In this document: piece by piece, positions 1 through 64,000 of the stretch
Position numbering within the stretch: position 1 is the stretch's first letter
How the letters are laid out: each line of letters opens with the position of its first letter
Source of the DNA: an uncultured Clostridia bacterium
Lineage (GTDB): Bacteria; Bacillota; Clostridia; TANB77; CAG-508
Length of the DNA: 64,000 nucleotides
Reading direction: 5' to 3'
NCBI GenBank assembly: GCA_948524275.1
Contig: CAOSLI010000004.1
Coordinates: forward strand, 16,106-80,105
Program-made: the position numbers and the translations under genes
The notes under the pieces: model-generated
Seen by the model: only the letters and a program-made list of their open reading frames with translations
What the model was told of the DNA's origin: nothing
The model's database searches: none

Positions 1-288
1 ATCCTGCACTCTATATTTTTCTTCATCTAAATTAACATTTCCAGTTATATTACTTTCCTTTTGTATAATATCCTTTATATGAATTAAAGCATTTTTTTCT
101 TCTCCAATATCAATAAAAGCAGCTTGCATTCCTTTTATAACATCTTTTACTTTGCCTACATATATGTTTCCCTCTAATCTCTGTTTATCTTTGTATTCCT
201 TATATATTTCAACTAGTGTATCTTCTTCATATACATATATATTTAATTCGTTATCAACTTTTTTTATCTCTAATCTATACTTTCCCAT
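1..288 (-). CDS. rng: Ribonuclease G/E family protein, N-terminal part (runs off window start)
   Basis: Hand translation from the minus-strand ATG at 288 gives MGKYRLEIKKVDNELNIYVYEEDTLVEIYKEYKDKQRLEGNIYVGKVKDVIKGMQAAFIDIGEEKNALIHIKD. The GNIYxGKV..GMQAAFIDIG S1-domain signature is typical of Rne/Rng RNases. The ORF is truncated, so it is absent from the supplied track. Confidence 0.7.
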   Translation of the reverse strand, partial: MGKYRLEIKKVDNELNIYVYEEDTLVEIYKEYKDKQRLEGNIYVGKVKDVIKGMQAAFIDIGEEKNALIHIKDIIQKESNITGNVNLDEEKYRVQD

Positions 289-301
289 TTTATATCTTTC
301 T

Positions 302-862
302 TTAAATATTATAATAATTCATTGCTTTATCAATTCCAAGTTTTATTATTACTGAAGCTGCTTCTGCTCCTTTTTGAATTGCTGGCATAAGTTTTTTATA
401 TTGCTCATCATTTAGCTTTTCTAAAACATATCCTACTAATAATTCTTTAAATTCTGGCATACCTGTTCCAATTCTTATATGTGGAAACACTGTTGTCCCA
501 AGATATTCTATTACGGATTTCATTCCGTTATGAGTACCTGCTCCGCCTTTTGACCTTATTTTTAAAACTCCTTCGGCTAAATCAATATCATCATATATTA
601 TGATAACATTGGCAGGTTCTATTTTATAGAACTTCATCGCTTTGCTAATTGATTTTCCACTTTCATTCATATAAGTTTGTGGCTTAAGTAAAATAACTTT
701 CTCACCTTCTATTATTCCACTTCCATATATTCCATCGAAATCCTTTTTACCAAACTCAATATTATATTTTTTTGCAAATTCATTTACTACGTCAAAGCCC
801 ATATTATGTCTTGTTCTGCTATATTCTGGCTCTGGATTACCAAGTCCAACAATTAAATACAT
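302..862 (-). CDS. pth: Peptidyl-tRNA hydrolase
   Basis: 186 aa. The N-terminus MYLIVGLGNPEPEYSRTRHNMGF is the canonical Pth motif. Confidence 0.95.
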   Translation of the reverse strand: MYLIVGLGNPEPEYSRTRHNMGFDVVNEFAKKYNIEFGKKDFDGIYGSGIIEGEKVILLKPQTYMNESGKSISKAMKFYKIEPANVIIIYDDIDLAEGVLKIRSKGGAGTHNGMKSVIEYLGTTVFPHIRIGTGMPEFKELLVGYVLEKLNDEQYKKLMPAIQKGAEAASVIIKLGIDKAMNYYNI

Positions 863-950
863 TTTTCCTTCCCCCTAATAATGCTTACTATTATATAATA
901 CCATAGAAGTGCTAAAATATAAAGACTCTATTGCAAATTTCATATAAATG

Positions 951-979
951 TTGACTATTATGTAAAAATATAGTAAAAT
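951..979 (+). promoter_or_regulatory. Sigma-A type promoter for the MYG1-family gene
   Basis: TTGACT (951-956), 17-nt spacer, TAAAAT (974-979). It lies about 140 nt upstream of the ATG at 1120. Confidence 0.5.
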
Positions 980-1119
980 ATTAGTATACATAATCTGTTA
1001 TGCAGATTCATTTACATACATTTATTTCCTTTTTACTAATTAGTTGGGAGATACTCCCTAACTTTTTGGTTGTACATATATTCCTTTAGGCATCAAATAA
1101 AAGTTGGAGGTAAACAATT

Positions 1120-2064
1120 ATGATTATGAGCATTGGGCAAATCCCTGACAGAGATTACACATTTAATTTTGGTACTCATAGTGGAATCTTCCACTGCGAC
1201 GAGGTCGTTGGGATGGCAATACTGGAAATGGCATTTATGGAGGATTTATTACATGTGATTCGGACCAGAAATCCTACAATTTTACAAACTCTTGATATGG
1301 TAATCGATATTGGAGGCGGAAAATTTGATCACCATATGACAGGCTTTGACAAGTGCAGGGCTACCGGCGAAAAGTATGCTAGTGCAGGGCTGGTATGGGA
1401 CAAGTTTGCTGAAGCTGCTATCTTGAATGTTTGCTATGTTGACAACATACCTACCAGTCGTATCATATTGCAGATAATCAAGGAGCAGATTGACAGAGAA
1501 ATTATCATCCCTGTTGATTTAGAAGATAACGGAAATGATATTGGGACTCATACCTTTAGTTTCATTCCAACGTATCTTCCATCATATCTTGATACCAAGC
1601 AAGATTACGATATGGCCTTCTCAAAGGCTGAAAGAATTACTTATGACATCTTGAAGCATATTATCAAAGATAAGGCTGTTAAACTTGTAACTGCAAAAGA
1701 GTTGCAAAGAAAATGTTCTGAAGTTAGTAATGGCATTTTAGAGATTTCTGCCCAAACAGTCCCGTGGCTTGAGATCATTACTCAATACAATCAGAGCAAT
1801 GATTTCAAAATTAAGTTTGTGATTTTCCCTTATCCTTCTGGTGGTTGGGCAGCACAATGTGTTCCCCCATCAGACGAGGAAAAATTCAAACAGCTTATTC
1901 CCTTTCCTAAGGAGTGGGCAGGCGGCACTGAAAAAACTTTACCTGAAATTTCAGGAATAACTGGTGCAACATTTTGTCACAATGGCCTCTTCTTTGCAAG
2001 AGCTAACACCAAGGCAGATATCGTAGAAATGTGTCAGTTTGCAATTGACAACTCTGGCAAGTAA
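1120..2064 (+). CDS. MYG1/UPF0160 family metal-dependent hydrolase (GC-richer island a)
   Basis: 314 aa with THSGIFHCDEV, VIRTRNP and DIGGGKFDHHM motifs characteristic of MYG1/UPF0160. RBS GGAGG at 1106-1110. G+C is visibly higher than in the flanks. In-frame CGG (Arg) at 1261-1263. Confidence 0.8.
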   Translation: MIMSIGQIPDRDYTFNFGTHSGIFHCDEVVGMAILEMAFMEDLLHVIRTRNPTILQTLDMVIDIGGGKFDHHMTGFDKCRATGEKYASAGLVWDKFAEAAILNVCYVDNIPTSRIILQIIKEQIDREIIIPVDLEDNGNDIGTHTFSFIPTYLPSYLDTKQDYDMAFSKAERITYDILKHIIKDKAVKLVTAKELQRKCSEVSNGILEISAQTVPWLEIITQYNQSNDFKIKFVIFPYPSGGWAAQCVPPSDEEKFKQLIPFPKEWAGGTEKTLPEISGITGATFCHNGLFFARANTKADIVEMCQFAIDNSGK

Positions 2065-2086
2065 TTTATTAGATAATCATAAGGAA

Positions 2087-2125
2087 ACGACAGTAGGACG
2101 ATTTATCGTACTACTGCCGTTTTTA
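2087..2125 (+). terminator. Rho-independent terminator between convergent MYG1 gene and tsaC
   Basis: Imperfect 16-nt arms ACGACAGTAGGACGAT / ATCGTACTACTGCCGT followed by TTTTT. Confidence 0.7.
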
Positions 2126-2126
2126 T

Positions 2127-3163
2127 TTATATAATATTATTTTCACAAGCTCTAACTAGTCTATTCATTATACTTAGTCCTAGATTCTTTTCCTCTACTC
2201 CTTCAATAACTGCAAAATCGCAATTTAATCTATCTATCTGTCTTAGACCAGAAAAAATATTACTAGAAACTTCTCCTAAATTATTTTTACTACCTAAACT
2301 AATAAATCTGTCTTCGGGAACATTTATATAATCCTTATCTTCTACAAAACCTAATACACAACAGTTATTATTTTTAGGAATCAAATCATTATTTATCTTA
2401 GATATTTGATTTACACCAGACTCTACTAATATACACTTTGTTTTAGGCGCGTAATGTTTATACTTCATACCAGGGCTCTCTACCTGTTCATTTTCTTTGA
2501 GTTTTCTAAATAATTTATCACTAAGTTTTACAACTCCGAATAGTATTTTTTATATCATCTTCAGTAATAAAACCAGGTCTTAGAATTGTAGGAACTCCAT
2601 CTATTACTTTTACAACTGTTGATTCTATTCCAATATTACATTTGCCACCATCAACCATTAAATCTACTTTGCCATCAAAGTCATCTTTAATATCTTCTAT
2701 ACAAGTTCCACTAGGTTTACTAGATATGTTCGCACTAGGTGCAGCAAGTGGGAGATTGCTATTTTCAATAACTTTATGAATTATTTTATTGTCAGGCATT
2801 CTAATACCAACAGTTTCTCCGATTACATGTTACAGTATCACAAATAGATTTCTTTTTATTTAGTATAAGTGTAAATGGTCCTGGCATAAAACTTTCAATA
2901 AGTTTTTCTTCAATTTCATTTGGCTTTTCTACAATATCATAAATCATTTCTTTATTTGAAACATGAACAATTAGTGGATTATCCTGAGCTCTTCCTTTTG
3001 CAGTAAATATCCTTTTACATGCCTTATCTGAAAATGCATTTGCAGCTAAACCATATACCGTTTCAGTTGGAAGTATAACTAATCCATCATTTTTTAAAGT
3101 TTCTATAACATTATTCAATTCATTTTCTTTTATATTATCTTTCCAATCATAAACTTTCATCAT
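2127..3163 (-). CDS. tsaC: L-threonylcarbamoyladenylate synthase (Sua5/YwlC/TsaC family), reading frame interrupted twice
   Basis: Three track ORFs (2801-3163, 2521-2799, 2127-2468) are collinear pieces of one YwlC-like protein: LPTETVYGLAANA, GETVGIRMPDN, APSANISSKPS, MKYKHYAP. The span is 1037 nt, which is 345 codons plus 2 extra nt. Confidence 0.85.
2535..2538 (-). other. Apparent +1 recoding/frameshift site CGGA (tsaC site 2)
   Basis: The minus strand reads ATT CGG AGT TGT AAA ACT TAG. Omitting the C (complement of 2538) gives ATT GGA GTT GTA AAA CTT AGT GAT AAA, running in frame into ...ESPGMKYKHYAP. Confidence 0.75.
2818..2821 (-). other. Apparent +1 recoding/frameshift site CGGA (tsaC site 1)
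   Basis: The minus strand reads AAT CGG AGA AAC TGT TGG TAT TAG. Omitting the C (complement of 2821) gives AAT GGA GAA ACT GTT GGT ATT AGA ATG CCT GAC, which translates to NGETVGIRMPD. Confidence 0.8.
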
Positions 3164-3235
3164 TTCTCTTTCCTCATTTACAGTAGTTAATTATACCAAA
3201 AAAATGGATATTTGTAAATATTTTTGAGAATTTAC

Positions 3236-3264
3236 TTGAAAATTTTGTATTTTATCTATATAAT
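3236..3264 (+). promoter_or_regulatory. Sigma-A type promoter upstream of hpf
   Basis: TTGAAA (3236-3241), 17-nt spacer, TATAAT (3259-3264). Confidence 0.5.
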
Positions 3265-3341
3265 GTTCTCATAAAATCTTTTAATGTGATTTGACAAGAT
3301 AAAATCACAGATAGCGATTAGTGAAGGGAGAGTTGATTATT

Positions 3342-3872
3342 ATGAATTTAAACATAACAGGAAAAGATTTTGAATTAACAGATTCTATAAAAAATTATAT
3401 TGCAGAAAAGGTATCTAAATTATCAAAATATATTGGAGATGAATTTGACGCTACAGCTACCTTTAAGACTGAAGGTTCTGAACAAGTTGCTGAAATTAGA
3501 GTTGTATTTGGTGGAGAAGTTATCAAGGCTGTCACAGCAAGTAAAGATTTATATTCTTCAATTGATAAAGATATTGACATATTAGAAGGACAAATTAGAA
3601 AAAGCAAAACTAAGAAAGATAAACAAAATATGACTGACTCTATTAGGGTAAAACAAGCAGCTATGGATAGTGATGATGATATTGAGGGTGAAATTATTAA
3701 AACAATTTATTATAGCATAAAACCACTTACTCCAGAAGATGCAAAACTTATCTTAGAGAGTGATCCCAAAAATAAATTTTTGCCATTTATAGATATTGAA
3801 ACTAACAAAGTTAATGTTATGTATAAATTGAAGGATGGAAAAAACTTTGGAATGTTAGAACCAGAAGCTTAA
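3342..3872 (+). CDS. hpf: Ribosome hibernation promoting factor (long HPF)
   Basis: MNLNITGKDFELTDSIKNYIAEKVSKLSKY is a typical HPF/YfiA N-terminus, and the long C-terminal domain is present. I chose the ATG at 3342 (after GGGAGAG) over the track start at 3321. Confidence 0.9.
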   Translation: MNLNITGKDFELTDSIKNYIAEKVSKLSKYIGDEFDATATFKTEGSEQVAEIRVVFGGEVIKAVTASKDLYSSIDKDIDILEGQIRKSKTKKDKQNMTDSIRVKQAAMDSDDDIEGEIIKTIYYSIKPLTPEDAKLILESDPKNKFLPFIDIETNKVNVMYKLKDGKNFGMLEPEA

Positions 3873-3877
3873 CTTGT

Positions 3878-3913
3878 AAAAGAACATTGTTTTCACACAA
3901 TGTTCTTTTATTT
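3878..3913 (+). terminator. Rho-independent terminator after hpf
   Basis: 13-nt perfect arms AAAAGAACATTGT / ACAATGTTCTTTT with a 6-nt loop, followed by a T-rich tail. Confidence 0.8.
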
Positions 3914-3990
3914 AGTTCATATAACTTTCAAAAACTTCCTAAAGCTCCTATATTTGTATATTTTTGGCGGATCTTATCTTTTAATTAGTA

Positions 3991-4019
3991 TTGACTAAAT
4001 CGTAATTTTAAGATACAAT
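3991..4019 (+). promoter_or_regulatory. Sigma-A type promoter upstream of clpE-like gene
   Basis: TTGACT (3991-3996), 17-nt spacer, TACAAT (4014-4019). Confidence 0.55.
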
Positions 4020-4043
4020 ATTGCCTAGATTGGAGACAAAAAT

Positions 4044-6411
4044 ATGTTATGTTCAGAATGTAAAAAAAATGAGGCTGCTATCTTTGATAATGAAGTTTCA
4101 AAAGATGGCAAAATAAATCAAGTTCGGATATTGTTATGATTGCGCTAAGAAGAAAGGCATTCATGGTTCTGTTTCAAATGGTAACTTAAGCTTATCAGAA
4201 GCAGACTTAAATAATATGTCAAATCAATTAAATAATATGCTTAAAGATTTATCTGAAAAGCTATCTGCTGATGAGATAAATCCAGAAGATATAGATATTT
4301 CAGCAAGTATGAGTCCTATAGGAAATGAAGATGGCGAGAATATGCCTAATGGAGCAATGGGATTTGCAATTCCTATTGGTTCATTTTTCTCTAGTATGTT
4401 TAACGGAAATGGTAACAATGCTAATAATACTTCTAGTTCAGTTGGTAATGAACGAAAGGCAGTTAAGACAGAAACAAATAGGCAGCCTAATAAAAAGTTA
4501 AAGACCCTAAATACTTATGGAACAAATTTAACTGCAAAAGCTAAAAATGGTCAAATAGATATGGTTATTGGTAGAGATAAAGAAATTGCAAGAATTATTC
4601 AAATATTAAATAGAAGAACTAAAAATAATCCTTGTCTAATTGGTGAACCTGGTGTTGGTAAAACAGCTATTGCTCAAGGATTAGCACTTAGAATTGCAAG
4701 TGAAAATGTTCCTGCTAAATTATTAAGCAAAGAAGTTTATTTACTTGATATGACTGCAGTTGTTGCAGGAACTCAATTTAGAGGTCAGTTTGAAGCTAGA
4801 ATGAAAAATATTATTGAAGAATGTAAGCAGGCTGGAAATATCATTTTAGTAATTGATGAGATACACAATATAATTGGTGTTGGCGATTCAGACCATGCAA
4901 CTAATGCTGCTAATATTTTAAAACCATCACTTGCTGATGGAACTATTCAACTTATTGGTACCACTACTTTAAATGAATATAGAAAGTATATCGAAAAAGA
5001 CACAGCTTTAGAGAGAAGATTTCAACCTGTAATGGTTGAAGAGCCTTCTGTAAGTGATACTATAGATATCTTAAGAGGTATTAAGCATTATTATGAAAAT
5101 TATCATAAGGTTACAATATCAAATGATATTATTGATAAATTAGTTCATTTATCTGAAAAATATATACATGATAGATTCTTACCAGATAAGGCTATTGATG
5201 TTCTTGATGAAGCATGTTCTAGAATAAATCTAGATAATAAAGATTTATATAATCTTGAAATTCTAAAAAATAAATTAGCTGATGTTCAAGCCAAAAAAGA
5301 AGAAGCTGCTTCTGCTGATTCTACTGATGATTATAAAAAGGCAGCTGAACTAAAAATGCAAGAATGCAATCTTATTGACCAAATTAAAGCTATTGAAGAT
5401 AAGATGGTTCCTAAGGAATTAACGCTAGAAGATATAGCAAAAGTTATAGAAAATTGGACTAAAATTCCTGTTCAGAAAATTACTGAAGAAGAAACTAAAA
5501 AATTAATTTCATTAGAAGATAATCTTCATAAAAGAGTTATTGGTCAAAATGAAGCAGTTGAGGCAGTATCTCGTGCAATTAGAAGAAATCGTGCTGGTCT
5601 AAAAAGTACTAAAAGACCACCTTCATTTATATTTGTTGGTCCTACTGGTGTTGGAAAAACAGAACTTGCTAAGGCACTTAGTTACGAAATTTTTGGGAAT
5701 GAAGATTCAATAATTAGAATTGATATGTCAGAATATATGGAAAGTAATTCTACTGCTAAGCTAATAGGTGCCCCTCCAGGATATGTTGGTTATGATGAAG
5801 CAGGTAGGCTTACCGAAAAAGTAAAAAGACATCCATATTCAATAGTTCTTTTAGATGAAATTGAAAAGGCTCATAGTGATGTTTTTAATGTTTTATTACA
5901 AGTTTTTGATGATGGAAGATTAACTGATTCTCAAGGCACTACTGTAAGTTTTGAAAATACTATTATCATTATGACATCTAATGCAGGGTCCGACTTAAAT
6001 CAAAATTCTATTGGATTCGGAAAGACCTCAGAATTTAAAAAAGCTAAAATTCAAGATGCCCTTCGCGAAACATTTAGACCAGAGTTTTTAAATAGAATTG
6101 ATGAAATTGTCGTATTCGATTCATTATCAAATGACGAGCTTACACAAATCATAGATTTAATGCTTGCAGATACTCAAAATGTGTTAAATGATAGAAATAT
6201 TAAAATGTATGTATCTACTGAAGCTAAGGCTTATTTATTAGAAAAAGGAACTGATACAAAATATGGTGCAAGACCTTTAAGACGTGCTGTTCAAAGATAT
6301 ATTGAAGATGAACTTTCTGATATGATTTTAAAGTCACAACTAAAAAATGGTCAAAGAGTTTTTGTTGATTTAAAAGATAACAAATTAACATTCGAATCAA
6401 AAAATAAATAG
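4044..6411 (+). CDS. clpE: Clp ATPase, ClpE/ClpC class (N-terminal zinc ribbon, two AAA+ modules), frame interrupted once near the 5' end
   Basis: The track ORF 4216-6411 has both Walker A motifs (GEPGVGKTAIA, GPTGVGKTELA). Upstream, the ATG at 4044 with RBS GGAG encodes MLCSECKKNEAAIF...KINQV. After skipping C4125 it continues as GYCYDCAKKKGI... in frame with 4216, giving CxxC...CxxC. The span is 2368 nt, which is 789 codons plus 1 nt. Confidence 0.8.
4125..4128 (+). other. Apparent +1 recoding/frameshift site CGGA (clpE-like)
   Basis: GTT CGG ATA TTG TTA TGA in the zero frame. Skipping C4125 gives GTT GGA TAT TGT TAT GAT TGC GCT, which translates to VGYCYDCA. Confidence 0.75.
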
Positions 6412-6472
6412 TCTATATAATTGACAAATTATTTTCATTATATTAAGATAGTAACTAAATAAGGAGTATTAT

Positions 6473-7033
6473 ATGAAGTTTATTAAAATCGTACCAAATA
6501 TCTTAACAGTAATTAGATTTATATTTGTACCATTTATAATTATAGCATTGGCATCTAATAATTATATTTTAGCATTAGTATTATTTAGTTTGTCATCTCT
6601 TTCAGATATTTTAGATGGATTTATAGCAAGGAAATTTAATGCAATTTCTGACTTTGGAAAACTTATGGATCCTTTAGCAGATAAATTAACGCAACTTTCA
6701 ATTTTAGCTACATTAACTATTCAAAAAATTATCCCTTTATGGATAGTCATAGTTATGCTTTCTAAAGATTTGTTACTTATATGTGGTGCTTCATTTTTAT
6801 ATGGAAAGGATTTAGTTGTATCTAGTAAATGGTATGGAAAACTTGCTACTGTACTTTTATATTTAGCAGTTGTAAGTTCATTGTTTATTAAATTATATGA
6901 TTTATATAGATTTGATGTATTCATATATGCTTTAGCTATTTTCTTTGCAATGTGGGCTTTAGTTGGATATTTCAATTACTTTTACAAAAAAGGATATCTT
7001 CCTAATAAAGAAGATTTAAAAAAGAAATCATAA
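6473..7033 (+). CDS. pgsA: CDP-alcohol phosphatidyltransferase (PgsA-like)
   Basis: 186 aa polytopic membrane protein with DILDGFIARKFNAISDFGKLMDPLADK, matching the D-G-x2-A-R-x8-G-x3-D-x3-D motif. Confidence 0.75.
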   Translation: MKFIKIVPNILTVIRFIFVPFIIIALASNNYILALVLFSLSSLSDILDGFIARKFNAISDFGKLMDPLADKLTQLSILATLTIQKIIPLWIVIVMLSKDLLLICGASFLYGKDLVVSSKWYGKLATVLLYLAVVSSLFIKLYDLYRFDVFIYALAIFFAMWALVGYFNYFYKKGYLPNKEDLKKKS

Positions 7034-7108
7034 TTGTTATAAATTATTTAAAGAGTATGCATAAGTACGCAGTACTTTTCATACTCTTTATTTTATATAA
7101 ATTTGTTA

Positions 7109-7696
7109 TTATTCAAAATCTCCCAGCTTTTGTGATAGTTCTCTATCTCCATTTGCACGTATTCCTCTTTTTAATAGTTCCAAGTCTTCTTGTGGCAAAT
7201 ATTTAACCAAAGTGTCTGTTACTTCTTTTAGAGTTTCTTTATCTTCTCCATCTACTGTGTAAATTGCTATATATCCGTCCTTTTCTCTTATTACATAATG
7301 CTTTTTACATATATCATTAACTTCTTTATATAATGTAATTTCGTCCGATTTAAAATTTTTCAAAGACCATTCAGGATATTGCTCTACAAAATAATCTTCC
7401 TCTTTGTTTACATCTTGCATACTAATTGTTTCCTTTTTTACTTCAGCATGTCCACATTTATTATAATAAGTTTCAAATATTATACTGCTGTTAGGAGACG
7501 ATTTTTCCTTAGCTGACCCTGCTTGTATTACATTTTTATTCTTATCTTCAGAATTCTTATAATCTTCTGCAATTTTTACTTCTTTTAATGTCGCTTCTTC
7601 TAGTTTATTATCATTAGCAACATGTATAATAATGCCCATTGTTACCCCTAAAATTATTGCTGCAAAAATATATCCTACTAAGATTGATTTCTTCAT
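7109..7696 (-). CDS. Membrane-anchored protein with BofC-like C-terminal domain
   Basis: 195 aa with an N-terminal TM helix. The C-terminus HYVIREKDGYIAIYTVDG...LPQEDLELLKRGI resembles the BofC_C pattern. The family call is tentative. Confidence 0.45.
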   Translation of the reverse strand: MKKSILVGYIFAAIILGVTMGIIIHVANDNKLEEATLKEVKIAEDYKNSEDKNKNVIQAGSAKEKSSPNSSIIFETYYNKCGHAEVKKETISMQDVNKEEDYFVEQYPEWSLKNFKSDEITLYKEVNDICKKHYVIREKDGYIAIYTVDGEDKETLKEVTDTLVKYLPQEDLELLKRGIRANGDRELSQKLGDFE

Positions 7697-7759
7697 TCTC
7701 TCACCTCTTAGTAGGAATTATTTCCTATTTTTTACTATTTATACATAATAGATTAACCT

Positions 7760-7774
7760 GTCCCCAATGGTTGA
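7760..7774. repeat. Single copy of GC-rich repeat core GTCCCCAATGGTTGA
   Basis: Same core as at 49373-49507 and 53989-54053. It lies in the 81-nt gap between the mltG stop and the next gene's start. Confidence 0.6.
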
Positions 7775-7777
7775 AAT

Positions 7778-8857
7778 TTAGTAAGTATACCATAAACCTT
7801 GTGATTTTAATGTTTCTATATTATTGTTATGACCTTGTACGTCTTTAGCAAAATTTACCTTTCCATTCTTGTCAGCTACAAAGTATAAGTAATTATTTTG
7901 CTCAGGAGCAAATGCTGCTTCAATTGATTCTATTCCAACTGTAGATATTGGTCCAATTGGAAGTTTTCCTTCCATACGTGGTCCTCTAGTATTGTAAGGA
8001 TTGTATCTATTTAATTCACTTTGATATAAATCTCTTTCACTCATATCTACTTTAATGGCATAATATGTTGTAACGTCACTTCCTAATGCCATATTTGCTT
8101 TTAGTCTATTATATATAACACCTGCTACTCCAGCTCTATCTTCAGCATTAGCTGCTTCCATTTCTGCAATTGATGCTACTGTTAATAATCTGTGAATTGA
8201 TGCTCCTGCATTTTCCATCTTTGTTTTATACTTTTCTAATTTTGTTCCCATTTGATCAAGCATTGCTTTGAATATTTGATCGACTGTTACATCTTTATTT
8301 ACAAAATTATATGTGTCTGGAAATAAATATCCTTCTAATGGATAGTAAATATTCTCATCTTCAATCTCATCTGTTAAAAACCAGTATTTTGAAATTAGAG
8401 ATTTTATATACTGCTTGTCCTCTAGTTTATTAAAAACATCCTCCTCTGTGTTATTAGTTTTCTGTGCTATTGTTTTAGCTATCCATCTCATATTTTTTCC
8501 TTCTAAGAACGTAATATCTAATGAATCTGGATAGTAATCAGAACCTTTCTTTAGTGCTTCTATTATTTCATCTACACTCATATTCTTATCTAATTTATAT
8601 GTGCCTGCTTGCATTCCTGATACCTTATTTAATTTGCTGTATATTTTAAATGTTAATGCACTTTTTATAATTCCCTTACTTTCAAGTACATCTGCTATTT
8701 GCGATGATGCCATACCTTTTCCAATTTCTACAACTACCTTTTCACTATTATTACTTACTGCTTTTAATGAATTGTTATAATAAAATATTGCTCCACCAAC
8801 AGCTATTGCTATTACTAAAATAATTATTATAACTACTATTATTATTGTTTTCTTCAT
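7778..8857 (-). CDS. mltG: Endolytic murein transglycosylase MltG (YceG-like)
   Basis: 359 aa with an N-terminal TM helix, YceG signatures (GTYKL, ASIAEMEA, VIYNRL) and a C-terminal HNNNI. Confidence 0.85.
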   Translation of the reverse strand: MKKTIIIVVIIIILVIAIAVGGAIFYYNNSLKAVSNNSEKVVVEIGKGMASSQIADVLESKGIIKSALTFKIYSKLNKVSGMQAGTYKLDKNMSVDEIIEALKKGSDYYPDSLDITFLEGKNMRWIAKTIAQKTNNTEEDVFNKLEDKQYIKSLISKYWFLTDEIEDENIYYPLEGYLFPDTYNFVNKDVTVDQIFKAMLDQMGTKLEKYKTKMENAGASIHRLLTVASIAEMEAANAEDRAGVAGVIYNRLKANMALGSDVTTYYAIKVDMSERDLYQSELNRYNPYNTRGPRMEGKLPIGPISTVGIESIEAAFAPEQNNYLYFVADKNGKVNFAKDVQGHNNNIETLKSQGLWYTY

Positions 8858-8912
8858 TCCAAATTCATTCCTTTCTCGCTACTGCAAATATTATTTTTCA
8901 CCATATTTTCTA

Positions 8913-9143
8913 TTAAGCAACACTATCTCTATAATTTACTACTGAAATCTCTGTTGATAACATTTTTAATTGGTTCACTATTTTTTCTATGTTTTCTGAT
9001 ATTTCATCATCAAAATATTGTTCTCCACATTCGCTACATACTTTTGCTGGAACACTTTTTATAATAATTATTGTTTCTTCCAAATTGACTACATAATTAA
9101 CTTCTTTTTCAATTAGTTCACCACTACATTTAAAACATTTCAT
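8913..9143 (-). CDS. YgiT-type zinc-finger protein (MqsA-like antitoxin N-domain)
   Basis: MKCFKCSGEL...VCSECGEQYFD, a CxxC-N-CxxC YgiT motif. The ATG at 9143 shares its A with the upstream TGA stop (TGATG overlap). RBS AAGGAGG. Confidence 0.7.
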   Translation of the reverse strand: MKCFKCSGELIEKEVNYVVNLEETIIIIKSVPAKVCSECGEQYFDDEISENIEKIVNQLKMLSTEISVVNYRDSVA

Positions 9144-9468
9144 CAATTCTTCCTCCTTAATTCCATATTATATTCCCATTTATCTTTATCTGGATAATAT
9201 GCTGTTATCATATATATTATATCTTCTCCTACTCCACAAACTATATGTAAAATTCTATTATTTAAATTGTATCCAAATATTAGACAACTAGGATATGGAT
9301 AATCATCATAATAACATTCAATTATTTTCCATTGCCCATAGCATACTTTATATCCTTTATCAAAATATTTCTTTTATCGATCCTATTTAAGCAATGCTTT
9401 GTCCAAATTATTTTTCTATTTTTTGTGCATTCTCTTATAAAATCTATATTTAGTATCTTTCTATTCAA
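9143..9468 (-). pseudogene. DUF4258-family toxin-like gene, disrupted by -1 frameshift in an A-run
   Basis: Hand translation from TTG 9468 (RBS AGGAGG) gives LNRKILNIDFIRECTKNRKIIWTKHCLNRIDKRNILIKDIKYAMGNGK, then a stop at 9324-9322. Another frame continues as IIECYYDDYPYPSCLIFGYNLNNRILHIVCGVGEDIIYMITAYYPDKDKWE (DUF4258-like). The break is at A4 (9325-9328). The span is 326 nt, which is 109 codons minus 1 nt. Confidence 0.6.
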
Positions 9469-9547
9469 TCTTTACCTCCTAATTTTAGCATAAAATCTAT
9501 CACTTATGCAATTGTTTTTTATATTTTATTTAGAAATTTGGAATATA

Positions 9548-11683
9548 TTAGCTAGTGTTGAATCTTGTTTTTATTCTTATTTTGCCGGCTTTATTTACTT
9601 TAAGAGTTATCTCCCCATTTTGGTCAGTTCTATATACTTTTATATTTTTATTTTTTAGTCTTTCTATTACTTCATTATTGGGGTGATTAAACTTATTATT
9701 TTCTCCTACTCCAATTAGAGCAAGCTTAGGATTTATGCAGTCTAGAAATCCCTCCGTTGTAGATGTTTTTGAACCATGGTGCCCAACTTTTAAAATAGTT
9801 GACCCAAGTGTATTTAAATTTTTATATTCCTTTACAATTTGATTTTCTGCTATTTTCTCTATATCTCCAGTAAATAATATTTCTGTATTGTAATATGTAA
9901 ATTTACATACTATTGCATTATTGTTTAGTGGGTTGTCACTAATCAAATTATCTGTTGGATGTAAAATAGTGCATTTAAGATTTTGCACGCTAAAATTATC
10001 TCCTTTTTGCACATATACAATATTAGTCTTTTTATTTTTGGCAATTGTTGTTATATCTCTATATAGCTTACTATCCTTTGCCTGATTTCCTATAATTAAA
10101 TTCTTAACCTTCATATTTTCTAAAATGTATATAGCTCCTTGGCAGTGGTCTGCGTCAAAATGTGACAGCATCATATAATCTAACACAGTTATTCCCTGAT
10201 TCAACAAATATCTATGAAGCACGCTTTTTCCTACATCATATGATGAATTCATGCTTCCACCAGTGTCTATCATTATTGTTTTTCCTTTGTATCTTATAAG
10301 TGTGCTATCTCCTTGTCCAACATCTATAAAATTTATAATTAGTTCTTCTTTAGCTGTGCTTACAAAATTAGTAATTCCAAAACTAAAGATCATGAAACAA
10401 GATAATAATATTGGTATTATTTTGTTTCTATATTTTATGCCTAAAAATATAATTAGATATATCGCCAAAACAATATAAACTACGTTTGTTGGTACATATA
10501 CTTTGGATAATGGAATTTTAGAACAAAGCTTTGCTATTTTCATAAGGAATGTTAGACACAACTCTAACATGATAAAAACTGGTTTAATTTTTATGATTAT
10601 AGATATAAATTCTAATATAATTATAACGCCTAGAAGCCCTGATGCCAGTACATTTGATATTATAAATGTAAACGAAATAGTATTAAATTTCCATATCATG
10701 ACTGGCAGTATAATTACATTTGCTGATAAAGTTACACTTACTATTTTAGATTTTATTTTCTTTGAAAAAAATTTATAGAATGTTACTATTCCAATTGCAC
10801 CTGAATAGGACAGCATTAGCCCAATATCAAAGATTACATATGGATTATAAATTACCTGAATTAATAACGAAATACTTAGCGAGTTCCAAAAGTCATTTCT
10901 CCTTTTTAGTATGCTTGCCAGTATTGTCATAACTGACATTATACCTGCTCTTGAAACAGATGGTGTATTTCCAGTTAAATTCATAAAAAATATTATTGAT
11001 ACTATTGTAATAATTTGCTCTATTCTTTTATGATTTAATTTATTTCCTATCCAGGTTACAATTAATATTATATAAGAAAAATGTGCGCCAGAAATTGCTA
11101 GCATATGTGTTAGATTTGAACCTTTAAAGTCTTCTTGTATATTGTCTGACAAATTCGATTTGTCTCCTACTAATAGTCCAATTGCAAGTTCGGCCTGGTT
11201 ACTTTTCAGATTTTCCCTTAGTGTTTTCTTTATATGTTTTCTCACATTAACAATTGTATTCTTTTTATTTGATTTATTTATGTTTGATACTTTACTTACT
11301 TTAAATATTCCATATATCTTCTTAGACTTTAAGTAAAGTGAATAATCAAAACCTCCGGAATTTCTTGCTTTTGTTGGCTCATTATATACAGCTTCAATCT
11401 TTATCATATCGCCATACTGAAATTGGCTATATTGCTCCTTATTTGTTCCTTTTTTATTTATGCTAATTATCTTTTTAGGAATGTAAATTAAAAATTTTCT
11501 TCCATCTATTTTTGCTGTATATACATAATTATATTCTTTCTCTATAGGCTCACTTATAATCTCTGCTGTAAAAGTTCCGTCATATGGTCCGTCATATTTA
11601 AAAAAGGCTACACCCATGCTGTGTAGCCCAATTATAATCATTATAGTTATAATCGCAAGGACACACAAAATTCTATGCTTCAT
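9548..11683 (-). CDS. comEC: DNA internalization competence protein ComEC/Rec2
   Basis: 711 aa with a polytopic competence domain and a C-terminal metallo-beta-lactamase domain (IDVGQGDS, HFDADH, GHHGS). Confidence 0.9.
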   Translation of the reverse strand: MKHRILCVLAIITIMIIIGLHSMGVAFFKYDGPYDGTFTAEIISEPIEKEYNYVYTAKIDGRKFLIYIPKKIISINKKGTNKEQYSQFQYGDMIKIEAVYNEPTKARNSGGFDYSLYLKSKKIYGIFKVSKVSNINKSNKKNTIVNVRKHIKKTLRENLKSNQAELAIGLLVGDKSNLSDNIQEDFKGSNLTHMLAISGAHFSYIILIVTWIGNKLNHKRIEQIITIVSIIFFMNLTGNTPSVSRAGIMSVMTILASILKRRNDFWNSLSISLLIQVIYNPYVIFDIGLMLSYSGAIGIVTFYKFFSKKIKSKIVSVTLSANVIILPVMIWKFNTISFTFIISNVLASGLLGVIIILEFISIIIKIKPVFIMLELCLTFLMKIAKLCSKIPLSKVYVPTNVVYIVLAIYLIIFLGIKYRNKIIPILLSCFMIFSFGITNFVSTAKEELIINFIDVGQGDSTLIRYKGKTIMIDTGGSMNSSYDVGKSVLHRYLLNQGITVLDYMMLSHFDADHCQGAIYILENMKVKNLIIGNQAKDSKLYRDITTIAKNKKTNIVYVQKGDNFSVQNLKCTILHPTDNLISDNPLNNNAIVCKFTYYNTEILFTGDIEKIAENQIVKEYKNLNTLGSTILKVGHHGSKTSTTEGFLDCINPKLALIGVGENNKFNHPNNEVIERLKNKNIKVYRTDQNGEITLKVNKAGKIRIKTRFNTS

Positions 11684-11764
11684 AAAATCCTTTCTGTGCC
11701 CCCGCTAGAAAATTCATAACATCTAATTATCTTTACTTATCTAAAATTATATCAATATTTATCA

Positions 11765-12694
11765 TTATTTCTTACTTGCCGATAAATAATCATTTTTTAT
11801 ATATGCCTTTATACCATTCCAAGTAACTTTATACCATCCATCTTGTTCTCCTGTTACTGTTACTGGTGTATTTTTTTCTATTCTATCAATTATATCAGAA
11901 GTAGTATTTGCATATCTTCTAATATTGACTGCCTCAGTATTTACATACATTGTTTTTGGAAATTGGCTGTTGCTATTTGATGAGTTTCCCTCATCTCCAT
12001 TTGACGTTTGTGAACCAATAGTACTATTATCTACACTTACATTTGTGTTATTGTTTGTCACCTGATTTTGTACACTATTAGTTGTTGTGTTTTCATTTGT
12101 CTCATTTTGTTGTGGTAATGTGTTCTCTAGTACATTATTACCTTGATTTCCTTGTGGTTCAGTCAATTGGTTCTTTCCACCTTTAACTTTGCTAGAAATT
12201 ACCCAACCTAATTTATCTTCTGACTGAATATATTTCCAATTGCCATTTTCAGAAATAATAGTAATCTTTGTATTTGCTTTTATCTTAGATATTTTTGTAG
12301 AATTTATAAGTGGTAGTACATATACATCTGCATCTGAGATCATTTTACAGTCATCTGAACCCTCACCTTGTGGCTCATTTTCAGACTTACCTGTTGTAAC
12401 TCCTGCCTCACCTGTTGTTGTTCCTGTTTGCGTTTCAGGATTTATATCGACATACTCATTCTTTACATATCCACTTAAGTTTTCATATGTAATCTTGTAC
12501 CATCCATCTTGTTCCTCTACTATATTTACAGTTACACCCTTATCTAATTTCTTTAGTATGTTTGTATCTACAGTACTTGCCCCGTCTCTTAAGTTAAGTC
12601 TTGGAGTGTTAACTGTACCTGTTTTAGCTAAAACTGTACCTGCAAAGATTGTCATAATCAATACAATTATACTTGTTATTATTATCTTTTTCAT
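11765..12694 (-). CDS. Secreted protein with repeated bacterial SH3 domains
   Basis: Signal peptide, then three units of the LNLR.G.S....GW.K... (SH3b-like) pattern separated by T/N/Q-rich linkers. Confidence 0.65.
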   Translation of the reverse strand: MKKIIITSIIVLIMTIFAGTVLAKTGTVNTPRLNLRDGASTVDTNILKKLDKGVTVNIVEEQDGWYKITYENLSGYVKNEYVDINPETQTGTTTGEAGVTTGKSENEPQGEGSDDCKMISDADVYVLPLINSTKISKIKANTKITIISENGNWKYIQSEDKLGWVISSKVKGGKNQLTEPQGNQGNNVLENTLPQQNETNENTTTNSVQNQVTNNNTNVSVDNSTIGSQTSNGDEGNSSNSNSQFPKTMYVNTEAVNIRRYANTTSDIIDRIEKNTPVTVTGEQDGWYKVTWNGIKAYIKNDYLSASKK

Positions 12695-12865
12695 AAAATA
12701 TGTTCCCTTCTTATGATTTATTTTATAATTTTATTACATCTGTCTACATGTTTCTTGTAAATATCTCTAATTGTGCTTTTATTCTATCACATAACAGCAA
12801 CAAAATAAAGTATTTTGAATAAATTTTCAAAATACTTTATTTTAATTCATTAATTTAATATTTAA

Positions 12866-13744
12866 TTACGCCTCTGGATTTGAATCAGTTTCATTTTTTT
12901 CTTTCGAGCTTGCTTCAACTGCATTATCTTTTTTACCTGTTCTATCTTCATAGAATGCAATGGTTGCAAAAGCAATATAAGGTGCTAACGCTATTGCTCC
13001 AAGTTCAGATGCAAATGTCGTTAATAAGCCAAAATGTATAAATCCTACTATTTTAGCACATAACCATCCAACTATACCTGCTAGAATTGCCCATCCTATA
13101 AATGAGAATACTAGGCAGAAATATCTCCATCTATTCTCTTTCATTAGGTCTTCACTTTTTTGTACACATTCTTTTGTTATCATTTCTGGTTTATCTATTG
13201 CTAGATATGTTGATAAAATGTAGTATAATGCTTTAATCATAAAGAATATAGTAACTATAACTGTTGCAATTGCTAATATTATTGTAATACCAGCTGTTCC
13301 TAAGGCTCCTGCTGCATTTGATGCTGCTATCATTTCAGTTGGTGATAGAACTGTAGCCATTCCTAAAGCATATGTACTTACAATTGCAATTATTAATGCT
13401 ATATATAATACAACTAATGCTATTACATATGGTAAACATTTTAATAATATATGTCCTGTAAGTCCCCATGATCTTCCAAAGTTGTCAAATCCCAATTTAA
13501 GAAAATCTAATGGTTTAACTTCTTCACCTTTCTTTATTTTCATGTATGCATACGTTACTCCATACATCAACGCTGGTGAAATTACCACTGTTGCAATTGA
13601 TACTAATATTCCTATTATTTTAAATGTTGCAACCCAATTTAATACACATATAATTAGTGTATATATAAGTGATACAATTATGGCTGGCTTCCATTTGCCA
13701 TCTAAGCTTTTTCTTGCTTTTTCTCTAAAATCTGCTGCTATCAT
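12866..13744 (-). CDS. DUF975-family integral membrane protein
   Basis: The N-terminus FREKARKSLDGKWKPAIIVSLIYTLI is typical of DUF975. Multiple TM segments. Confidence 0.6.
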   Translation of the reverse strand: MIAADFREKARKSLDGKWKPAIIVSLIYTLIICVLNWVATFKIIGILVSIATVVISPALMYGVTYAYMKIKKGEEVKPLDFLKLGFDNFGRSWGLTGHILLKCLPYVIALVVLYIALIIAIVSTYALGMATVLSPTEMIAASNAAGALGTAGITIILAIATVIVTIFFMIKALYYILSTYLAIDKPEMITKECVQKSEDLMKENRWRYFCLVFSFIGWAILAGIVGWLCAKIVGFIHFGLLTTFASELGAIALAPYIAFATIAFYEDRTGKKDNAVEASSKEKNETDSNPEA

Positions 13745-13840
13745 TTTTTCCTCCTTCTATAAAATTGATACTTTTGTATCAACTTTAATTTTATACTAAT
13801 AATTATACATTCAAAATGTAATTTATGCAAGATATTATTA

Positions 13841-13884
13841 TAAAAAATAGCAAGGTATTACAAATATTTGTAATACCTTGCTAT
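13841..13884 (-). terminator. Rho-independent terminator after tuf
   Basis: Long perfect hairpin ATAGCAAGGTATTACAAATATTTGTAATACCTTGCTAT followed by a T-run on the minus strand. Confidence 0.8.
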
Positions 13885-13918
13885 TATATTAATTTAAAGC
13901 TATTTATTCTTTAAATTA

Positions 13919-15121
13919 TTACTCGATAATTTCAGCAACAACACCTGAACCTACTGTACGTCCACCTTCACGAATAGCGAATCTTAATTCTTTTTCTATA
14001 GCGATTGGAGTAATAAGTTCAATTGTCATTTCAATATTATCACCTGGCATAACCATTTCTGTTCCAGCTGGTAATTCAATTAAACCTGTAACGTCTGTTG
14101 TTCTAAAGTAGAATTGTGGTCTATATCCATTGAAGAATGGTGTATGACGTCCACCTTCGTCTTTAGTTAGAACGTATACTTGTGCTTTAAATTTTGTATG
14201 TGGATTAATTGATCCTGGTTTGCTTAAAACTTGACCTCTCTCAATTTCTTCTCTTTGAATTCCTCTTAATAGAGCACCTATGTTATCTCCTGCTTCTGCA
14301 GAATCAAGTGTTTTTCTAAACATTTCAACACCTGTAACTGTTGTCTTCTTTCTTTCATTTGAAAGACCAACTATTTCAACTTCGTCACCAACTTTTAATT
14401 GTCCTCTTTCAACTCTACCTGTTACAACTGTTCCTCTTCCTGAAATTGTCATAACGTCTTCAATAGGCATTAAGAATGGTTGGTCAACTGGTCTTTCTGG
14501 TGTTGGGATATAGCTATCAACTGCATCCATTAATTCTTTTATACATGCATATTCTGGAGCTTCTGGATCTTTAGAAGCACATTCAAGAGCTTTTAATGAA
14601 GATCCCTTTATTACTGGAATATCATCTCCAGGGAAATCATATTTTGATAATAGGTCTCTTACATCCATTTCAACTAATTCTAATAGTTCTGGATCATCAA
14701 CCATATCGCATTTGTTTAAGTAAACAACGATGTATTTAACACCAACTTGTCTTGCTAATAAGATGTGTTCCTTTGTTTGAGGCATTGGACCATCTGATGC
14801 AGAAACAACTAGTATTGCTCCATCCATTTGTGCTGCACCTGTAATCATGTTCTTTACGTAGTCAGCATGTCCTGGACAGTCAACGTGTGCATAGTGTCTG
14901 TTGTCTGTTTCATATTCAACGTGTGCTGTATTAATTGTAATTCCTCTTGCTTGTTCCTCTGGTGCGCTATCAATTGCTGCATAATCCTCAAAGCTAGCTT
15001 GACCTTTTAAGCTTAACCATTTTGTAATTGCTGCTGTTGTTGTTGTTTTTCCATGGTCAACGTGACCAATTGTACCGATATTAACGTGTGGCTTATTTCT
15101 AACGAATTTTTCCTTAGCCAT
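13919..15121 (-). CDS. tuf: Elongation factor Tu
   Basis: 400 aa starting [27 protein letters not shown]. Confidence 0.98.
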
Positions 15122-15332
15122 TATAAATTCCTCCTTAATTTTATTTTATTATTAAAAAACAATAATAACTTAATTTCTATATCATCAATCTAGAGATGAT
15201 ATTTTGCATTGTATCCACATTCTATACTATTTTTGTAGAAAATGCAAGTGTTTCTTGTAATTTTTTATATGTTATCTTCTAGCTAGATATATTAGTATTC
15301 AAATTTACATCTAGCTAGAAATTATCCATAAA

Positions 15333-17426
15333 TTACTGGTTATCCTTTTTAGCTCTAGATGTTACTATCTGATCTAAAACTGATTTTGGAACTTCTTCAT
15401 AATGTGAAGGTTCCATTGCATATGTTCCTCTTCCTTGGGTTTTAGAACGTAAGTCAGTAGCATATCCAAACATTTCTGAAAGTGGAATAAATCCTCTTAT
15501 AACTTGGTTTCCGCTTCTAGCTTCCATTCCTTCCATTCTACCACGTCTGCTATTAATATCACCAATAACATCTCCCATATATTCTTCTGGAACTGTTATC
15601 TCAACTTTCATGATAGGCTCTAGTAGGGCAGCCTTACCTTGTTTACATCCTTCTTTAAATGCCATAGATGCGGCAATTTTGAAGGCCATTTCTGAAGAGT
15701 CAACTTCATGGTAAGAACCATCAACAAGTGTAACTTTGAAATCTATAACTGGGTATCCAGCAAGAATACCGCTTGTAGAAGCTTCTCTCATTCCGTCTTC
15801 AACTGGCTTGATGTATTCTTTTGGAACAGCTCCACCAACAATCTTGTTCTCGAATTGAATTCCTGAACCTGGTTCTAGTGGTTCCATCTCAAACCATACA
15901 TCTCCGTATTGTCCATGTCCACCTGATTGACGAACAAATTTACCTTGTACTCTAACTTTATTTCTAATTGTTTCTTTGTAAGAAACCTGAGGTTTACCTA
16001 CTGTACATTCAACTTTGAACTCTCTCTTTAATCTGTCTACTATAATGTCTAAGTGAAGCTCACCCATACCTGCAATTATAGTTTGACCTGATTCTTGATC
16101 TGTCCATGTTTTAAATGTTGGGTCTTCCTCTGCAAGTTTTGCTAATGCAATTCCCATCTTTTCACTATTAGCTTTATCTTTTGGCTCAATAGCTATATCA
16201 ATAACTGGTTCTGGGAATTCCATTGATTCTAGTATAACTGGATGATCTGGATCGCAAAGTGTATCACCTGTTGATACATCTTTTAATCCAACTGCTGCTG
16301 CAATATCTCCAGCATATACTTGATCTATATCTTGTCTATGGTTAGCATGCATTAGAAGTATCCTTCCTAATCTATCTTTCTTGTCTTTTGTAGCATTTAA
16401 GATAGTTGTACCTGTTGTACAAGTACCAGAATATACTCTAAAGAAGCATAGCTTTCCAACAAATGGGTCTGTCATTATTTTGAATGCTAAAGCTGAGAAA
16501 GGCTCTTTATCGTCAGTCTTTCTATCTGTTTCATTACCAGCTTCATCTATACCTTTGATTGGTGGAATGTCAAGTGGTGATGGTAGATAGTCAACTATTG
16601 CATTTAATAATTCTTGAACACCTTTATTTTTGTATGATGAACCACAAGTCATTGGAACTATTGTGTTATCAATTGTTCCCTTTCTAAGACCTTTCTTAAT
16701 TTCTTCTTCAGATAGTTCAGTTCCATCTAAATATTTCATCATTAATTCATCATCTTGTTCTGCTGCAGCTTCAAGCATTGCTTGTCTGTAGCTTTCTGCA
16801 TCTGCTTTCATATCCTCAGGAATATCACATTCTTCAATTTCTTTTCCTAAGTCATCTTTATGAATGAATGCTCTCATCTTGATTAAGTCTACAATTCCCT
16901 TAAATTCATCTTCTTTACCTACTGGTAATTGGATTGGAACTGGATTGCATCCTAATCTATCTCTCATTTGGTCAATACAAGCATAAAAATCAGCACCTGT
17001 AATATCCATTTTATTAACATATACCATTCTTGGTACTCTATATTTATCTGCTTGTCTCCAAACTGTCTCTGATTGTGGTTGAACACCACCTTTTGCTGCT
17101 AATACTAGAATTGTTCCATCTAATACTCTTAAAGATCTCTCAACTTCAACTGTAAAGTCAACGTGACCTGGAGTATCAATGATATTTATTCTATTATCTA
17201 GCCAATGACAAGTTGTAGCTGCTGATGTGATTGTAATACCTCTCTCTTGCTCTTGAACCATCCAGTCCATAGTAGCTGCACCATCATGAACTTCACCTAT
17301 TTTGTGAGTTATTCCTGTGTAGAAAAGTATTCTCTCTGTAGTAGTTGTTTTACCCGCATCAATGTGGGCCATTATTCCTATATTTCTTGTTCTCTCTAAA
17401 GGAAATTCTCTTCCGTTTCCGGCCAT
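15333..17426 (-). CDS. fusA: Elongation factor G
   Basis: 697 aa with [20 protein letters not shown] and DTPGHVDF. Confidence 0.98.
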
Positions 17427-17451
17427 ATATTTTTTCCCCTTTCTCTAATTA

Positions 17452-17922
17452 TTAAAACTTGTAATGAGCAAAAGCCTTATTAGCTTCAGCCATCTTGTGC
17501 ATATCTTCTTTCTTCTTAAATGCTCCACCATTTCCTGCAACAGCATCCATTATTTCAGCTGCAAGTTTTTCTGCCATTGTTTTTTCATTTCTTGTTCTAG
17601 CATACTTAACTAACCATCTTAAACCTAATGTTTGTCTTCTTTCAGGTCTGATTTCTAGTGGAACTTGGTATGTTGCACCACCAACTCTTCTAGCTTTAAC
17701 TTCTAGAACTGGCATTACGTTATTTAATGCTTCTGTAAATACTTCTAGTGGTTCTTTTTCAGATTTTTCTTTGATTATATCAAAAGCATCATAAACGATT
17801 TCTTGTGCAACAGTTTTCTTACCATCAAGCATTACATTGTTAACTAATTTTGTAACAACTTTGCTATTGTATATTGGATCTGGTAATACATCTCTTTTTG
17901 CTATATATCCTTTTCTTGGCAC
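17452..17922 (-). CDS. rpsG: 30S ribosomal protein S7
   Basis: 156 aa starting [23 protein letters not shown] start preceded by GGAGGG. Confidence 0.97.
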
Positions 17923-18087
17923 TATTCTTCCCTCCTTTTAAAATTTTGATGCTAATATTACCGCATCATAGGTACTCTGAAAAGTTTATATTTCAAACTT
18001 TCCCGTCTAGTGCAATCTATTTCAAATTTAAGTACTAACTTAATTATCAATTATATTGCACCTTATTTTACGTTGCTCAAATACCTA

Positions 18088-18501
18088 TTATTTCTTAGGT
18101 TTCTTTGCTCCGTACTTAGATCTTGCTTGCATTCTATCTTTAACACCTGCAGTATCTAATGTTCCTCTTATAATGTGGTATCTAACACCAGGAAGGTCTT
18201 TTACTCTTCCTCCTCTTATAAGAACAACACTGTGCTCTTGTAAGTTGTGTCCAATTCCAGGAATATAAGATGTTACTTCGTAACCGTTAGATAGTCTTAC
18301 TCTGGCAACTTTTCTTAAAGCTGAGTTTGGCTTCTTTGGAGTTACTGTCTTAACAACTGTACATACACCTCTTTTTTGTGGTGATCTTCTGTCAGTTTGC
18401 TTATTCTTCATAGTATTGAAACCATGTTGAAGAGCTGGTGACTTAGATTTTGTTGTTGAAGTTTTTCTTCCTTTTCTAACTAATTGATTAATTGTTGGCA
18501 C
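18088..18501 (-). CDS. rpsL: 30S ribosomal protein S12
   Basis: 137 aa with [13 protein letters not shown]...[10 protein letters not shown]. Confidence 0.97.
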
Positions 18502-18638
18502 TTAAATTTCACCTCCTATTTAAAAAAATAAAAATACTGCTATCTAGTATTTCCGTATACTAAAATAACAGTATTATTTTATCATTTTGCTACATAAAAG
18601 TCAACTATTTTTTGCTAATTTTTTATTATTTTAAGTTG

Positions 18639-18667
18639 TTGCAATTTTATGTAAAGTATGGTATAAT
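18639..18667 (+). promoter_or_regulatory. Sigma-A type promoter with extended -10, island b
   Basis: TTGCAA (18639-18644), 17-nt spacer ending in TGg, TATAAT (18662-18667). The -10 region is homologous to the promoter at 44207-44235. Confidence 0.6.
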
Positions 18668-18752
18668 AGATATAACTTTTGGATTACCCAAGAGATTCAT
18701 TTTATGAAACTCGGAGGGTAACGCCTCCGAGTAATTACAAGGAGGAACAATT
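18668..18752 (+). promoter_or_regulatory. Conserved structured 5' leader, copy 1 (candidate cis-regulatory RNA)
   Basis: Hairpin TTCAT-TTT-ATGAA (18696-18708). Hairpin CTCGGAGG-GTAACG-CCTCCGAG (18710-18731). TTACCC (18684-18689) is complementary to GGGTAA in and next to the second hairpin loop. SD GGAGG at 18741-18745. 64 of 73 positions are identical to the reverse complement of 44122-44194. Confidence 0.6.
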
Positions 18753-19190
18753 ATGGATGAGTATGGAGTACAGAATTTTGAGGAACAGCAGTACGCACAG
18801 TATTCGGAGGAAATGTCAAGAGCACAGCAAGTGCGGGCAAAGGTTTTGGCGGCAAATCCAAAAATCACTATCGACAAATTAGCGCCGCAGATCTTCGATT
18901 GGGTCTTGGATCTCATAGATTCCGATGACCCCGAAAAAAAGAAACTCTTTGGTAAAGGGCAAGTACAGATATGGTACTATACCAATAGCAAAACCTTTTC
19001 TAAGATTTCTTGCCACGTAGAGGATTTCTCCTTAGCTTATAACAACTTTACTGCTGCCCAAATGAAAACTCTTTTCGAAGCAGTAAAAGAGCTCTTTGAC
19101 GATGAGGAAGGTTACACTACAAACATAAGCAGCGAACCTGTACGAATCATGTCTAGAGATGCCATAACGCTCGATATCTCCATCGAATAA
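18753..19190 (+). CDS. Hypothetical protein, 145 aa (GC-richer island b)
   Basis: Strong SD, an uninterrupted ORF, and its own promoter and terminator. No family recognised. In-frame CGG (Arg) at 18834-18836. Confidence 0.6.
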   Translation: MDEYGVQNFEEQQYAQYSEEMSRAQQVRAKVLAANPKITIDKLAPQIFDWVLDLIDSDDPEKKKLFGKGQVQIWYYTNSKTFSKISCHVEDFSLAYNNFTAAQMKTLFEAVKELFDDEEGYTTNISSEPVRIMSRDAITLDISIE

Positions 19191-19196
19191 TTGCAA

Positions 19197-19238
19197 AAAG
19201 GCTCCCCGCTTTTCGAAGCTGGGAGCCTTTCTTTTTAT
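19197..19238 (+). terminator. Rho-independent terminator of island b gene
   Basis: AAAGGCTCCC ... GGGAGCCTTT hairpin followed by CTTTTTATT. Confidence 0.75.
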
Positions 19239-19302
19239 TATACAAAACATTATTGTATACTTTTTCTATATAACACTTTGGTATTATTCTTATTTATTTA
19301 AA

Positions 19303-20136
19303 TTATTTATATATTCCAATACTTCTCATATAATTTATATATGCACTGTCTATTTTGTTCCAAATGTCAATCTCGTCATCTAGTATTGTATAATCTAGAT
19401 TTTTTCCTTCCATTTCTTCATAATGTTTCATAATAGGATTTTTAAATTTCTCAGGACACCTTCCTATAATACGGGCTATATCAAAGTATTTGTTTCCAAA
19501 TCCGCCAAATCCAAAGTCAATAACAGCTGAAATGTGATTATTCTCATCAAGTATAATATTACTTGAATTTAAATCGCCATGAACCAGTAAGTTATGTTTC
19601 TTATTTTTAAATTCGTCATATTTCCAAAACTTCATATCTTCTTTGCTAACGTGTACATTTAGGAGTTCGTCTAAAAAATCTACTAAATCCAGTCCTATAT
19701 TATTTATATCAAATATCTCACTATTATCAAATTTTATATTATGAAGTTGATACATAAATTTAGCTATATCTTGCGAAACAGTATCTATTTCAGCATCAGT
19801 CATGTTATCCATTTTGCTTGCTAAAACAGTACCTTCTATCTTTTTATGTATGCTAAAAGGTCTTCCATCATCGTATGAGAGATTAAGCCTTACAGTCTCA
19901 AAATCCGTCTTTCCGTATATAAATTTAGCAAATTCATAATCTTTTACAATTGTTCTAATCCAAAAATCATCTCTTGGAAATCTAAAGAAATAATTTCCAT
20001 CTGTTGTCTTTACCTCATAAACAATATTTGTCCATCCAGTTGTTATTTGGTTCATTTCTAAAATTTCTTTATCTTTAAGTTCTCTCTTGATTATTTTATC
20101 AAAATCATCATCAAGTGAAAAGTAATTTTTAGTCAT
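19303..20136 (-). CDS. Phosphotransferase-family kinase (APH/choline-kinase fold)
   Basis: 277 aa with the catalytic loop HGDLNSSNIILD and IDFGFGG (DFG-like). Confidence 0.7.
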   Translation of the reverse strand: MTKNYFSLDDDFDKIIKRELKDKEILEMNQITTGWTNIVYEVKTTDGNYFFRFPRDDFWIRTIVKDYEFAKFIYGKTDFETVRLNLSYDDGRPFSIHKKIEGTVLASKMDNMTDAEIDTVSQDIAKFMYQLHNIKFDNSEIFDINNIGLDLVDFLDELLNVHVSKEDMKFWKYDEFKNKKHNLLVHGDLNSSNIILDENNHISAVIDFGFGGFGNKYFDIARIIGRCPEKFKNPIMKHYEEMEGKNLDYTILDDEIDIWNKIDSAYINYMRSIGIYK

Positions 20137-29426: not shown

Positions 29427-30524
29427 TTATTTTTTGAAACCCTTATTTTTTAAGAATGGTGGTACGTCTAAATCTACTCTATCACCTTCTGGAACTGGTG
29501 CTCCTTGTTTTACTGGCCATGCAGATTTTCCAATTGTTGTTTCAGCCCCACCTGGTCTTTTATCAAATCCAGTTGCTATAACTGTTATGCAGATATCTTC
29601 ATCTAGGCTCTTATCTATTACTGTACCGAAGATAATGTTTGCTTCAGGGTCTACACTTCTTTGTACTAATTCAGCTGCTGTATTTACTTCATGTAATCCT
29701 AAGTTTTCTCCACCAACAACATTAATGATTACTCCCCTTGCTCCTTCTATCGTTGTTTCTAATAATGGACTTTGGATAGCTTGTTTTGCTGCATCTTCTG
29801 CTCTGTTTTCTCCTGATGCTCTTCCTATACCCATATGTGCCATTCCTGTATTAAGCATTATTGCTTTAACATCTGCAAAGTCTAGGTTAATTGAACCTGG
29901 TACTGCAATTATGTTAGATATACCTTGTACACCTTGTCTTAATACATCATCTGCCATTTTAAATGCTTCTGTCATTGTTGTATTTCTGTCTATTATTTGA
30001 AGTAGCTTGTCATTTGGTATTACAACCAATGCATCAACTTTTCCTTTTAAGCTTTCAATTCCACGTTCTGCTTGAAGTATTCTTTTCTTTCCTTCAAATC
30101 CAAATGGCTTTGTAACAACTGCTATTGTTAATATTCCCATTTCTTTAGCAATTGCTGCTACTACTGGCGCTGCTCCTGTACCTGTTCCTCCACCCATTCC
30201 AGATGTAACAAATACCATGTCAGCTCCTCTTATTGCTTCTGATATTTCTGTTTTGCTTTCTTCTGCTGATTGAGCTCCTATATCTGGGTTAGCTCCTGCA
30301 CCAAGTCCTCTTGTAATTTTTTCACCTATTTGAATCTTTGTATTTGCTTTTGATAACATAAGTGCTTGTTTATCAGTATTGACTGCTATAAATTCTACAC
30401 CTTCAATTCCTGATTCAACCATTCTGTTAACTGCATTATTTCCAGCTCCACCAACTCCTATTACTTTTATTATAGTTGTATCATCTGCTCTCATATTTTC
30501 ATCATAATTGTTATCCATTAACAT
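29427..30524 (-). CDS. ftsZ: Cell division protein FtsZ
   Basis: 365 aa with [13 protein letters not shown] and [13 protein letters not shown]. Confidence 0.98.
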
Positions 30525-30567
30525 AAACTTTACTCCTCCTAAAATATTTTCTTTTTATCCTATAATT

Positions 30568-31782
30568 TTACGAATAGAAAAAATCTTTTACCTTTTCTAG
30601 TGCATTTTTAAAGAAACTTTCTCTGTTTGAGCCTATATCTAAGCTACTTGCAACTGTTTTGGCAAAAGGTCTTGCAGCTATATATCTAACAAGTGCATAT
30701 GATGTTACATATATTGGCTTAATTTTGCCGTTTGCAAATTTAACAGGTATGTTTAATGTAATTTTTCCTACAATGTCGCTTTTACTTATAGTCGTAATTC
30801 CTTGCCCCGTCAGAATTACATTATTTATTTTTGGTTTTATAGCTTGATTTGATATATCATTGTTAACTAGCTCAAATATTTGCTCAACTCTAGCTTCAAT
30901 TATCTCAACTATATTAGAGCTTCTAACAATCTTATTTCCATCTTTTGCTGTACTTAATATAATCTCTGTATCATTATCCATATAAGACTTTAGCGCTAGT
31001 CCATACTGTTTTTTTAGCTTTTCAGCTTCTTCATGTGATATATTTAATACTAATTCAATATCATTTGTAATATTTTTCCCTCCAACAGGTATTGTATTAG
31101 TATATATAAATCTTTCACCATCAAATATTCCTATATCTGTATGTTCTGATCCAATATCTAATAGCATTATAAAATCATTCTGTTCTGATTCTTCTAAAAC
31201 TAAATTTCTTTCTGCTAATGTTACAGGTACCATTCCATCTATGTCAATGTCTACTTTCTTAAAAATATTTGACATTATTCTTATATATTCTTTATCAGCT
31301 AATATTATCTGTGCATTTAGTACAAAATTTGAACTAAATGCTCCTATAGGGTCTCTAACTCTCTTTCCACTATCTAGTATAAAATCGTTAGTTACAATAT
31401 CAATAACTTGTTTTCCCTCTGGTATATTAATGTCTTTTGCTTGCATTATTGCATTTGATATGTCTCTTGCAGATATTCCTGAATATTTATCCTTTGTTTC
31501 CTTTGTAATACTATTTTGTACTATAGTGACATATTTACCAGGAATTGTTATGTACGCAGAATTAATTTTCATATTCATTTCTTTTTCTGCTTCTTTTATA
31601 ACATCTGATATAGAGTCAGCAAGCTTTGTTTCGTCTACTATCTTTCCTTTTTGTATGCCACTACTTATTTTATTGGTATTACAAATGACCTCAATTTGAT
31701 TAAAATTGTTGACTTCACCAACAACTAGACTAATTTTTGATGAGCCTATGTCAATGCCTACAATTATGTCACCTATAGCCAA
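30568..31782 (-). CDS. ftsA: Cell division protein FtsA
   Basis: 404 aa actin-like ATPase with VGIDIGSSKISLVVGE. Conserved position upstream of ftsZ. Confidence 0.92.
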   Translation of the reverse strand: MAIGDIIVGIDIGSSKISLVVGEVNNFNQIEVICNTNKISSGIQKGKIVDETKLADSISDVIKEAEKEMNMKINSAYITIPGKYVTIVQNSITKETKDKYSGISARDISNAIMQAKDINIPEGKQVIDIVTNDFILDSGKRVRDPIGAFSSNFVLNAQIILADKEYIRIMSNIFKKVDIDIDGMVPVTLAERNLVLEESEQNDFIMLLDIGSEHTDIGIFDGERFIYTNTIPVGGKNITNDIELVLNISHEEAEKLKKQYGLALKSYMDNDTEIILSTAKDGNKIVRSSNIVEIIEARVEQIFELVNNDISNQAIKPKINNVILTGQGITTISKSDIVGKITLNIPVKFANGKIKPIYVTSYALVRYIAARPFAKTVASSLDIGSNRESFFKNALEKVKDFFYS

Positions 31783-31938
31783 AGTAGTTCCCCCCAGTCC
31801 TCATTTCTTATTTTGCTTAAGGATATATTATTTTTCGAAAAAAGTCAATACAATTCGACATATTTTTGTAATATTTTTGTAATGATTTTGTAATGATTTC
31901 CTAAAACCCTTACATTTCATAGTTTTAGACTTATAAGT

Positions 31939-32292
31939 TTATTTATTTGCTCTCTTCGCTTTTTCTAAAAGATATCTTCTTATAATTCCCAAATTATTAA
32001 ACATTCTTCCTATAAAGACTATTATAGCAGCTAGATAAATATCAACATTTAATCTTTGTCCTAAATATGTTAAAAGCATTGCTAATATTGCATTTACAAA
32101 AAATCCAGATATAAATACACTTACATCGAAATTCTTTTTTACGTTTGATGCTATTCCTCCAAATACTGAGTCCAGCGCAGCTACTATTGCTATTGCTAAA
32201 TATTTAGATGCACTATATGGTATAGCTGGAACTAATAATCCTATCACTGCTCCTAGTACGCATCCTATTATCATTGTAATTGTCATCATCAT
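31939..32292 (-). CDS. sbp: Small basic protein Sbp (DUF1290)
   Basis: 117 aa membrane protein in the conserved position between the DUF881 genes and ftsA, as in the Bacillus ylxW-ylxX-sbp arrangement. Confidence 0.7.
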   Translation of the reverse strand: MMMTITMIIGCVLGAVIGLLVPAIPYSASKYLAIAIVAALDSVFGGIASNVKKNFDVSVFISGFFVNAILAMLLTYLGQRLNVDIYLAAIIVFIGRMFNNLGIIRRYLLEKAKRANK

Positions 32293-32293
32293 A

Positions 32294-33013
32294 TTATTCT
32301 GCCTCCTTCATGTATTTTGTTTCTATATCTTTTGTATATTTTTTTATCTGAACATTGTTTGATTGTTCTACACTTATATCTAAATAATTGATTTTCATAA
32401 GATCAACAAATCCACTATTTTTGGTATTAAGTGTACTTGATAAATATGTCTTATCTCCTATTGCTTTTACTATGTAGGGTGACGAAATCCTTGCATTTGC
32501 ATTTATGACAATAAAACTGTCTGTTATAGTAACTATATCTGTTAGATTTATTATCCTGTTTTCATTTATTGATATTGCTTCTGCTCCTGCGTATTTTAGC
32601 TCATTAACTAATGTACGTAAATCTTCTGCTGTATATATAGCTTCGTTAGTATCCTTAAGAGTTATTATAACTCCTTCTCCTTCTACATCTGTTAATCCTA
32701 GAGTAGCATTAGATTCTTCAATTTCTTTATCAATTAAACTTGTTGATGCATCAGTATCATGAATTGTTTCTGAATATTCACGAATTTTATTTTGGTTTTC
32801 TTCGTATTGGGTTCTTGTTTCTTCATATCTTGATTTATAACTTGCAATCTGCCTTTTTAGTTCATCATTTCTTAGTCCTTCAATGTCTTGCTCTTTTGAT
32901 TTATTAATAGTTTTAAATTGTATAAGCATTGAGCATATTAGTAGTAAGCTTAAAATTCCTGCAATTAGTGATATTGCTATCGTATTTTTATTGTTCTTTA
33001 ATTTTAGTTTCAA
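32294..33013 (-). CDS. DUF881-family division/sporulation-associated protein
   Basis: 239 aa with an N-terminal TM helix, a coiled coil, and GEGVIITLKD...LVNELKYAGAEAISINENRI. Confidence 0.75.
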   Translation of the reverse strand: MKLKLKNNKNTIAISLIAGILSLLLICSMLIQFKTINKSKEQDIEGLRNDELKRQIASYKSRYEETRTQYEENQNKIREYSETIHDTDASTSLIDKEIEESNATLGLTDVEGEGVIITLKDTNEAIYTAEDLRTLVNELKYAGAEAISINENRIINLTDIVTITDSFIVINANARISSPYIVKAIGDKTYLSSTLNTKNSGFVDLMKINYLDISVEQSNNVQIKKYTKDIETKYMKEAE

Positions 33014-33016
33014 TTC

Positions 33017-33736
33017 TTACTCACCTCTTGATTTCATATATTTTTTTGTAATTGCCCCACTATATTTGGCAATTTCTATATTTGATGTTTTCTTAATTTC
33101 TATTGGCATTTTACTCATTCTCATTTGTTGAATTGTGCCGCCGGCTCTTTCTAAGGCTCCATATAGCTTTTCTTGTTGTCCTATTGCCTTTATTGTACAA
33201 GGTGAGCTTATTTTCTCTCCATTTACTAAGATTACATTTCCAGCGCATAATATATAAGTTGAATTAACTATTCTTTCTCCATTTATTTCTATGGCCTCTG
33301 CTCCAGCGTTTGCAAGTTCATTTACAATTTCTCTTAAATCTCCATCATGTATGATTAGACTACTTGCGTCTTCAATTTGCATAGAACTTTGAGCATCTCT
33401 AAGTGTTATTACAACTCCATCACCTTTTACCTTAGTTAGTCCTAAAAGTAAATTGTTTTGTCTTAGCTTTTCTGTTTTTTCAGTAGAATTACTTATATTA
33501 GTAGTTGCAGTTTTCCTCATATTTTCTAATTCTTTTTCAGAATCTGCTAATTTTTCCACTTCTTTATCATATTTCTCTTTCCAACTTAATAAGCTGTCCT
33601 TAAGTTCATCATCTGCGAAGCTCTGTGATACTACTGAGTTTTCCAATCTCATGGTCTTTATCTGAATTGTTATTGCTAAAGTTAATGCAAAGCAAACAAT
33701 TCCCATTCCTATTCTGTTTCCATTTGTCTTTTTCAT
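33017..33736 (-). CDS. DUF881-family division/sporulation-associated protein (paralog)
   Basis: 239 aa with GDGVVITLRD...IVNELANAGAEAIEINGERI. Tandem with the preceding paralog. Confidence 0.75.
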   Translation of the reverse strand: MKKTNGNRIGMGIVCFALTLAITIQIKTMRLENSVVSQSFADDELKDSLLSWKEKYDKEVEKLADSEKELENMRKTATTNISNSTEKTEKLRQNNLLLGLTKVKGDGVVITLRDAQSSMQIEDASSLIIHDGDLREIVNELANAGAEAIEINGERIVNSTYILCAGNVILVNGEKISSPCTIKAIGQQEKLYGALERAGGTIQQMRMSKMPIEIKKTSNIEIAKYSGAITKKYMKSRGE

Positions 33737-33796
33737 AACTTTTTGTACTTAAAAGTATAAGTACTCTTGCCTCCTTAAAATATGATTTTAAGCTTT

Positions 33797-34960
33797 TTAT
33801 GGTTCGCTTACACCTTTATAAACATCTTCACTAAAGTATGGATATTTGCCTCGCAGATCAACATTTACAAATATTTCTCCTTGTATACCCTTTTCTCTTT
33901 CCATAATTACTTTTATATATGGCATTTTAGTATCTAAGTTTGATGTATCTCCAAGGTGTACTTTTTTCTTTTCACTGTCCATATGTAAAATATAATCTGA
34001 TTTATTACTAATATCTATCATTTTAATAAAACTATCTAGTCCATTACTTTTAGCATATTCCATTATTTTAATAACATCATTTAGTGCATCAATATCATCC
34101 TTGCATAGTCTGTTTCCTGGCTTCATCATTTCTTCTGATGTAGAATATCCCTTTATCTTTAGTTTGTCATCTACATTTTGTTCTGATATTTCTAATATAT
34201 ATGCTTCACTTCCAATATACGCATAGACGTTAGCAAATTCAAATAAATACTCTAATACTCTTTCTTCAATTGTAAGTTCAATTTTTGATGGCAAAATCCT
34301 TTTAACTTGTACTTTCCTAATATATGGTTCTTTCTTAATATTTGAATTTACTTCCCTTTTACTTATTTTGTATAGGTTTGTCCCACTTTGTATTTTAGAT
34401 AAACTTATTACTCTTTCTTTCGATATTTTACTATTTCCTAAAACTTGTACTTCTTTTATATTAAATATTGGAGATAGCAAGAAAAGTACTATTGCAACAA
34501 GTACTAAAATTATTAAACCAAGCACTTTAATTTTTTTCTTTAGTTGTATTGACATTTTGGCCTTTGGGCTTGTCATTTTTTTCTTATGTTCAGTTCTCTT
34601 TCTCTCTTCTTCTTTTTCTTGTCTTTTTATTGCTTTTCTTTTGTTAAGATTCTCTTTTTTCTTTTGTTTCTTAATTTTGTTAACCTTTCTTTTGTCTGCT
34701 TTAGGCATGCCATCTTCCGTTCTTATAGCCTGCCTTGTTTCTTTTTTTAAAGGTGGAATTTGTTTTATTCCAATATATTTATCTTCGTCTACCTTTTTCG
34801 ATTTTTCTTTTTGTATTTTTTTTGCTTTTTGCTTTTGTTTTTCTTCGCTCCCAACTTCAAGGTCATAGTTAAAAATGCTATTACTTCTAGCTTCTTTAGA
34901 GGCACCTCTTGGAGATGCCTTTTTAGTATTATATTTAGAATTAGTACTTTTCTTTTGCAT
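33797..34960 (-). CDS. divIB: Cell division protein DivIB/FtsQ with long lysine-rich N-terminal extension
   Basis: 387 aa. About 140 aa of K/E/R-rich sequence, then a TM helix and a POTRA-like FNIKEVQVLGNSKISKERV segment. Conserved position between murA and the DUF881 genes. Confidence 0.8.
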   Translation of the reverse strand: MQKKSTNSKYNTKKASPRGASKEARSNSIFNYDLEVGSEEKQKQKAKKIQKEKSKKVDEDKYIGIKQIPPLKKETRQAIRTEDGMPKADKRKVNKIKKQKKKENLNKRKAIKRQEKEEERKRTEHKKKMTSPKAKMSIQLKKKIKVLGLIILVLVAIVLFLLSPIFNIKEVQVLGNSKISKERVISLSKIQSGTNLYKISKREVNSNIKKEPYIRKVQVKRILPSKIELTIEERVLEYLFEFANVYAYIGSEAYILEISEQNVDDKLKIKGYSTSEEMMKPGNRLCKDDIDALNDVIKIMEYAKSNGLDSFIKMIDISNKSDYILHMDSEKKKVHLGDTSNLDTKMPYIKVIMEREKGIQGEIFVNVDLRGKYPYFSEDVYKGVSEP

Positions 34961-34965
34961 TTATA

Positions 34966-36228
34966 TCACCCTTTTTTTACTTTTATATTAGCACCAAGCT
35001 TTTTTAGTTTTTCTTCTAAATGTTCATAACCTCTTAATATATATTCTATGTTTTCAACTCTTGTTGTTCCATTTGCTGCAAGACCTGCAAGCACTAATGC
35101 TGCCCCTCCTCTTAAATCTGCACTACTTACTATTTTTCCTTCTAATATTTTTCCGCCATTTATCTTTATAATGTTTTCTTTTTCATTGTATTCGATATCA
35201 GCGCCCATTTTTACTAAATCCTCTGTATATTTAAATCGATTTTCAAATATATTTTCCTTTATACTAGATATTCCCTTTGCTTTAGTCATAACTGCTCCAA
35301 TTATAGGTTGCATATCAGTTGGAAATCCTGGATATGGCATTGTTTCTACAGATGTAGCCTTTAATTGCTTTGGAGCTTTAAGCGTTATTCCTTGTGTATC
35401 TATCCAGATTTTACATCCCATATCTTTTAATTTATATAGTACATCTAGCAAATCCTCTGCATCAGCATTTTCTACTCTAATTTCTCCACCTGTAATTGCT
35501 GCAGCACAAAGAAGTGTTCCTGTTTCAATTCTATCTGACATTATTCTGTATTCTGCTTTATGTAGTTTCGATACTCCGCAGATTGTAATCTTACTTGTTC
35601 CTGCTCCATATACCTTAGCACCCATCTTGTTTAAACATCTAGCTAAGTCTTGTATTTCTGGCTCTTTAGCTGCATTTATAATATGAGTTGTTCCCTTGCA
35701 GTAAACAGATGCTAAAATTATATTTTCAGTTGCACCAACACTTGGAAATTCTAACTTAATTGTTTTTCCTATTAGTCCATTTGGAGCTTTGCAATGTATA
35801 TAATCTTCTTTTTCTTCTATCTCTACTCCCATTTCTCTAAATGCTTTTAGATGTAAATCTATAGGCCTTTTTCCAATATTGCATCCACCTGGATATGAGA
35901 ATGTTGCTTCTCCAAATCGTCCTAATATAGCTCCTGCAAGAATTACTGTTGAACGTAATTTATGCATTAAATCTTTTGGTATCGTTTTATTTGTCATATT
36001 TTTACTTGCTATACATATTTTATCACTATCTATAGTTTCTTTGCAACCTAAAATTTTTAATATTTGCAATGTTATCTTTGTATCTTCAATATTAGGAATG
36101 TTATAAAATGTAACTTCCTCTGGATTAAGTATGGCTGCTCCCATTATTGGAAGTGCTGCATTTTTTGATCCTGATGCTTTTATCGTACCTTCTATCTTAT
36201 TTTTTCCTTCAATTACATAACTTTGCAT
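34966..36228 (-). CDS. murA: UDP-N-acetylglucosamine 1-carboxyvinyltransferase
   Basis: 420 aa with GSKNAALPIMGAAIL, a YPGGCNIGKRPIDLH active-site Cys loop, and FPTDMQ. Confidence 0.95.
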   Translation of the reverse strand: MQSYVIEGKNKIEGTIKASGSKNAALPIMGAAILNPEEVTFYNIPNIEDTKITLQILKILGCKETIDSDKICIASKNMTNKTIPKDLMHKLRSTVILAGAILGRFGEATFSYPGGCNIGKRPIDLHLKAFREMGVEIEEKEDYIHCKAPNGLIGKTIKLEFPSVGATENIILASVYCKGTTHIINAAKEPEIQDLARCLNKMGAKVYGAGTSKITICGVSKLHKAEYRIMSDRIETGTLLCAAAITGGEIRVENADAEDLLDVLYKLKDMGCKIWIDTQGITLKAPKQLKATSVETMPYPGFPTDMQPIIGAVMTKAKGISSIKENIFENRFKYTEDLVKMGADIEYNEKENIIKINGGKILEGKIVSSADLRGGAALVLAGLAANGTTRVENIEYILRGYEHLEEKLKKLGANIKVKKG

Positions 36229-36282
36229 ACTATATCTCCTTTCTAATTGATATATAGTATGTAAAGTTATTATTTATTGTTA

Positions 36283-39200
36283 CTATTTGGCACTTAAACT
36301 AATTGATAAAAGCTTACTTACTCCATTTTCCTCCATAGTTATTCCATAAACTGTGCTTGCCGCTTCCATTGTTCCTTTTCTGTGTGTAATTACTAAAAAC
36401 TGAGTTTTAGTAATAAATTTCTTTAGGAACTCTGCATATCTGTATACATTTACATCATCAAGCGCTGCTTCTATTTCATCTAGTATACAAAATGGTGCTG
36501 GATTAATCTTTAGTATAGCAAATAATATTGCTATTGCTGTTAAAGCTTTTTCTCCACCTGATAATAGTGTCATGTTTTGAAGCTTCTTTCCTGTTGGCTG
36601 AACTTTAATATCTATTCCGCATTCTAAAATATTGTCTTCATCTTCTAATGTAAGTTCTGCCTGTCCTCCACCGAATAATTCTACAAATACTTCATTAAAG
36701 TTTTTATTGATTTGGTTAAACTTTTCTTTAAATTGCTTTTTCATTGTTGTAGTCATTTCTGTAATTATATTTCTTAACTTAGTCATTGTATTTTCTAAGT
36801 CTAGTCTTTGCTCTGACATTGTTTCGTATCTTTCTTTAGCTGTTTTATATTCTTCTATTGAATCAACATTTACAGGTCCCAAATCTTTTATTTCTTTATG
36901 CAAGTTATTTACTTTCTTTTGGACTTCTCCTATATTTCCTTCTGGTTTTGAATAATCCTTCGCATTGTTTGGTGTAATCTCATATTCATTCCATAATTCA
37001 TTTATTGTGTCTGATATTTCCTGTTCTTGTGCAGTTTTTTTGGCATCTATTTTTATGATTTGTTCTTTAATTTTTTGGATAGTTTCAAATTGGTTAGATA
37101 CATCTTTTTCTGCGCCATTCATTTTTTCATTCTTTTCTATTCTTGATACTTTTAATTCTTCAGATTTTGCATTACTATTAGATACTTCTTCTTTAATTTT
37201 TATAATTGATGCTTCCATCTCTTCTATTAGCTTCGTTTGTTCTTCATTTTGCTTTTTGCTTTCTTCTATTTTAACCTTTTTATCTTCTATTGCCTTTTTA
37301 TGATTTTCTATATCTGCCCCAATTCTTGCTACCATTTCTTCTATTGACATCTTACTTTCATCAAACGATGATACAGAGATTTTCAAGTTAGTAATATCTA
37401 AATTTAAATCATCTATATACTTTTGATCATCTTTATTTAGTTTAGCAAATTCACTTACTTCTTCTTGCAAAGTACTTACCTTTTCCGTTATTTCAGCTAT
37501 TTCTTTTTCGCAGTGTTCTTTCTCCTTTTGACCATCTTCCATGGCTTCGTTTAAATTCTTTATAATTTCTTGTTTTTTTGTCTTGCTTTCTTCTAATTTA
37601 CTTATCTCGGCTTGTATAGCATTTAATTTTTCTTTTGCTTTTGCAAATTCTATTTCTGCTTCTTGCTTTGCTTTTGTGTACTCATCTATCTTGTTTATGA
37701 TTTCTTCGTTTTCTTTTAAAAACAAGTCTTTTTCTTGGGCTTTACTTGCTATTTTTTCATCTATCTCTTTTATTTGCTTTTCTAATTTCTTTATCTCTGT
37801 TCCTCTACCTAAGATGTTTACCGTCTTTTTGCTATTAGAACCACCACTCATTGAGCCTGATGGGTTTATTACATCACCATCTAATGTAACTATTTTAAAA
37901 TTGTATCTGTTATCTTTGGCTAGTTTTATGGCATGTTCCATATTGTCTACAATTACAGTTCTTCCTAGCAGATTATCTATTATATCTCTGTACTTTTTAT
38001 CTGTCTTTACTAAGTCTGATGCTATGCCAATGGTACCTTCATTTTTGTTAAGTATGTTTTCTAGTTTTTTTCCCTTAATTGCTGATATTGGCAAAAATGT
38101 TGCTCTTCCTAGATTATTCTTTCTAAGATATTCTATCATTTTTTTAGCATCTTTTTCTTCATCTGTTACAATATTTTGAAGACTTGCTCCAAGTGCCATT
38201 TCTATTGCGAGTTCATATTTCTCATCAGTAGAAATAAGGTTTGCTAATACTCCATTTATTCCTCTTTTTAGGTCAAGATTCGCTTCACAAGCATTAAGTA
38301 AATCTTTTACAGATTTAGCGTATCCTTCTTTTTCCCTTTCTGTTTCTAGTAAGAAATTGTATCTTGTTTGCTTCATTCTTCTTTCATCTGTCATATTGTT
38401 AATAAGAATTTCGTATTCTTTTTGCTTTTTGTCAAGTTCTTCTTTTTGCTTATTTATTTTCTCTAATTGCTCCCCTTTTTTATTTTTCTCTGTCTCGGCT
38501 TCAGTATATATTTTGTTAATTTCATTTCTTGTCTCTCTCTTTTTGTCAAGTTCTAGAATAATAGTATTTACTTCTTTTTCTTCTTGGGTAGCTCTAGTCT
38601 TATCGTTGCTTAAGTTAGTTTCAATTATGCTAATTTTGTTCTGCTTGTCATACTTTTGCTCATTTAAATTTTCTATATTCTCTTTTTTCTTTTCTATTTC
38701 AATTTCTTTACTGCTTAGTTTTTTACTTAAAATAGACAGCTCTTCTTGTTTCTCTTCAAGTTCTTTTTGGAATTTTTCTTTGCTTTCTAGTAATCCTGTC
38801 TTTTTATCTTCTTTTGATCTTTTCTCTTCTTCTAGTTCTTGGATAGCTTGACTTGCTTCTCTTATCTCGCTTTCCATTCTTTCTTTGTTTTGATTATTAT
38901 TGCATATTCTTTCTTTGCTTAAAGATATATTTGATGTAATTTTTTCAATTTTAGTTTTACTCTCAAAACCGAGATTTTGTATCCTTTCTATTTCTTCTGT
39001 TATATTGTCAATCTCTTGTTTTAACTTTTCTTTTAGTTCTTGCATTCGGCTAAGTTTTTGATTTTCTTCTTTTTCTTGATTTTCAAAAATTTCTTGATCA
39101 TTTTGTAATTCTTGCAATTTTTCTTTGTATGTATCTATTTTATATAAGAATAGCCCTACTTCTATACTTTTTAATTCTTCTCTTAAATCTAAAAATCTTC

Positions 39201-39837
39201 TAGCTTTATCTGATTGTATTTTAAGTGGTTCTAATGTTCCTTCTATTTCTGATAATATATCATTTATTCTAATTAAGTTTACTTTTGTTTGTTCTAATTT
39301 CTTTTCTGATTCTTCTCTTCTTGCTCTATATTTTACAATTCCTGCTGCTTCTTCAAATATGTGTCTTCTGTCCTCTGATTTGTTACTTAAGATTTCATCA
39401 ATCTTTCCTTGTCCAATTATTGAATATCCGTCTCTTCCAATTCCAGTATCCATAAATAACTCTACTACATCTTTAAGTCTGCAAGGTGTCTTATTTATGA
39501 AATACCCTGATTCTCCTGTTCTATATAACCTTCTTGCTACTGTAACTTCTGCATATTCTATTGGAAGGGATTTATCTTCGTTGTCAATTATCATTGAGAC
39601 TTCAGCAAACCCTAATGATTTTCTATTTTGAGTTCCAGCAAAAATAACATCCTCAGATTTTGCTCCTCTTAAAGATTTCATACTTTGCTCTCCTAGTACC
39701 CAACGTATAGCATCTGAAATATTACTTTTTCCAGATCCGTTTGGTCCAATTACTGCTGTTATTCCTGGTTTAAATTCTAATATTGTTCTATCTGCAAATG
39801 ACTTAAATCCCTGCAATTCCAACCTTTTTAAATGCAT
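36283..39837 (-). CDS. smc: Chromosome partition protein Smc
   Basis: 1184 aa with FKSFADRT...GPNGSGKSNISDAIRWVLGE, a long coiled coil, a hinge, and C-terminal LSGGEKALTAIA...ILDEIEAALD. Confidence 0.97.
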   Translation of the reverse strand: MHLKRLELQGFKSFADRTILEFKPGITAVIGPNGSGKSNISDAIRWVLGEQSMKSLRGAKSEDVIFAGTQNRKSLGFAEVSMIIDNEDKSLPIEYAEVTVARRLYRTGESGYFINKTPCRLKDVVELFMDTGIGRDGYSIIGQGKIDEILSNKSEDRRHIFEEAAGIVKYRARREESEKKLEQTKVNLIRINDILSEIEGTLEPLKIQSDKARRFLDLREELKSIEVGLFLYKIDTYKEKLQELQNDQEIFENQEKEENQKLSRMQELKEKLKQEIDNITEEIERIQNLGFESKTKIEKITSNISLSKERICNNNQNKERMESEIREASQAIQELEEEKRSKEDKKTGLLESKEKFQKELEEKQEELSILSKKLSSKEIEIEKKKENIENLNEQKYDKQNKISIIETNLSNDKTRATQEEKEVNTIILELDKKRETRNEINKIYTEAETEKNKKGEQLEKINKQKEELDKKQKEYEILINNMTDERRMKQTRYNFLLETEREKEGYAKSVKDLLNACEANLDLKRGINGVLANLISTDEKYELAIEMALGASLQNIVTDEEKDAKKMIEYLRKNNLGRATFLPISAIKGKKLENILNKNEGTIGIASDLVKTDKKYRDIIDNLLGRTVIVDNMEHAIKLAKDNRYNFKIVTLDGDVINPSGSMSGGSNSKKTVNILGRGTEIKKLEKQIKEIDEKIASKAQEKDLFLKENEEIINKIDEYTKAKQEAEIEFAKAKEKLNAIQAEISKLEESKTKKQEIIKNLNEAMEDGQKEKEHCEKEIAEITEKVSTLQEEVSEFAKLNKDDQKYIDDLNLDITNLKISVSSFDESKMSIEEMVARIGADIENHKKAIEDKKVKIEESKKQNEEQTKLIEEMEASIIKIKEEVSNSNAKSEELKVSRIEKNEKMNGAEKDVSNQFETIQKIKEQIIKIDAKKTAQEQEISDTINELWNEYEITPNNAKDYSKPEGNIGEVQKKVNNLHKEIKDLGPVNVDSIEEYKTAKERYETMSEQRLDLENTMTKLRNIITEMTTTMKKQFKEKFNQINKNFNEVFVELFGGGQAELTLEDEDNILECGIDIKVQPTGKKLQNMTLLSGGEKALTAIAILFAILKINPAPFCILDEIEAALDDVNVYRYAEFLKKFITKTQFLVITHRKGTMEAASTVYGITMEENGVSKLLSISLSAK

Positions 39838-40045
39838 TTTTAGACTTTCCCTTCTTAATTTTGATTATAAGTATATGACATTTTCGCTTATATTCCTTAA
39901 ATATACTGCCTTTGTTATTTATATCTCTTTTTTTACTTTCATATCTTATCATAAAAAAAATAGATTGTCTATTGATTTTGTTTGTTTTTCTATAATAGAA
40001 AAGAAAAAGCAAAAGTAGTACATTTCACTACCTTTGCTTTAAATA

Positions 40046-41086
40046 TCATGTTTTAAGCTTTTCTATTTCTTCTATGCTTAATCTTGTAATCTTCATAATA
40101 TAGTCTATTGGTTGTTTGTCTTCTAATAATGCTTTTGCAATTTCAATTTTTGCTTCGTTTTGACCTTCCCTCATACCTTCTTGTAGTCCTTCTTTTATAC
40201 CTTCTTTTCTGCCTTCTTCTAACCCTTCTGCAAGTCCTTCTGCACGGCCTTCTGCATGACCTTCTGCATGACCTTCTGCCAATCCCTTTGCCTTTCCTTC
40301 GGCTAATCCCATCTCCATTCCAGTCTTTTTAGCATATCGCATCCCATTTTCATAATCCATTCTAGCAACTGCTAGATCAAAATGCAAATCCATTATTTCT
40401 TCATCTTGCATTATTTCATCTACCCTCGCTAATGCTTCTTTTACATTTCTATTCTTTTTCTCTGCCATTTCTATCTTTTCCCCCTTACCAGATATTAACC
40501 ACAGCCATTGATCCAATTTATCTTCTACTCCCGGATTCTTTTTTATAAACTTTGGCATTTCTATAAAATGCATTTCTATCATATCTGTTGCTATTTCTTC
40601 TTCGTCTTTATATCCCATATCTACATATCTATTCTTCCTTTTATTGAACATCATATTCGCTACTGAATGATAACTATTTATTTTGAAACAATTAAAGTTT
40701 AGTATCCATATTGCTATTGATGGCTTTAACTCTTTATACTTGTTTCCTTTGTTTATTTGCGTTGCTATATTTCTGCACATATAGAGTGGTCCTCGCTGCT
40801 TTATATCTCCTTTGTTTTCTACTTGCATTTCAATGTCAACAATCTGCTTTCCATCAATCTCAGCTCTTATATCTAATATACTTGCTTTTTCTTTTAGTCT
40901 TTCCTTTGGTATTTCACTATTTTTCACATCTACTTTAGTTATTCTTTTTTCTAATATTGCTTCCAGGAAATCTCTAAGCATTGGCTCTGTTCCTTCTTTT
41001 GTAAATGTTCTTTTAAATATGTAATCGTTTAATAATGGTGCTTCTATATTAAGCACACTTTTATCCATGTGTTCTGTTTCTTTCAA
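40046..41086 (-). CDS. Rpn-family PD-(D/E)XK recombination-promoting nuclease / putative transposase
   Basis: 346 aa with an N-terminal LNDYIFKRTF...LDIRAE...VDIEMQV nuclease core and a C-terminal GLAEG/EGxxEG repeat tract typical of this family. Confidence 0.65.
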   Translation of the reverse strand: MKETEHMDKSVLNIEAPLLNDYIFKRTFTKEGTEPMLRDFLEAILEKRITKVDVKNSEIPKERLKEKASILDIRAEIDGKQIVDIEMQVENKGDIKQRGPLYMCRNIATQINKGNKYKELKPSIAIWILNFNCFKINSYHSVANMMFNKRKNRYVDMGYKDEEEIATDMIEMHFIEMPKFIKKNPGVEDKLDQWLWLISGKGEKIEMAEKKNRNVKEALARVDEIMQDEEIMDLHFDLAVARMDYENGMRYAKKTGMEMGLAEGKAKGLAEGHAEGHAEGRAEGLAEGLEEGRKEGIKEGLQEGMREGQNEAKIEIAKALLEDKQPIDYIMKITRLSIEEIEKLKT

Positions 41087-41316
41087 TAATTGCTTTCCTC
41101 CTTATTTTACTATAAATACAATGAATTTTCAATAGATATAACGAAATTTCGTGATTTAAAATTTGAAAATAAATTTTTTGATTTAAAACATAAGATTATA
41201 ATCTTTGTATATATTACCATATAATTACAATTATATCAATACTTTTTATTAAATTAACCTATTTCTCATACAAAAAGAAGCTATACTTTTATTTTATAGC
41301 TTCTTATCTTTATTTG

Positions 41317-43680
41317 TTATTTATCTCCAAAATCGTCTCCCCAGTCTGCCAATGGATTGTCTGGTGTTCTTATTCTTTCAGAATCGTCTGCAACATCAGG
41401 TTTTTTACGTAATTTAATTAATTTAAATTTTAATGCATATATCTTATTGAATTTACTTTTAACTTCATCTAGTCCATGACTTATTCCTGTATAGGTTTTT
41501 GATGTTTTCTTTATTCCAGTTAAATTATCGTATTGTTCCTGCTCATAAGCAATCTGCTCTTTTATTACTGCCTCAGCCGCTTCTGATGTAATTTCCTTTC
41601 CATTTGGATTGTAATCATATAATGTAATAAATTTATTTTCCATCTTATCTAGGTAAGCTTCTTTTTCTTCTCTTGCAATCCTGCACATATGTACTTCTCT
41701 GTCTCTTCCATTTCTTCTCTTTACAAATACATTATCTGTTAATCCAAAGAATTCTGATACATATTTTGATGATAAATTTGCTCTATGCAATGTAGAACAT
41801 AAGAATACATCGTCTTGTTCTTGTTCATCAAAGTGCCTACTTAAGTATTTTTTAAGTCCTTCATATACTAATATTCTTGCTATTCCAAAATGTCTATTAT
41901 CTGGATCAGTTATATATGTATCGATTTCAATTGAGTTGCTTGTGTTTGCTGTATAATATTTTCTTTGATCTGCTAAAGTTTTATCATGTATAATTAATTG
42001 TTCATGTCTTAATAACTCTTCATACTCTCTTATTTCAGGATCTTTTAGCATATCCATATCTATAGTTCTGTGAAATTCTTCTGAAATATCTTCTGCAGTA
42101 GTCCAATAGAATTGGTCATATAATTTTGTTGGCTCTACTGCTAATGAATCATCTGGCTTGATATTTCCTATAAATTCTGACATATATCTATTTAGTTTTT
42201 CTCTTAACACACTTTTCTCGTCAAATCCATTTTCACTATTTAACTCTGATTGTAAAAATTCTAGCATTGTGCTATGTTCAGGGTGTTCTTGTAAGATCCT
42301 TTGCTTAGCAGATTTATATGCTTGCATCTTATACTCATATGCCTTAAGCATAGCTGATTTATATTCACCTTCTGATGAATATTGTTCTCTTACATATCTT
42401 TTATAGTCGTCTCCACATTTATAATATTTAGTAATATCATTATAAGTATATGGTTTTTGACCTTCTGTCATATACATTGCTGAAATTACATTATTGTTAT
42501 CATCTAATGCGATATACACACTATTTTCTTCTGATTCAATATATTCTGAAATATCTTCCTTTCCTGTTGTAAATAGTTGTCCAACTTTTCCCTGCTTTTC
42601 CATTGCCTCTAATACTTTTACTTCTAAGTCTGCTACTTGGTCTACATACTCATCTTTATTTTCTTTTGTTAATTCAAGAATTTTAAATCCCATTTTTGAA
42701 TTTCCTCCTTTTTTTATTTGATTTGTATGCTTTAGTGCATTTTGTATGGTATTTTCCATTACACTTGCACTTCTTTTAATGTTTACTGTTTGACCTTTAT
42801 TATCAATAAATGATAATTCTTCTAATTTTTCTATAACCTTACTGGTATCTTTATTCTCTACTTCAAAAACTCTATATAATTGTGGTTCATTTGTCAAAAG
42901 TTCATTTATATTAAATTTACAAAATCTATTTTTTGAAAGGAAGTCTCCAATATACTCTTTTAGCCTACTTAAAGTTAAATCAGAATTGCATACTTTAATA
43001 TAGCATATTCTGCTCATTTTTCCACTAATATTACTTGGATGTGGAAATAGTTGTTCTACTGAATACCCAATTTCAATTTGCTCTTCATTGTCTTCTCCAT
43101 ATTTTAATTTATTTATACAATCTCCATCTTCCATTATAATTTGTGTTCTATCTAATGAAATTGGACTAATTATATCTTTACAAAAAGACATTTCTCCATC
43201 TTTATTTTTATAGCCTTCTTTATCATATAATTTATATGCGGCGTCAGTACCTTCAACTGTTAATAATAATCCTTCTTGCATTTCACCGCTTCTCTCTGCA
43301 ATACCTTCTAGTAATTTATCATTAACTTTTGTAGCTAAACCTTTTCCTCTATATTGTGGATTTGTCCATACTCCACACAAATATGGCAATTTCTTTTCTT
43401 TGCCATAAGAAAGCAAATTAAAGAATGCTAGTGAAATCAATTCATTCTCATTAAATGCTCCAGCTCCAATAACTGAACTTTCTTCTAAAAGTTGTTCTAC
43501 TTTCTTGGCATATTGTTTTAGATATTCTTCTGTTGCACCATTTCCATTTTCTTGTTCTTGATATTTTCTTGCTATTACTATTTGCTCAATATCTTCTTTT
43601 ACAAGTGGTCTTATTTGTATGATTTCATGATTGTCATTATCATTATTAACAATTGGATAATTTATAAGATCTGAAAACAC
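41317..43680 (-). CDS. Large (787 aa) protein with N-terminal GNAT acetyltransferase domain and a second split GNAT-like domain
   Basis: Residues ~20-165 carry LCGVWTNPQYRGKGLATKV (GNAT motif A). A second R..GIARILVYEGLKKYL motif lies near residue 600. The remainder is unrecognised. Confidence 0.55.
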   Translation of the reverse strand: MFSDLINYPIVNNDNDNHEIIQIRPLVKEDIEQIVIARKYQEQENGNGATEEYLKQYAKKVEQLLEESSVIGAGAFNENELISLAFFNLLSYGKEKKLPYLCGVWTNPQYRGKGLATKVNDKLLEGIAERSGEMQEGLLLTVEGTDAAYKLYDKEGYKNKDGEMSFCKDIISPISLDRTQIIMEDGDCINKLKYGEDNEEQIEIGYSVEQLFPHPSNISGKMSRICYIKVCNSDLTLSRLKEYIGDFLSKNRFCKFNINELLTNEPQLYRVFEVENKDTSKVIEKLEELSFIDNKGQTVNIKRSASVMENTIQNALKHTNQIKKGGNSKMGFKILELTKENKDEYVDQVADLEVKVLEAMEKQGKVGQLFTTGKEDISEYIESEENSVYIALDDNNNVISAMYMTEGQKPYTYNDITKYYKCGDDYKRYVREQYSSEGEYKSAMLKAYEYKMQAYKSAKQRILQEHPEHSTMLEFLQSELNSENGFDEKSVLREKLNRYMSEFIGNIKPDDSLAVEPTKLYDQFYWTTAEDISEEFHRTIDMDMLKDPEIREYEELLRHEQLIIHDKTLADQRKYYTANTSNSIEIDTYITDPDNRHFGIARILVYEGLKKYLSRHFDEQEQDDVFLCSTLHRANLSSKYVSEFFGLTDNVFVKRRNGRDREVHMCRIAREEKEAYLDKMENKFITLYDYNPNGKEITSEAAEAVIKEQIAYEQEQYDNLTGIKKTSKTYTGISHGLDEVKSKFNKIYALKFKLIKLRKKPDVADDSERIRTPDNPLADWGDDFGDK

Positions 43681-43785
43681 TACAATCTCTCCTTTTCTCT
43701 TAATAATCTATTATTTATTATACTACTTTTTCGTTTAGAAGTCAATTATTGGCATAGTATTACCTAAAAATATCACTAATTTTAT

Positions 43786-43811
43786 ATATAAAAAGAAGCC
43801 TCTTTCGAGGC
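43786..43811 (-). terminator. Terminator of island d2 gene
   Basis: The minus strand reads GCCTC-GAAA-GAGGC followed by TTCTTTTTATAT. Confidence 0.6.
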
Positions 43812-43839
43812 AAAGAAAGTATTTTCTTTTTTGAGGAAA

Positions 43840-44121
43840 TTACAGTAAGTTAACTGCGGACATTATGATGCATCCACATGAACATGTTATGCATATTATA
43901 GAGCATATCCAAGTTTCCTCTCTTGAAATGAGTTCTATAATCAACTTAATTGAAAATGCTATTCCCGCTATAATAGCCAATCTCATTATCAATAAGTCAT
44001 GATTGATTGCTGTCATTGCTCCTACACCTATCAATGCAAAGCAGCACAATGTTGCCAAGATTCCTATGATAGTCAAAAGGACATCAATGATGTCCCGTAT
44101 GATGTTTTTGTTTTTGCTCAT
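43840..44121 (-). CDS. Small hydrophobic membrane protein, 93 aa (GC-richer island d2)
   Basis: About three predicted TM stretches (LLTIIGILATLCCFALIGVGAMTAI, AIIAGIAFSIKLIIELI, ICSIICITCSCGCIIMSAV). SD AGGAGGA at 44128-44134. In-frame CGG is present. Confidence 0.6.
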   Translation of the reverse strand: MSKNKNIIRDIIDVLLTIIGILATLCCFALIGVGAMTAINHDLLIMRLAIIAGIAFSIKLIIELISREETWICSIICITCSCGCIIMSAVNLL

Positions 44122-44206
44122 AATGCATCCTCCTCGTAATTACTCGGAGGTGTTACCCTCCGAGTTTCATAAAATGATTCCCTTTGGGTAAATAAAGGTT
44201 ACTATT
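44122..44206 (-). promoter_or_regulatory. Conserved structured 5' leader, copy 2
   Basis: Its reverse complement aligns with 18684-18755. It has the same TTCAT/ATGAA hairpin, the same CTCGGAGG/CCTCCGAG hairpin (44143-44164), and the same TTACCC...GGGTAA complementarity. Confidence 0.6.
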
Positions 44207-44235
44207 ATTGTACCATATTTCTGCCGAAATATCAA
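44207..44235 (-). promoter_or_regulatory. Sigma-A type promoter with extended -10, island d2
   Basis: The minus strand reads TTGATA (44235-44230), 17-nt spacer, TGgTACAAT (-10 at 44212-44207). Confidence 0.55.
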
Positions 44236-44315
44236 ATTTATGTAAAGCATATTTTTGTAAAAAATGAAAGTAGGAAAACTATTATAGTCTAATAGAAATT
44301 TCAATAAAATAGTAT

Positions 44316-44345
44316 AAATCTCCCTTCCAAAAGAAAGGGAGATTT
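44316..44345 (-). terminator. Terminator of island d1 gene
   Basis: AAATCTCCCTTCC / GAAAGGGAGATTT hairpin (12 of 13 paired) directly after the stop. The T tract is weak. Confidence 0.5.
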
Positions 44346-44350
44346 ACAGA

Positions 44351-44665
44351 TTAGGCCGTTTTAGCCACAGCGGTTATGATTTCATCGTCGGTAGCAATAC
44401 CGGGATTCCATCCCATCAATTTCATTGCGGCTGCAAGCCTGTCCTCGAAGAAAACCCAGTGGCTTTTTCCATGTTCAAACAGGCATGTTGTGCCTGCAAG
44501 CATCTCTGCTTTGAAGAAACGATAGCCGATGCATCCGTTTTTATCGTAAAACTGGTGTTTTGTAGGATCAGGCTCGTCCGTTTCCTCGATTACTGTCCAG
44601 TGATGATCATACCGTGGACAAATGTGCATAGTTTCAACAAAGAGTTTTACATTCTTTTCCTGCAT
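44351..44665 (-). CDS. Hypothetical protein, 104 aa (GC-richer island d1)
   Basis: The ATG at 44665 is preceded by AGGAGGA (44671-44677), so I prefer it to the track start at 44728. No family recognised. In-frame CGG (CCA CGG TAT). Confidence 0.55.
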   Translation of the reverse strand: MQEKNVKLFVETMHICPRYDHHWTVIEETDEPDPTKHQFYDKNGCIGYRFFKAEMLAGTTCLFEHGKSHWVFFEDRLAAAMKLMGWNPGIATDDEIITAVAKTA

Positions 44666-44765
44666 AGTAGTCCTCCTAATCTTGAACTTGCCATCAAAAT
44701 TCCAATGACAATTGTCCAAGTGATACATTTATTTAATTCGCTGTATCTACGAATAATATATTAAT

Positions 44766-44797
44766 ATTATAACAAACTTTACATAAAATGTAAAGTT
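44766..44797 (-). promoter_or_regulatory. Sigma-A type promoter of island d1 overlapped by a 10-bp-arm palindrome
   Basis: The minus strand reads TTTACA (44794-44789), 17-nt spacer, TATAAT (44771-44766). The palindrome AACTTTACAT-AAA-ATGTAAAGTT spans 44775-44797. Confidence 0.5.
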
Positions 44798-44933
44798 TTT
44801 TTACAAAAGGGTTGAAATTGCATAAGTGTAGTATTAAAATATAAGTAATTTATATAAATAAGATTATGCAGTAGTACATAAAATTTAATGTCATTATTGA
44901 CTAAATAATCTATATTTTACAAAGGAGAAAAAT

Positions 44934-46160
44934 ATGGTAAATGAATTTGAACTTTTAAAAAAATATGGTAGTCCTTTATATGTACTACATGAGGATATTT
45001 TAAATCGCCAATGTGAAAAAATGAAGGCTTTTGAAAATGAACTACTAACTTCACTTCCTAGTGAAATCAAGATTTCAATGCATTATGCTATAAAATCTAA
45101 TAACAATCCTGCAGTTTTAAATGCTATAAAAGAATATAATTTAAAGGTAGATAGTATGTCTCCAGCTGAACTTTTTATTAATGAAAGATGTGGCTTTAAA
45201 TCAGAAGATATTCTTTATGTATGTAATAATATTGATGCACAAGAAATGCAAATTGTTCATAATCGTGGAATTTTAATTTGTCTTGATTCAATTTCTCAAG
45301 TTGACACTTGGGGAAAAATGTTTCCTGGAACAAATATTATGGTTCGTATCAATCCTGGTGTAGTTGGCATTGGTCATAGCGAAAAAGTTATAACTTCTGG
45401 CAACAATACTAAATTTGGTATATGTGAAGAAAATTTAGAAGAGCTATTTGATGTATGTAAGAGTCATAATCTTAAGATTATAGGAACTCATCAGCATCTT
45501 GGAAGTTTATTCTTAGATGACAAGATTGATAATTATATTGCTGGTGTACAAGCTGGTCTTGATATTGTTAAAAAATACTTTAAAGATTTAGAAATTGTGG
45601 ATTTAGGTGGTGGATTTGGAGTTCCATATAAGCCTGACGAACATGATTTATCTTTATCTGTAGTTGCAGATAAACTTAAGCCTGTACTTAATAGTTTTAT
45701 TAAAGATTATCCTTCAGTAAAGGAATTTAAATTTGAACCTGGTCGTTATATTCCATGCGAAGCTGAGACTCTTATTGGAACTGTAACTGCAGTTAAACAT
45801 GAATATGATACTTATTGGATTGGAACTGATATCGGGATGAATCAGTTGGTTCGTCCATCAATGTATGATTCTTATCATGAGATCAAACTTCCACATAGCA
45901 ATGGTGAATCTATTACTGCAAATTTCTGTGGAAATATATGTGAGAGTGGAGATGTTCTTGGTAGAAATAGACTCGTAAATCTACCAAACGTAGGTGATCC
46001 TGTAATTGTTTATAATGCAGGGGCATATGGGTATTCTATGGCATCAAATTATACAGGTCGTGAAAGACCTGCTGAAATTATGATAACTACATCTGGTGAA
46101 GATAAGCTTATTAGAAAAAGAGAATCTATTAAAGATTTAACTTGTAATATTATATGGTAA
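44934..46160 (+). CDS. lysA: Diaminopimelate decarboxylase
   Basis: 408 aa group IV PLP decarboxylase with YAIKSN, GGGFGVPY, EPGRY and CESGD. Confidence 0.8.
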   Translation: MVNEFELLKKYGSPLYVLHEDILNRQCEKMKAFENELLTSLPSEIKISMHYAIKSNNNPAVLNAIKEYNLKVDSMSPAELFINERCGFKSEDILYVCNNIDAQEMQIVHNRGILICLDSISQVDTWGKMFPGTNIMVRINPGVVGIGHSEKVITSGNNTKFGICEENLEELFDVCKSHNLKIIGTHQHLGSLFLDDKIDNYIAGVQAGLDIVKKYFKDLEIVDLGGGFGVPYKPDEHDLSLSVVADKLKPVLNSFIKDYPSVKEFKFEPGRYIPCEAETLIGTVTAVKHEYDTYWIGTDIGMNQLVRPSMYDSYHEIKLPHSNGESITANFCGNICESGDVLGRNRLVNLPNVGDPVIVYNAGAYGYSMASNYTGRERPAEIMITTSGEDKLIRKRESIKDLTCNIIW

Positions 46161-46246
46161 AAACGAAAAATCATTGAATTTGCACACACATTTTCAATGA
46201 TTTTTATTGTTATTATTTATGATAATAGACTTTTTACAAATATTTT

Positions 46247-47191
46247 TTATACTTTAATTTTTAGTTTCTTGATTATTTTAATTTCTTTGTACAAGTCATC
46301 AATCCTTTTCTTTCTTATTACTAATGCATCATTATACTCATTTAATACAGTGTGGTAGTTTTCAATTGATTCACCTTGTTTTAATAGAAGCTTTATACCT
46401 GATGCATAATAATCTTGCTTGTCTGGCTTTTTAGTAGAATTCATTTTCTTTTCATATTTTTCAATATTTTTTAGTCTTCTAATTTCAGATTCTATATAAC
46501 TAACATAATTACATATGCAACTAATTTCATATAATATGTCATTAATAACCACCTTAAATAGAGCCTTTAATGGTTTTGGACTAATTTTTCCAACTCTTTC
46601 ATTTTGCGCCAAATTATCTAAAGCTACAATATTTTGTGATGGCTGTGCATCTTTTATTAAATCTTTTAAAGTTGCTGATATGTTAACGTGAGTTGTATAA
46701 TTTCTTTTAGTTACTAATGCATCATATTCATCAGCTACTCTAATAATCTGTGCAGAATATGGTATATCATTCTTCCTAAGACCTCTTGGGTAGCCTGTAC
46801 CGTTTAGAGATTCATGATGATACCAAGGTCCATCAGAATAAGCTCTTAAATTTATATCTTTCAGGCAAAGCTCATATCCTAGCGTTGTATGCGTTTTCAT
46901 TATTTCATATTCTTCTGGAGTTAACATCCCATCTTTGCATAAAATTTCTTCTGGAATAAAGCATTTCCCTATATCATGTAAATATCCAGCTATCATACAA
47001 TGAATCGTAAATTGGTTGTTACAACGCATTTGCTGACATATACGTGCTGATAGATTAGCAACATTTGAACAGTGTACTTGCGTTAAAAAATCTAGTTTTC
47101 CCATAATAGAAAGGCTATCTTTCATATTTTGATCTAAATCATGTATATTAAAATTACTTGGACTGTAAAAGTCGTATTTTTCCTCAAACAT
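46247..47191 (-). CDS. HD-GYP domain phosphodiesterase-like protein
   Basis: 314 aa with GYLHDIGK, HHESLNGTGYP and ADEYDALV. Confidence 0.8.
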   Translation of the reverse strand: MFEEKYDFYSPSNFNIHDLDQNMKDSLSIMGKLDFLTQVHCSNVANLSARICQQMRCNNQFTIHCMIAGYLHDIGKCFIPEEILCKDGMLTPEEYEIMKTHTTLGYELCLKDINLRAYSDGPWYHHESLNGTGYPRGLRKNDIPYSAQIIRVADEYDALVTKRNYTTHVNISATLKDLIKDAQPSQNIVALDNLAQNERVGKISPKPLKALFKVVINDILYEISCICNYVSYIESEIRRLKNIEKYEKKMNSTKKPDKQDYYASGIKLLLKQGESIENYHTVLNEYNDALVIRKKRIDDLYKEIKIIKKLKIKV

Positions 47192-47313
47192 AAAACCTCC
47201 ATTAGATACTTTGGTAAAAGCATCTTGTTTTATAACTTATCTTTTGTCTACTATTTAAAATATAACATAACTTTATAAAATATACAATATCCTATAATAA
47301 AAAGTATAGGCCT

Positions 47314-47661
47314 CTATTCAAGACCTATACTTACACCTAATGCATTATTTATCTGATTTATTATTCCTTTATCTTCTATATGACCAATTTTTTCTTTTAG
47401 TCTACTTTTGTCTATTGTTCTAACTTGTTCTGCTAAAATTACTGAATCAGTTTTTAGTCCTACATTTTGAGATCCTATTGGTATATGCGTTGGTAGTTTT
47501 GTTTTTCCAAGTTGTGATGTAATTGCTGCAGCAATTACTGTTGGACTGTACTTGTTTCCTAAGTCATTTTGTATAATTACAACTGGCCTTATTCCACCTT
47601 GTTCAGATCCAATAACTGGGCTTAAATCTGCATAAAACATATCTCCTCTTTTAATTGTCAT
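47314..47661 (-). CDS. mazF: MazF/EndoA-type endoribonuclease toxin
   Basis: [33 protein letters not shown] is nearly the canonical EndoA N-terminus. I chose the ATG at 47661 (GGAG upstream) over the track start at 47676. Confidence 0.88.
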
Positions 47662-47700
47662 TATTTTTTTCTCCATTTTTAAAATTAGAGATGATATATC

Positions 47701-48312
47701 TTAAATATTTATTTCAATCTCATTATATAATATGTAAACTTTTGTATTATTGTTCGCATCTATTATTTCTAATTTATCAGGTTTTAAATTACTTTTATTT
47801 ATATAGAGCCTTTGAGCCATATTATAATTACTTTTTTCATTTTTTACATCCATTATTATTTTTCCATCTAGTTCCTTTATTTGCTTATTAGACACTTTGT
47901 CATAGATACTTATAAATTCTGTTAAAAACAAGCTGTTCTCTGATATCTTTGGGTATCCTGTGTATATTTTATTTAAATTTAGCTTAGTGTTTTTTATCTC
48001 TAGATTTCCATCTGAATATGTCATCTGCAACCCCGCTAATTCATTTGGCTCTTGTACTTCTTGCTTTTCATAGTTCTCATTTACTTCTTGAGTTATTATA
48101 TAATTATTCTCGTTTTTATTGCTTTTGACCTGTACATTTATTTTTGCTTTATAGCTTTTAATATTTAAAATATATTGTTCAATCTCTTGTATGCTTTTAT
48201 TATTTCCACTTTGTTTATTTTTATAAGGTTTATTTGTAAAAATTTTCGTAACTATTACAGATATTAAAATTAATATTAAAATTATAATTATCCATACTTT
48301 CCACTTTTTCAT
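47701..48312 (-). CDS. Exported protein, possibly LolA-fold (GerS-like)
   Basis: 203 aa with an N-terminal TM/signal segment. The family call is tentative and rests on composition and on the gerS-alr-mazE-mazF neighbourhood I recall from C. difficile. Confidence 0.35.
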   Translation of the reverse strand: MKKWKVWIIIILILILISVIVTKIFTNKPYKNKQSGNNKSIQEIEQYILNIKSYKAKINVQVKSNKNENNYIITQEVNENYEKQEVQEPNELAGLQMTYSDGNLEIKNTKLNLNKIYTGYPKISENSLFLTEFISIYDKVSNKQIKELDGKIIMDVKNEKSNYNMAQRLYINKSNLKPDKLEIIDANNNTKVYILYNEIEINI

Positions 48313-48383
48313 TTTAAATCAATTCCTTTCTTACTTTTTCTTCTTATAGCTAAAAAATAAATAACATATTTCTATGTTATTTA

Positions 48384-49358
48384 TTACATTATATTATTTA
48401 GTTTTGAAAAGTATGCTTTTAAAGTATTTTGAACTTCTTCTATTGTGTCTAAATGATTTATTTCATTTCTTACATCAGAGGCATTAGGAAGATTTTTCAA
48501 ATAATAGCAGATATGTTTTCTCATCTCTCTAATTCCAATAAATTCTCCTTTATCTTCAACTTCTAGATTAATATGTTTTAGTATAGTTTGCAGTATTTCA
48601 TCTTTTGAAATCACCCTTTGAGGTTTACATTGTAAAAAATTATTTACCTTTTCAAATATCCATGGATTTCCTAAGGCTGCCCTTGATATCATTATACCAT
48701 CACATCCTGTTTGTTTTAGCATTCTTTTTGCATCTTTCTCATTTTTGATATCTCCATTTCCTATCACAGGAATGTTTACAGCTTCTTTAACTTCTTTGAT
48801 AGCATTCCAGTCAGCTGCTCCAGAATAATATTCAGTTCTTGTTCTTCCATGCACAGCTATGGCTGATGCTCCTGCTTTTTCTATTTGCTTAGCAGCATCT
48901 ACTGCAACTATATGTTCACTATCCCATCCTTTTCTAATTTTTACAGTAACTGGCTTATTAGAATTATCTACAACGGCTTTAGTTATCTGATAGACTTTTT
49001 CTAAATCTAGTAGTAGTTTGCTTCCATCACCATTCTTTACAACTTTAGGTGCAGGACATCCCATATTTATATCAATAATATCTCCAATATTATTGTCACA
49101 TAAATATTTTGCAGTATAACTCATAGACTCTATATCACTTCCAAATATTTGAACTGCTATTTTTCCATTTTCTCCAGTGGTGTTTAATAACAGCTTAGTT
49201 TTACTATCATCATAAAATAATGCTTTAGCGCTTACCATTTCTGTTACAGTAAGTCCAGGTCCATATTCTTCACATATGATTCTAAAAGCTCTATCTGTAA
49301 GTCCTGCCATTGGTCCTAAAATTACGTTATTATTAAGTTCTACATTTCCTATCTTCAT
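48384..49358 (-). CDS. dusB: tRNA-dihydrouridine synthase
   Basis: MKIGNVELNNNVILGPMAGLTDRAFR..., NMGCPAPKV, VHGRTR. I chose the ATG at 49358 (after GAAGGA) over the track TTG at 49376. Confidence 0.9.
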   Translation of the reverse strand: MKIGNVELNNNVILGPMAGLTDRAFRIICEEYGPGLTVTEMVSAKALFYDDSKTKLLLNTTGENGKIAVQIFGSDIESMSYTAKYLCDNNIGDIIDINMGCPAPKVVKNGDGSKLLLDLEKVYQITKAVVDNSNKPVTVKIRKGWDSEHIVAVDAAKQIEKAGASAIAVHGRTRTEYYSGAADWNAIKEVKEAVNIPVIGNGDIKNEKDAKRMLKQTGCDGIMISRAALGNPWIFEKVNNFLQCKPQRVISKDEILQTILKHINLEVEDKGEFIGIREMRKHICYYLKNLPNASDVRNEINHLDTIEEVQNTLKAYFSKLNNIM

Positions 49359-49372
49359 TTTATTCCTTCTTT

Positions 49373-49507
49373 TCAACCAATGGGGACGTGTACCTTTGGT
49401 TGATTTTATGTAAATTGTTACTTTTATTCAATCAGTTTTTTAATTTTTTAGTTTACTTTGCGAGGCCTGTCCCCTTGGTCGACCAAAAAGCCCGTCCCCT
49501 TGGTTGA
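49373..49507. repeat. GC-rich inverted-repeat element (MITE/REP-like), ~135 bp with four core copies
   Basis: TCAACCAATGGGGAC (49373-49387, inverted), GTACCTTTGGTTGA (49390-49403), GTCCCCTTGGTCGA (49469-49482) and GTCCCCTTGGTTGA (49494-49507). The terminal copies are inverted with respect to each other. The interior is AT-rich. Confidence 0.7.
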
Positions 49508-49513
49508 AGTTAA

Positions 49514-50626
49514 CTATTCATCTATAAAAATTGCTCTTTGTCTTCTTCCACTTATATTTAAAAGTAATGCTATCATGATAAAATTACTTAGCATTGAACT
49601 TCCACCATAACTTACAAATGGTAATGGTACGCCTGTGATTGGTAATAGTCCCATTGTCATTCCAATATTCTCTACCATATGAAAGAAGAAAATTCCTGAA
49701 ATTCCTGCTGCTATTAGTGACCCCAGTTCATCTTTTGCTGTTTTTGCAACATATAATGACTTTGTTATAAGTACTACATAAAGTATTATTATTGCTGCAG
49801 CTGCAATAAATCCCATTTCTTCTCCAATTACTGAAAATATAAAGTCTGTTGATTTTGGATATAGAAATCCAAGCTGTGTTTGATTTCCTTTTAACAGTCC
49901 CATTCCAACTAGTTCTCCTGCTCCAATTGCAATCTTTGATTGTGTTAAATTGTATCCTGATCCTCTTGGATCTAAATCAGGATTCAAAAATACGTCTATC
50001 CTCTTTTTTGCATGTTCTGGAAGAACATACATATATAGTAGTGGAACTGCTATGACTATTAATAATACTGTAACTATTATATATCTTTTATCTATTCCTG
50101 CACAAAAAAGCATAAATAAAAATGCTAGCATAAACGCTATTGCAGTTCCATAATCTGGTTGCTTTACAATAAGTAATAATGGTACTCCAATGATTAAAAA
50201 TAATATAAGTAGCCTTGTTGGTTTATTTATTGCTTTTGAATTTCTTTTCTTTATTCTTGACATTATTAATGCTAAGAACACAATAACAATAATTTTACTA
50301 AATTCTGAAGGCTGAATAGATATTGCGTTTTTTATAGTAAACCAACTTGTCGCTCCTGATATTGGCTTAGTAAAGAGTACTGCAATAAGGCTTATAATTG
50401 CTATTACATAAAATATCGGTGATGCTTTTGCAATTGTATCATAATCTATTAATGTAAACATTATTAATAAAGGTATGCTTACTGCAATCCACAATATTTG
50501 CTTTTTAAATTCTTCATATCCACTATTAGCAGTAGCCGAATATATAGCAAATAATCCTATTATTACTAATAGGATTGTGCATATTAATATAGACCATTCT
50601 ATATTTTTCGCAATTCTCTTTTTCAT
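49514..50626 (-). CDS. rodA: Peptidoglycan glycosyltransferase RodA (FtsW/RodA/SpoVE family)
   Basis: 370 aa polytopic protein with QPSEFSKI and PLPFVSYGGSS. It follows minD-minE, as is usual in clostridia. Confidence 0.8.
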   Translation of the reverse strand: MKKRIAKNIEWSILICTILLVIIGLFAIYSATANSGYEEFKKQILWIAVSIPLLIMFTLIDYDTIAKASPIFYVIAIISLIAVLFTKPISGATSWFTIKNAISIQPSEFSKIIVIVFLALIMSRIKKRNSKAINKPTRLLILFLIIGVPLLLIVKQPDYGTAIAFMLAFLFMLFCAGIDKRYIIVTVLLIVIAVPLLYMYVLPEHAKKRIDVFLNPDLDPRGSGYNLTQSKIAIGAGELVGMGLLKGNQTQLGFLYPKSTDFIFSVIGEEMGFIAAAAIIILYVVLITKSLYVAKTAKDELGSLIAAGISGIFFFHMVENIGMTMGLLPITGVPLPFVSYGGSSMLSNFIMIALLLNISGRRQRAIFIDE

Positions 50627-50658
50627 TTTTCTCCTTTTTATTTGCTAGCTTCCTTTGT

Positions 50659-51276
50659 TTATTTCTTCTTTTTCTTGTTATTCTTCTTTTTATTATTTGG
50701 CTTTACTACTTGATAAGTCTTATCATTAGATGAATTATTTAAATTTGTGTTACTATTTTCCTTTTTATTATCTTCTTTATTGTCTTTTTTGTCTGTATTA
50801 GTAGATTTTTCACTATCAGTCTTTTTTTCTTCTACAACTTTATTATTATCTTCTTTATCATTATTATTCTCATTAGGCTTGTTTTCATCATCTTTTTCAG
50901 ATTTCTTTTCTTCTAACTTTTTGCTATCCTCTTTGCTTTTTTCTATTTCAATTTTTCCATTTACTTTTCTAGTTTCATCTTTGATACTTACTATAGGAAT
51001 ATTGGCATATAGAGCAGGTGCTCCTGTTGTTCCATCACTATTTTGTTGATTAGTTAATTTAACATCAATTGCATTTTCATCTACATCTATATATTTTTTA
51101 ATTACATCAATAATTTCTTGTTTCATCATATCAAGAAAATCAGCGGACACATTAGCTCTATCTTGCATAAGTACTAAATGCAATCTTTCCTTTGCTGTAT
51201 CTTTATTTTTCTTAGCTTCGCTAATTTCTTCCTTTTTTCCTAACTTTTTGAAACGATTTATAATGTTCTCAAACAT
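50659..51276 (-). CDS. minE: Cell division topological specificity factor MinE with ~115-aa K/N/D/E-rich C-terminal extension
   Basis: From the ATG at 51276 (RBS GGAGGAAG): MFENIINRFKKLG...AKERLHLVLMQDRANVSADFLDMMKQEIIDVIKKYIDVD, which is the MinE core, followed by a low-complexity tail. Confidence 0.85.
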   Translation of the reverse strand: MFENIINRFKKLGKKEEISEAKKNKDTAKERLHLVLMQDRANVSADFLDMMKQEIIDVIKKYIDVDENAIDVKLTNQQNSDGTTGAPALYANIPIVSIKDETRKVNGKIEIEKSKEDSKKLEEKKSEKDDENKPNENNNDKEDNNKVVEEKKTDSEKSTNTDKKDNKEDNKKENSNTNLNNSSNDKTYQVVKPNNKKKNNKKKKK

Positions 51277-51298
51277 GTTACTTCCTCCAACCATATTC

Positions 51299-52090
51299 TT
51301 ATTTTTTAGATTTTTTAAATCTACTCCAGAAACCTTCCTTTTTTCTTCCTGGTATTGTAACTTCAATATTTTCGCCTAGTATTCTTCTAGCTATCTCTAC
51401 ATAAGCTTTTCCTGATGGTGCCTTTTTATTAGATACTGCTGGCTCTCCCTTATTGGTTTGTGTAATTATATTTTCATCTTCTGGAACTACACCTATAAGA
51501 TCAATTGATAGCAAGTCCAAAATATCTTCTACGTCCATCATTTCACCCTTTTTAACCATCTCTGGTCTAAGTCTATTAATGATTAATTCTGGATTTTTTA
51601 TTTCTGAGGCTTCTAATAAACCTATAATTCTATCTGCATCACGAATTGATGATATCTCTGCATTAGTGACTACAACAGCTCTATCTGCTCCAGCTATTGC
51701 ATTTTTAAATCCTTGTTCTATTCCTGCAGGACAGTCTATTAAAATAAAGTCAAACTCTTCCTTTAGTTTAGTTGTTAAATCTCTCATTTGCTCTTCATCA
51801 ACTGCACTCTTATCTCTTGTTTGAGCTGCTGGTAACAAAAATAAATCAGTAAATCGCTTGTCCTTTATTAAAGCCTGTCTTAATTTACACTTGTTTTCAA
51901 CAACATCTACTATATCATAAACTATTCTATTTTCTAATCCCATTACAACATCAAGGTTTCTAAGCCCTATATCTGTATCTACAAGTACGACTTTCTTTCC
52001 TTTTAATGCTAATGCGGCACCTAAATTTGCAGTAGTAGTAGTCTTTCCAACACCACCTTTACCTGATGTTATGACTATAACTTCCCCCAT
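51299..52090 (-). CDS. minD: Septum site-determining ATPase MinD
   Basis: MGEVIVITSGKGGVGKTTTTANLG. I chose the ATG at 52090 (RBS GGAGGAAG) over the track start at 52126. Confidence 0.95.
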   Translation of the reverse strand: MGEVIVITSGKGGVGKTTTTANLGAALALKGKKVVLVDTDIGLRNLDVVMGLENRIVYDIVDVVENKCKLRQALIKDKRFTDLFLLPAAQTRDKSAVDEEQMRDLTTKLKEEFDFILIDCPAGIEQGFKNAIAGADRAVVVTNAEISSIRDADRIIGLLEASEIKNPELIINRLRPEMVKKGEMMDVEDILDLLSIDLIGVVPEDENIITQTNKGEPAVSNKKAPSGKAYVEIARRILGENIEVTIPGRKKEGFWSRFKKSKK

Positions 52091-52335
52091 AACTTCCTCC
52101 TTATGTTTTCGGTTTACACAATACATTTATATTATATTTATATTTTTTTTAAATGTCAATGTAAAATTACAATTTTGTTACAAATATGTTACGATTTTGT
52201 TTAATTTTATTTTTAATATCTAATAAACGCCAAAAAATAGCTTATTTTTAAAGAACAAAAAAGATTGCCCAAAAGATTTATTTTATTAAACTTTGGCAAT
52301 CTTTTTACATTTTATGTTATCTTTATCATTAGATT

Positions 52336-54053
<1,718 letters not shown>

Positions 54054-54061
54054 TGACTTTT

Positions 54062-54346
<285 letters not shown>

Positions 54347-54441
54347 TCATTCCTCCTTTAGATTAACTTTAAGTACAATATATGTCATTTTAAATATATG
54401 CTAGTTTTTTATATAATAGTAAATTTCTTAAGGTAATTTCA

Positions 54442-54468
54442 TTAGCACTCTTTCTTAATGACTGCTAA
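54442..54468. promoter_or_regulatory. CIRCE operator (HrcA binding site) upstream of groES
   Basis: TTAGCACTC-N9-GACTGCTAA against the consensus TTAGCACTC-N9-GAGTGCTAA (one mismatch). A TTGACA -35 box (minus strand, 54498-54493) lies just upstream. Confidence 0.85.
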
Positions 54469-54537
54469 TAATTTATAACTTTTTTTAGCAAATGTCAATA
54501 GAGATTGCTAATTTTCACAAAATATTCACATAATTAA

Positions 54538-54574
54538 AAGATAAAAAGACCAAAAGTTTTACCTTCTAGTCTTT
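54538..54574 (-). terminator. Terminator of the SpoIIID-like island e gene
   Basis: AAAGACCAAAAG / CTTCTAGTCTTT hairpin (10 of 12 paired) followed by TTTTATCTTTT on the minus strand. Confidence 0.55.
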
Positions 54575-54632
54575 TCATATTCCCAAGCTCCAATTTTGTA
54601 TTTTAGTACTCGCTATTCCTTAACGTTTCCTG

Positions 54633-54860
54633 CTATCGCCGTATAAATTCCCTTGCGCGATTTACACTTTCAACCTTATTGTTAGCAAGTAAAGTCTCAA
54701 CTTGATTGTACAGTTCCTTGTTTAACTTGCACAAGCGCTCAGTAATCCATTTGTGTATTGTTGTTTTGCCTTTTCCATAATAATCGGCTGTCTGCCGAAT
54801 TGTTGCATTTTCGCTTATCATATAACGCGCCATTTCAAGGACTTCGCTATCTTTTACCAT
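54633..54860 (-). CDS. SpoIIID-like helix-turn-helix protein, 75 aa (GC-richer island e)
   Basis: MVKDSEVLEMARYMISENATIRQTADYYGKGKTTIHKWITERL parallels the SpoIIID pattern (TVR.AAKKFGVSKSTVHKDVSERL) seen in the canonical copy at 58090-58350. The ATG at 54860 follows AGGAGG. Two in-frame CGG codons. Confidence 0.6.
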   Translation of the reverse strand: MVKDSEVLEMARYMISENATIRQTADYYGKGKTTIHKWITERLCKLNKELYNQVETLLANNKVESVNRAREFIRR

Positions 54861-55056
54861 ATTAATTCCTCCTATTGGTTTGAAATTTACATTTGAGCTT
54901 TGGAAAATTTTTGACAATAATTATTGCCATTTTACTTTTTCTGCAACATTTTTGTCATAATTATTATATCATATATAGGCTAAAAAGTCCACCAAATTGG
55001 CAAAACTGCTCTCTCAAAATGTACAACTTATAATCAATGTTAAATTAATCAGTTTA

Positions 55057-55416
55057 CTATACCACTCTTGCCCCAAAAGGTGCTAAGGATAATTTTGCAA
55101 TTTTAAAGAATTGAACTCCAAATGGAATACCTACTATTGTTATGCACCATATACAGCCAAACAATAAATTTTCGAGTGCCATTGGAATCCCAAAGAAAAT
55201 AATCCATATTACATTTGCAATTACTGATGGTATTCCTCCTCCATATTCGACATCTTTGCCAAATGGTGCAAATGATAAAGATGCAAATTTAAAACATTGT
55301 TTTCCATAAGGGATTCCTATTATCGTAATACACCAAATAAGACCTGATATACACCAAGAAATTCCACTAAAAAAGCCTCCAAATATAAACCATAATATAT
55401 TACCTAAAATGCTCAT
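55057..55416 (-). CDS. YccF-domain inner membrane protein
   Basis: Two repeats of ..GNILWFIFGG....W...G...CITI(I/V)GIP(Y/F)G.Q.FK.A.LS.APFG. I chose the ATG at 55416 after AAGGAGGA. Confidence 0.75.
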   Translation of the reverse strand: MSILGNILWFIFGGFFSGISWCISGLIWCITIIGIPYGKQCFKFASLSFAPFGKDVEYGGGIPSVIANVIWIIFFGIPMALENLLFGCIWCITIVGIPFGVQFFKIAKLSLAPFGARVV

Positions 55417-55627
55417 ACCCATTCCTCCTTTTAATGATTTTTTGTTTTTCCAATAGGTAGCCAAGAATTAATTATTGCAACCAATTTTGTTAAAATTGTA
55501 TATTTCAGTCCAATATTATTATAAAATATTCTTTTCTTAGTTCCTATCGATTCTTATTACATTAATCTTACAGTTTCGTAAGACTATGAATAAATACTTT
55601 ATCTGCCATTCTTATTGTAATTTTTAG

Positions 55628-56146
55628 TTATCTATTTTTTATATAATTTAATATTTTAGTTGTAAATGGATTGAATATTAAATACATTATATATCCAATA
55701 ATTCCGCCTAATACATTAGTTATTAAATCAGTTATATCTGATGACCTAAAACCATTTATTAAAGGTTGTAGTATTTCTATACTTAGACTCAATAAAAAAG
55801 TATAGAAAACAACTTTTAATAATTTAGTATTTTCTTTTTTTATTAAAGGTAATAAAAATCCAAAAGGAATTGTCATTATAATATTTAATCCTACCTGTCT
55901 AGCAAAATCTCCTCTGCCAAAAGTAACATCAATAAAGGGTACTAAATTCATTGGATTATATGGGTGATTAAATATAAATGGTAAAGATGTTATTATGGGC
56001 ATTAAAGTAAAATATAATACAAATGATAAATATATATACATTATGGTGTTTACAAGTAGTACATCTTTTCCTTGTGATTTCCATTTCTTATAAAATATAA
56101 ATATATATATAACTATTAAAACAATGAAATCTATTATTTCTTTCAC
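55628..56146 (-). CDS. VanZ-family membrane protein
   Basis: 172 aa with 4-5 TM segments. NIIMTIPFGFLLP and SSDITDLITNVLGGIIGY resemble the VanZ family. Confidence 0.6.
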   Translation of the reverse strand: MKEIIDFIVLIVIYIFIFYKKWKSQGKDVLLVNTIMYIYLSFVLYFTLMPIITSLPFIFNHPYNPMNLVPFIDVTFGRGDFARQVGLNIIMTIPFGFLLPLIKKENTKLLKVVFYTFLLSLSIEILQPLINGFRSSDITDLITNVLGGIIGYIMYLIFNPFTTKILNYIKNR

Positions 56147-56307
56147 AATTATCTCCTCGACAACTTACTAATTATCGCTCTCATTATAACATTATTTGTA
56201 AAAAAAGTATATGAAAATAGTCAAAAAATAATAAGCCCGAAAAGTATTTTGTAAACTTTTTTGACTTATTATTCCATTTTAATATTTTTAAAGATAAACT
56301 TTTATCT

Positions 56308-57915
56308 CTATTTTTTAAGTTCTTTAGCCTTTTTAACTAATTCTACAAATAAGGCTCCAGGTCTGTCTGGTCTAGATTTAAATTCTGGATGGAATTGACC
56401 TGCTACAAAGAATGGATGATCTTTTATCTCTACAATTTCTACTAGGCTTCCATCTGGTGATGTTCCCACAATATCAAGTCCTGCTTCTTCCATAGCTTCT
56501 CTATATTCATTATTATATTCAAATCTATGTCTATGTCTTTCTGATATTTCTGCTTGTCCATAAATTTTTCTAGCATAACTTCCCTCTTTTAATACGCATG
56601 GGTATGCACCTAGTCTCATTGTTCCACCTTTTTTGTAAATACCCTTTTGATTTTCCATTATATGAATTACAGGATTTTTGCACTCTGAGTCAAATTCTTC
56701 TGAATTTACATCTTCTAATTTTAATACATTTTTTGCAAATTCTATAACTGTCATTTGCATTCCAAGACATATTCCTAAGAATGGTATTTTATTTTCTCTA
56801 ACATATTTTATAGTCTCTATCATTCCGTCAATTCCTCTTGTACCAAATCCTCCTGGAACTACTACTCCATTTATGTCTTTAAATATCTCCTTAACATTTT
56901 TGCTTGTGACTGTTTCACTATCAATAAATTTGATTCTTGCTTTTACATCATTTGCATATCCTGCATGATATAAGCTTTCTACAACTGATAAATATGAATC
57001 TTCTAGCTTTACATATTTTCCCACTATTCCTATATTTACAATATTGTCCTCATTAATTGCTTTAATTTTATCAACCATTTTAGCCCATTTTTCATTTTGA
57101 GGTTCTTTATGTTCTAATTCTAATTTTTTGCATATTACATTTCCTAGTCCCTCGTCTTCAAGCATTAGAGGCACTTCATATAAGTTACTTACTGTTGCAT
57201 TTACTATAACATTTTCTGGTCTAACATTACAAAATAATGCAATCTTTTCCTTCATTTTACTTGGAACTTCTGCATCTGCTCTACATACTAATATATCTGG
57301 ATTTATTCCTATTGATTGTAATTCTTTTACTGAATGTTGTGTTGGCTTTGTTTTTAATTCGTTTGAACCGCTTATATATGGAAGAAGTGTGACATGTATA
57401 AATGCACATTTATTTTCTGGTTGTTCTAAACCTATTTGTCTAATTGCTTCAAGCATTGGCTGACTTTCTATGTCTCCTACTGTTCCACCTATTTCAGTTA
57501 TAACTATATCTACATCTGTGTTTTCAAAATTATATACTTTTTGTTTTATAGCATCAGTTATGTGTGGGATTACTTGTACTGTTTTTCCAAGATAGTCACC
57601 TCTTCTTTCTCTTTCAATTACTTCTTTATAAATTTTCCCGCTTGTAATGCTTGAATCTGCACTTAAATTCTCATCAGTAAATCTTTCATAATGTCCTAAG
57701 TCTAAGTCAGTTTCTGCTCCATCCTCAGTTACAAATACTTCTCCATGTTCATATGGACTCATTGTCCCTGGATCAACGTTTATATAAGGGTCTAACTTTT
57801 GATTAGCAACCTTATATCCTCTATTTTTTAGTAATCTTCCAAGTGACGCTGCTGTTATACCCTTTCCAAGCCCAGATACAACTCCTCCTGTTACAAATAT
57901 AAATTTTGTTTCCAT
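56308..57915 (-). CDS. pyrG: CTP synthase
   Basis: 535 aa with KFIFVTGGVVSGLGKGITAASLG, a GICLGMQ glutaminase Cys, and HRHRFE. Confidence 0.97.
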   Translation of the reverse strand: METKFIFVTGGVVSGLGKGITAASLGRLLKNRGYKVANQKLDPYINVDPGTMSPYEHGEVFVTEDGAETDLDLGHYERFTDENLSADSSITSGKIYKEVIERERRGDYLGKTVQVIPHITDAIKQKVYNFENTDVDIVITEIGGTVGDIESQPMLEAIRQIGLEQPENKCAFIHVTLLPYISGSNELKTKPTQHSVKELQSIGINPDILVCRADAEVPSKMKEKIALFCNVRPENVIVNATVSNLYEVPLMLEDEGLGNVICKKLELEHKEPQNEKWAKMVDKIKAINEDNIVNIGIVGKYVKLEDSYLSVVESLYHAGYANDVKARIKFIDSETVTSKNVKEIFKDINGVVVPGGFGTRGIDGMIETIKYVRENKIPFLGICLGMQMTVIEFAKNVLKLEDVNSEEFDSECKNPVIHIMENQKGIYKKGGTMRLGAYPCVLKEGSYARKIYGQAEISERHRHRFEYNNEYREAMEEAGLDIVGTSPDGSLVEIVEIKDHPFFVAGQFHPEFKSRPDRPGALFVELVKKAKELKK

Positions 57916-57924
57916 ATTTCTTCC

Positions 57925-57977
57925 TCCAAAAACAAAAATAGACCCTTAAAAAAGTGTTTTTTTTTAGGTCTATTTTT
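57925..57977 (-). promoter_or_regulatory. Intrinsic terminator in the pyrG 5' leader (candidate attenuator)
   Basis: The minus strand reads AAAAATAGACC-N21-GGTCTATTTTT followed by GTTTTTGG, immediately 5' of the pyrG RBS. Confidence 0.5.
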
Positions 57978-58089
57978 ATACCTCAAAAATTTCTATAATT
58001 ATATTATCATGACTATTAAAATTTTTCAAGTAGTTTTTTAAATTTTTCTTAAATTAAATAGGAATTTTTGTCGCCTATTTTTGCTGTTC

Positions 58090-58350
58090 TTAATATTGAT
58101 GCATTTTTATGTATTTTAATTTTGTTGCCATACCGCCTCTTATATGTCTCTCAGCTTTATTTTCATCAAGTACTTTTCTAACTTCTTCATACATAAACGG
58201 ACTTAATTCTTTCAGTCTTTCAGAAACATCTTTATGTACTGTGCTTTTACTTACGCCAAATTTCTTAGCAGCGCCTCTTACTGTATCTTTAGTATCTATT
58301 ATATACTGTGCGAGTGAAAGTACACGTTTTTCTACCCAATCGTCCTTCAT
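58090..58350 (-). CDS. spoIIID: Stage III sporulation transcriptional regulator SpoIIID
   Basis: MKDDWVEKRVLSLAQYIIDTKDTVRGAAKKFGVSKSTVHKDVSERLKE...HIRGGMATKLKY. The ATG at 58350 follows GGGGAGG. Confidence 0.9.
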   Translation of the reverse strand: MKDDWVEKRVLSLAQYIIDTKDTVRGAAKKFGVSKSTVHKDVSERLKELSPFMYEEVRKVLDENKAERHIRGGMATKLKYIKMHQY

Positions 58351-58443
58351 ATAAGTCCTCCCCAAGTAAATACTTTTGGTTAATTGTATTCACATAGGAG
58401 TTTTAATAGAACAATACTTAAAATTAAAAATAGAGCATATGCC

Positions 58444-59019
58444 CTATTTTTGTTCTGATATAAATCTATATATTTCTCCCCAGTTTGTCACTTCCTTAAA
58501 TTTTCCTTCTAAATTTAAATGTTTTCTATTAAGAGACTGAAAATATATTGTCCCAATATTTTCTTTATTCATGGCTTCACATATATGGTAGTTATCATCA
58601 ATCATATAATCTATATTTTCTTTTTTGCATACATCTACCTTTTCTGTTTGTCCCCAATAGTATTTATCAAATTGTATATTGCTTTCTTTCAGTTTTATTT
58701 CTGCAACTTCTCTATTGTTTGTTGCTGTGCCTTGGCATCCTCTAGCTGTAACTAGATTTAACTCGTGTCCATCTTTTCTTAATAAGTCAAGCACTTCCTT
58801 TGCCCCTGGCATAAAGTCAAAATTGTCAATTCCAATATATTTATTAAGATATTTATTCATTTCTTCTTCTGTCCAATCATAATCGTTTTGTATTCTAGGT
58901 TCTCCAAGATTTTTCATACTATTTCTTTTTAATTCTATACAATCATAAAGCTCTGCATATACAGCCCATAATGCTTCTGAGTTAAATACAACTCCATCTA
59001 AATCTATTCCAATTTTCAT
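58444..59019 (-). CDS. HAD-superfamily hydrolase, 5'(3')-deoxyribonucleotidase-like
   Basis: MKIGIDLDGVVF (DxDG motif I), LVTAR, IDDN. The ATG at 59019 is preceded by GAGG. Confidence 0.6.
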   Translation of the reverse strand: MKIGIDLDGVVFNSEALWAVYAELYDCIELKRNSMKNLGEPRIQNDYDWTEEEMNKYLNKYIGIDNFDFMPGAKEVLDLLRKDGHELNLVTARGCQGTATNNREVAEIKLKESNIQFDKYYWGQTEKVDVCKKENIDYMIDDNYHICEAMNKENIGTIYFQSLNRKHLNLEGKFKEVTNWGEIYRFISEQK

Positions 59020-59103
59020 TTTGTACCTCTTCCTTGCACTAAAAATTATTTTTTTAGATAATATCATAAGAATTGTTTATATACAATATCTTTTTAGAAT
59101 TAA

Positions 59104-59141
59104 ACAGAAAAAGGAGAGACTTGAAAGCTCAAATCTCTCCC
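59104..59141 (-). terminator. Terminator of island f gene
   Basis: The minus strand reads GGGAGAGATTT-GAGCTTTC-AAGTCTCTCC followed by TTTTTCTGTTT. Confidence 0.7.
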
Positions 59142-59228
59142 AAAAAGTTGTGTGCGTCGGCAGTATTTACTTCAGTTACATTCACATCTTAATTTTGTAA
59201 ACTTCCCAAAGTTATTGCCAAGCCTAGG

Positions 59229-59495
59229 TCATGTCAAACTGGTAATTGTGACTGTCTTTTGAACAGTTTCTTTACCGTCTGCCCCCTTAATCAGCTTGAC
59301 TTCGTGCGACTCCTTTTCGTATCTTGTCTCTCTCGACAGTACTACTTTATCGCCGTCTTCCTCAAGCTTGAAGAGTTTCCGACCGCCATAAGCGGAGTGT
59401 TCGAACACCATAGGATTGTCATCAATCATGAGTTCACTTTCCGTGGTGTTTATCATCTCTTCTCTGACCTGTGCCAACTTTTTCTGCTCGTTCAT
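59229..59495 (-). CDS. Hypothetical protein, 88 aa (GC-richer island f)
   Basis: Intact ORF with its own promoter and terminator. No family recognised. In-frame CGG followed by A (GGT CGG AAA, 59381-59379). Confidence 0.5.
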   Translation of the reverse strand: MNEQKKLAQVREEMINTTESELMIDDNPMVFEHSAYGGRKLFKLEEDGDKVVLSRETRYEKESHEVKLIKGADGKETVQKTVTITSLT

Positions 59496-59542
59496 AGGGT
59501 ACCCCTTTCACTATTGCTGCATGGCCGAATTGCCATATTTTT

Positions 59543-59571
59543 ATGATAACATATTTTATGTCTTTTTACAA
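59543..59571 (-). promoter_or_regulatory. Sigma-A type promoter, island f
   Basis: The minus strand reads TTGTAA (59571-59566), 17-nt spacer, TATCAT (59548-59543). Confidence 0.45.
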
Positions 59572-59720
59572 GGGTTTTCGACACTTTTCTATTTCTTTTG
59601 CAACTAAAAGTTTACATGCTAAAGTAGGTTTTGTAAACTTTTTACATAAATTTTGTAAATTATTTCTATATATGTATAAAAATTTTCTAAGTGGAAATAT
59701 TACATTTAGGTGGTGATATT

Positions 59721-59894
59721 ATGACAAGTAAAGAACTTTTATATGTTGAGGATGCTTTAGGACATGAAAAATTTATGAAATCATGTTCAGCTAAAACATC
59801 TGCTAGCTTATCTGACATAACTTTATCTTCTTATATAGGAGAGTTAGAAAAGAAGCATACAGAATTGTTTGACAAGTTTTTAAAATTATTATAA
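59721..59894 (+). CDS. Small protein preceding CotF-like coat protein gene
   Basis: 57 aa starting MTSKELLYVEDALGHEKF. The ATG at 59721 follows GGTGGTGA. It is paired with the downstream coat-F gene. Confidence 0.5.
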   Translation: MTSKELLYVEDALGHEKFMKSCSAKTSASLSDITLSSYIGELEKKHTELFDKFLKLL

Positions 59895-59910
59895 GAAAGG
59901 ATTTAATTTT

Positions 59911-60156
59911 ATGGAAGATAAAGATTTAATGGAAAATGAACTTTTAGTAATTAAAGGTGTTTGTGATTTATATCTTCATGGTACAATAGAATCAACAACT
60001 GCAGAAGTTCATGAAGCATTTAAGTGTGCTCTAAACGAATCATTAGACATACAAAACAAATTGTATAATCTAATGTCTGAAAAAGGTTGGTACAAAACAG
60101 ACACAGCAGATCAAACAAAAATTGACGCTGCTAAACAAAAATTTTCTAATATGTAA
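59911..60156 (+). CDS. Spore coat protein, Coat F domain
   Basis: 81 aa. DLMENELLVIKGVCDLYLHGTIESTTAEVHEAFKCALNESLDIQNKLYNLMSEKGWY fits the Coat_F pattern. Confidence 0.65.
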   Translation: MEDKDLMENELLVIKGVCDLYLHGTIESTTAEVHEAFKCALNESLDIQNKLYNLMSEKGWYKTDTADQTKIDAAKQKFSNM

Positions 60157-60228
60157 TTTAAAAGTCGTAAAGCTCAAATTAGCTTTACGATTTTTCTTTA
60201 TTATATTAGATTTCTAGAGATTTTACAT

Positions 60229-60936
60229 TTACTCTTGCTCACATGCAATTAGTGCTTTTATCTTTATTCCTTGCTCTTTAAACATTTTCTCATGTTCAGT
60301 TTCAATATTTTCTTCACCATTCCAAAACTTGCTTTCACTTGCCAAATCATAACTAATCTTATTTATTTTAAATCTGCTTCTTTCAAAATACTTTAATGAA
60401 TCATCAAATAATTCATCATCATCTGTTTTAAAGAAAATATCTCCTTTTAAAAACTTTTTATACATCTCTAATTGTCTTTCATGTGTAAGTCTTTTCTTAT
60501 GATGTTTACCTCTTGGCCATGGATTACAAAAATTAACATATATTCTTTTAATTTCATCTTCTTCTCCAAATATATCATTAATTCTAGCTATATCATACCT
60601 TGTAAGTTTAAGATTTTTGACAATCTTTTGCTTTTCTATCTCATTTTCGATATGCTCTGCAACAGTTGATTCTCTTATTCCATATTCCGCTTCTACATTT
60701 CTCTTTGCCATTCCAAGCATAGCATCAACTAAATCAATTGCAATGTAATTTTTGTCTTGATTTTGTTTAGATAATTTAGCTATAAAATTTCCTTTTCCAC
60801 AACCTAACTCTAAATGCAAATCTTGCTGCTTTTCAAATACTGTTTTCCACTTATTTTTATATTCTTGTGGATTATCTATGTAAAATGGGCTCGTTTCTAA
60901 TTCTTCCCTTGCCCATGGCTTAAACTTCATTCTCAT
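60229..60936 (-). CDS. trmB: tRNA (guanine46-N7)-methyltransferase
   Basis: MRMKFKPWAREEL..., LELGCGKGNF, FCNPWPRGKHHKKRL. Confidence 0.88.
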   Translation of the reverse strand: MRMKFKPWAREELETSPFYIDNPQEYKNKWKTVFEKQQDLHLELGCGKGNFIAKLSKQNQDKNYIAIDLVDAMLGMAKRNVEAEYGIRESTVAEHIENEIEKQKIVKNLKLTRYDIARINDIFGEEDEIKRIYVNFCNPWPRGKHHKKRLTHERQLEMYKKFLKGDIFFKTDDDELFDDSLKYFERSRFKINKISYDLASESKFWNGEENIETEHEKMFKEQGIKIKALIACEQE

Positions 60937-61044
60937 GTTGTACATTACTCCTTTTTCAATTATCAGTAATTATAACATTTCTTTTTGAAAAAGTATAGTT
61001 TATTACGCAAAAAACTGCCTACTACAAGGTAAGCAGTTTCTCTC

Positions 61045-64000: not shown

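Follow-up and report, generated by a model that had tools for sequence, protein, structure and literature searches.

The window analyzed here is a 64,000-nucleotide stretch, with a GC content of 30.2%, from an uncultured host, a gut Clostridia lineage close to "Clostridium sp. CAG:793". In six intergenic spacers it carries seven genes, which we label a, b, c, d1, d2, e, and f, with d1 and d2 together forming unit d. Their products are mutually unrelated and share no detectable common function: four have no known fold, and the others are a MYG1-family protein, a SpoIIID-like DNA-binding protein, and a probable small membrane protein. The window also contains pgsA (6473-7033) and comEC (9548-11683), both named in the preliminary description and confirmed here. 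A promoter-like site and a Shine-Dalgarno sequence precede each of the seven genes, and a terminator hairpin follows it. The proposed layout of self-contained units is thus borne out, with promoters and terminators identified as consensus matches only; in this AT-rich DNA, the terminator matches exceed chance and the promoter-like matches do not.

Units a, b, and c lie on the forward strand. The promoter of unit a (TTGACT-17-TAAAAT, 951-979) and its ≈140-nt leader span 951-1119, and the leader contains a terminator-like hairpin followed by a T-run (1042-1063). Gene a (1120-2064; 314 aa; GC 0.396) belongs to the MYG1/UPF0160 family (PF03690, E = 5.5e-53), in agreement with the hydrolase family first assigned to it. 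Its terminator hairpin (2087-2125), in which ≈14 of 16 bp pair before TTTTT, separates gene a from the convergently oriented tsaC. This hairpin was read by eye; the scan missed it (≈2090-2125), perhaps because its 2-nt loop is below the scan's 3-nt minimum. Unit b begins with the promoter TTGCAA-17-TATAAT (18639-18667). Its 85-nt leader contains two hairpins, at 18676-18694 and 18710-18731, ahead of AAGGAGGA, and promoter and leader region together span 18639-18752. Gene b (18753-19190; 145 aa; GC 0.418) represents a rare family of unknown fold; a set of 1.84 billion representatives includes only about ten clusters of it. Its terminator (19197-19238; scan hairpin 19197-19230) is formed by AAAGGCTCCCCGCTT and AAGCTGGGAGCCTTT, the 15-nt, 93% inverted repeat I3, followed by a T-run. 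The promoter of unit c (TTGATT-17-TATAGT, 20844-20872) and its leader occupy 20844-20981, gene c (122 aa; GC 0.396) occupies 20982-21350, and a 9-bp stem at 21390-21411 with a T-run extending to 21420 forms the terminator. The only profile match of gene c, to UPF0180, is weak and below threshold.

The remaining units lie on the reverse strand. The promoter of d2 (TTTACA-17-TATAAT, 44794-44766) sits inside the palindrome ACTTTACATTTTATGTAAAGT and, with its leader, spans 44666-44797; gene d2 (44351-44665; 104 aa; GC 0.448) has no recognizable family. The hairpin at 44316-44345 that had been given to d1 is in fact the 16-pair terminator of d2 (44313-44348). The promoter of d1 (TTGATA-17-TACAAT, 44235-44207) and an 85-nt leader homologous to that of b occupy 44122-44235, and gene d1 (43840-44121) encodes a 93-aa hydrophobic protein, probably a membrane protein, upstream of a terminator at 43788-43811 (scan hairpin 43811-43798). 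The d1 reading frame is intact in three assemblies (L087-L089); gene callers did not annotate it there. Unit e had been drawn to end at 54900, which leaves out its candidate promoters (54958-54929 and 54991-54963); together with the Shine-Dalgarno sequence, these span 54861-54991. Gene e (54633-54860) encodes a 75-aa SpoIIID-like helix-turn-helix paralogue, an identification confirmed by PF12116 (E = 8.9e-18); it also matches phrog_11726 and scores under the TIGR02844 cut-off. Its terminator lies at 54541-54578. Unit f consists of the promoter TTGTAA-17-TATCAT (59571-59543) and leader (59496-59571), an 88-aa gene without a recognizable family (59229-59495; GC 0.446), and a terminator of 13 pairs followed by TTTTT (59112-59141). 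The likely starts of c, d2, and e are 20982, 44665, and 54860, and identical proteins are annotated as genes in public assemblies.

Codon composition of the seven genes

The GC-richer codon make-up claimed for the seven genes is clear at third codon positions. GC3 is 0.375 for a, 0.466 for b, 0.341 for c, 0.394 for d1, 0.467 for d2, 0.382 for e, and 0.528 for f, against 0.175 ± 0.033 (maximum 0.254) in 60 host ORFs, corresponding to z = 5.0-10.7. Under host codon usage, the synonymous-codon log-likelihoods of the seven genes are also deviant (z = -5.7 to -10.1), and no further GC3 or codon outlier occurs among ORFs of at least 60 aa in the window. Per 1000 codons, CGG, CCC, CTC, TCC, and ACC are 8-48 times as frequent as in host genes. 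Of the four codons said to be avoided by the host, CGG and CCC are thus strongly enriched and CCG is ≈10-fold enriched, but GCG only ≈2-fold. Total GC is a weaker separator, with tuf, fusA, and ftsZ reaching 0.36-0.40 in windows of 150 nt. Nearly all of the deviation is synonymous: in amino acid composition, the seven proteins resemble those of the host.

Mobility genes and sequences shared among units

The window contains no integrase, tRNA, or prophage. At the units themselves we found no target-site duplications, no conserved end sequences or repeats, and no convincing direct or inverted terminal repeats, nor any phage or plasmid match at the DNA or protein level. The reported lack of an integrase, tRNA, and att-like repeats therefore stands, but a PDDEXK_2 "nuclease family transposase" gene with a C-terminal repeat (40046-41086) lies 2.7 kb from unit d, which itself sits in a 5-kb segment absent from relatives.

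The units are separate, as first described, but their independence is limited by two shared elements: b and d1 have the 85-nt leader in common, and b and d2 the promoter type. The b-d1 leader similarity corresponds to inverted repeat I1 (102 nt, 80%), and the d1 leader matches the b leader of a sister lineage at 76/86 positions. The 25-nt match between the d2 and b promoters is inverted repeat I21 (92%). This sharing argues against fully independent events. The leader hairpin motif was detected only in this species, in two sister lineages, and in the unrelated contig L006; 1.5 Mb of loci from relatives and the viral and metagenome scans did not contain it.

Comparison with related genomes

The junctions between units and flanks are identical in at least five independent assemblies from different samples (NCBI, ENA, JGI, and Logan). 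In the relative L106, whose APH is 80% identical at the amino acid level, the order is tsf-APH-rpsL without b or c; the two spacers, of 206 nt and 167 nt, are intact, and the end of tsf and the promoter regions of APH and rpsL are conserved. The 20.8 kb of syntenic L106 DNA holds no GC3 outlier, and neither b nor c was found within 10 kb of tsf in forty GTDB relatives. These short spacers in place of b and c support the view of the units as foreign, self-contained insertions. Empty sites were obtained for b and c only, because the available relatives no longer share synteny with the window around a, d, e, and f; across this group, conservation of gene order is poor.

We also compared the window with sister lineages (L103-L105, L107-L109, L190, and L192). 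In sisters 10-15% diverged in DNA, the sites of a, b, c, and e are unchanged and the genes have stayed GC-rich, with GC3 of 0.34-0.47 in all copies; the order pth-a-tsaC is kept in L103-L105, and gene e has the same site in L192. Orthologues at the same site with the same composition, which had been named as evidence against foreign origin, thus exist in the nearest relatives but not in L106 or more distant ones. Synonymous divergence of the shared-site units is comparable to that of their flanks (dS 0.2-0.8 in a, c, and e), so the units are not recent arrivals. Purifying selection acts on a, c, and e, whose dN/dS is 0.15-0.37 (0.18-0.37 for a; 0.26 for the c orthologue of L107, which is 67% identical). 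The high GC3 kept over a dS of ≈0.75 exceeds the prediction of simple amelioration, and polarized MYG1 substitutions are balanced at 33 GC>AT to 32 AT>GC, where ≈2.9:1 is expected. Outside the clade, the best MYG1 match is at most 65% identical, and we identified no donor for any of the units.

Against a sister lineage, unit a is 92-95% identical in the leader and 79% in the coding sequence, and unit c is 90% identical in promoter and leader and 74% in the coding sequence. Compared with L103, the window diverges by 0.8% up to position 1136 and by 11.3% from 1137, 17 nt into the coding sequence, and the coding part of unit a has probably been replaced by a divergent allele. fusA likewise shows recombination tracts among strains. 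At the b site, in three species, the promoter is 27-28/29 identical (28/29 to the sister lineage) and the coding sequence 55-65% different; the b protein is 35-45% identical to those encoded at this site in L107 and L190, and 35-37% identical to that of the sister. Unit b thus behaves like an exchangeable cassette, its coding part replaced by allele exchange. A truncated copy, 99% identical in leader and coding sequence (84/85 and 379/384, 98.7%, respectively), interrupts a permease gene in L006, a contig of ≈44% GC found in two variants. Both this copy and the empty site place the 5′ boundary of unit b at its -35 box (18639). The near identity suggests that this one unit is still exchanged with an unrelated bacterium. 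A b-family homologue with host-like composition (GC3 0.16) occurs in the more distant low-GC relative L191, so the family is not strictly alien to low-GC Clostridia.

Discussion

We favor, with a probability of about 0.6, the interpretation that horizontal transfer brought in all seven genes as moron-like accessory transcription units, which entered intergenic spacers in the ancestor of the clade and have been kept by selection. The donors would be somewhat GC-richer, roughly 40-50% GC as we infer, and probably other gut Firmicutes. The units would have entered chromosomal spacers in the ancestor of a small low-GC gut Clostridia clade, the first integration presumably proceeding by illegitimate or short-homology recombination without an element-encoded integrase; natural transformation is only a possible route of DNA entry. 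With its own promoter, Shine-Dalgarno sequence, and terminator, each unit would therefore be expressed independently and leave neighboring core operons undisturbed. Several units would since have been inherited vertically under purifying selection. After insertion, the terminator of a unit, its conserved promoter/leader, and the flanking core genes could serve as homology anchors, allowing ordinary homologous recombination to swap the coding part for divergent alleles, as has happened at b and probably at a. Six single-gene insertions in 64 kb without mobility genes had been thought unusual, but horizontally acquired genes lacking mobility genes are common and documented: half of the hotspots of horizontal gene transfer (HGT) lack recognizable mobile elements, and homologous recombination acts at their flanks (PMC5635113).

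The promoter and leader sharing of b, d1, and d2 could instead mark co-regulated early genes of a single foreign element (a prophage, ICE, or plasmid segment) that integrated once in the clade's ancestor and was later scattered by deletions and by the rearrangements frequent in these genomes. The PHROG family of phage SpoIIID-like proteins matched by gene e, the poorly conserved gene order of the group, and the position of unit d in a segment absent from relatives, next to the PDDEXK_2 nuclease gene, point the same way. We nonetheless consider this origin unlikely, since genes for structural proteins, replication, conjugation, or an integrase are absent from the whole 64 kb, the seven proteins show no relationship among themselves, and each unit is exactly one transcription unit in an otherwise conserved short spacer with neighboring core promoters intact. 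Moreover, tuf-fusA-rpsG-rpsL-APH-tsf-rpsB is collinear with L106 except for b, c, and a gmk-like gene; rearrangement did not bring b and c there. The same leader before the unrelated ORFs b and d1 and the same promoter type before b and d2 would also fit an undescribed, active cassette system, in which a promoter-leader and a terminator bracket exchangeable coding sequences. Such cassettes would pass from site to site and among unrelated gut Firmicutes by means of a host or trans-acting recombination function, such as an Rpn/PDDEXK-type nuclease. Such a system would account for the variable coding sequences behind one promoter at the b site and for the L006 copy, which starts at the -35 box and occurs in two contig variants; a PDDEXK_2 nuclease gene is at hand, and Rpn proteins promote RecA-independent horizontal transfer in Escherichia coli (PMC5350276). 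The narrow distribution of the leader hairpin motif, the lack of the shared module in a, c, e, and f, and the lack of conserved end sequences or repeats make it improbable, however. Most of the mosaicism is explained by homologous recombination between related species, and the truncated L006 copy in a disrupted permease gene resembles an accident rather than a targeted insertion.

That the genes are native, with codon, mRNA-structure, or expression-timing selection keeping GC3 high, would explain why copies of a, b, c, and e retain their GC3 despite the synonymous divergence of a, c, and e, why MYG1 substitutions are compositionally balanced, and why dN/dS marks the genes as functional; the b-family member in another low-GC relative also fits. 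We regard this as very unlikely. Genes b and c are missing from the intact spacers of L106 and from all other sampled relatives, and the 99% match of unit b lies in DNA of 44% GC. Nor is GC3 raised by expression in this host: the highly expressed native tuf, fusA, rpsL, and groEL have values of 0.13-0.19, and the GC3 of the L191 homologue shows that the b family does not need a high one. Chimeric joins with GC-richer reads in assembly or binning might be suspected, since the source is a metagenome-assembled contig and one relative's contig (L172) looks chimeric, but the identical junctions in assemblies of different samples (NCBI, ENA, JGI, and Logan) and the diverged orthologous copies in sister lineages effectively refute an artefact.

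The acquired units invite comparison with several known systems. Like integron cassettes, they are single-ORF entities of foreign composition, and the b site holds different coding sequences in different lineages; unlike them, they lack attC, IntI, and an array, are dispersed rather than tandem, and carry their own promoters, whereas integron cassettes are typically promoterless. Near-identical promoter/leader sequences before the unrelated b, d1, and d2 and in L006 recall "mobile promoters" (PMC3575422), but here the promoter travels or recombines with a complete foreign ORF and terminator rather than rewiring a resident gene. The PDDEXK_2 "nuclease family transposase" encoded at 40046-41086 recalls the Rpn (YhgA-like) recombination-promoting nucleases, which promote DNA acquisition independently of RecA and without long homology (PMC5350276); such acquisition would leave neither target-site duplications nor terminal repeats. 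The encoded protein matches PF12784 rather than the Rpn family proper, PF04754, and Rpn proteins have also been described as toxic anti-phage proteins (PMC10400941); a link between this nuclease and the units is hypothetical. MGE-free HGT hotspots, or "genomic islets", likewise consist of acquired genes amid core genes, lack an integrase or transposase, and show homologous recombination in and beside the sites, with a competence gene present (PMC5635113). Those hotspots are few (≈1% of intervals), with rapid turnover inside a species (Oliveira et al. 2017; PMC5635113), whereas the units occupy six separate spacers in 64 kb with one or two genes each, and what these spacers hold stays the same within the species and between sister species. 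The closest known concept is the phage "moron" of Hendrix and Juhala, defined by its own promoter and terminator and deviant GC (PMC3594210), here found outside any prophage. Both are single ORFs with their own promoter and terminator and a GC content unlike that of their neighbors, inserted between genes that are adjacent in related genomes; morons are accessory and expressed apart from the surrounding operons, as the units probably are. Morons, however, lie in phages or prophages, whereas these units are flanked by the core genes pth/tsaC, rpsL/APH, tsf, and groES/yccF, and several of them are fixed across sister species.

The seven genes are set apart at synonymous sites

We compared base composition by codon position across the non-overlapping ORFs of at least 60 aa in the window, which has an overall GC content of 30.2%. 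The 60 host ORFs have a third-position GC content (GC3) of 0.175 ± 0.033 with a maximum of 0.254, whereas the seven GC-richer genes of the intergenic units a to f range from 0.341 to 0.528 (z = 5.0–10.7 versus host ORFs). Their synonymous-codon log-likelihood under host usage lies 5.7–10.1 SD under the host mean, and most host-avoided codons are enriched 8- to 48-fold in them (per 1000 codons, host versus seven genes: CGG, 0.2 versus 9.6; CCC, 0.5 versus 5.3; CTC, 0.8 versus 10.6; TCC, 0.6 versus 9.6). The deviant composition reported in the preliminary description is thus borne out; its list of host-avoided codons holds for CGG and CCC, which fall in this range, but GCG is enriched merely about 2-fold. 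No further GC3 outlier occurs among window ORFs of at least 60 aa. Total GC is a poorer marker than GC3 because tuf, fusA, and ftsZ, at about 0.39 in 150-nt windows, are high through GC1 and GC2. The island proteins have a host-like amino-acid composition, and the compositional anomaly is essentially synonymous.

In AT-rich genomes, a GC spike often turns out to be a structured RNA, GC-rich noncoding RNAs being the usual cause. No Rfam family was found in the 64-kb window at the gathering threshold or at E ≤ 1, and ARAGORN detected no tRNA or tmRNA gene there; together with coding-type GC1/GC2/GC3 and dN/dS values under 0.4, this excludes structured RNAs mistaken for genes. The lack of tRNA and Rfam matches is an observation in its own right, made although the window spans the rpsL–tuf, rpsB–tsf, rplS, and groESL regions. 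The units and their exact flanks were found again in NCBI, ENA, JGI, and Logan assemblies from different samples, and are not an assembly artefact.

EF-Ts of the host shares 84% identity with its counterpart in 'Clostridium sp. CAG:793', and the next relatives are metagenome-assembled genomes of uncultured gut Clostridia with 25–31% GC, including one complete 1.55-Mb chromosome. Gene order is poorly conserved within this group.

Each gene is framed as a predicted transcription unit

All seven genes carry, on their own strand, a sigma-70-like promoter match, a strong Shine-Dalgarno (SD) sequence, and a terminator hairpin. These are consensus matches, the unit a terminator having been read from the sequence directly; in the AT-rich DNA of the window, terminator-like matches are enriched over shuffles and promoter-like matches are not. 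Several earlier assignments change. The hairpin at 44313–44348, previously given to d1 (43840–44121, minus strand), closes d2 (44351–44665, minus strand) instead; gene f lies on the minus strand; and the likely starts become 20982 for c, 44665 for d2, and 54860 for e, from which the predicted proteins are identical to gene calls in public assemblies. Candidate promoters of unit e, again consensus matches, lie at 54929–54991.

The promoter and leader of unit a (951–1119, plus strand) are 92–95% identical to those of a sister lineage; the coding sequence (CDS) is 79% identical, with near 0.8 substitutions per synonymous site. Within this leader, a terminator-like hairpin (1042–1063) followed by a T-run stands ~55 nt upstream of the SD sequence. 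It may be an attenuator or riboswitch-like element, and the leader has no Rfam match.

The sites of b and c are empty in a relative

A long contig from a relative, GCA_037193845.1 (locus L106), has an APH gene 80% identical to that of the window and is collinear with it over ~9.5–31 kb, in the order rpsB–tsf–APH–rpsL–rpsG–fusA–tuf. Its tsf–APH and APH–rpsL spacers, of 206 and 167 nt, contain neither b (18753–19190, plus strand) nor c (20982–21350, plus strand), and no GC3 outlier occurs over 20.8 kb. In the alignment, conservation extends over the end of tsf, the promoter before APH, and the rpsL promoter region, and the extra DNA of the window spans ~18639–19300 (unit b, which starts at its −35 box) and ~20825–21476 (unit c). 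Neither gene was found within 10 kb of tsf in 40 GTDB relatives, and upstream of rpsL the spacer measures 115 nt in relatives whose RpsL is slightly different. Around tsf in the GTDB relatives and in 80 RodA-anchored metagenome loci, gene order is conserved only at rpsB–tsf and minD...smc, and these loci therefore give no empty-site information for a, d, e, and f. The genes combine atypical codon usage with a patchy distribution among relatives, the two marks of horizontal gene transfer (HGT), and the DNA of b is 99% identical to that of a contig whose background GC differs. The earlier reading of foreign genes inserted as units holds: the insertions are real.

Other differences lie close by. 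A guanylate-kinase-like gene (20137–20697, minus strand), host-like in composition (GC3 0.19), is missing from L106 and is placed between the conserved APH promoter and APH, making a new two-gene operon; it is a gain of the opposite compositional kind, adjoining unit c. Between pyrG and yccF, a VanZ-like ORF (55628–56146, minus strand), strongly AT-rich with a GC of 0.21, is absent from the ~90%-identical relative L192. At 19249–19263, just outside the b terminator and in a 66-nt stretch with no L106 counterpart, we observed an inverted partial copy of the cassette promoter spacer and −10 region (AAAGTATACAATAAT-like), which may be a relic of an earlier cassette.

Four of the genes are old, three of them under constraint

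Gene a (1120–2064, plus strand) lies between pth and tsaC in three sister-lineage loci, L103 (94% overall DNA identity) and L104 and L105 (84–85%), with a GC3 of 0.36–0.40 versus 0.11–0.25 in its flanks. Three others, L107–L109 (APH 87% identical), have a copy of c (67% protein identity, GC3 0.37) and, at the b site, a 120-aa b homologue of GC3 0.41. A third version of b occurs between rpsL and APH in L190 (45% identical by phmmer, GC3 0.43), and in L192 (~90% DNA identity) the order is yccF–e–groES, with e at GC3 0.34. The dN/dS ratios (NG86) are 0.18–0.37 for a, 0.26 for c, and 0.15 for e, at dS values of 0.23–0.78 that are similar to or 1.25–1.4 times those of flanking host genes; a ratio for d1 against locus L089 was an alignment artefact and was left out. 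The shared sites and low dN/dS argue that the genes with sister-lineage copies (a, b, c, and e) are functional and go back to the ancestor of a genus-level clade; their insertion is not recent.

Despite a dS of ~0.75, GC3 still stands apart from the host value. Polarised with L104 as outgroup, the changes in gene a on the window and L103 branches comprise 33 GC>AT and 32 AT>GC (15 versus 14 at third positions), small numbers that imported alleles may confound, where host bias predicts ~2.9:1. The raised dS seen for a and c, on the other side, is as expected under amelioration. Our survey of relatives (104 loci, 1.55 Mb, 1563 ORFs) turned up some dozen credible GC3 outliers, or roughly one gene per 130 kb, versus seven in 64 kb in the window. 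This density and the unconverged GC3 are two odd observations that fall outside a simple picture.

At other sites, the relatives carry isolated GC-rich ORFs of GC3 0.42–0.54 (L110, 3066–3308; L017, 15832–16326; L022, 637–975; L039, 5719–6330; L029, 7045–7668) and one small GC-rich island (L007, 13–3691; GC3 0.34–0.43), none with sequence kinship to the seven genes. Such GC-rich genes are therefore spread more widely in the lineage, at a lower density.

Unit b is a mosaic with a shared leader

Across the window, L107, and L190, the 29-nt b promoter is nearly invariant (27–28/29), the b proteins are 35–45% identical, and the coding DNA aligns at ~46%. Beside the CDS, the leader, terminator, and host genes are 82–90% identical across species. 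From the −10 box onward, the window matches L006, an unrelated JGI contig (3300006217) with GC3 values of 0.28 and 0.505 on its two flanks (0.505 on the right), at 84/85 positions in the leader and 379/384 in the CDS; the L006 promoter matches that of b at 23/29 only. The L006 copy lacks the last 18 codons and the terminator, ending at 1039/1040, 54 nt short of the stop codon, at a junction where an ABC permease gene on the opposite strand, following a solute-binding-protein gene, is broken off (first ~73 codons). The 154-aa fusion ORF of L006 recurs in another contig variant, which shows that the junction is real. The b site has a conserved promoter under which leader and CDS were replaced by a version 99% identical to the DNA of an unrelated organism.

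The whole 85-nt leader is common to b and d1, whose encoded proteins are unrelated, and the b leader of a sister lineage resembles the d1 leader of the window (76/86) more than the window's own b leader (70/86). The d2 promoter is 92% identical to that of b over 25 nt. The insertions are in part interrelated. Folded in three versions (z = −2.6 to −3.7), the leader forms two hairpins, and the second, CTCGGAGG/CCTCCGAG, includes a copy of GGAGG just upstream of the real SD sequence; covariation across five variants in RNAalifold is weak and none of it decisive. An exact-pattern scan of viral and metagenome collections gave no match, which excludes the hairpin as a widespread element, and among 191 fetched loci the leader motif occurs only in this species, its sister lineages, and L006.

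Unit a contains a breakpoint as well. The window and L103 differ at 7 positions in 883 nt up to 1136 and then, starting 17 nt into the CDS, at 85 in 750 nt. Separately, two strains (L002 and L003) show 53–104 clustered differences from the window in fusA at 15500–17000 and are otherwise identical to it over the stretch compared, bar four isolated differences; such clusters are imports by recombination. The fusA of L002 is split between two ORF calls.

Most products match no known family

Gene a encodes a full-length MYG1/UPF0160 protein (PF03690, 181.1 bits versus a cut-off of 22.1, profile positions 3–317 of 318); the family is large, and outside the clade its matches are at most 65% identical to a. 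Gene e (54633–54860, minus strand) scores 61.4 against the TIGR02844 equivalog, under the cut-off of 111.5, whereas the native spoIIID 3.2 kb away (58090–58365, minus strand) scores 125.9 bits; e is 40% identical to native SpoIIID and also matches a phage SpoIIID-like PHROG. The subthreshold score and this identity argue that e is a paralogue-like helix-turn-helix protein and not the sporulation regulator itself. Gene c scores 20.5 bits against UPF0180, under the gathering cut-off of 25.4.

The b family comprises about ten 50%-identity clusters among 1.84 billion representatives. An AlphaFold model of b from the single sequence was poor (pLDDT 39); that predicted from a 10-sequence alignment is confident (pLDDT 78.7), and Foldseek found no significant structural match for it in the PDB or BFVD. 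A distant b-family gene in L191 has a host-like GC3 of 0.16 in a 27.5%-GC genome, where, with a 69-aa ORF, it makes up a two-gene operon (4770–5357) upstream of ylxM–ffh. For c, d1, d2, and f, no match to a family, PDB entry, phage, or plasmid emerged, PDB sequence searches with c, d2, and f being negative, and we found no kinship among the seven proteins or with the GC-rich ORFs of relatives. The amino-acid composition of MYG1 homologues was uninformative as to the donor.

Next to unit a, tsaC/Sua5 (2127–3163, minus strand) is split into three ORFs of 113, 92, and 120 aa in different frames, as it is in a sister lineage (L104, 1252–2288; L105, 1481–2517). It could be a conserved pseudogene, a gene with programmed frameshifts, or a real split gene.

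Discussion

How the units arrived can be weighed against the known vehicles of gene transfer. A classical genomic island or integrative element would bring an integrase or recombinase, a tRNA/att target, and flanking direct repeats; no integrase occurs among the annotated proteins, Pfam-scanned proteins, or gene tables, and Pfam, tRNA, and repeat scans uphold the earlier statement that integrase, tRNA, and flanking repeats are absent near the units. Insertion sequences, transposons, and miniature inverted-repeat elements leave terminal inverted repeats and target-site duplications. We found none that convince, nor shared end sequences, the unit ends showing low-complexity AT-rich near-matches only, and the one transposase-labelled gene of the window adjoins none of the units. 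Integron cassettes are promoterless ORFs with an attC site at the 3′ end and IntI close by, whereas the units carry their own promoters, and there is no structured-repeat match (Rfam or other), shared 3′-end repeat family, or integrase. A phage or plasmid origin received no match from blastn (six units), tblastn (d2 and c), viral-contig scans (d2, c, and f), PHROGs, or PADLOC, with the sole exception of the PHROG match of e. Integrase-free insertion is not unusual in itself, contrary to the first impression: half of HGT hotspots lack recognisable mobile elements, and their flanks show raised homologous recombination, especially in transformable species (PMC5635113). The previously noted comEC is indeed present.

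The statement that no transposase is present holds beside every unit but not for the window, since a 346-aa protein (40046–41086, minus strand) matches PF12784, PDDEXK_2 'nuclease family transposase' (E = 2.6e-42). The only gene so labelled, it lies 2.7 kb from unit d and encodes an Rpn/YhgA-like protein with a C-terminal Yae1_N-type repeat. It is part of a ~5-kb segment (lysA, d2, d1, a 787-aa GNAT protein, and the PDDEXK_2 gene) that is missing between HD and smc in relatives. In E. coli, related Rpn proteins promote horizontal transfer that does not require RecA (PMC5350276), and a link between this nuclease and the units would be speculative.

The preliminary observation as a whole is confirmed, and its interpretation is upheld in part: the insertions are real, yet old, to some extent interrelated, and of a known general kind. 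The most interesting part is the b/d1/d2 mosaic module with its 99%-identical foreign copy, which leaves some room, at low probability, for a real cassette-exchange mechanism. Gut Firmicutes would then have a chromosomal, integrase-free cassette system in which small ORFs, interchangeable between a standard promoter-leader module and a terminator, pass from one unrelated genome to another and replace each other at fixed intergenic sites beside core operons; the GC-rich state would persist through continual re-import of alleles from a GC-richer shared pool instead of decaying in place. We put this at about one chance in eight. If true, genes would flow through the gut microbiome by a route so far unrecognised; if false, the locus still serves well as a natural system in which to measure amelioration and the turnover of alleles by recombination. 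Beyond the routine are the density of seven genes in 64 kb, purifying selection across sister species with codon usage unconverged on the host's, and one site where leader and CDS were swapped under a conserved promoter.

Among known systems, phage morons come with a promoter and a terminator of their own, a GC content that deviates, and a place between genes that are neighbours elsewhere (PMC3594210). The units are alike in having a single ORF between its own promoter and terminator matches in all seven cases, a GC3 of 0.34–0.53 versus 0.175 ± 0.033 in surrounding genes, and, for b and c, sites between genes adjacent in the L106 order tsf–APH–rpsL. The class nevertheless fails because no phage is present: the window contains no phage genes, and the unit flanks are core genes. 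The defining features of integron cassettes, insertion-sequence passengers, and classical islands are likewise absent, and the units also fit the class of HGT islets free of mobile elements. They offer a coordinate-level example of accessory genes settling among essential operons without mobile-element machinery, in which arrival ready-made from promoter to terminator follows the logic of the phage moron, here on the core chromosome of a gut bacterium that is reduced and low in GC.

Follow-up and report, generated by a model that had tools for sequence, protein, structure and literature searches.

The window, a 64,000-nt stretch of DNA, carries two gene cassettes. Each is self-contained, with its own promoter, leader, open reading frame (ORF), and terminator. 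Both have σ70-type promoters with an extended −10 box, and in both a strong Shine-Dalgarno (SD) sequence lies 7 to 8 nt 5′ of the ATG. Cassette 1 is on the plus strand. Its promoter (18639 to 18667) consists of TTGCAA, a 17-nt spacer containing TTTTATGTAAA, and the extended −10 box TGgTATAAT, and it matched 10 of 12 positions, with the TG, in a consensus scan. Judging from the −10 box, transcription would start near 18674, and the leader, variant V1, spans 18674 to 18752. The leader contains, from 5′ to 3′, hairpin P1 (CUUUUGG-AUUAC-CCAAGAG; 18676 to 18694), the element UUACCC (18684 to 18689), palindrome P2 (UUCAU-UUU-AUGAA; 18696 to 18708), a putative upstream ORF (uORF) of five codons (ATG AAA CTC GGA GGG TAA, encoding MKLGG; 18704 to 18721), hairpin P3 (9 bp with loop GUAACG; 18709 to 18732), an anti-SD sequence (CCUCC; 18724 to 18728), and the SD sequence (AAGGAGG; 18739 to 18745) of a 145-amino-acid (aa) orphan gene (18753 to 19190). 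This gene has a 20-codon N-terminal extension before Met21 and is followed by an intrinsic terminator (19200 to 19237), GGCTCCC...GGGAGCC and then a T run, whose 3′ half is identical in two related contigs (L023 and L024).

Cassette 2 is on the minus strand. Its promoter (44207 to 44235) reads TTGATA-17-TACAAT with a TG, and its leader, variant V2, spans 44122 to 44200. UUACCC lies at 44186 to 44191, the uORF at 44170 to 44153, P3 at 44142 to 44165, the anti-SD sequence at 44146 to 44150, and the SD sequence GGAGG at 44129 to 44133. Behind the leader are an orphan gene for a hydrophobic, Cys-rich protein of 93 aa (43840 to 44121) and a terminator (43788 to 43811; GCCTCGAAAGAGGC and then a T run).

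A repeat search of the window returned 102-nt inverted arms that are 80% complementary, at 18654 to 18755 on the plus strand and 44119 to 44220 on the minus strand. We also found that the 41-mer CATTTTATGAAACTCGGAGGGTAACRCCTCCGAGTAATTAC occurs exactly twice in the window (18698 to 18738, plus strand; 44136 to 44176, minus strand), with 0 occurrences expected from 100 shuffles; this query permitted variation at the loop purine only, the remaining core being identical between the copies. The leader repeat at two sites, which a first-pass annotation of the sequence had reported, is confirmed. In a MAFFT alignment, the homology begins near the −10 boxes and stops at both ATGs, and identity drops right after. 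The annotation had also placed the end of the similarity at the start codons, and its count of 64 of 73 identical positions from TTACCC to ATG becomes 65 of 73 with one gap. Conservation is uneven along the leader, with 1 mismatch within positions 24 to 65 and 13 among the 40 positions outside this block (Fisher P = 2.6 × 10−4). The promoter had been called conserved as well; both promoters are predicted, but the region upstream of the −10 box is not really common to the copies. As had been claimed, the proteins encoded downstream are unrelated, one being soluble (145 aa) and the other hydrophobic (93 aa). The antisense ORFs of both copies, which the annotation had described as revealing the repeat through the peptide LPSEFHKM, have the longer peptide NYSE(A/V)LPSEFHKM in common.

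Cassette 1 lies between rpsL, which is divergent, and an APH-family kinase gene, and cassette 2 is flanked by a 104-aa gene and a GNAT gene; an Orn/DAP decarboxylase gene is also among the cassettes' neighbors. The G+C content is 42% in the 145-aa gene and 35% in the 93-aa gene, versus 30% in the window. In a relative, GCA_037193845.1, which encodes an identical S12 protein, rpsL and the APH gene adjoin without a cassette (L011), and a 105-aa gene and the GNAT gene adjoin without the 93-aa cassette (L015). Cassette 2 is also missing in two further lineages. The L011 site retains TTTCAATTTTAAGT at the place of the promoter, so this site may once have carried the cassette and had it deleted later, instead of having always lacked it. 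A genome of 43% G+C (L004) carries a counterpart of cassette 1 (18634 to 19136; 97% identity) that comprises the promoter, the leader, and the greater part of the ORF. It is flanked there by genes for a histidine phosphatase and a sugar-binding protein, and the 3′ end of the ORF is swapped out. In a sister strain (L014), the 93-aa gene has a premature stop. Neighborhood annotation revealed no regulator gene linked to the cassettes, and neither the 145-aa nor the 93-aa protein received a Pfam, NCBIfam, or PHROG assignment.

We searched for further copies of the leader in several collections. Rfam 15 gave 0 matches across the whole window at the gathering threshold. At an E value of ≤10 over 18500 to 18900, there was none over the leader core (18696 to 18745) and there were four weak matches beside it; at an E value of ≤1 on L022 to L024, only chance matches were returned. 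The annotation had likewise matched the leader to no riboswitch class. A BLAST search with the leader found no match among PLSDB plasmids or GenBank phages. Two exact patterns had 0 matches in 185,579 GTDB species genomes. Exact-pattern scans of IMG/VR gave 0 true matches (one chance match fell within a gene), and an exact pattern had 4 chance matches, within a high-GC gene, in JGI metagenome contigs. A covariance model of the two copies (CM R1), which had been proposed as a check, found only those copies when the window was scanned with filters off (18674 to 18755, 113 bits; 44119 to 44200, 101 bits), and it later found one more variant in L023. A 16.9-bit match at 1019 to 1105 was rejected as an unrelated intergenic hairpin. 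The leader is thus absent from Rfam and the other collections searched, and its distribution is narrow.

We reached more copies through the encoded protein. A word-based protein search returned one homologue of the 145-aa protein only. A phmmer scan of 1.8 billion representatives revealed a small family of ~120-aa proteins, here called the X family, which follow the pattern MSRAQEVRAK...FDWILDLIDSDD...EEGY and start at Met21 of the 145-aa protein. An X-family profile found nothing in IMG/VR. These distant homologues led to four extra leader variants in relatives of the host, for a total of six. The variants occupy three hot spots on the chromosome, namely, rpsL|APH, guanylate kinase|EF-Ts, and 104-aa gene|GNAT. 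V3 (in L023), V4 (in L024 and L025), and V5 (in L022; a diverged variant) are at the rpsL|APH locus, and V4 shares its P1 haplotype with window copy 2. V6, which was detected by the covariance model, precedes a second X paralogue at guanylate kinase|EF-Ts in L023. Five to six of the six variants are in one host lineage, and a copy of V1 is in one other genome. The promoter of copy 1 recurs in L023, L024, and L022, and a similar promoter is found at the 104-aa gene. Since V3 to V6 all lie before X-family ORFs, we take the leader to be primarily a property of that family; the 93-aa gene has acquired a copy of a V4-like leader. Counted over the three loci, the six variants stand in front of genes from at least two unrelated protein families.

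We found that the leader is predicted to form two competing folds. RNAfold predicted fold A, which combines P1, P2, and P3 and leaves the SD sequence open, with z scores of −3.8 and −3.5 for the two window copies. P1 (−6.1 to −7.2 kcal/mol in copy 1) sequesters the CC of UUACCC. Pairing 5′ of TTACCC had been claimed for both copies and is borne out, with P1 energies of −6.1 (copy 1) and −3.3 (copy 2) kcal/mol. The annotation had further described TTCAT-TTT-ATGAA next to an 8-bp hairpin; both hairpins are present, but the latter, P3, has 9 bp, and TTCAT/ATGAA (P2) contributes ~0 kcal/mol alone. P3 alone accounts for −16.5 kcal/mol, and its 5′ arm carries a decoy GGAGG that pairs with the anti-SD sequence. 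When this arm is occupied, CCUCC is predicted to pair with the real SD sequence (helix P4). That pairing had been suggested before, and we found that it belongs to a coherent second fold. On a longer construct, the minimum free energy (MFE) structure of V4 was this second fold, fold B, which consists of UUUACCC:GGGUAAA (helix α; in copy 1, UUACCC pairs with GGGUAA at 18716 to 18721), GGG:CUC (helix β), P2 as the apical stem of the long hairpin, and CCUCC:GGAGG (P4). With α forced, the same fold B was obtained in V1 to V4, 0.2 to 4.5 kcal/mol from the MFE.

We also performed a disjoint-fold test, in which every pair of the MFE structure was penalized and the RNA was refolded, with 300 dinucleotide shuffles as the control. 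In V1 to V4, the MFE fold had z scores of −3.3 to −5.0. The second fold, which shares no pair with the first, had z scores of −3.6 to −4.3; it was always α plus β plus P4, and 0 of 300 shuffles were as stable. V5 had neither fold (z = −0.7 and +0.6). The probability that the SD sequence is unpaired was 0.4 to 0.8 in fold A (0.81 in copy 1) and 0.00 in fold B for V1 to V4; fold B of V6 leaves it open (0.64). Among V1 to V4, the predicted ground state is SD open in V1 to V3 and SD masked only in V4. A reading of P1 plus a U tract as a terminator or attenuator was rejected; it was flagged in copy 1 only, and the stem is weak (−3 to −7 kcal/mol). Transcription termination is unlikely also in that neither P3 nor the long hairpin of fold B is followed by a U tract.

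On the basis of these predictions, we tentatively propose, as the likeliest single reading though at slightly less than even odds, that the ~80-nt leader is a small cis-acting translational control element with two competing folds that moves with orphan cassettes. We number its segments 0 (CUUUUGG), 1 (UUACCC), 2 (AUGAAACUCGGAGGGUAA), 3 (CCUCCGAG), and 4 (the SD sequence GGAGG). According to this model, the leader would act in cis, as RNA, on translation. In fold A, segments 0:1 (P1) and 2:3 (P3) would pair, the anti-SD sequence would be held on the decoy GGAGG, and the real SD sequence would be free, giving the ON state. In fold B, segments 1:2 would form the long hairpin (α, β, and P2) and segments 3:4 would form P4, masking the SD sequence and giving the OFF state. 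The outcome would be set by whatever occupies segment 0 or segment 2. The likeliest trigger would be a ribosome on the five-codon uORF, which coincides with segment 2; alternatively, a trans-acting factor could bind P1. The helices and their energetics are computed, whereas the transcription start, any switching in vivo, its direction, and what sets it off are inferred.

The rival that survives best, which we consider possible though somewhat unlikely, is that the leader is a passive expression module. According to this explanation, the promoter, a stabilizing 5′ hairpin (P3), and a strong SD sequence make up a constitutive plug, which is conserved as a homology arm for swaps of ORF alleles, or the copies arose by recent duplication; fold B would then be an accident of having GGAGG, CCUCC, and GGAGG within 35 nt. 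The X-family contigs at rpsL|APH have the same promoter, leader, and terminator around ORFs whose products are merely 41 to 45% identical, and such near-identical flanks are expected if flanks mediate allele exchange. Some of the high identity among V1 to V4 could stem from a recent common ancestor or from recombination. Against a purely passive role, the leader is conserved above the adjacent host DNA. When the window is compared with L023, identity is 95.8% over the promoter plus leader, 84% over the adjacent intergenic DNA, and 62% over the ORF. The accidental origin of the second fold is also at odds with the disjoint-fold test, in which that fold surpassed all 300 shuffles in four variants.

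The substitutions among the variants bear on the same question. In the alignment of the variants, MAFFT misplaced a 1-nt shift in the UUACCC register between haplotypes, and the α pairs were therefore tabulated by script. P1 pair 4-20 is U-A in V1 and V3 and C-G in V2 and V4. The base after GGGUAA complements the base before UUACCC in V3 (A-U) and V4 (U-A), forming a seventh α pair that is U-G in V6; this lengthening of α by complementary changes argues against a passive module. In V1 to V4, the P3 stems and GGGUAA are invariant, and the two loop bases after GGGUAA vary (CG, CA, UA, and AA, with GA added across all variants). An invariant GGGUAA beside variable loop bases can be explained by fold B or by the stop codon of the uORF, and a simple hairpin is insufficient.

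V6 surfaced after both folds had been defined and was used to define neither. It differs from V2 by 8 substitutions in positions 8 to 73, 5 of them at paired positions, and no pair of either fold is broken (P = 0.0096 in a random-placement simulation; P = 0.0049 conditional on the number at paired positions), which again counts against the passive explanation. In P3, pair 40-55 changes from G-C to A-U, 39-56 from C-G to U-G, and 41-54 from G-C to G-U. In fold B, β pair 19-39 changes from G-C to A-U, P4 pairs 54-69 and 55-68 become U-G, and α lengthens to 9 bp. Across the variants, double changes are found at P3 pair 40-55, β pair 19-39 (both G-C to A-U), and P1 pair 4-20 (U-A to C-G). The annotation had said that a lack of both homologues and covariation would reduce the leader to a duplicated DNA segment. 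This outcome did not arise, as four more variants were found and V6, the most diverged of the structured ones, has eight changed positions with every pair intact; the interpretation in the annotation is supported, with the corrections given here.

Other comparative results fit the passive module better. With six variants, the shuffle controls for covariation were nonsignificant (85 of 500 for fold A and 287 of 500 for fold B), and RNAalifold on the alignment made before V6 returned P3 only, without compensatory pairs. V5 has three consecutive mismatches in P3 and lacks the anti-SD sequence and helix α, and the gene downstream of it is intact, so the structure is dispensable. The predicted A:B balance is inconsistent across the variants, running from 99:0 (V1) to 0.3:79 (V6), and this is unlike a tuned switch. 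There is also a precedent in the attI1 leader of class 1 integrons. This leader precedes unrelated integron cassettes and was modeled as an aminoglycoside riboswitch with the order SD1, anti-SD, and SD2 (PMC7588185), a claim that was refuted by experiment (PMC9410878). All of these data taken together, namely, thermodynamics and a handful of pairing-compatible substitutions, are suggestive of the two-fold model but not conclusive.

A second alternative, which we regard as unlikely, is a ribosome-sensing uORF attenuator. According to this model, the uORF would be translated, and, as in attenuation of the cat and erm type, a ribosome held at its stop would cover the anti-SD sequence and free the main SD sequence; the genes would then respond to translation stress or ribosome-targeting drugs. 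A uORF is present in the same frame in 6 of 6 variants, with a purine-rich, SD-like stretch (AAGAGA, AAAGGG, or AAAGGA) 8 to 10 nt upstream. It has five codons in V1 to V4 and V6 (MKLGG, MRLGG, or MKLRG). In both window copies, it coincides exactly with the switching strand, on the descending side of the long hairpin in fold B, where it also overlaps the P3 5′ arm, and it stops 2 nt 5′ of the anti-SD sequence. In V5, which lacks the folds, the start has moved by one codon in frame and the uORF extends to 16 codons; its TGA and the main ATG share bases (ATGA), as in a coupling arrangement. The position of cassette 1 between rpsL and an APH-family kinase gene would also suit such a sensor, and comparable uORF sensors have been described (PMC5499644, PMC12121999). 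Several points speak against it. The peptide is not conserved (K2R and G4R), and both changes are explained by stem covariation; P2 and α dictate the AUG and the UAA, which would be in frame by chance in 1 of 3 cases. In V1, the uORF has a weak SD sequence, and pairing covers the uORF SD sequence in either fold. V1 to V3 are predicted to be ON in the ground state, the opposite of erm and cat, and the downstream genes have no recognizable resistance function. The uORF fits a ribosome-operated switch but could also be a by-product of the P2 and α sequences.

We also considered that the palindromes are DNA operators, which we think improbable. Here TTCATTTTATGAA, ACTCGGAGG-N6-CCTCCGAGT, and GTAATTAC would bind a dimeric repressor that blocks transcription past the promoter, and they may cooperate with the TTTTATGTAAA element in the promoter spacer. 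Three perfect palindromes do lie within a 45-bp invariant core; P2 and GUAAUUAC contribute ~0 kcal/mol as RNA; TCATTTTAT is invariant in 6 of 6 variants, V5 included; and a related core, CATTTTATG, is invariant in seven sequences of the promoter spacer of the 104-aa gene. However, the arms of the long palindrome change asymmetrically in V6 (CTTAGAGG / CCTTTGAG), which retains RNA pairing via G-U and abolishes the dyad symmetry of the DNA. In addition, CATTTTATG shows no enrichment across the window, with 4 occurrences versus 2.2 expected; the cassettes have no linked regulator gene, as noted earlier; and P2 is accounted for in fold B, where it forms the apical stem.

A riboswitch for a small molecule that is based on an H-type pseudoknot, in which GUAA of the P3 loop pairs with the upstream UUAC while P3 stays intact, is very improbable. 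Some pseudoknot riboswitches are as small as this ~80-nt leader, UUAC and GUAA are complementary in five variants, and a 4-bp UUAC:GUAA pseudoknot is possible. The first-pass annotation had noted that TTACCC and GGGTAA are complementary, which is correct, and had suggested a pseudoknot, for which the α helix of an alternative fold that excludes P3 is the better interpretation. In V3, V4, and V6, the helix takes up all the loop bases (positions 49 and 50, and into C51/52), leaving no linker to speak of (0 to 1 nt), which would be sterically incompatible with an intact P3 and favors mutually exclusive folds. The Rfam search was without a match over the core even at an E value of 10, the distribution is confined to one lineage, and a common metabolite is less likely given that the genes downstream are orphans with no relation to each other. 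A riboswitch would be expected to show a covarying aptamer in many lineages before a coherent gene set; here, there are six variants, orphan genes, and nonsignificant covariation. An RNA thermometer was rejected as having a negligible chance of being correct: the SD-masking helix P4 is present, but between 25 and 45°C the predictions hardly change for either the A/B fractions or SD accessibility, and the SD sequence of V1 to V3 is predicted to be open at every temperature.

To return to the model of two competing folds, we compared the leader with known systems and found that it belongs to no Rfam, integron, riboswitch, or thermometer class tested; its proposed logic resembles that of erm and cat. 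In ermC-type attenuation, a short leader ORF lies over one strand of mutually exclusive helices (PMC5499644, PMC5418344). Like the ermC, cat-86, and cmlA leaders, the present leader would choose between 1:2/3:4 and 2:3 pairing, with the SD sequence of the regulated gene as the final segment. Unlike them, it has no sequence relationship to these leaders and has an extra 5′ segment, P1, that would bias the choice. It also differs from erm and cat in having a predicted ground state that is ON in 3 of 5 structured variants, a uORF that is on segment 2 rather than segment 1 and encodes five codons of a nonconserved peptide, and orphan genes, rather than resistance genes, downstream. The toiL uORF upstream of topAI-yjhQ is a short sensor of translation stress in a structured leader (PMC12121999). 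Like toiL, the present leader combines a short uORF, a structured RNA, and a small accessory gene downstream; toiL, in contrast to the present uORF, is longer and works partly via Rho-dependent termination. We tentatively, and with some hesitation, regard the present leader as a new, narrowly distributed translational on/off leader.

The cassettes themselves have partial counterparts. As with attI1, a conserved leader stands before interchangeable cassettes in the order decoy SD, anti-SD, real SD, and the refutation of the attI1 riboswitch calls for caution here. Annotation of the neighboring genes showed no integrase, attI, or attC beside either copy, and integron cassettes are promoterless, whereas each present cassette has its own promoter and terminator. 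Like phage morons, the cassettes are autonomous promoter-ORF-terminator units with a foreign base composition that sit between genes unrelated to each other and are present or absent among close relatives. Unlike morons, they are flanked by housekeeping genes (rpsL, APH-family kinase, Orn/DAP decarboxylase, and GNAT) and no prophage, and no cassette relatives were found in IMG/VR or phage GenBank. A far broader proposal, which we offer as speculation and consider distinctly unlikely, is that these are undescribed, integrase-independent, exchangeable orphan-gene cassettes at hot spots, in which a common promoter and a two-state uORF riboregulator couple expression to the state of the translation machinery and the hypervariable X protein is the ancestral cargo.

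If the two-fold model is true, the leader would be a compact (~80-nt) translational switch outside Rfam and six searched collections, and, with the leader moving together with exchanged orphan genes, newly gained cargo would fall under ready-made control. If the model fails, the lesson of attI1 would be repeated, namely, that a leader can be conserved in front of unrelated cassettes without being a sensor. The leader also draws attention to hypervariable small genes beside rpsL in an uncultured AT-rich lineage. A single-sequence AF2 model of the 145-aa protein was uninformative (pLDDT, 39). An X-family model based on a multiple-sequence alignment, which had no neighbor in PDB or BFVD, reached a pLDDT of 79 and predicted a small α/β protein.

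The 145-aa gene (18753-19190, forward strand), which with its relatives of about 120 aa forms the X family, lies between rpsL and the APH gene in cassette 1, a unit of promoter, leader of about 80 nt with two predicted folds, ORF, and terminator. At this locus, the X-family gene is hypervariable. Among the strains compared (the window, L022, L023, and L024), we found 41 to 45% amino acid identity for the gene product and 84 to 96% identity for the flanks. The window allele carries a 60-nt (20-codon) insertion directly behind the ATG, and because of this insertion the family homology of its protein begins only at Met21. The predicted fold of the X family had no known structural neighbour.

We also found cassette 1 in an unrelated genome of higher G+C content. 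A 43% G+C contig (L004, positions 537 to 1120; JGI 3300006217) contains its promoter, leader, and first 129 codons at 97% identity, flanked by genes for a histidine phosphatase and a sugar-binding protein. In this copy the 3' end of the ORF has been replaced and the terminator is absent. The L004 copy is evidence for horizontal transfer of cassette 1 and for a possible donor lineage.

The rpsL-APH site of L011 lacks the cassette. When we compared it (2334-2500) with window positions 18502-19302, we found that the "empty" site still holds TTTCAATTTTAAGT, which resembles the cassette -35 box and spacer (TTGCAATTTTATGT). Therefore, instead of having been empty ancestrally, the site may have lost the cassette through a deletion between ATTTTA microhomologies.

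Cassettes have a third hot spot in the intergenic region between the guanylate kinase and EF-Ts genes. In L023 (2320-2787), this region contains leader variant V6 and an X paralogue. In the window (20983-21351, forward strand), the gene found here encodes 122 aa and is unrelated; its leader also differs, but ends in the same 20 nt (ACAAGGAGGAAAAAACAATG) as variant V4.

At cassette 2, we found that a sister strain (L014 1525-1806; JGI 3300006213) has a premature stop at codon 57 (TCA to TAA) of the 93-aa membrane-protein gene, behind a leader identical to that in the window. This gene appears to be dispensable or counter-selected.

The neighbouring 104-aa gene, whose true start is MQEKNV at 44665, has a second leader type of about 105 nt (44666-44794, reverse strand), also found in L015 (3866-4000), L016 (1520-1655), L017, and L019 to L021. 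Across at least five lineages, this leader is much better conserved than the ORF (about 65% amino acid identity). RNAalifold predicted two helices, which show a single compensatory pair alongside several one-sided changes, and the leader had no match in Rfam. In every case, the gene is divergently arranged with an Orn/DAP decarboxylase gene. The relatives L011, L015, and L016 come from GCA_037193845.1 (contig JBANSG010430630) and GCA_037194105.1 (contig JBANSF010395852). These assemblies comprise several hundred thousand contigs, and therefore they may be assemblies of a eukaryote or a community in which the host bacterium is a passenger.

Promoters of both leader types (18639-18667, forward strand; 44766-44794, reverse strand) share the spacer element TTTTATGTAAA (alignment A5, columns 28 to 38). 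We found it unchanged in all seven 104-aa-gene promoters and also in the X-cassette promoters of V1, V3, V4, and V5; V6 has a similar element. TTTTATGTAAA may be an operator or merely reflect common ancestry. A scan for the extended motif (-35 hexamer plus TTTTATGTAAA, up to 2 mismatches) found 5 sites, compared with 1.4 expected.
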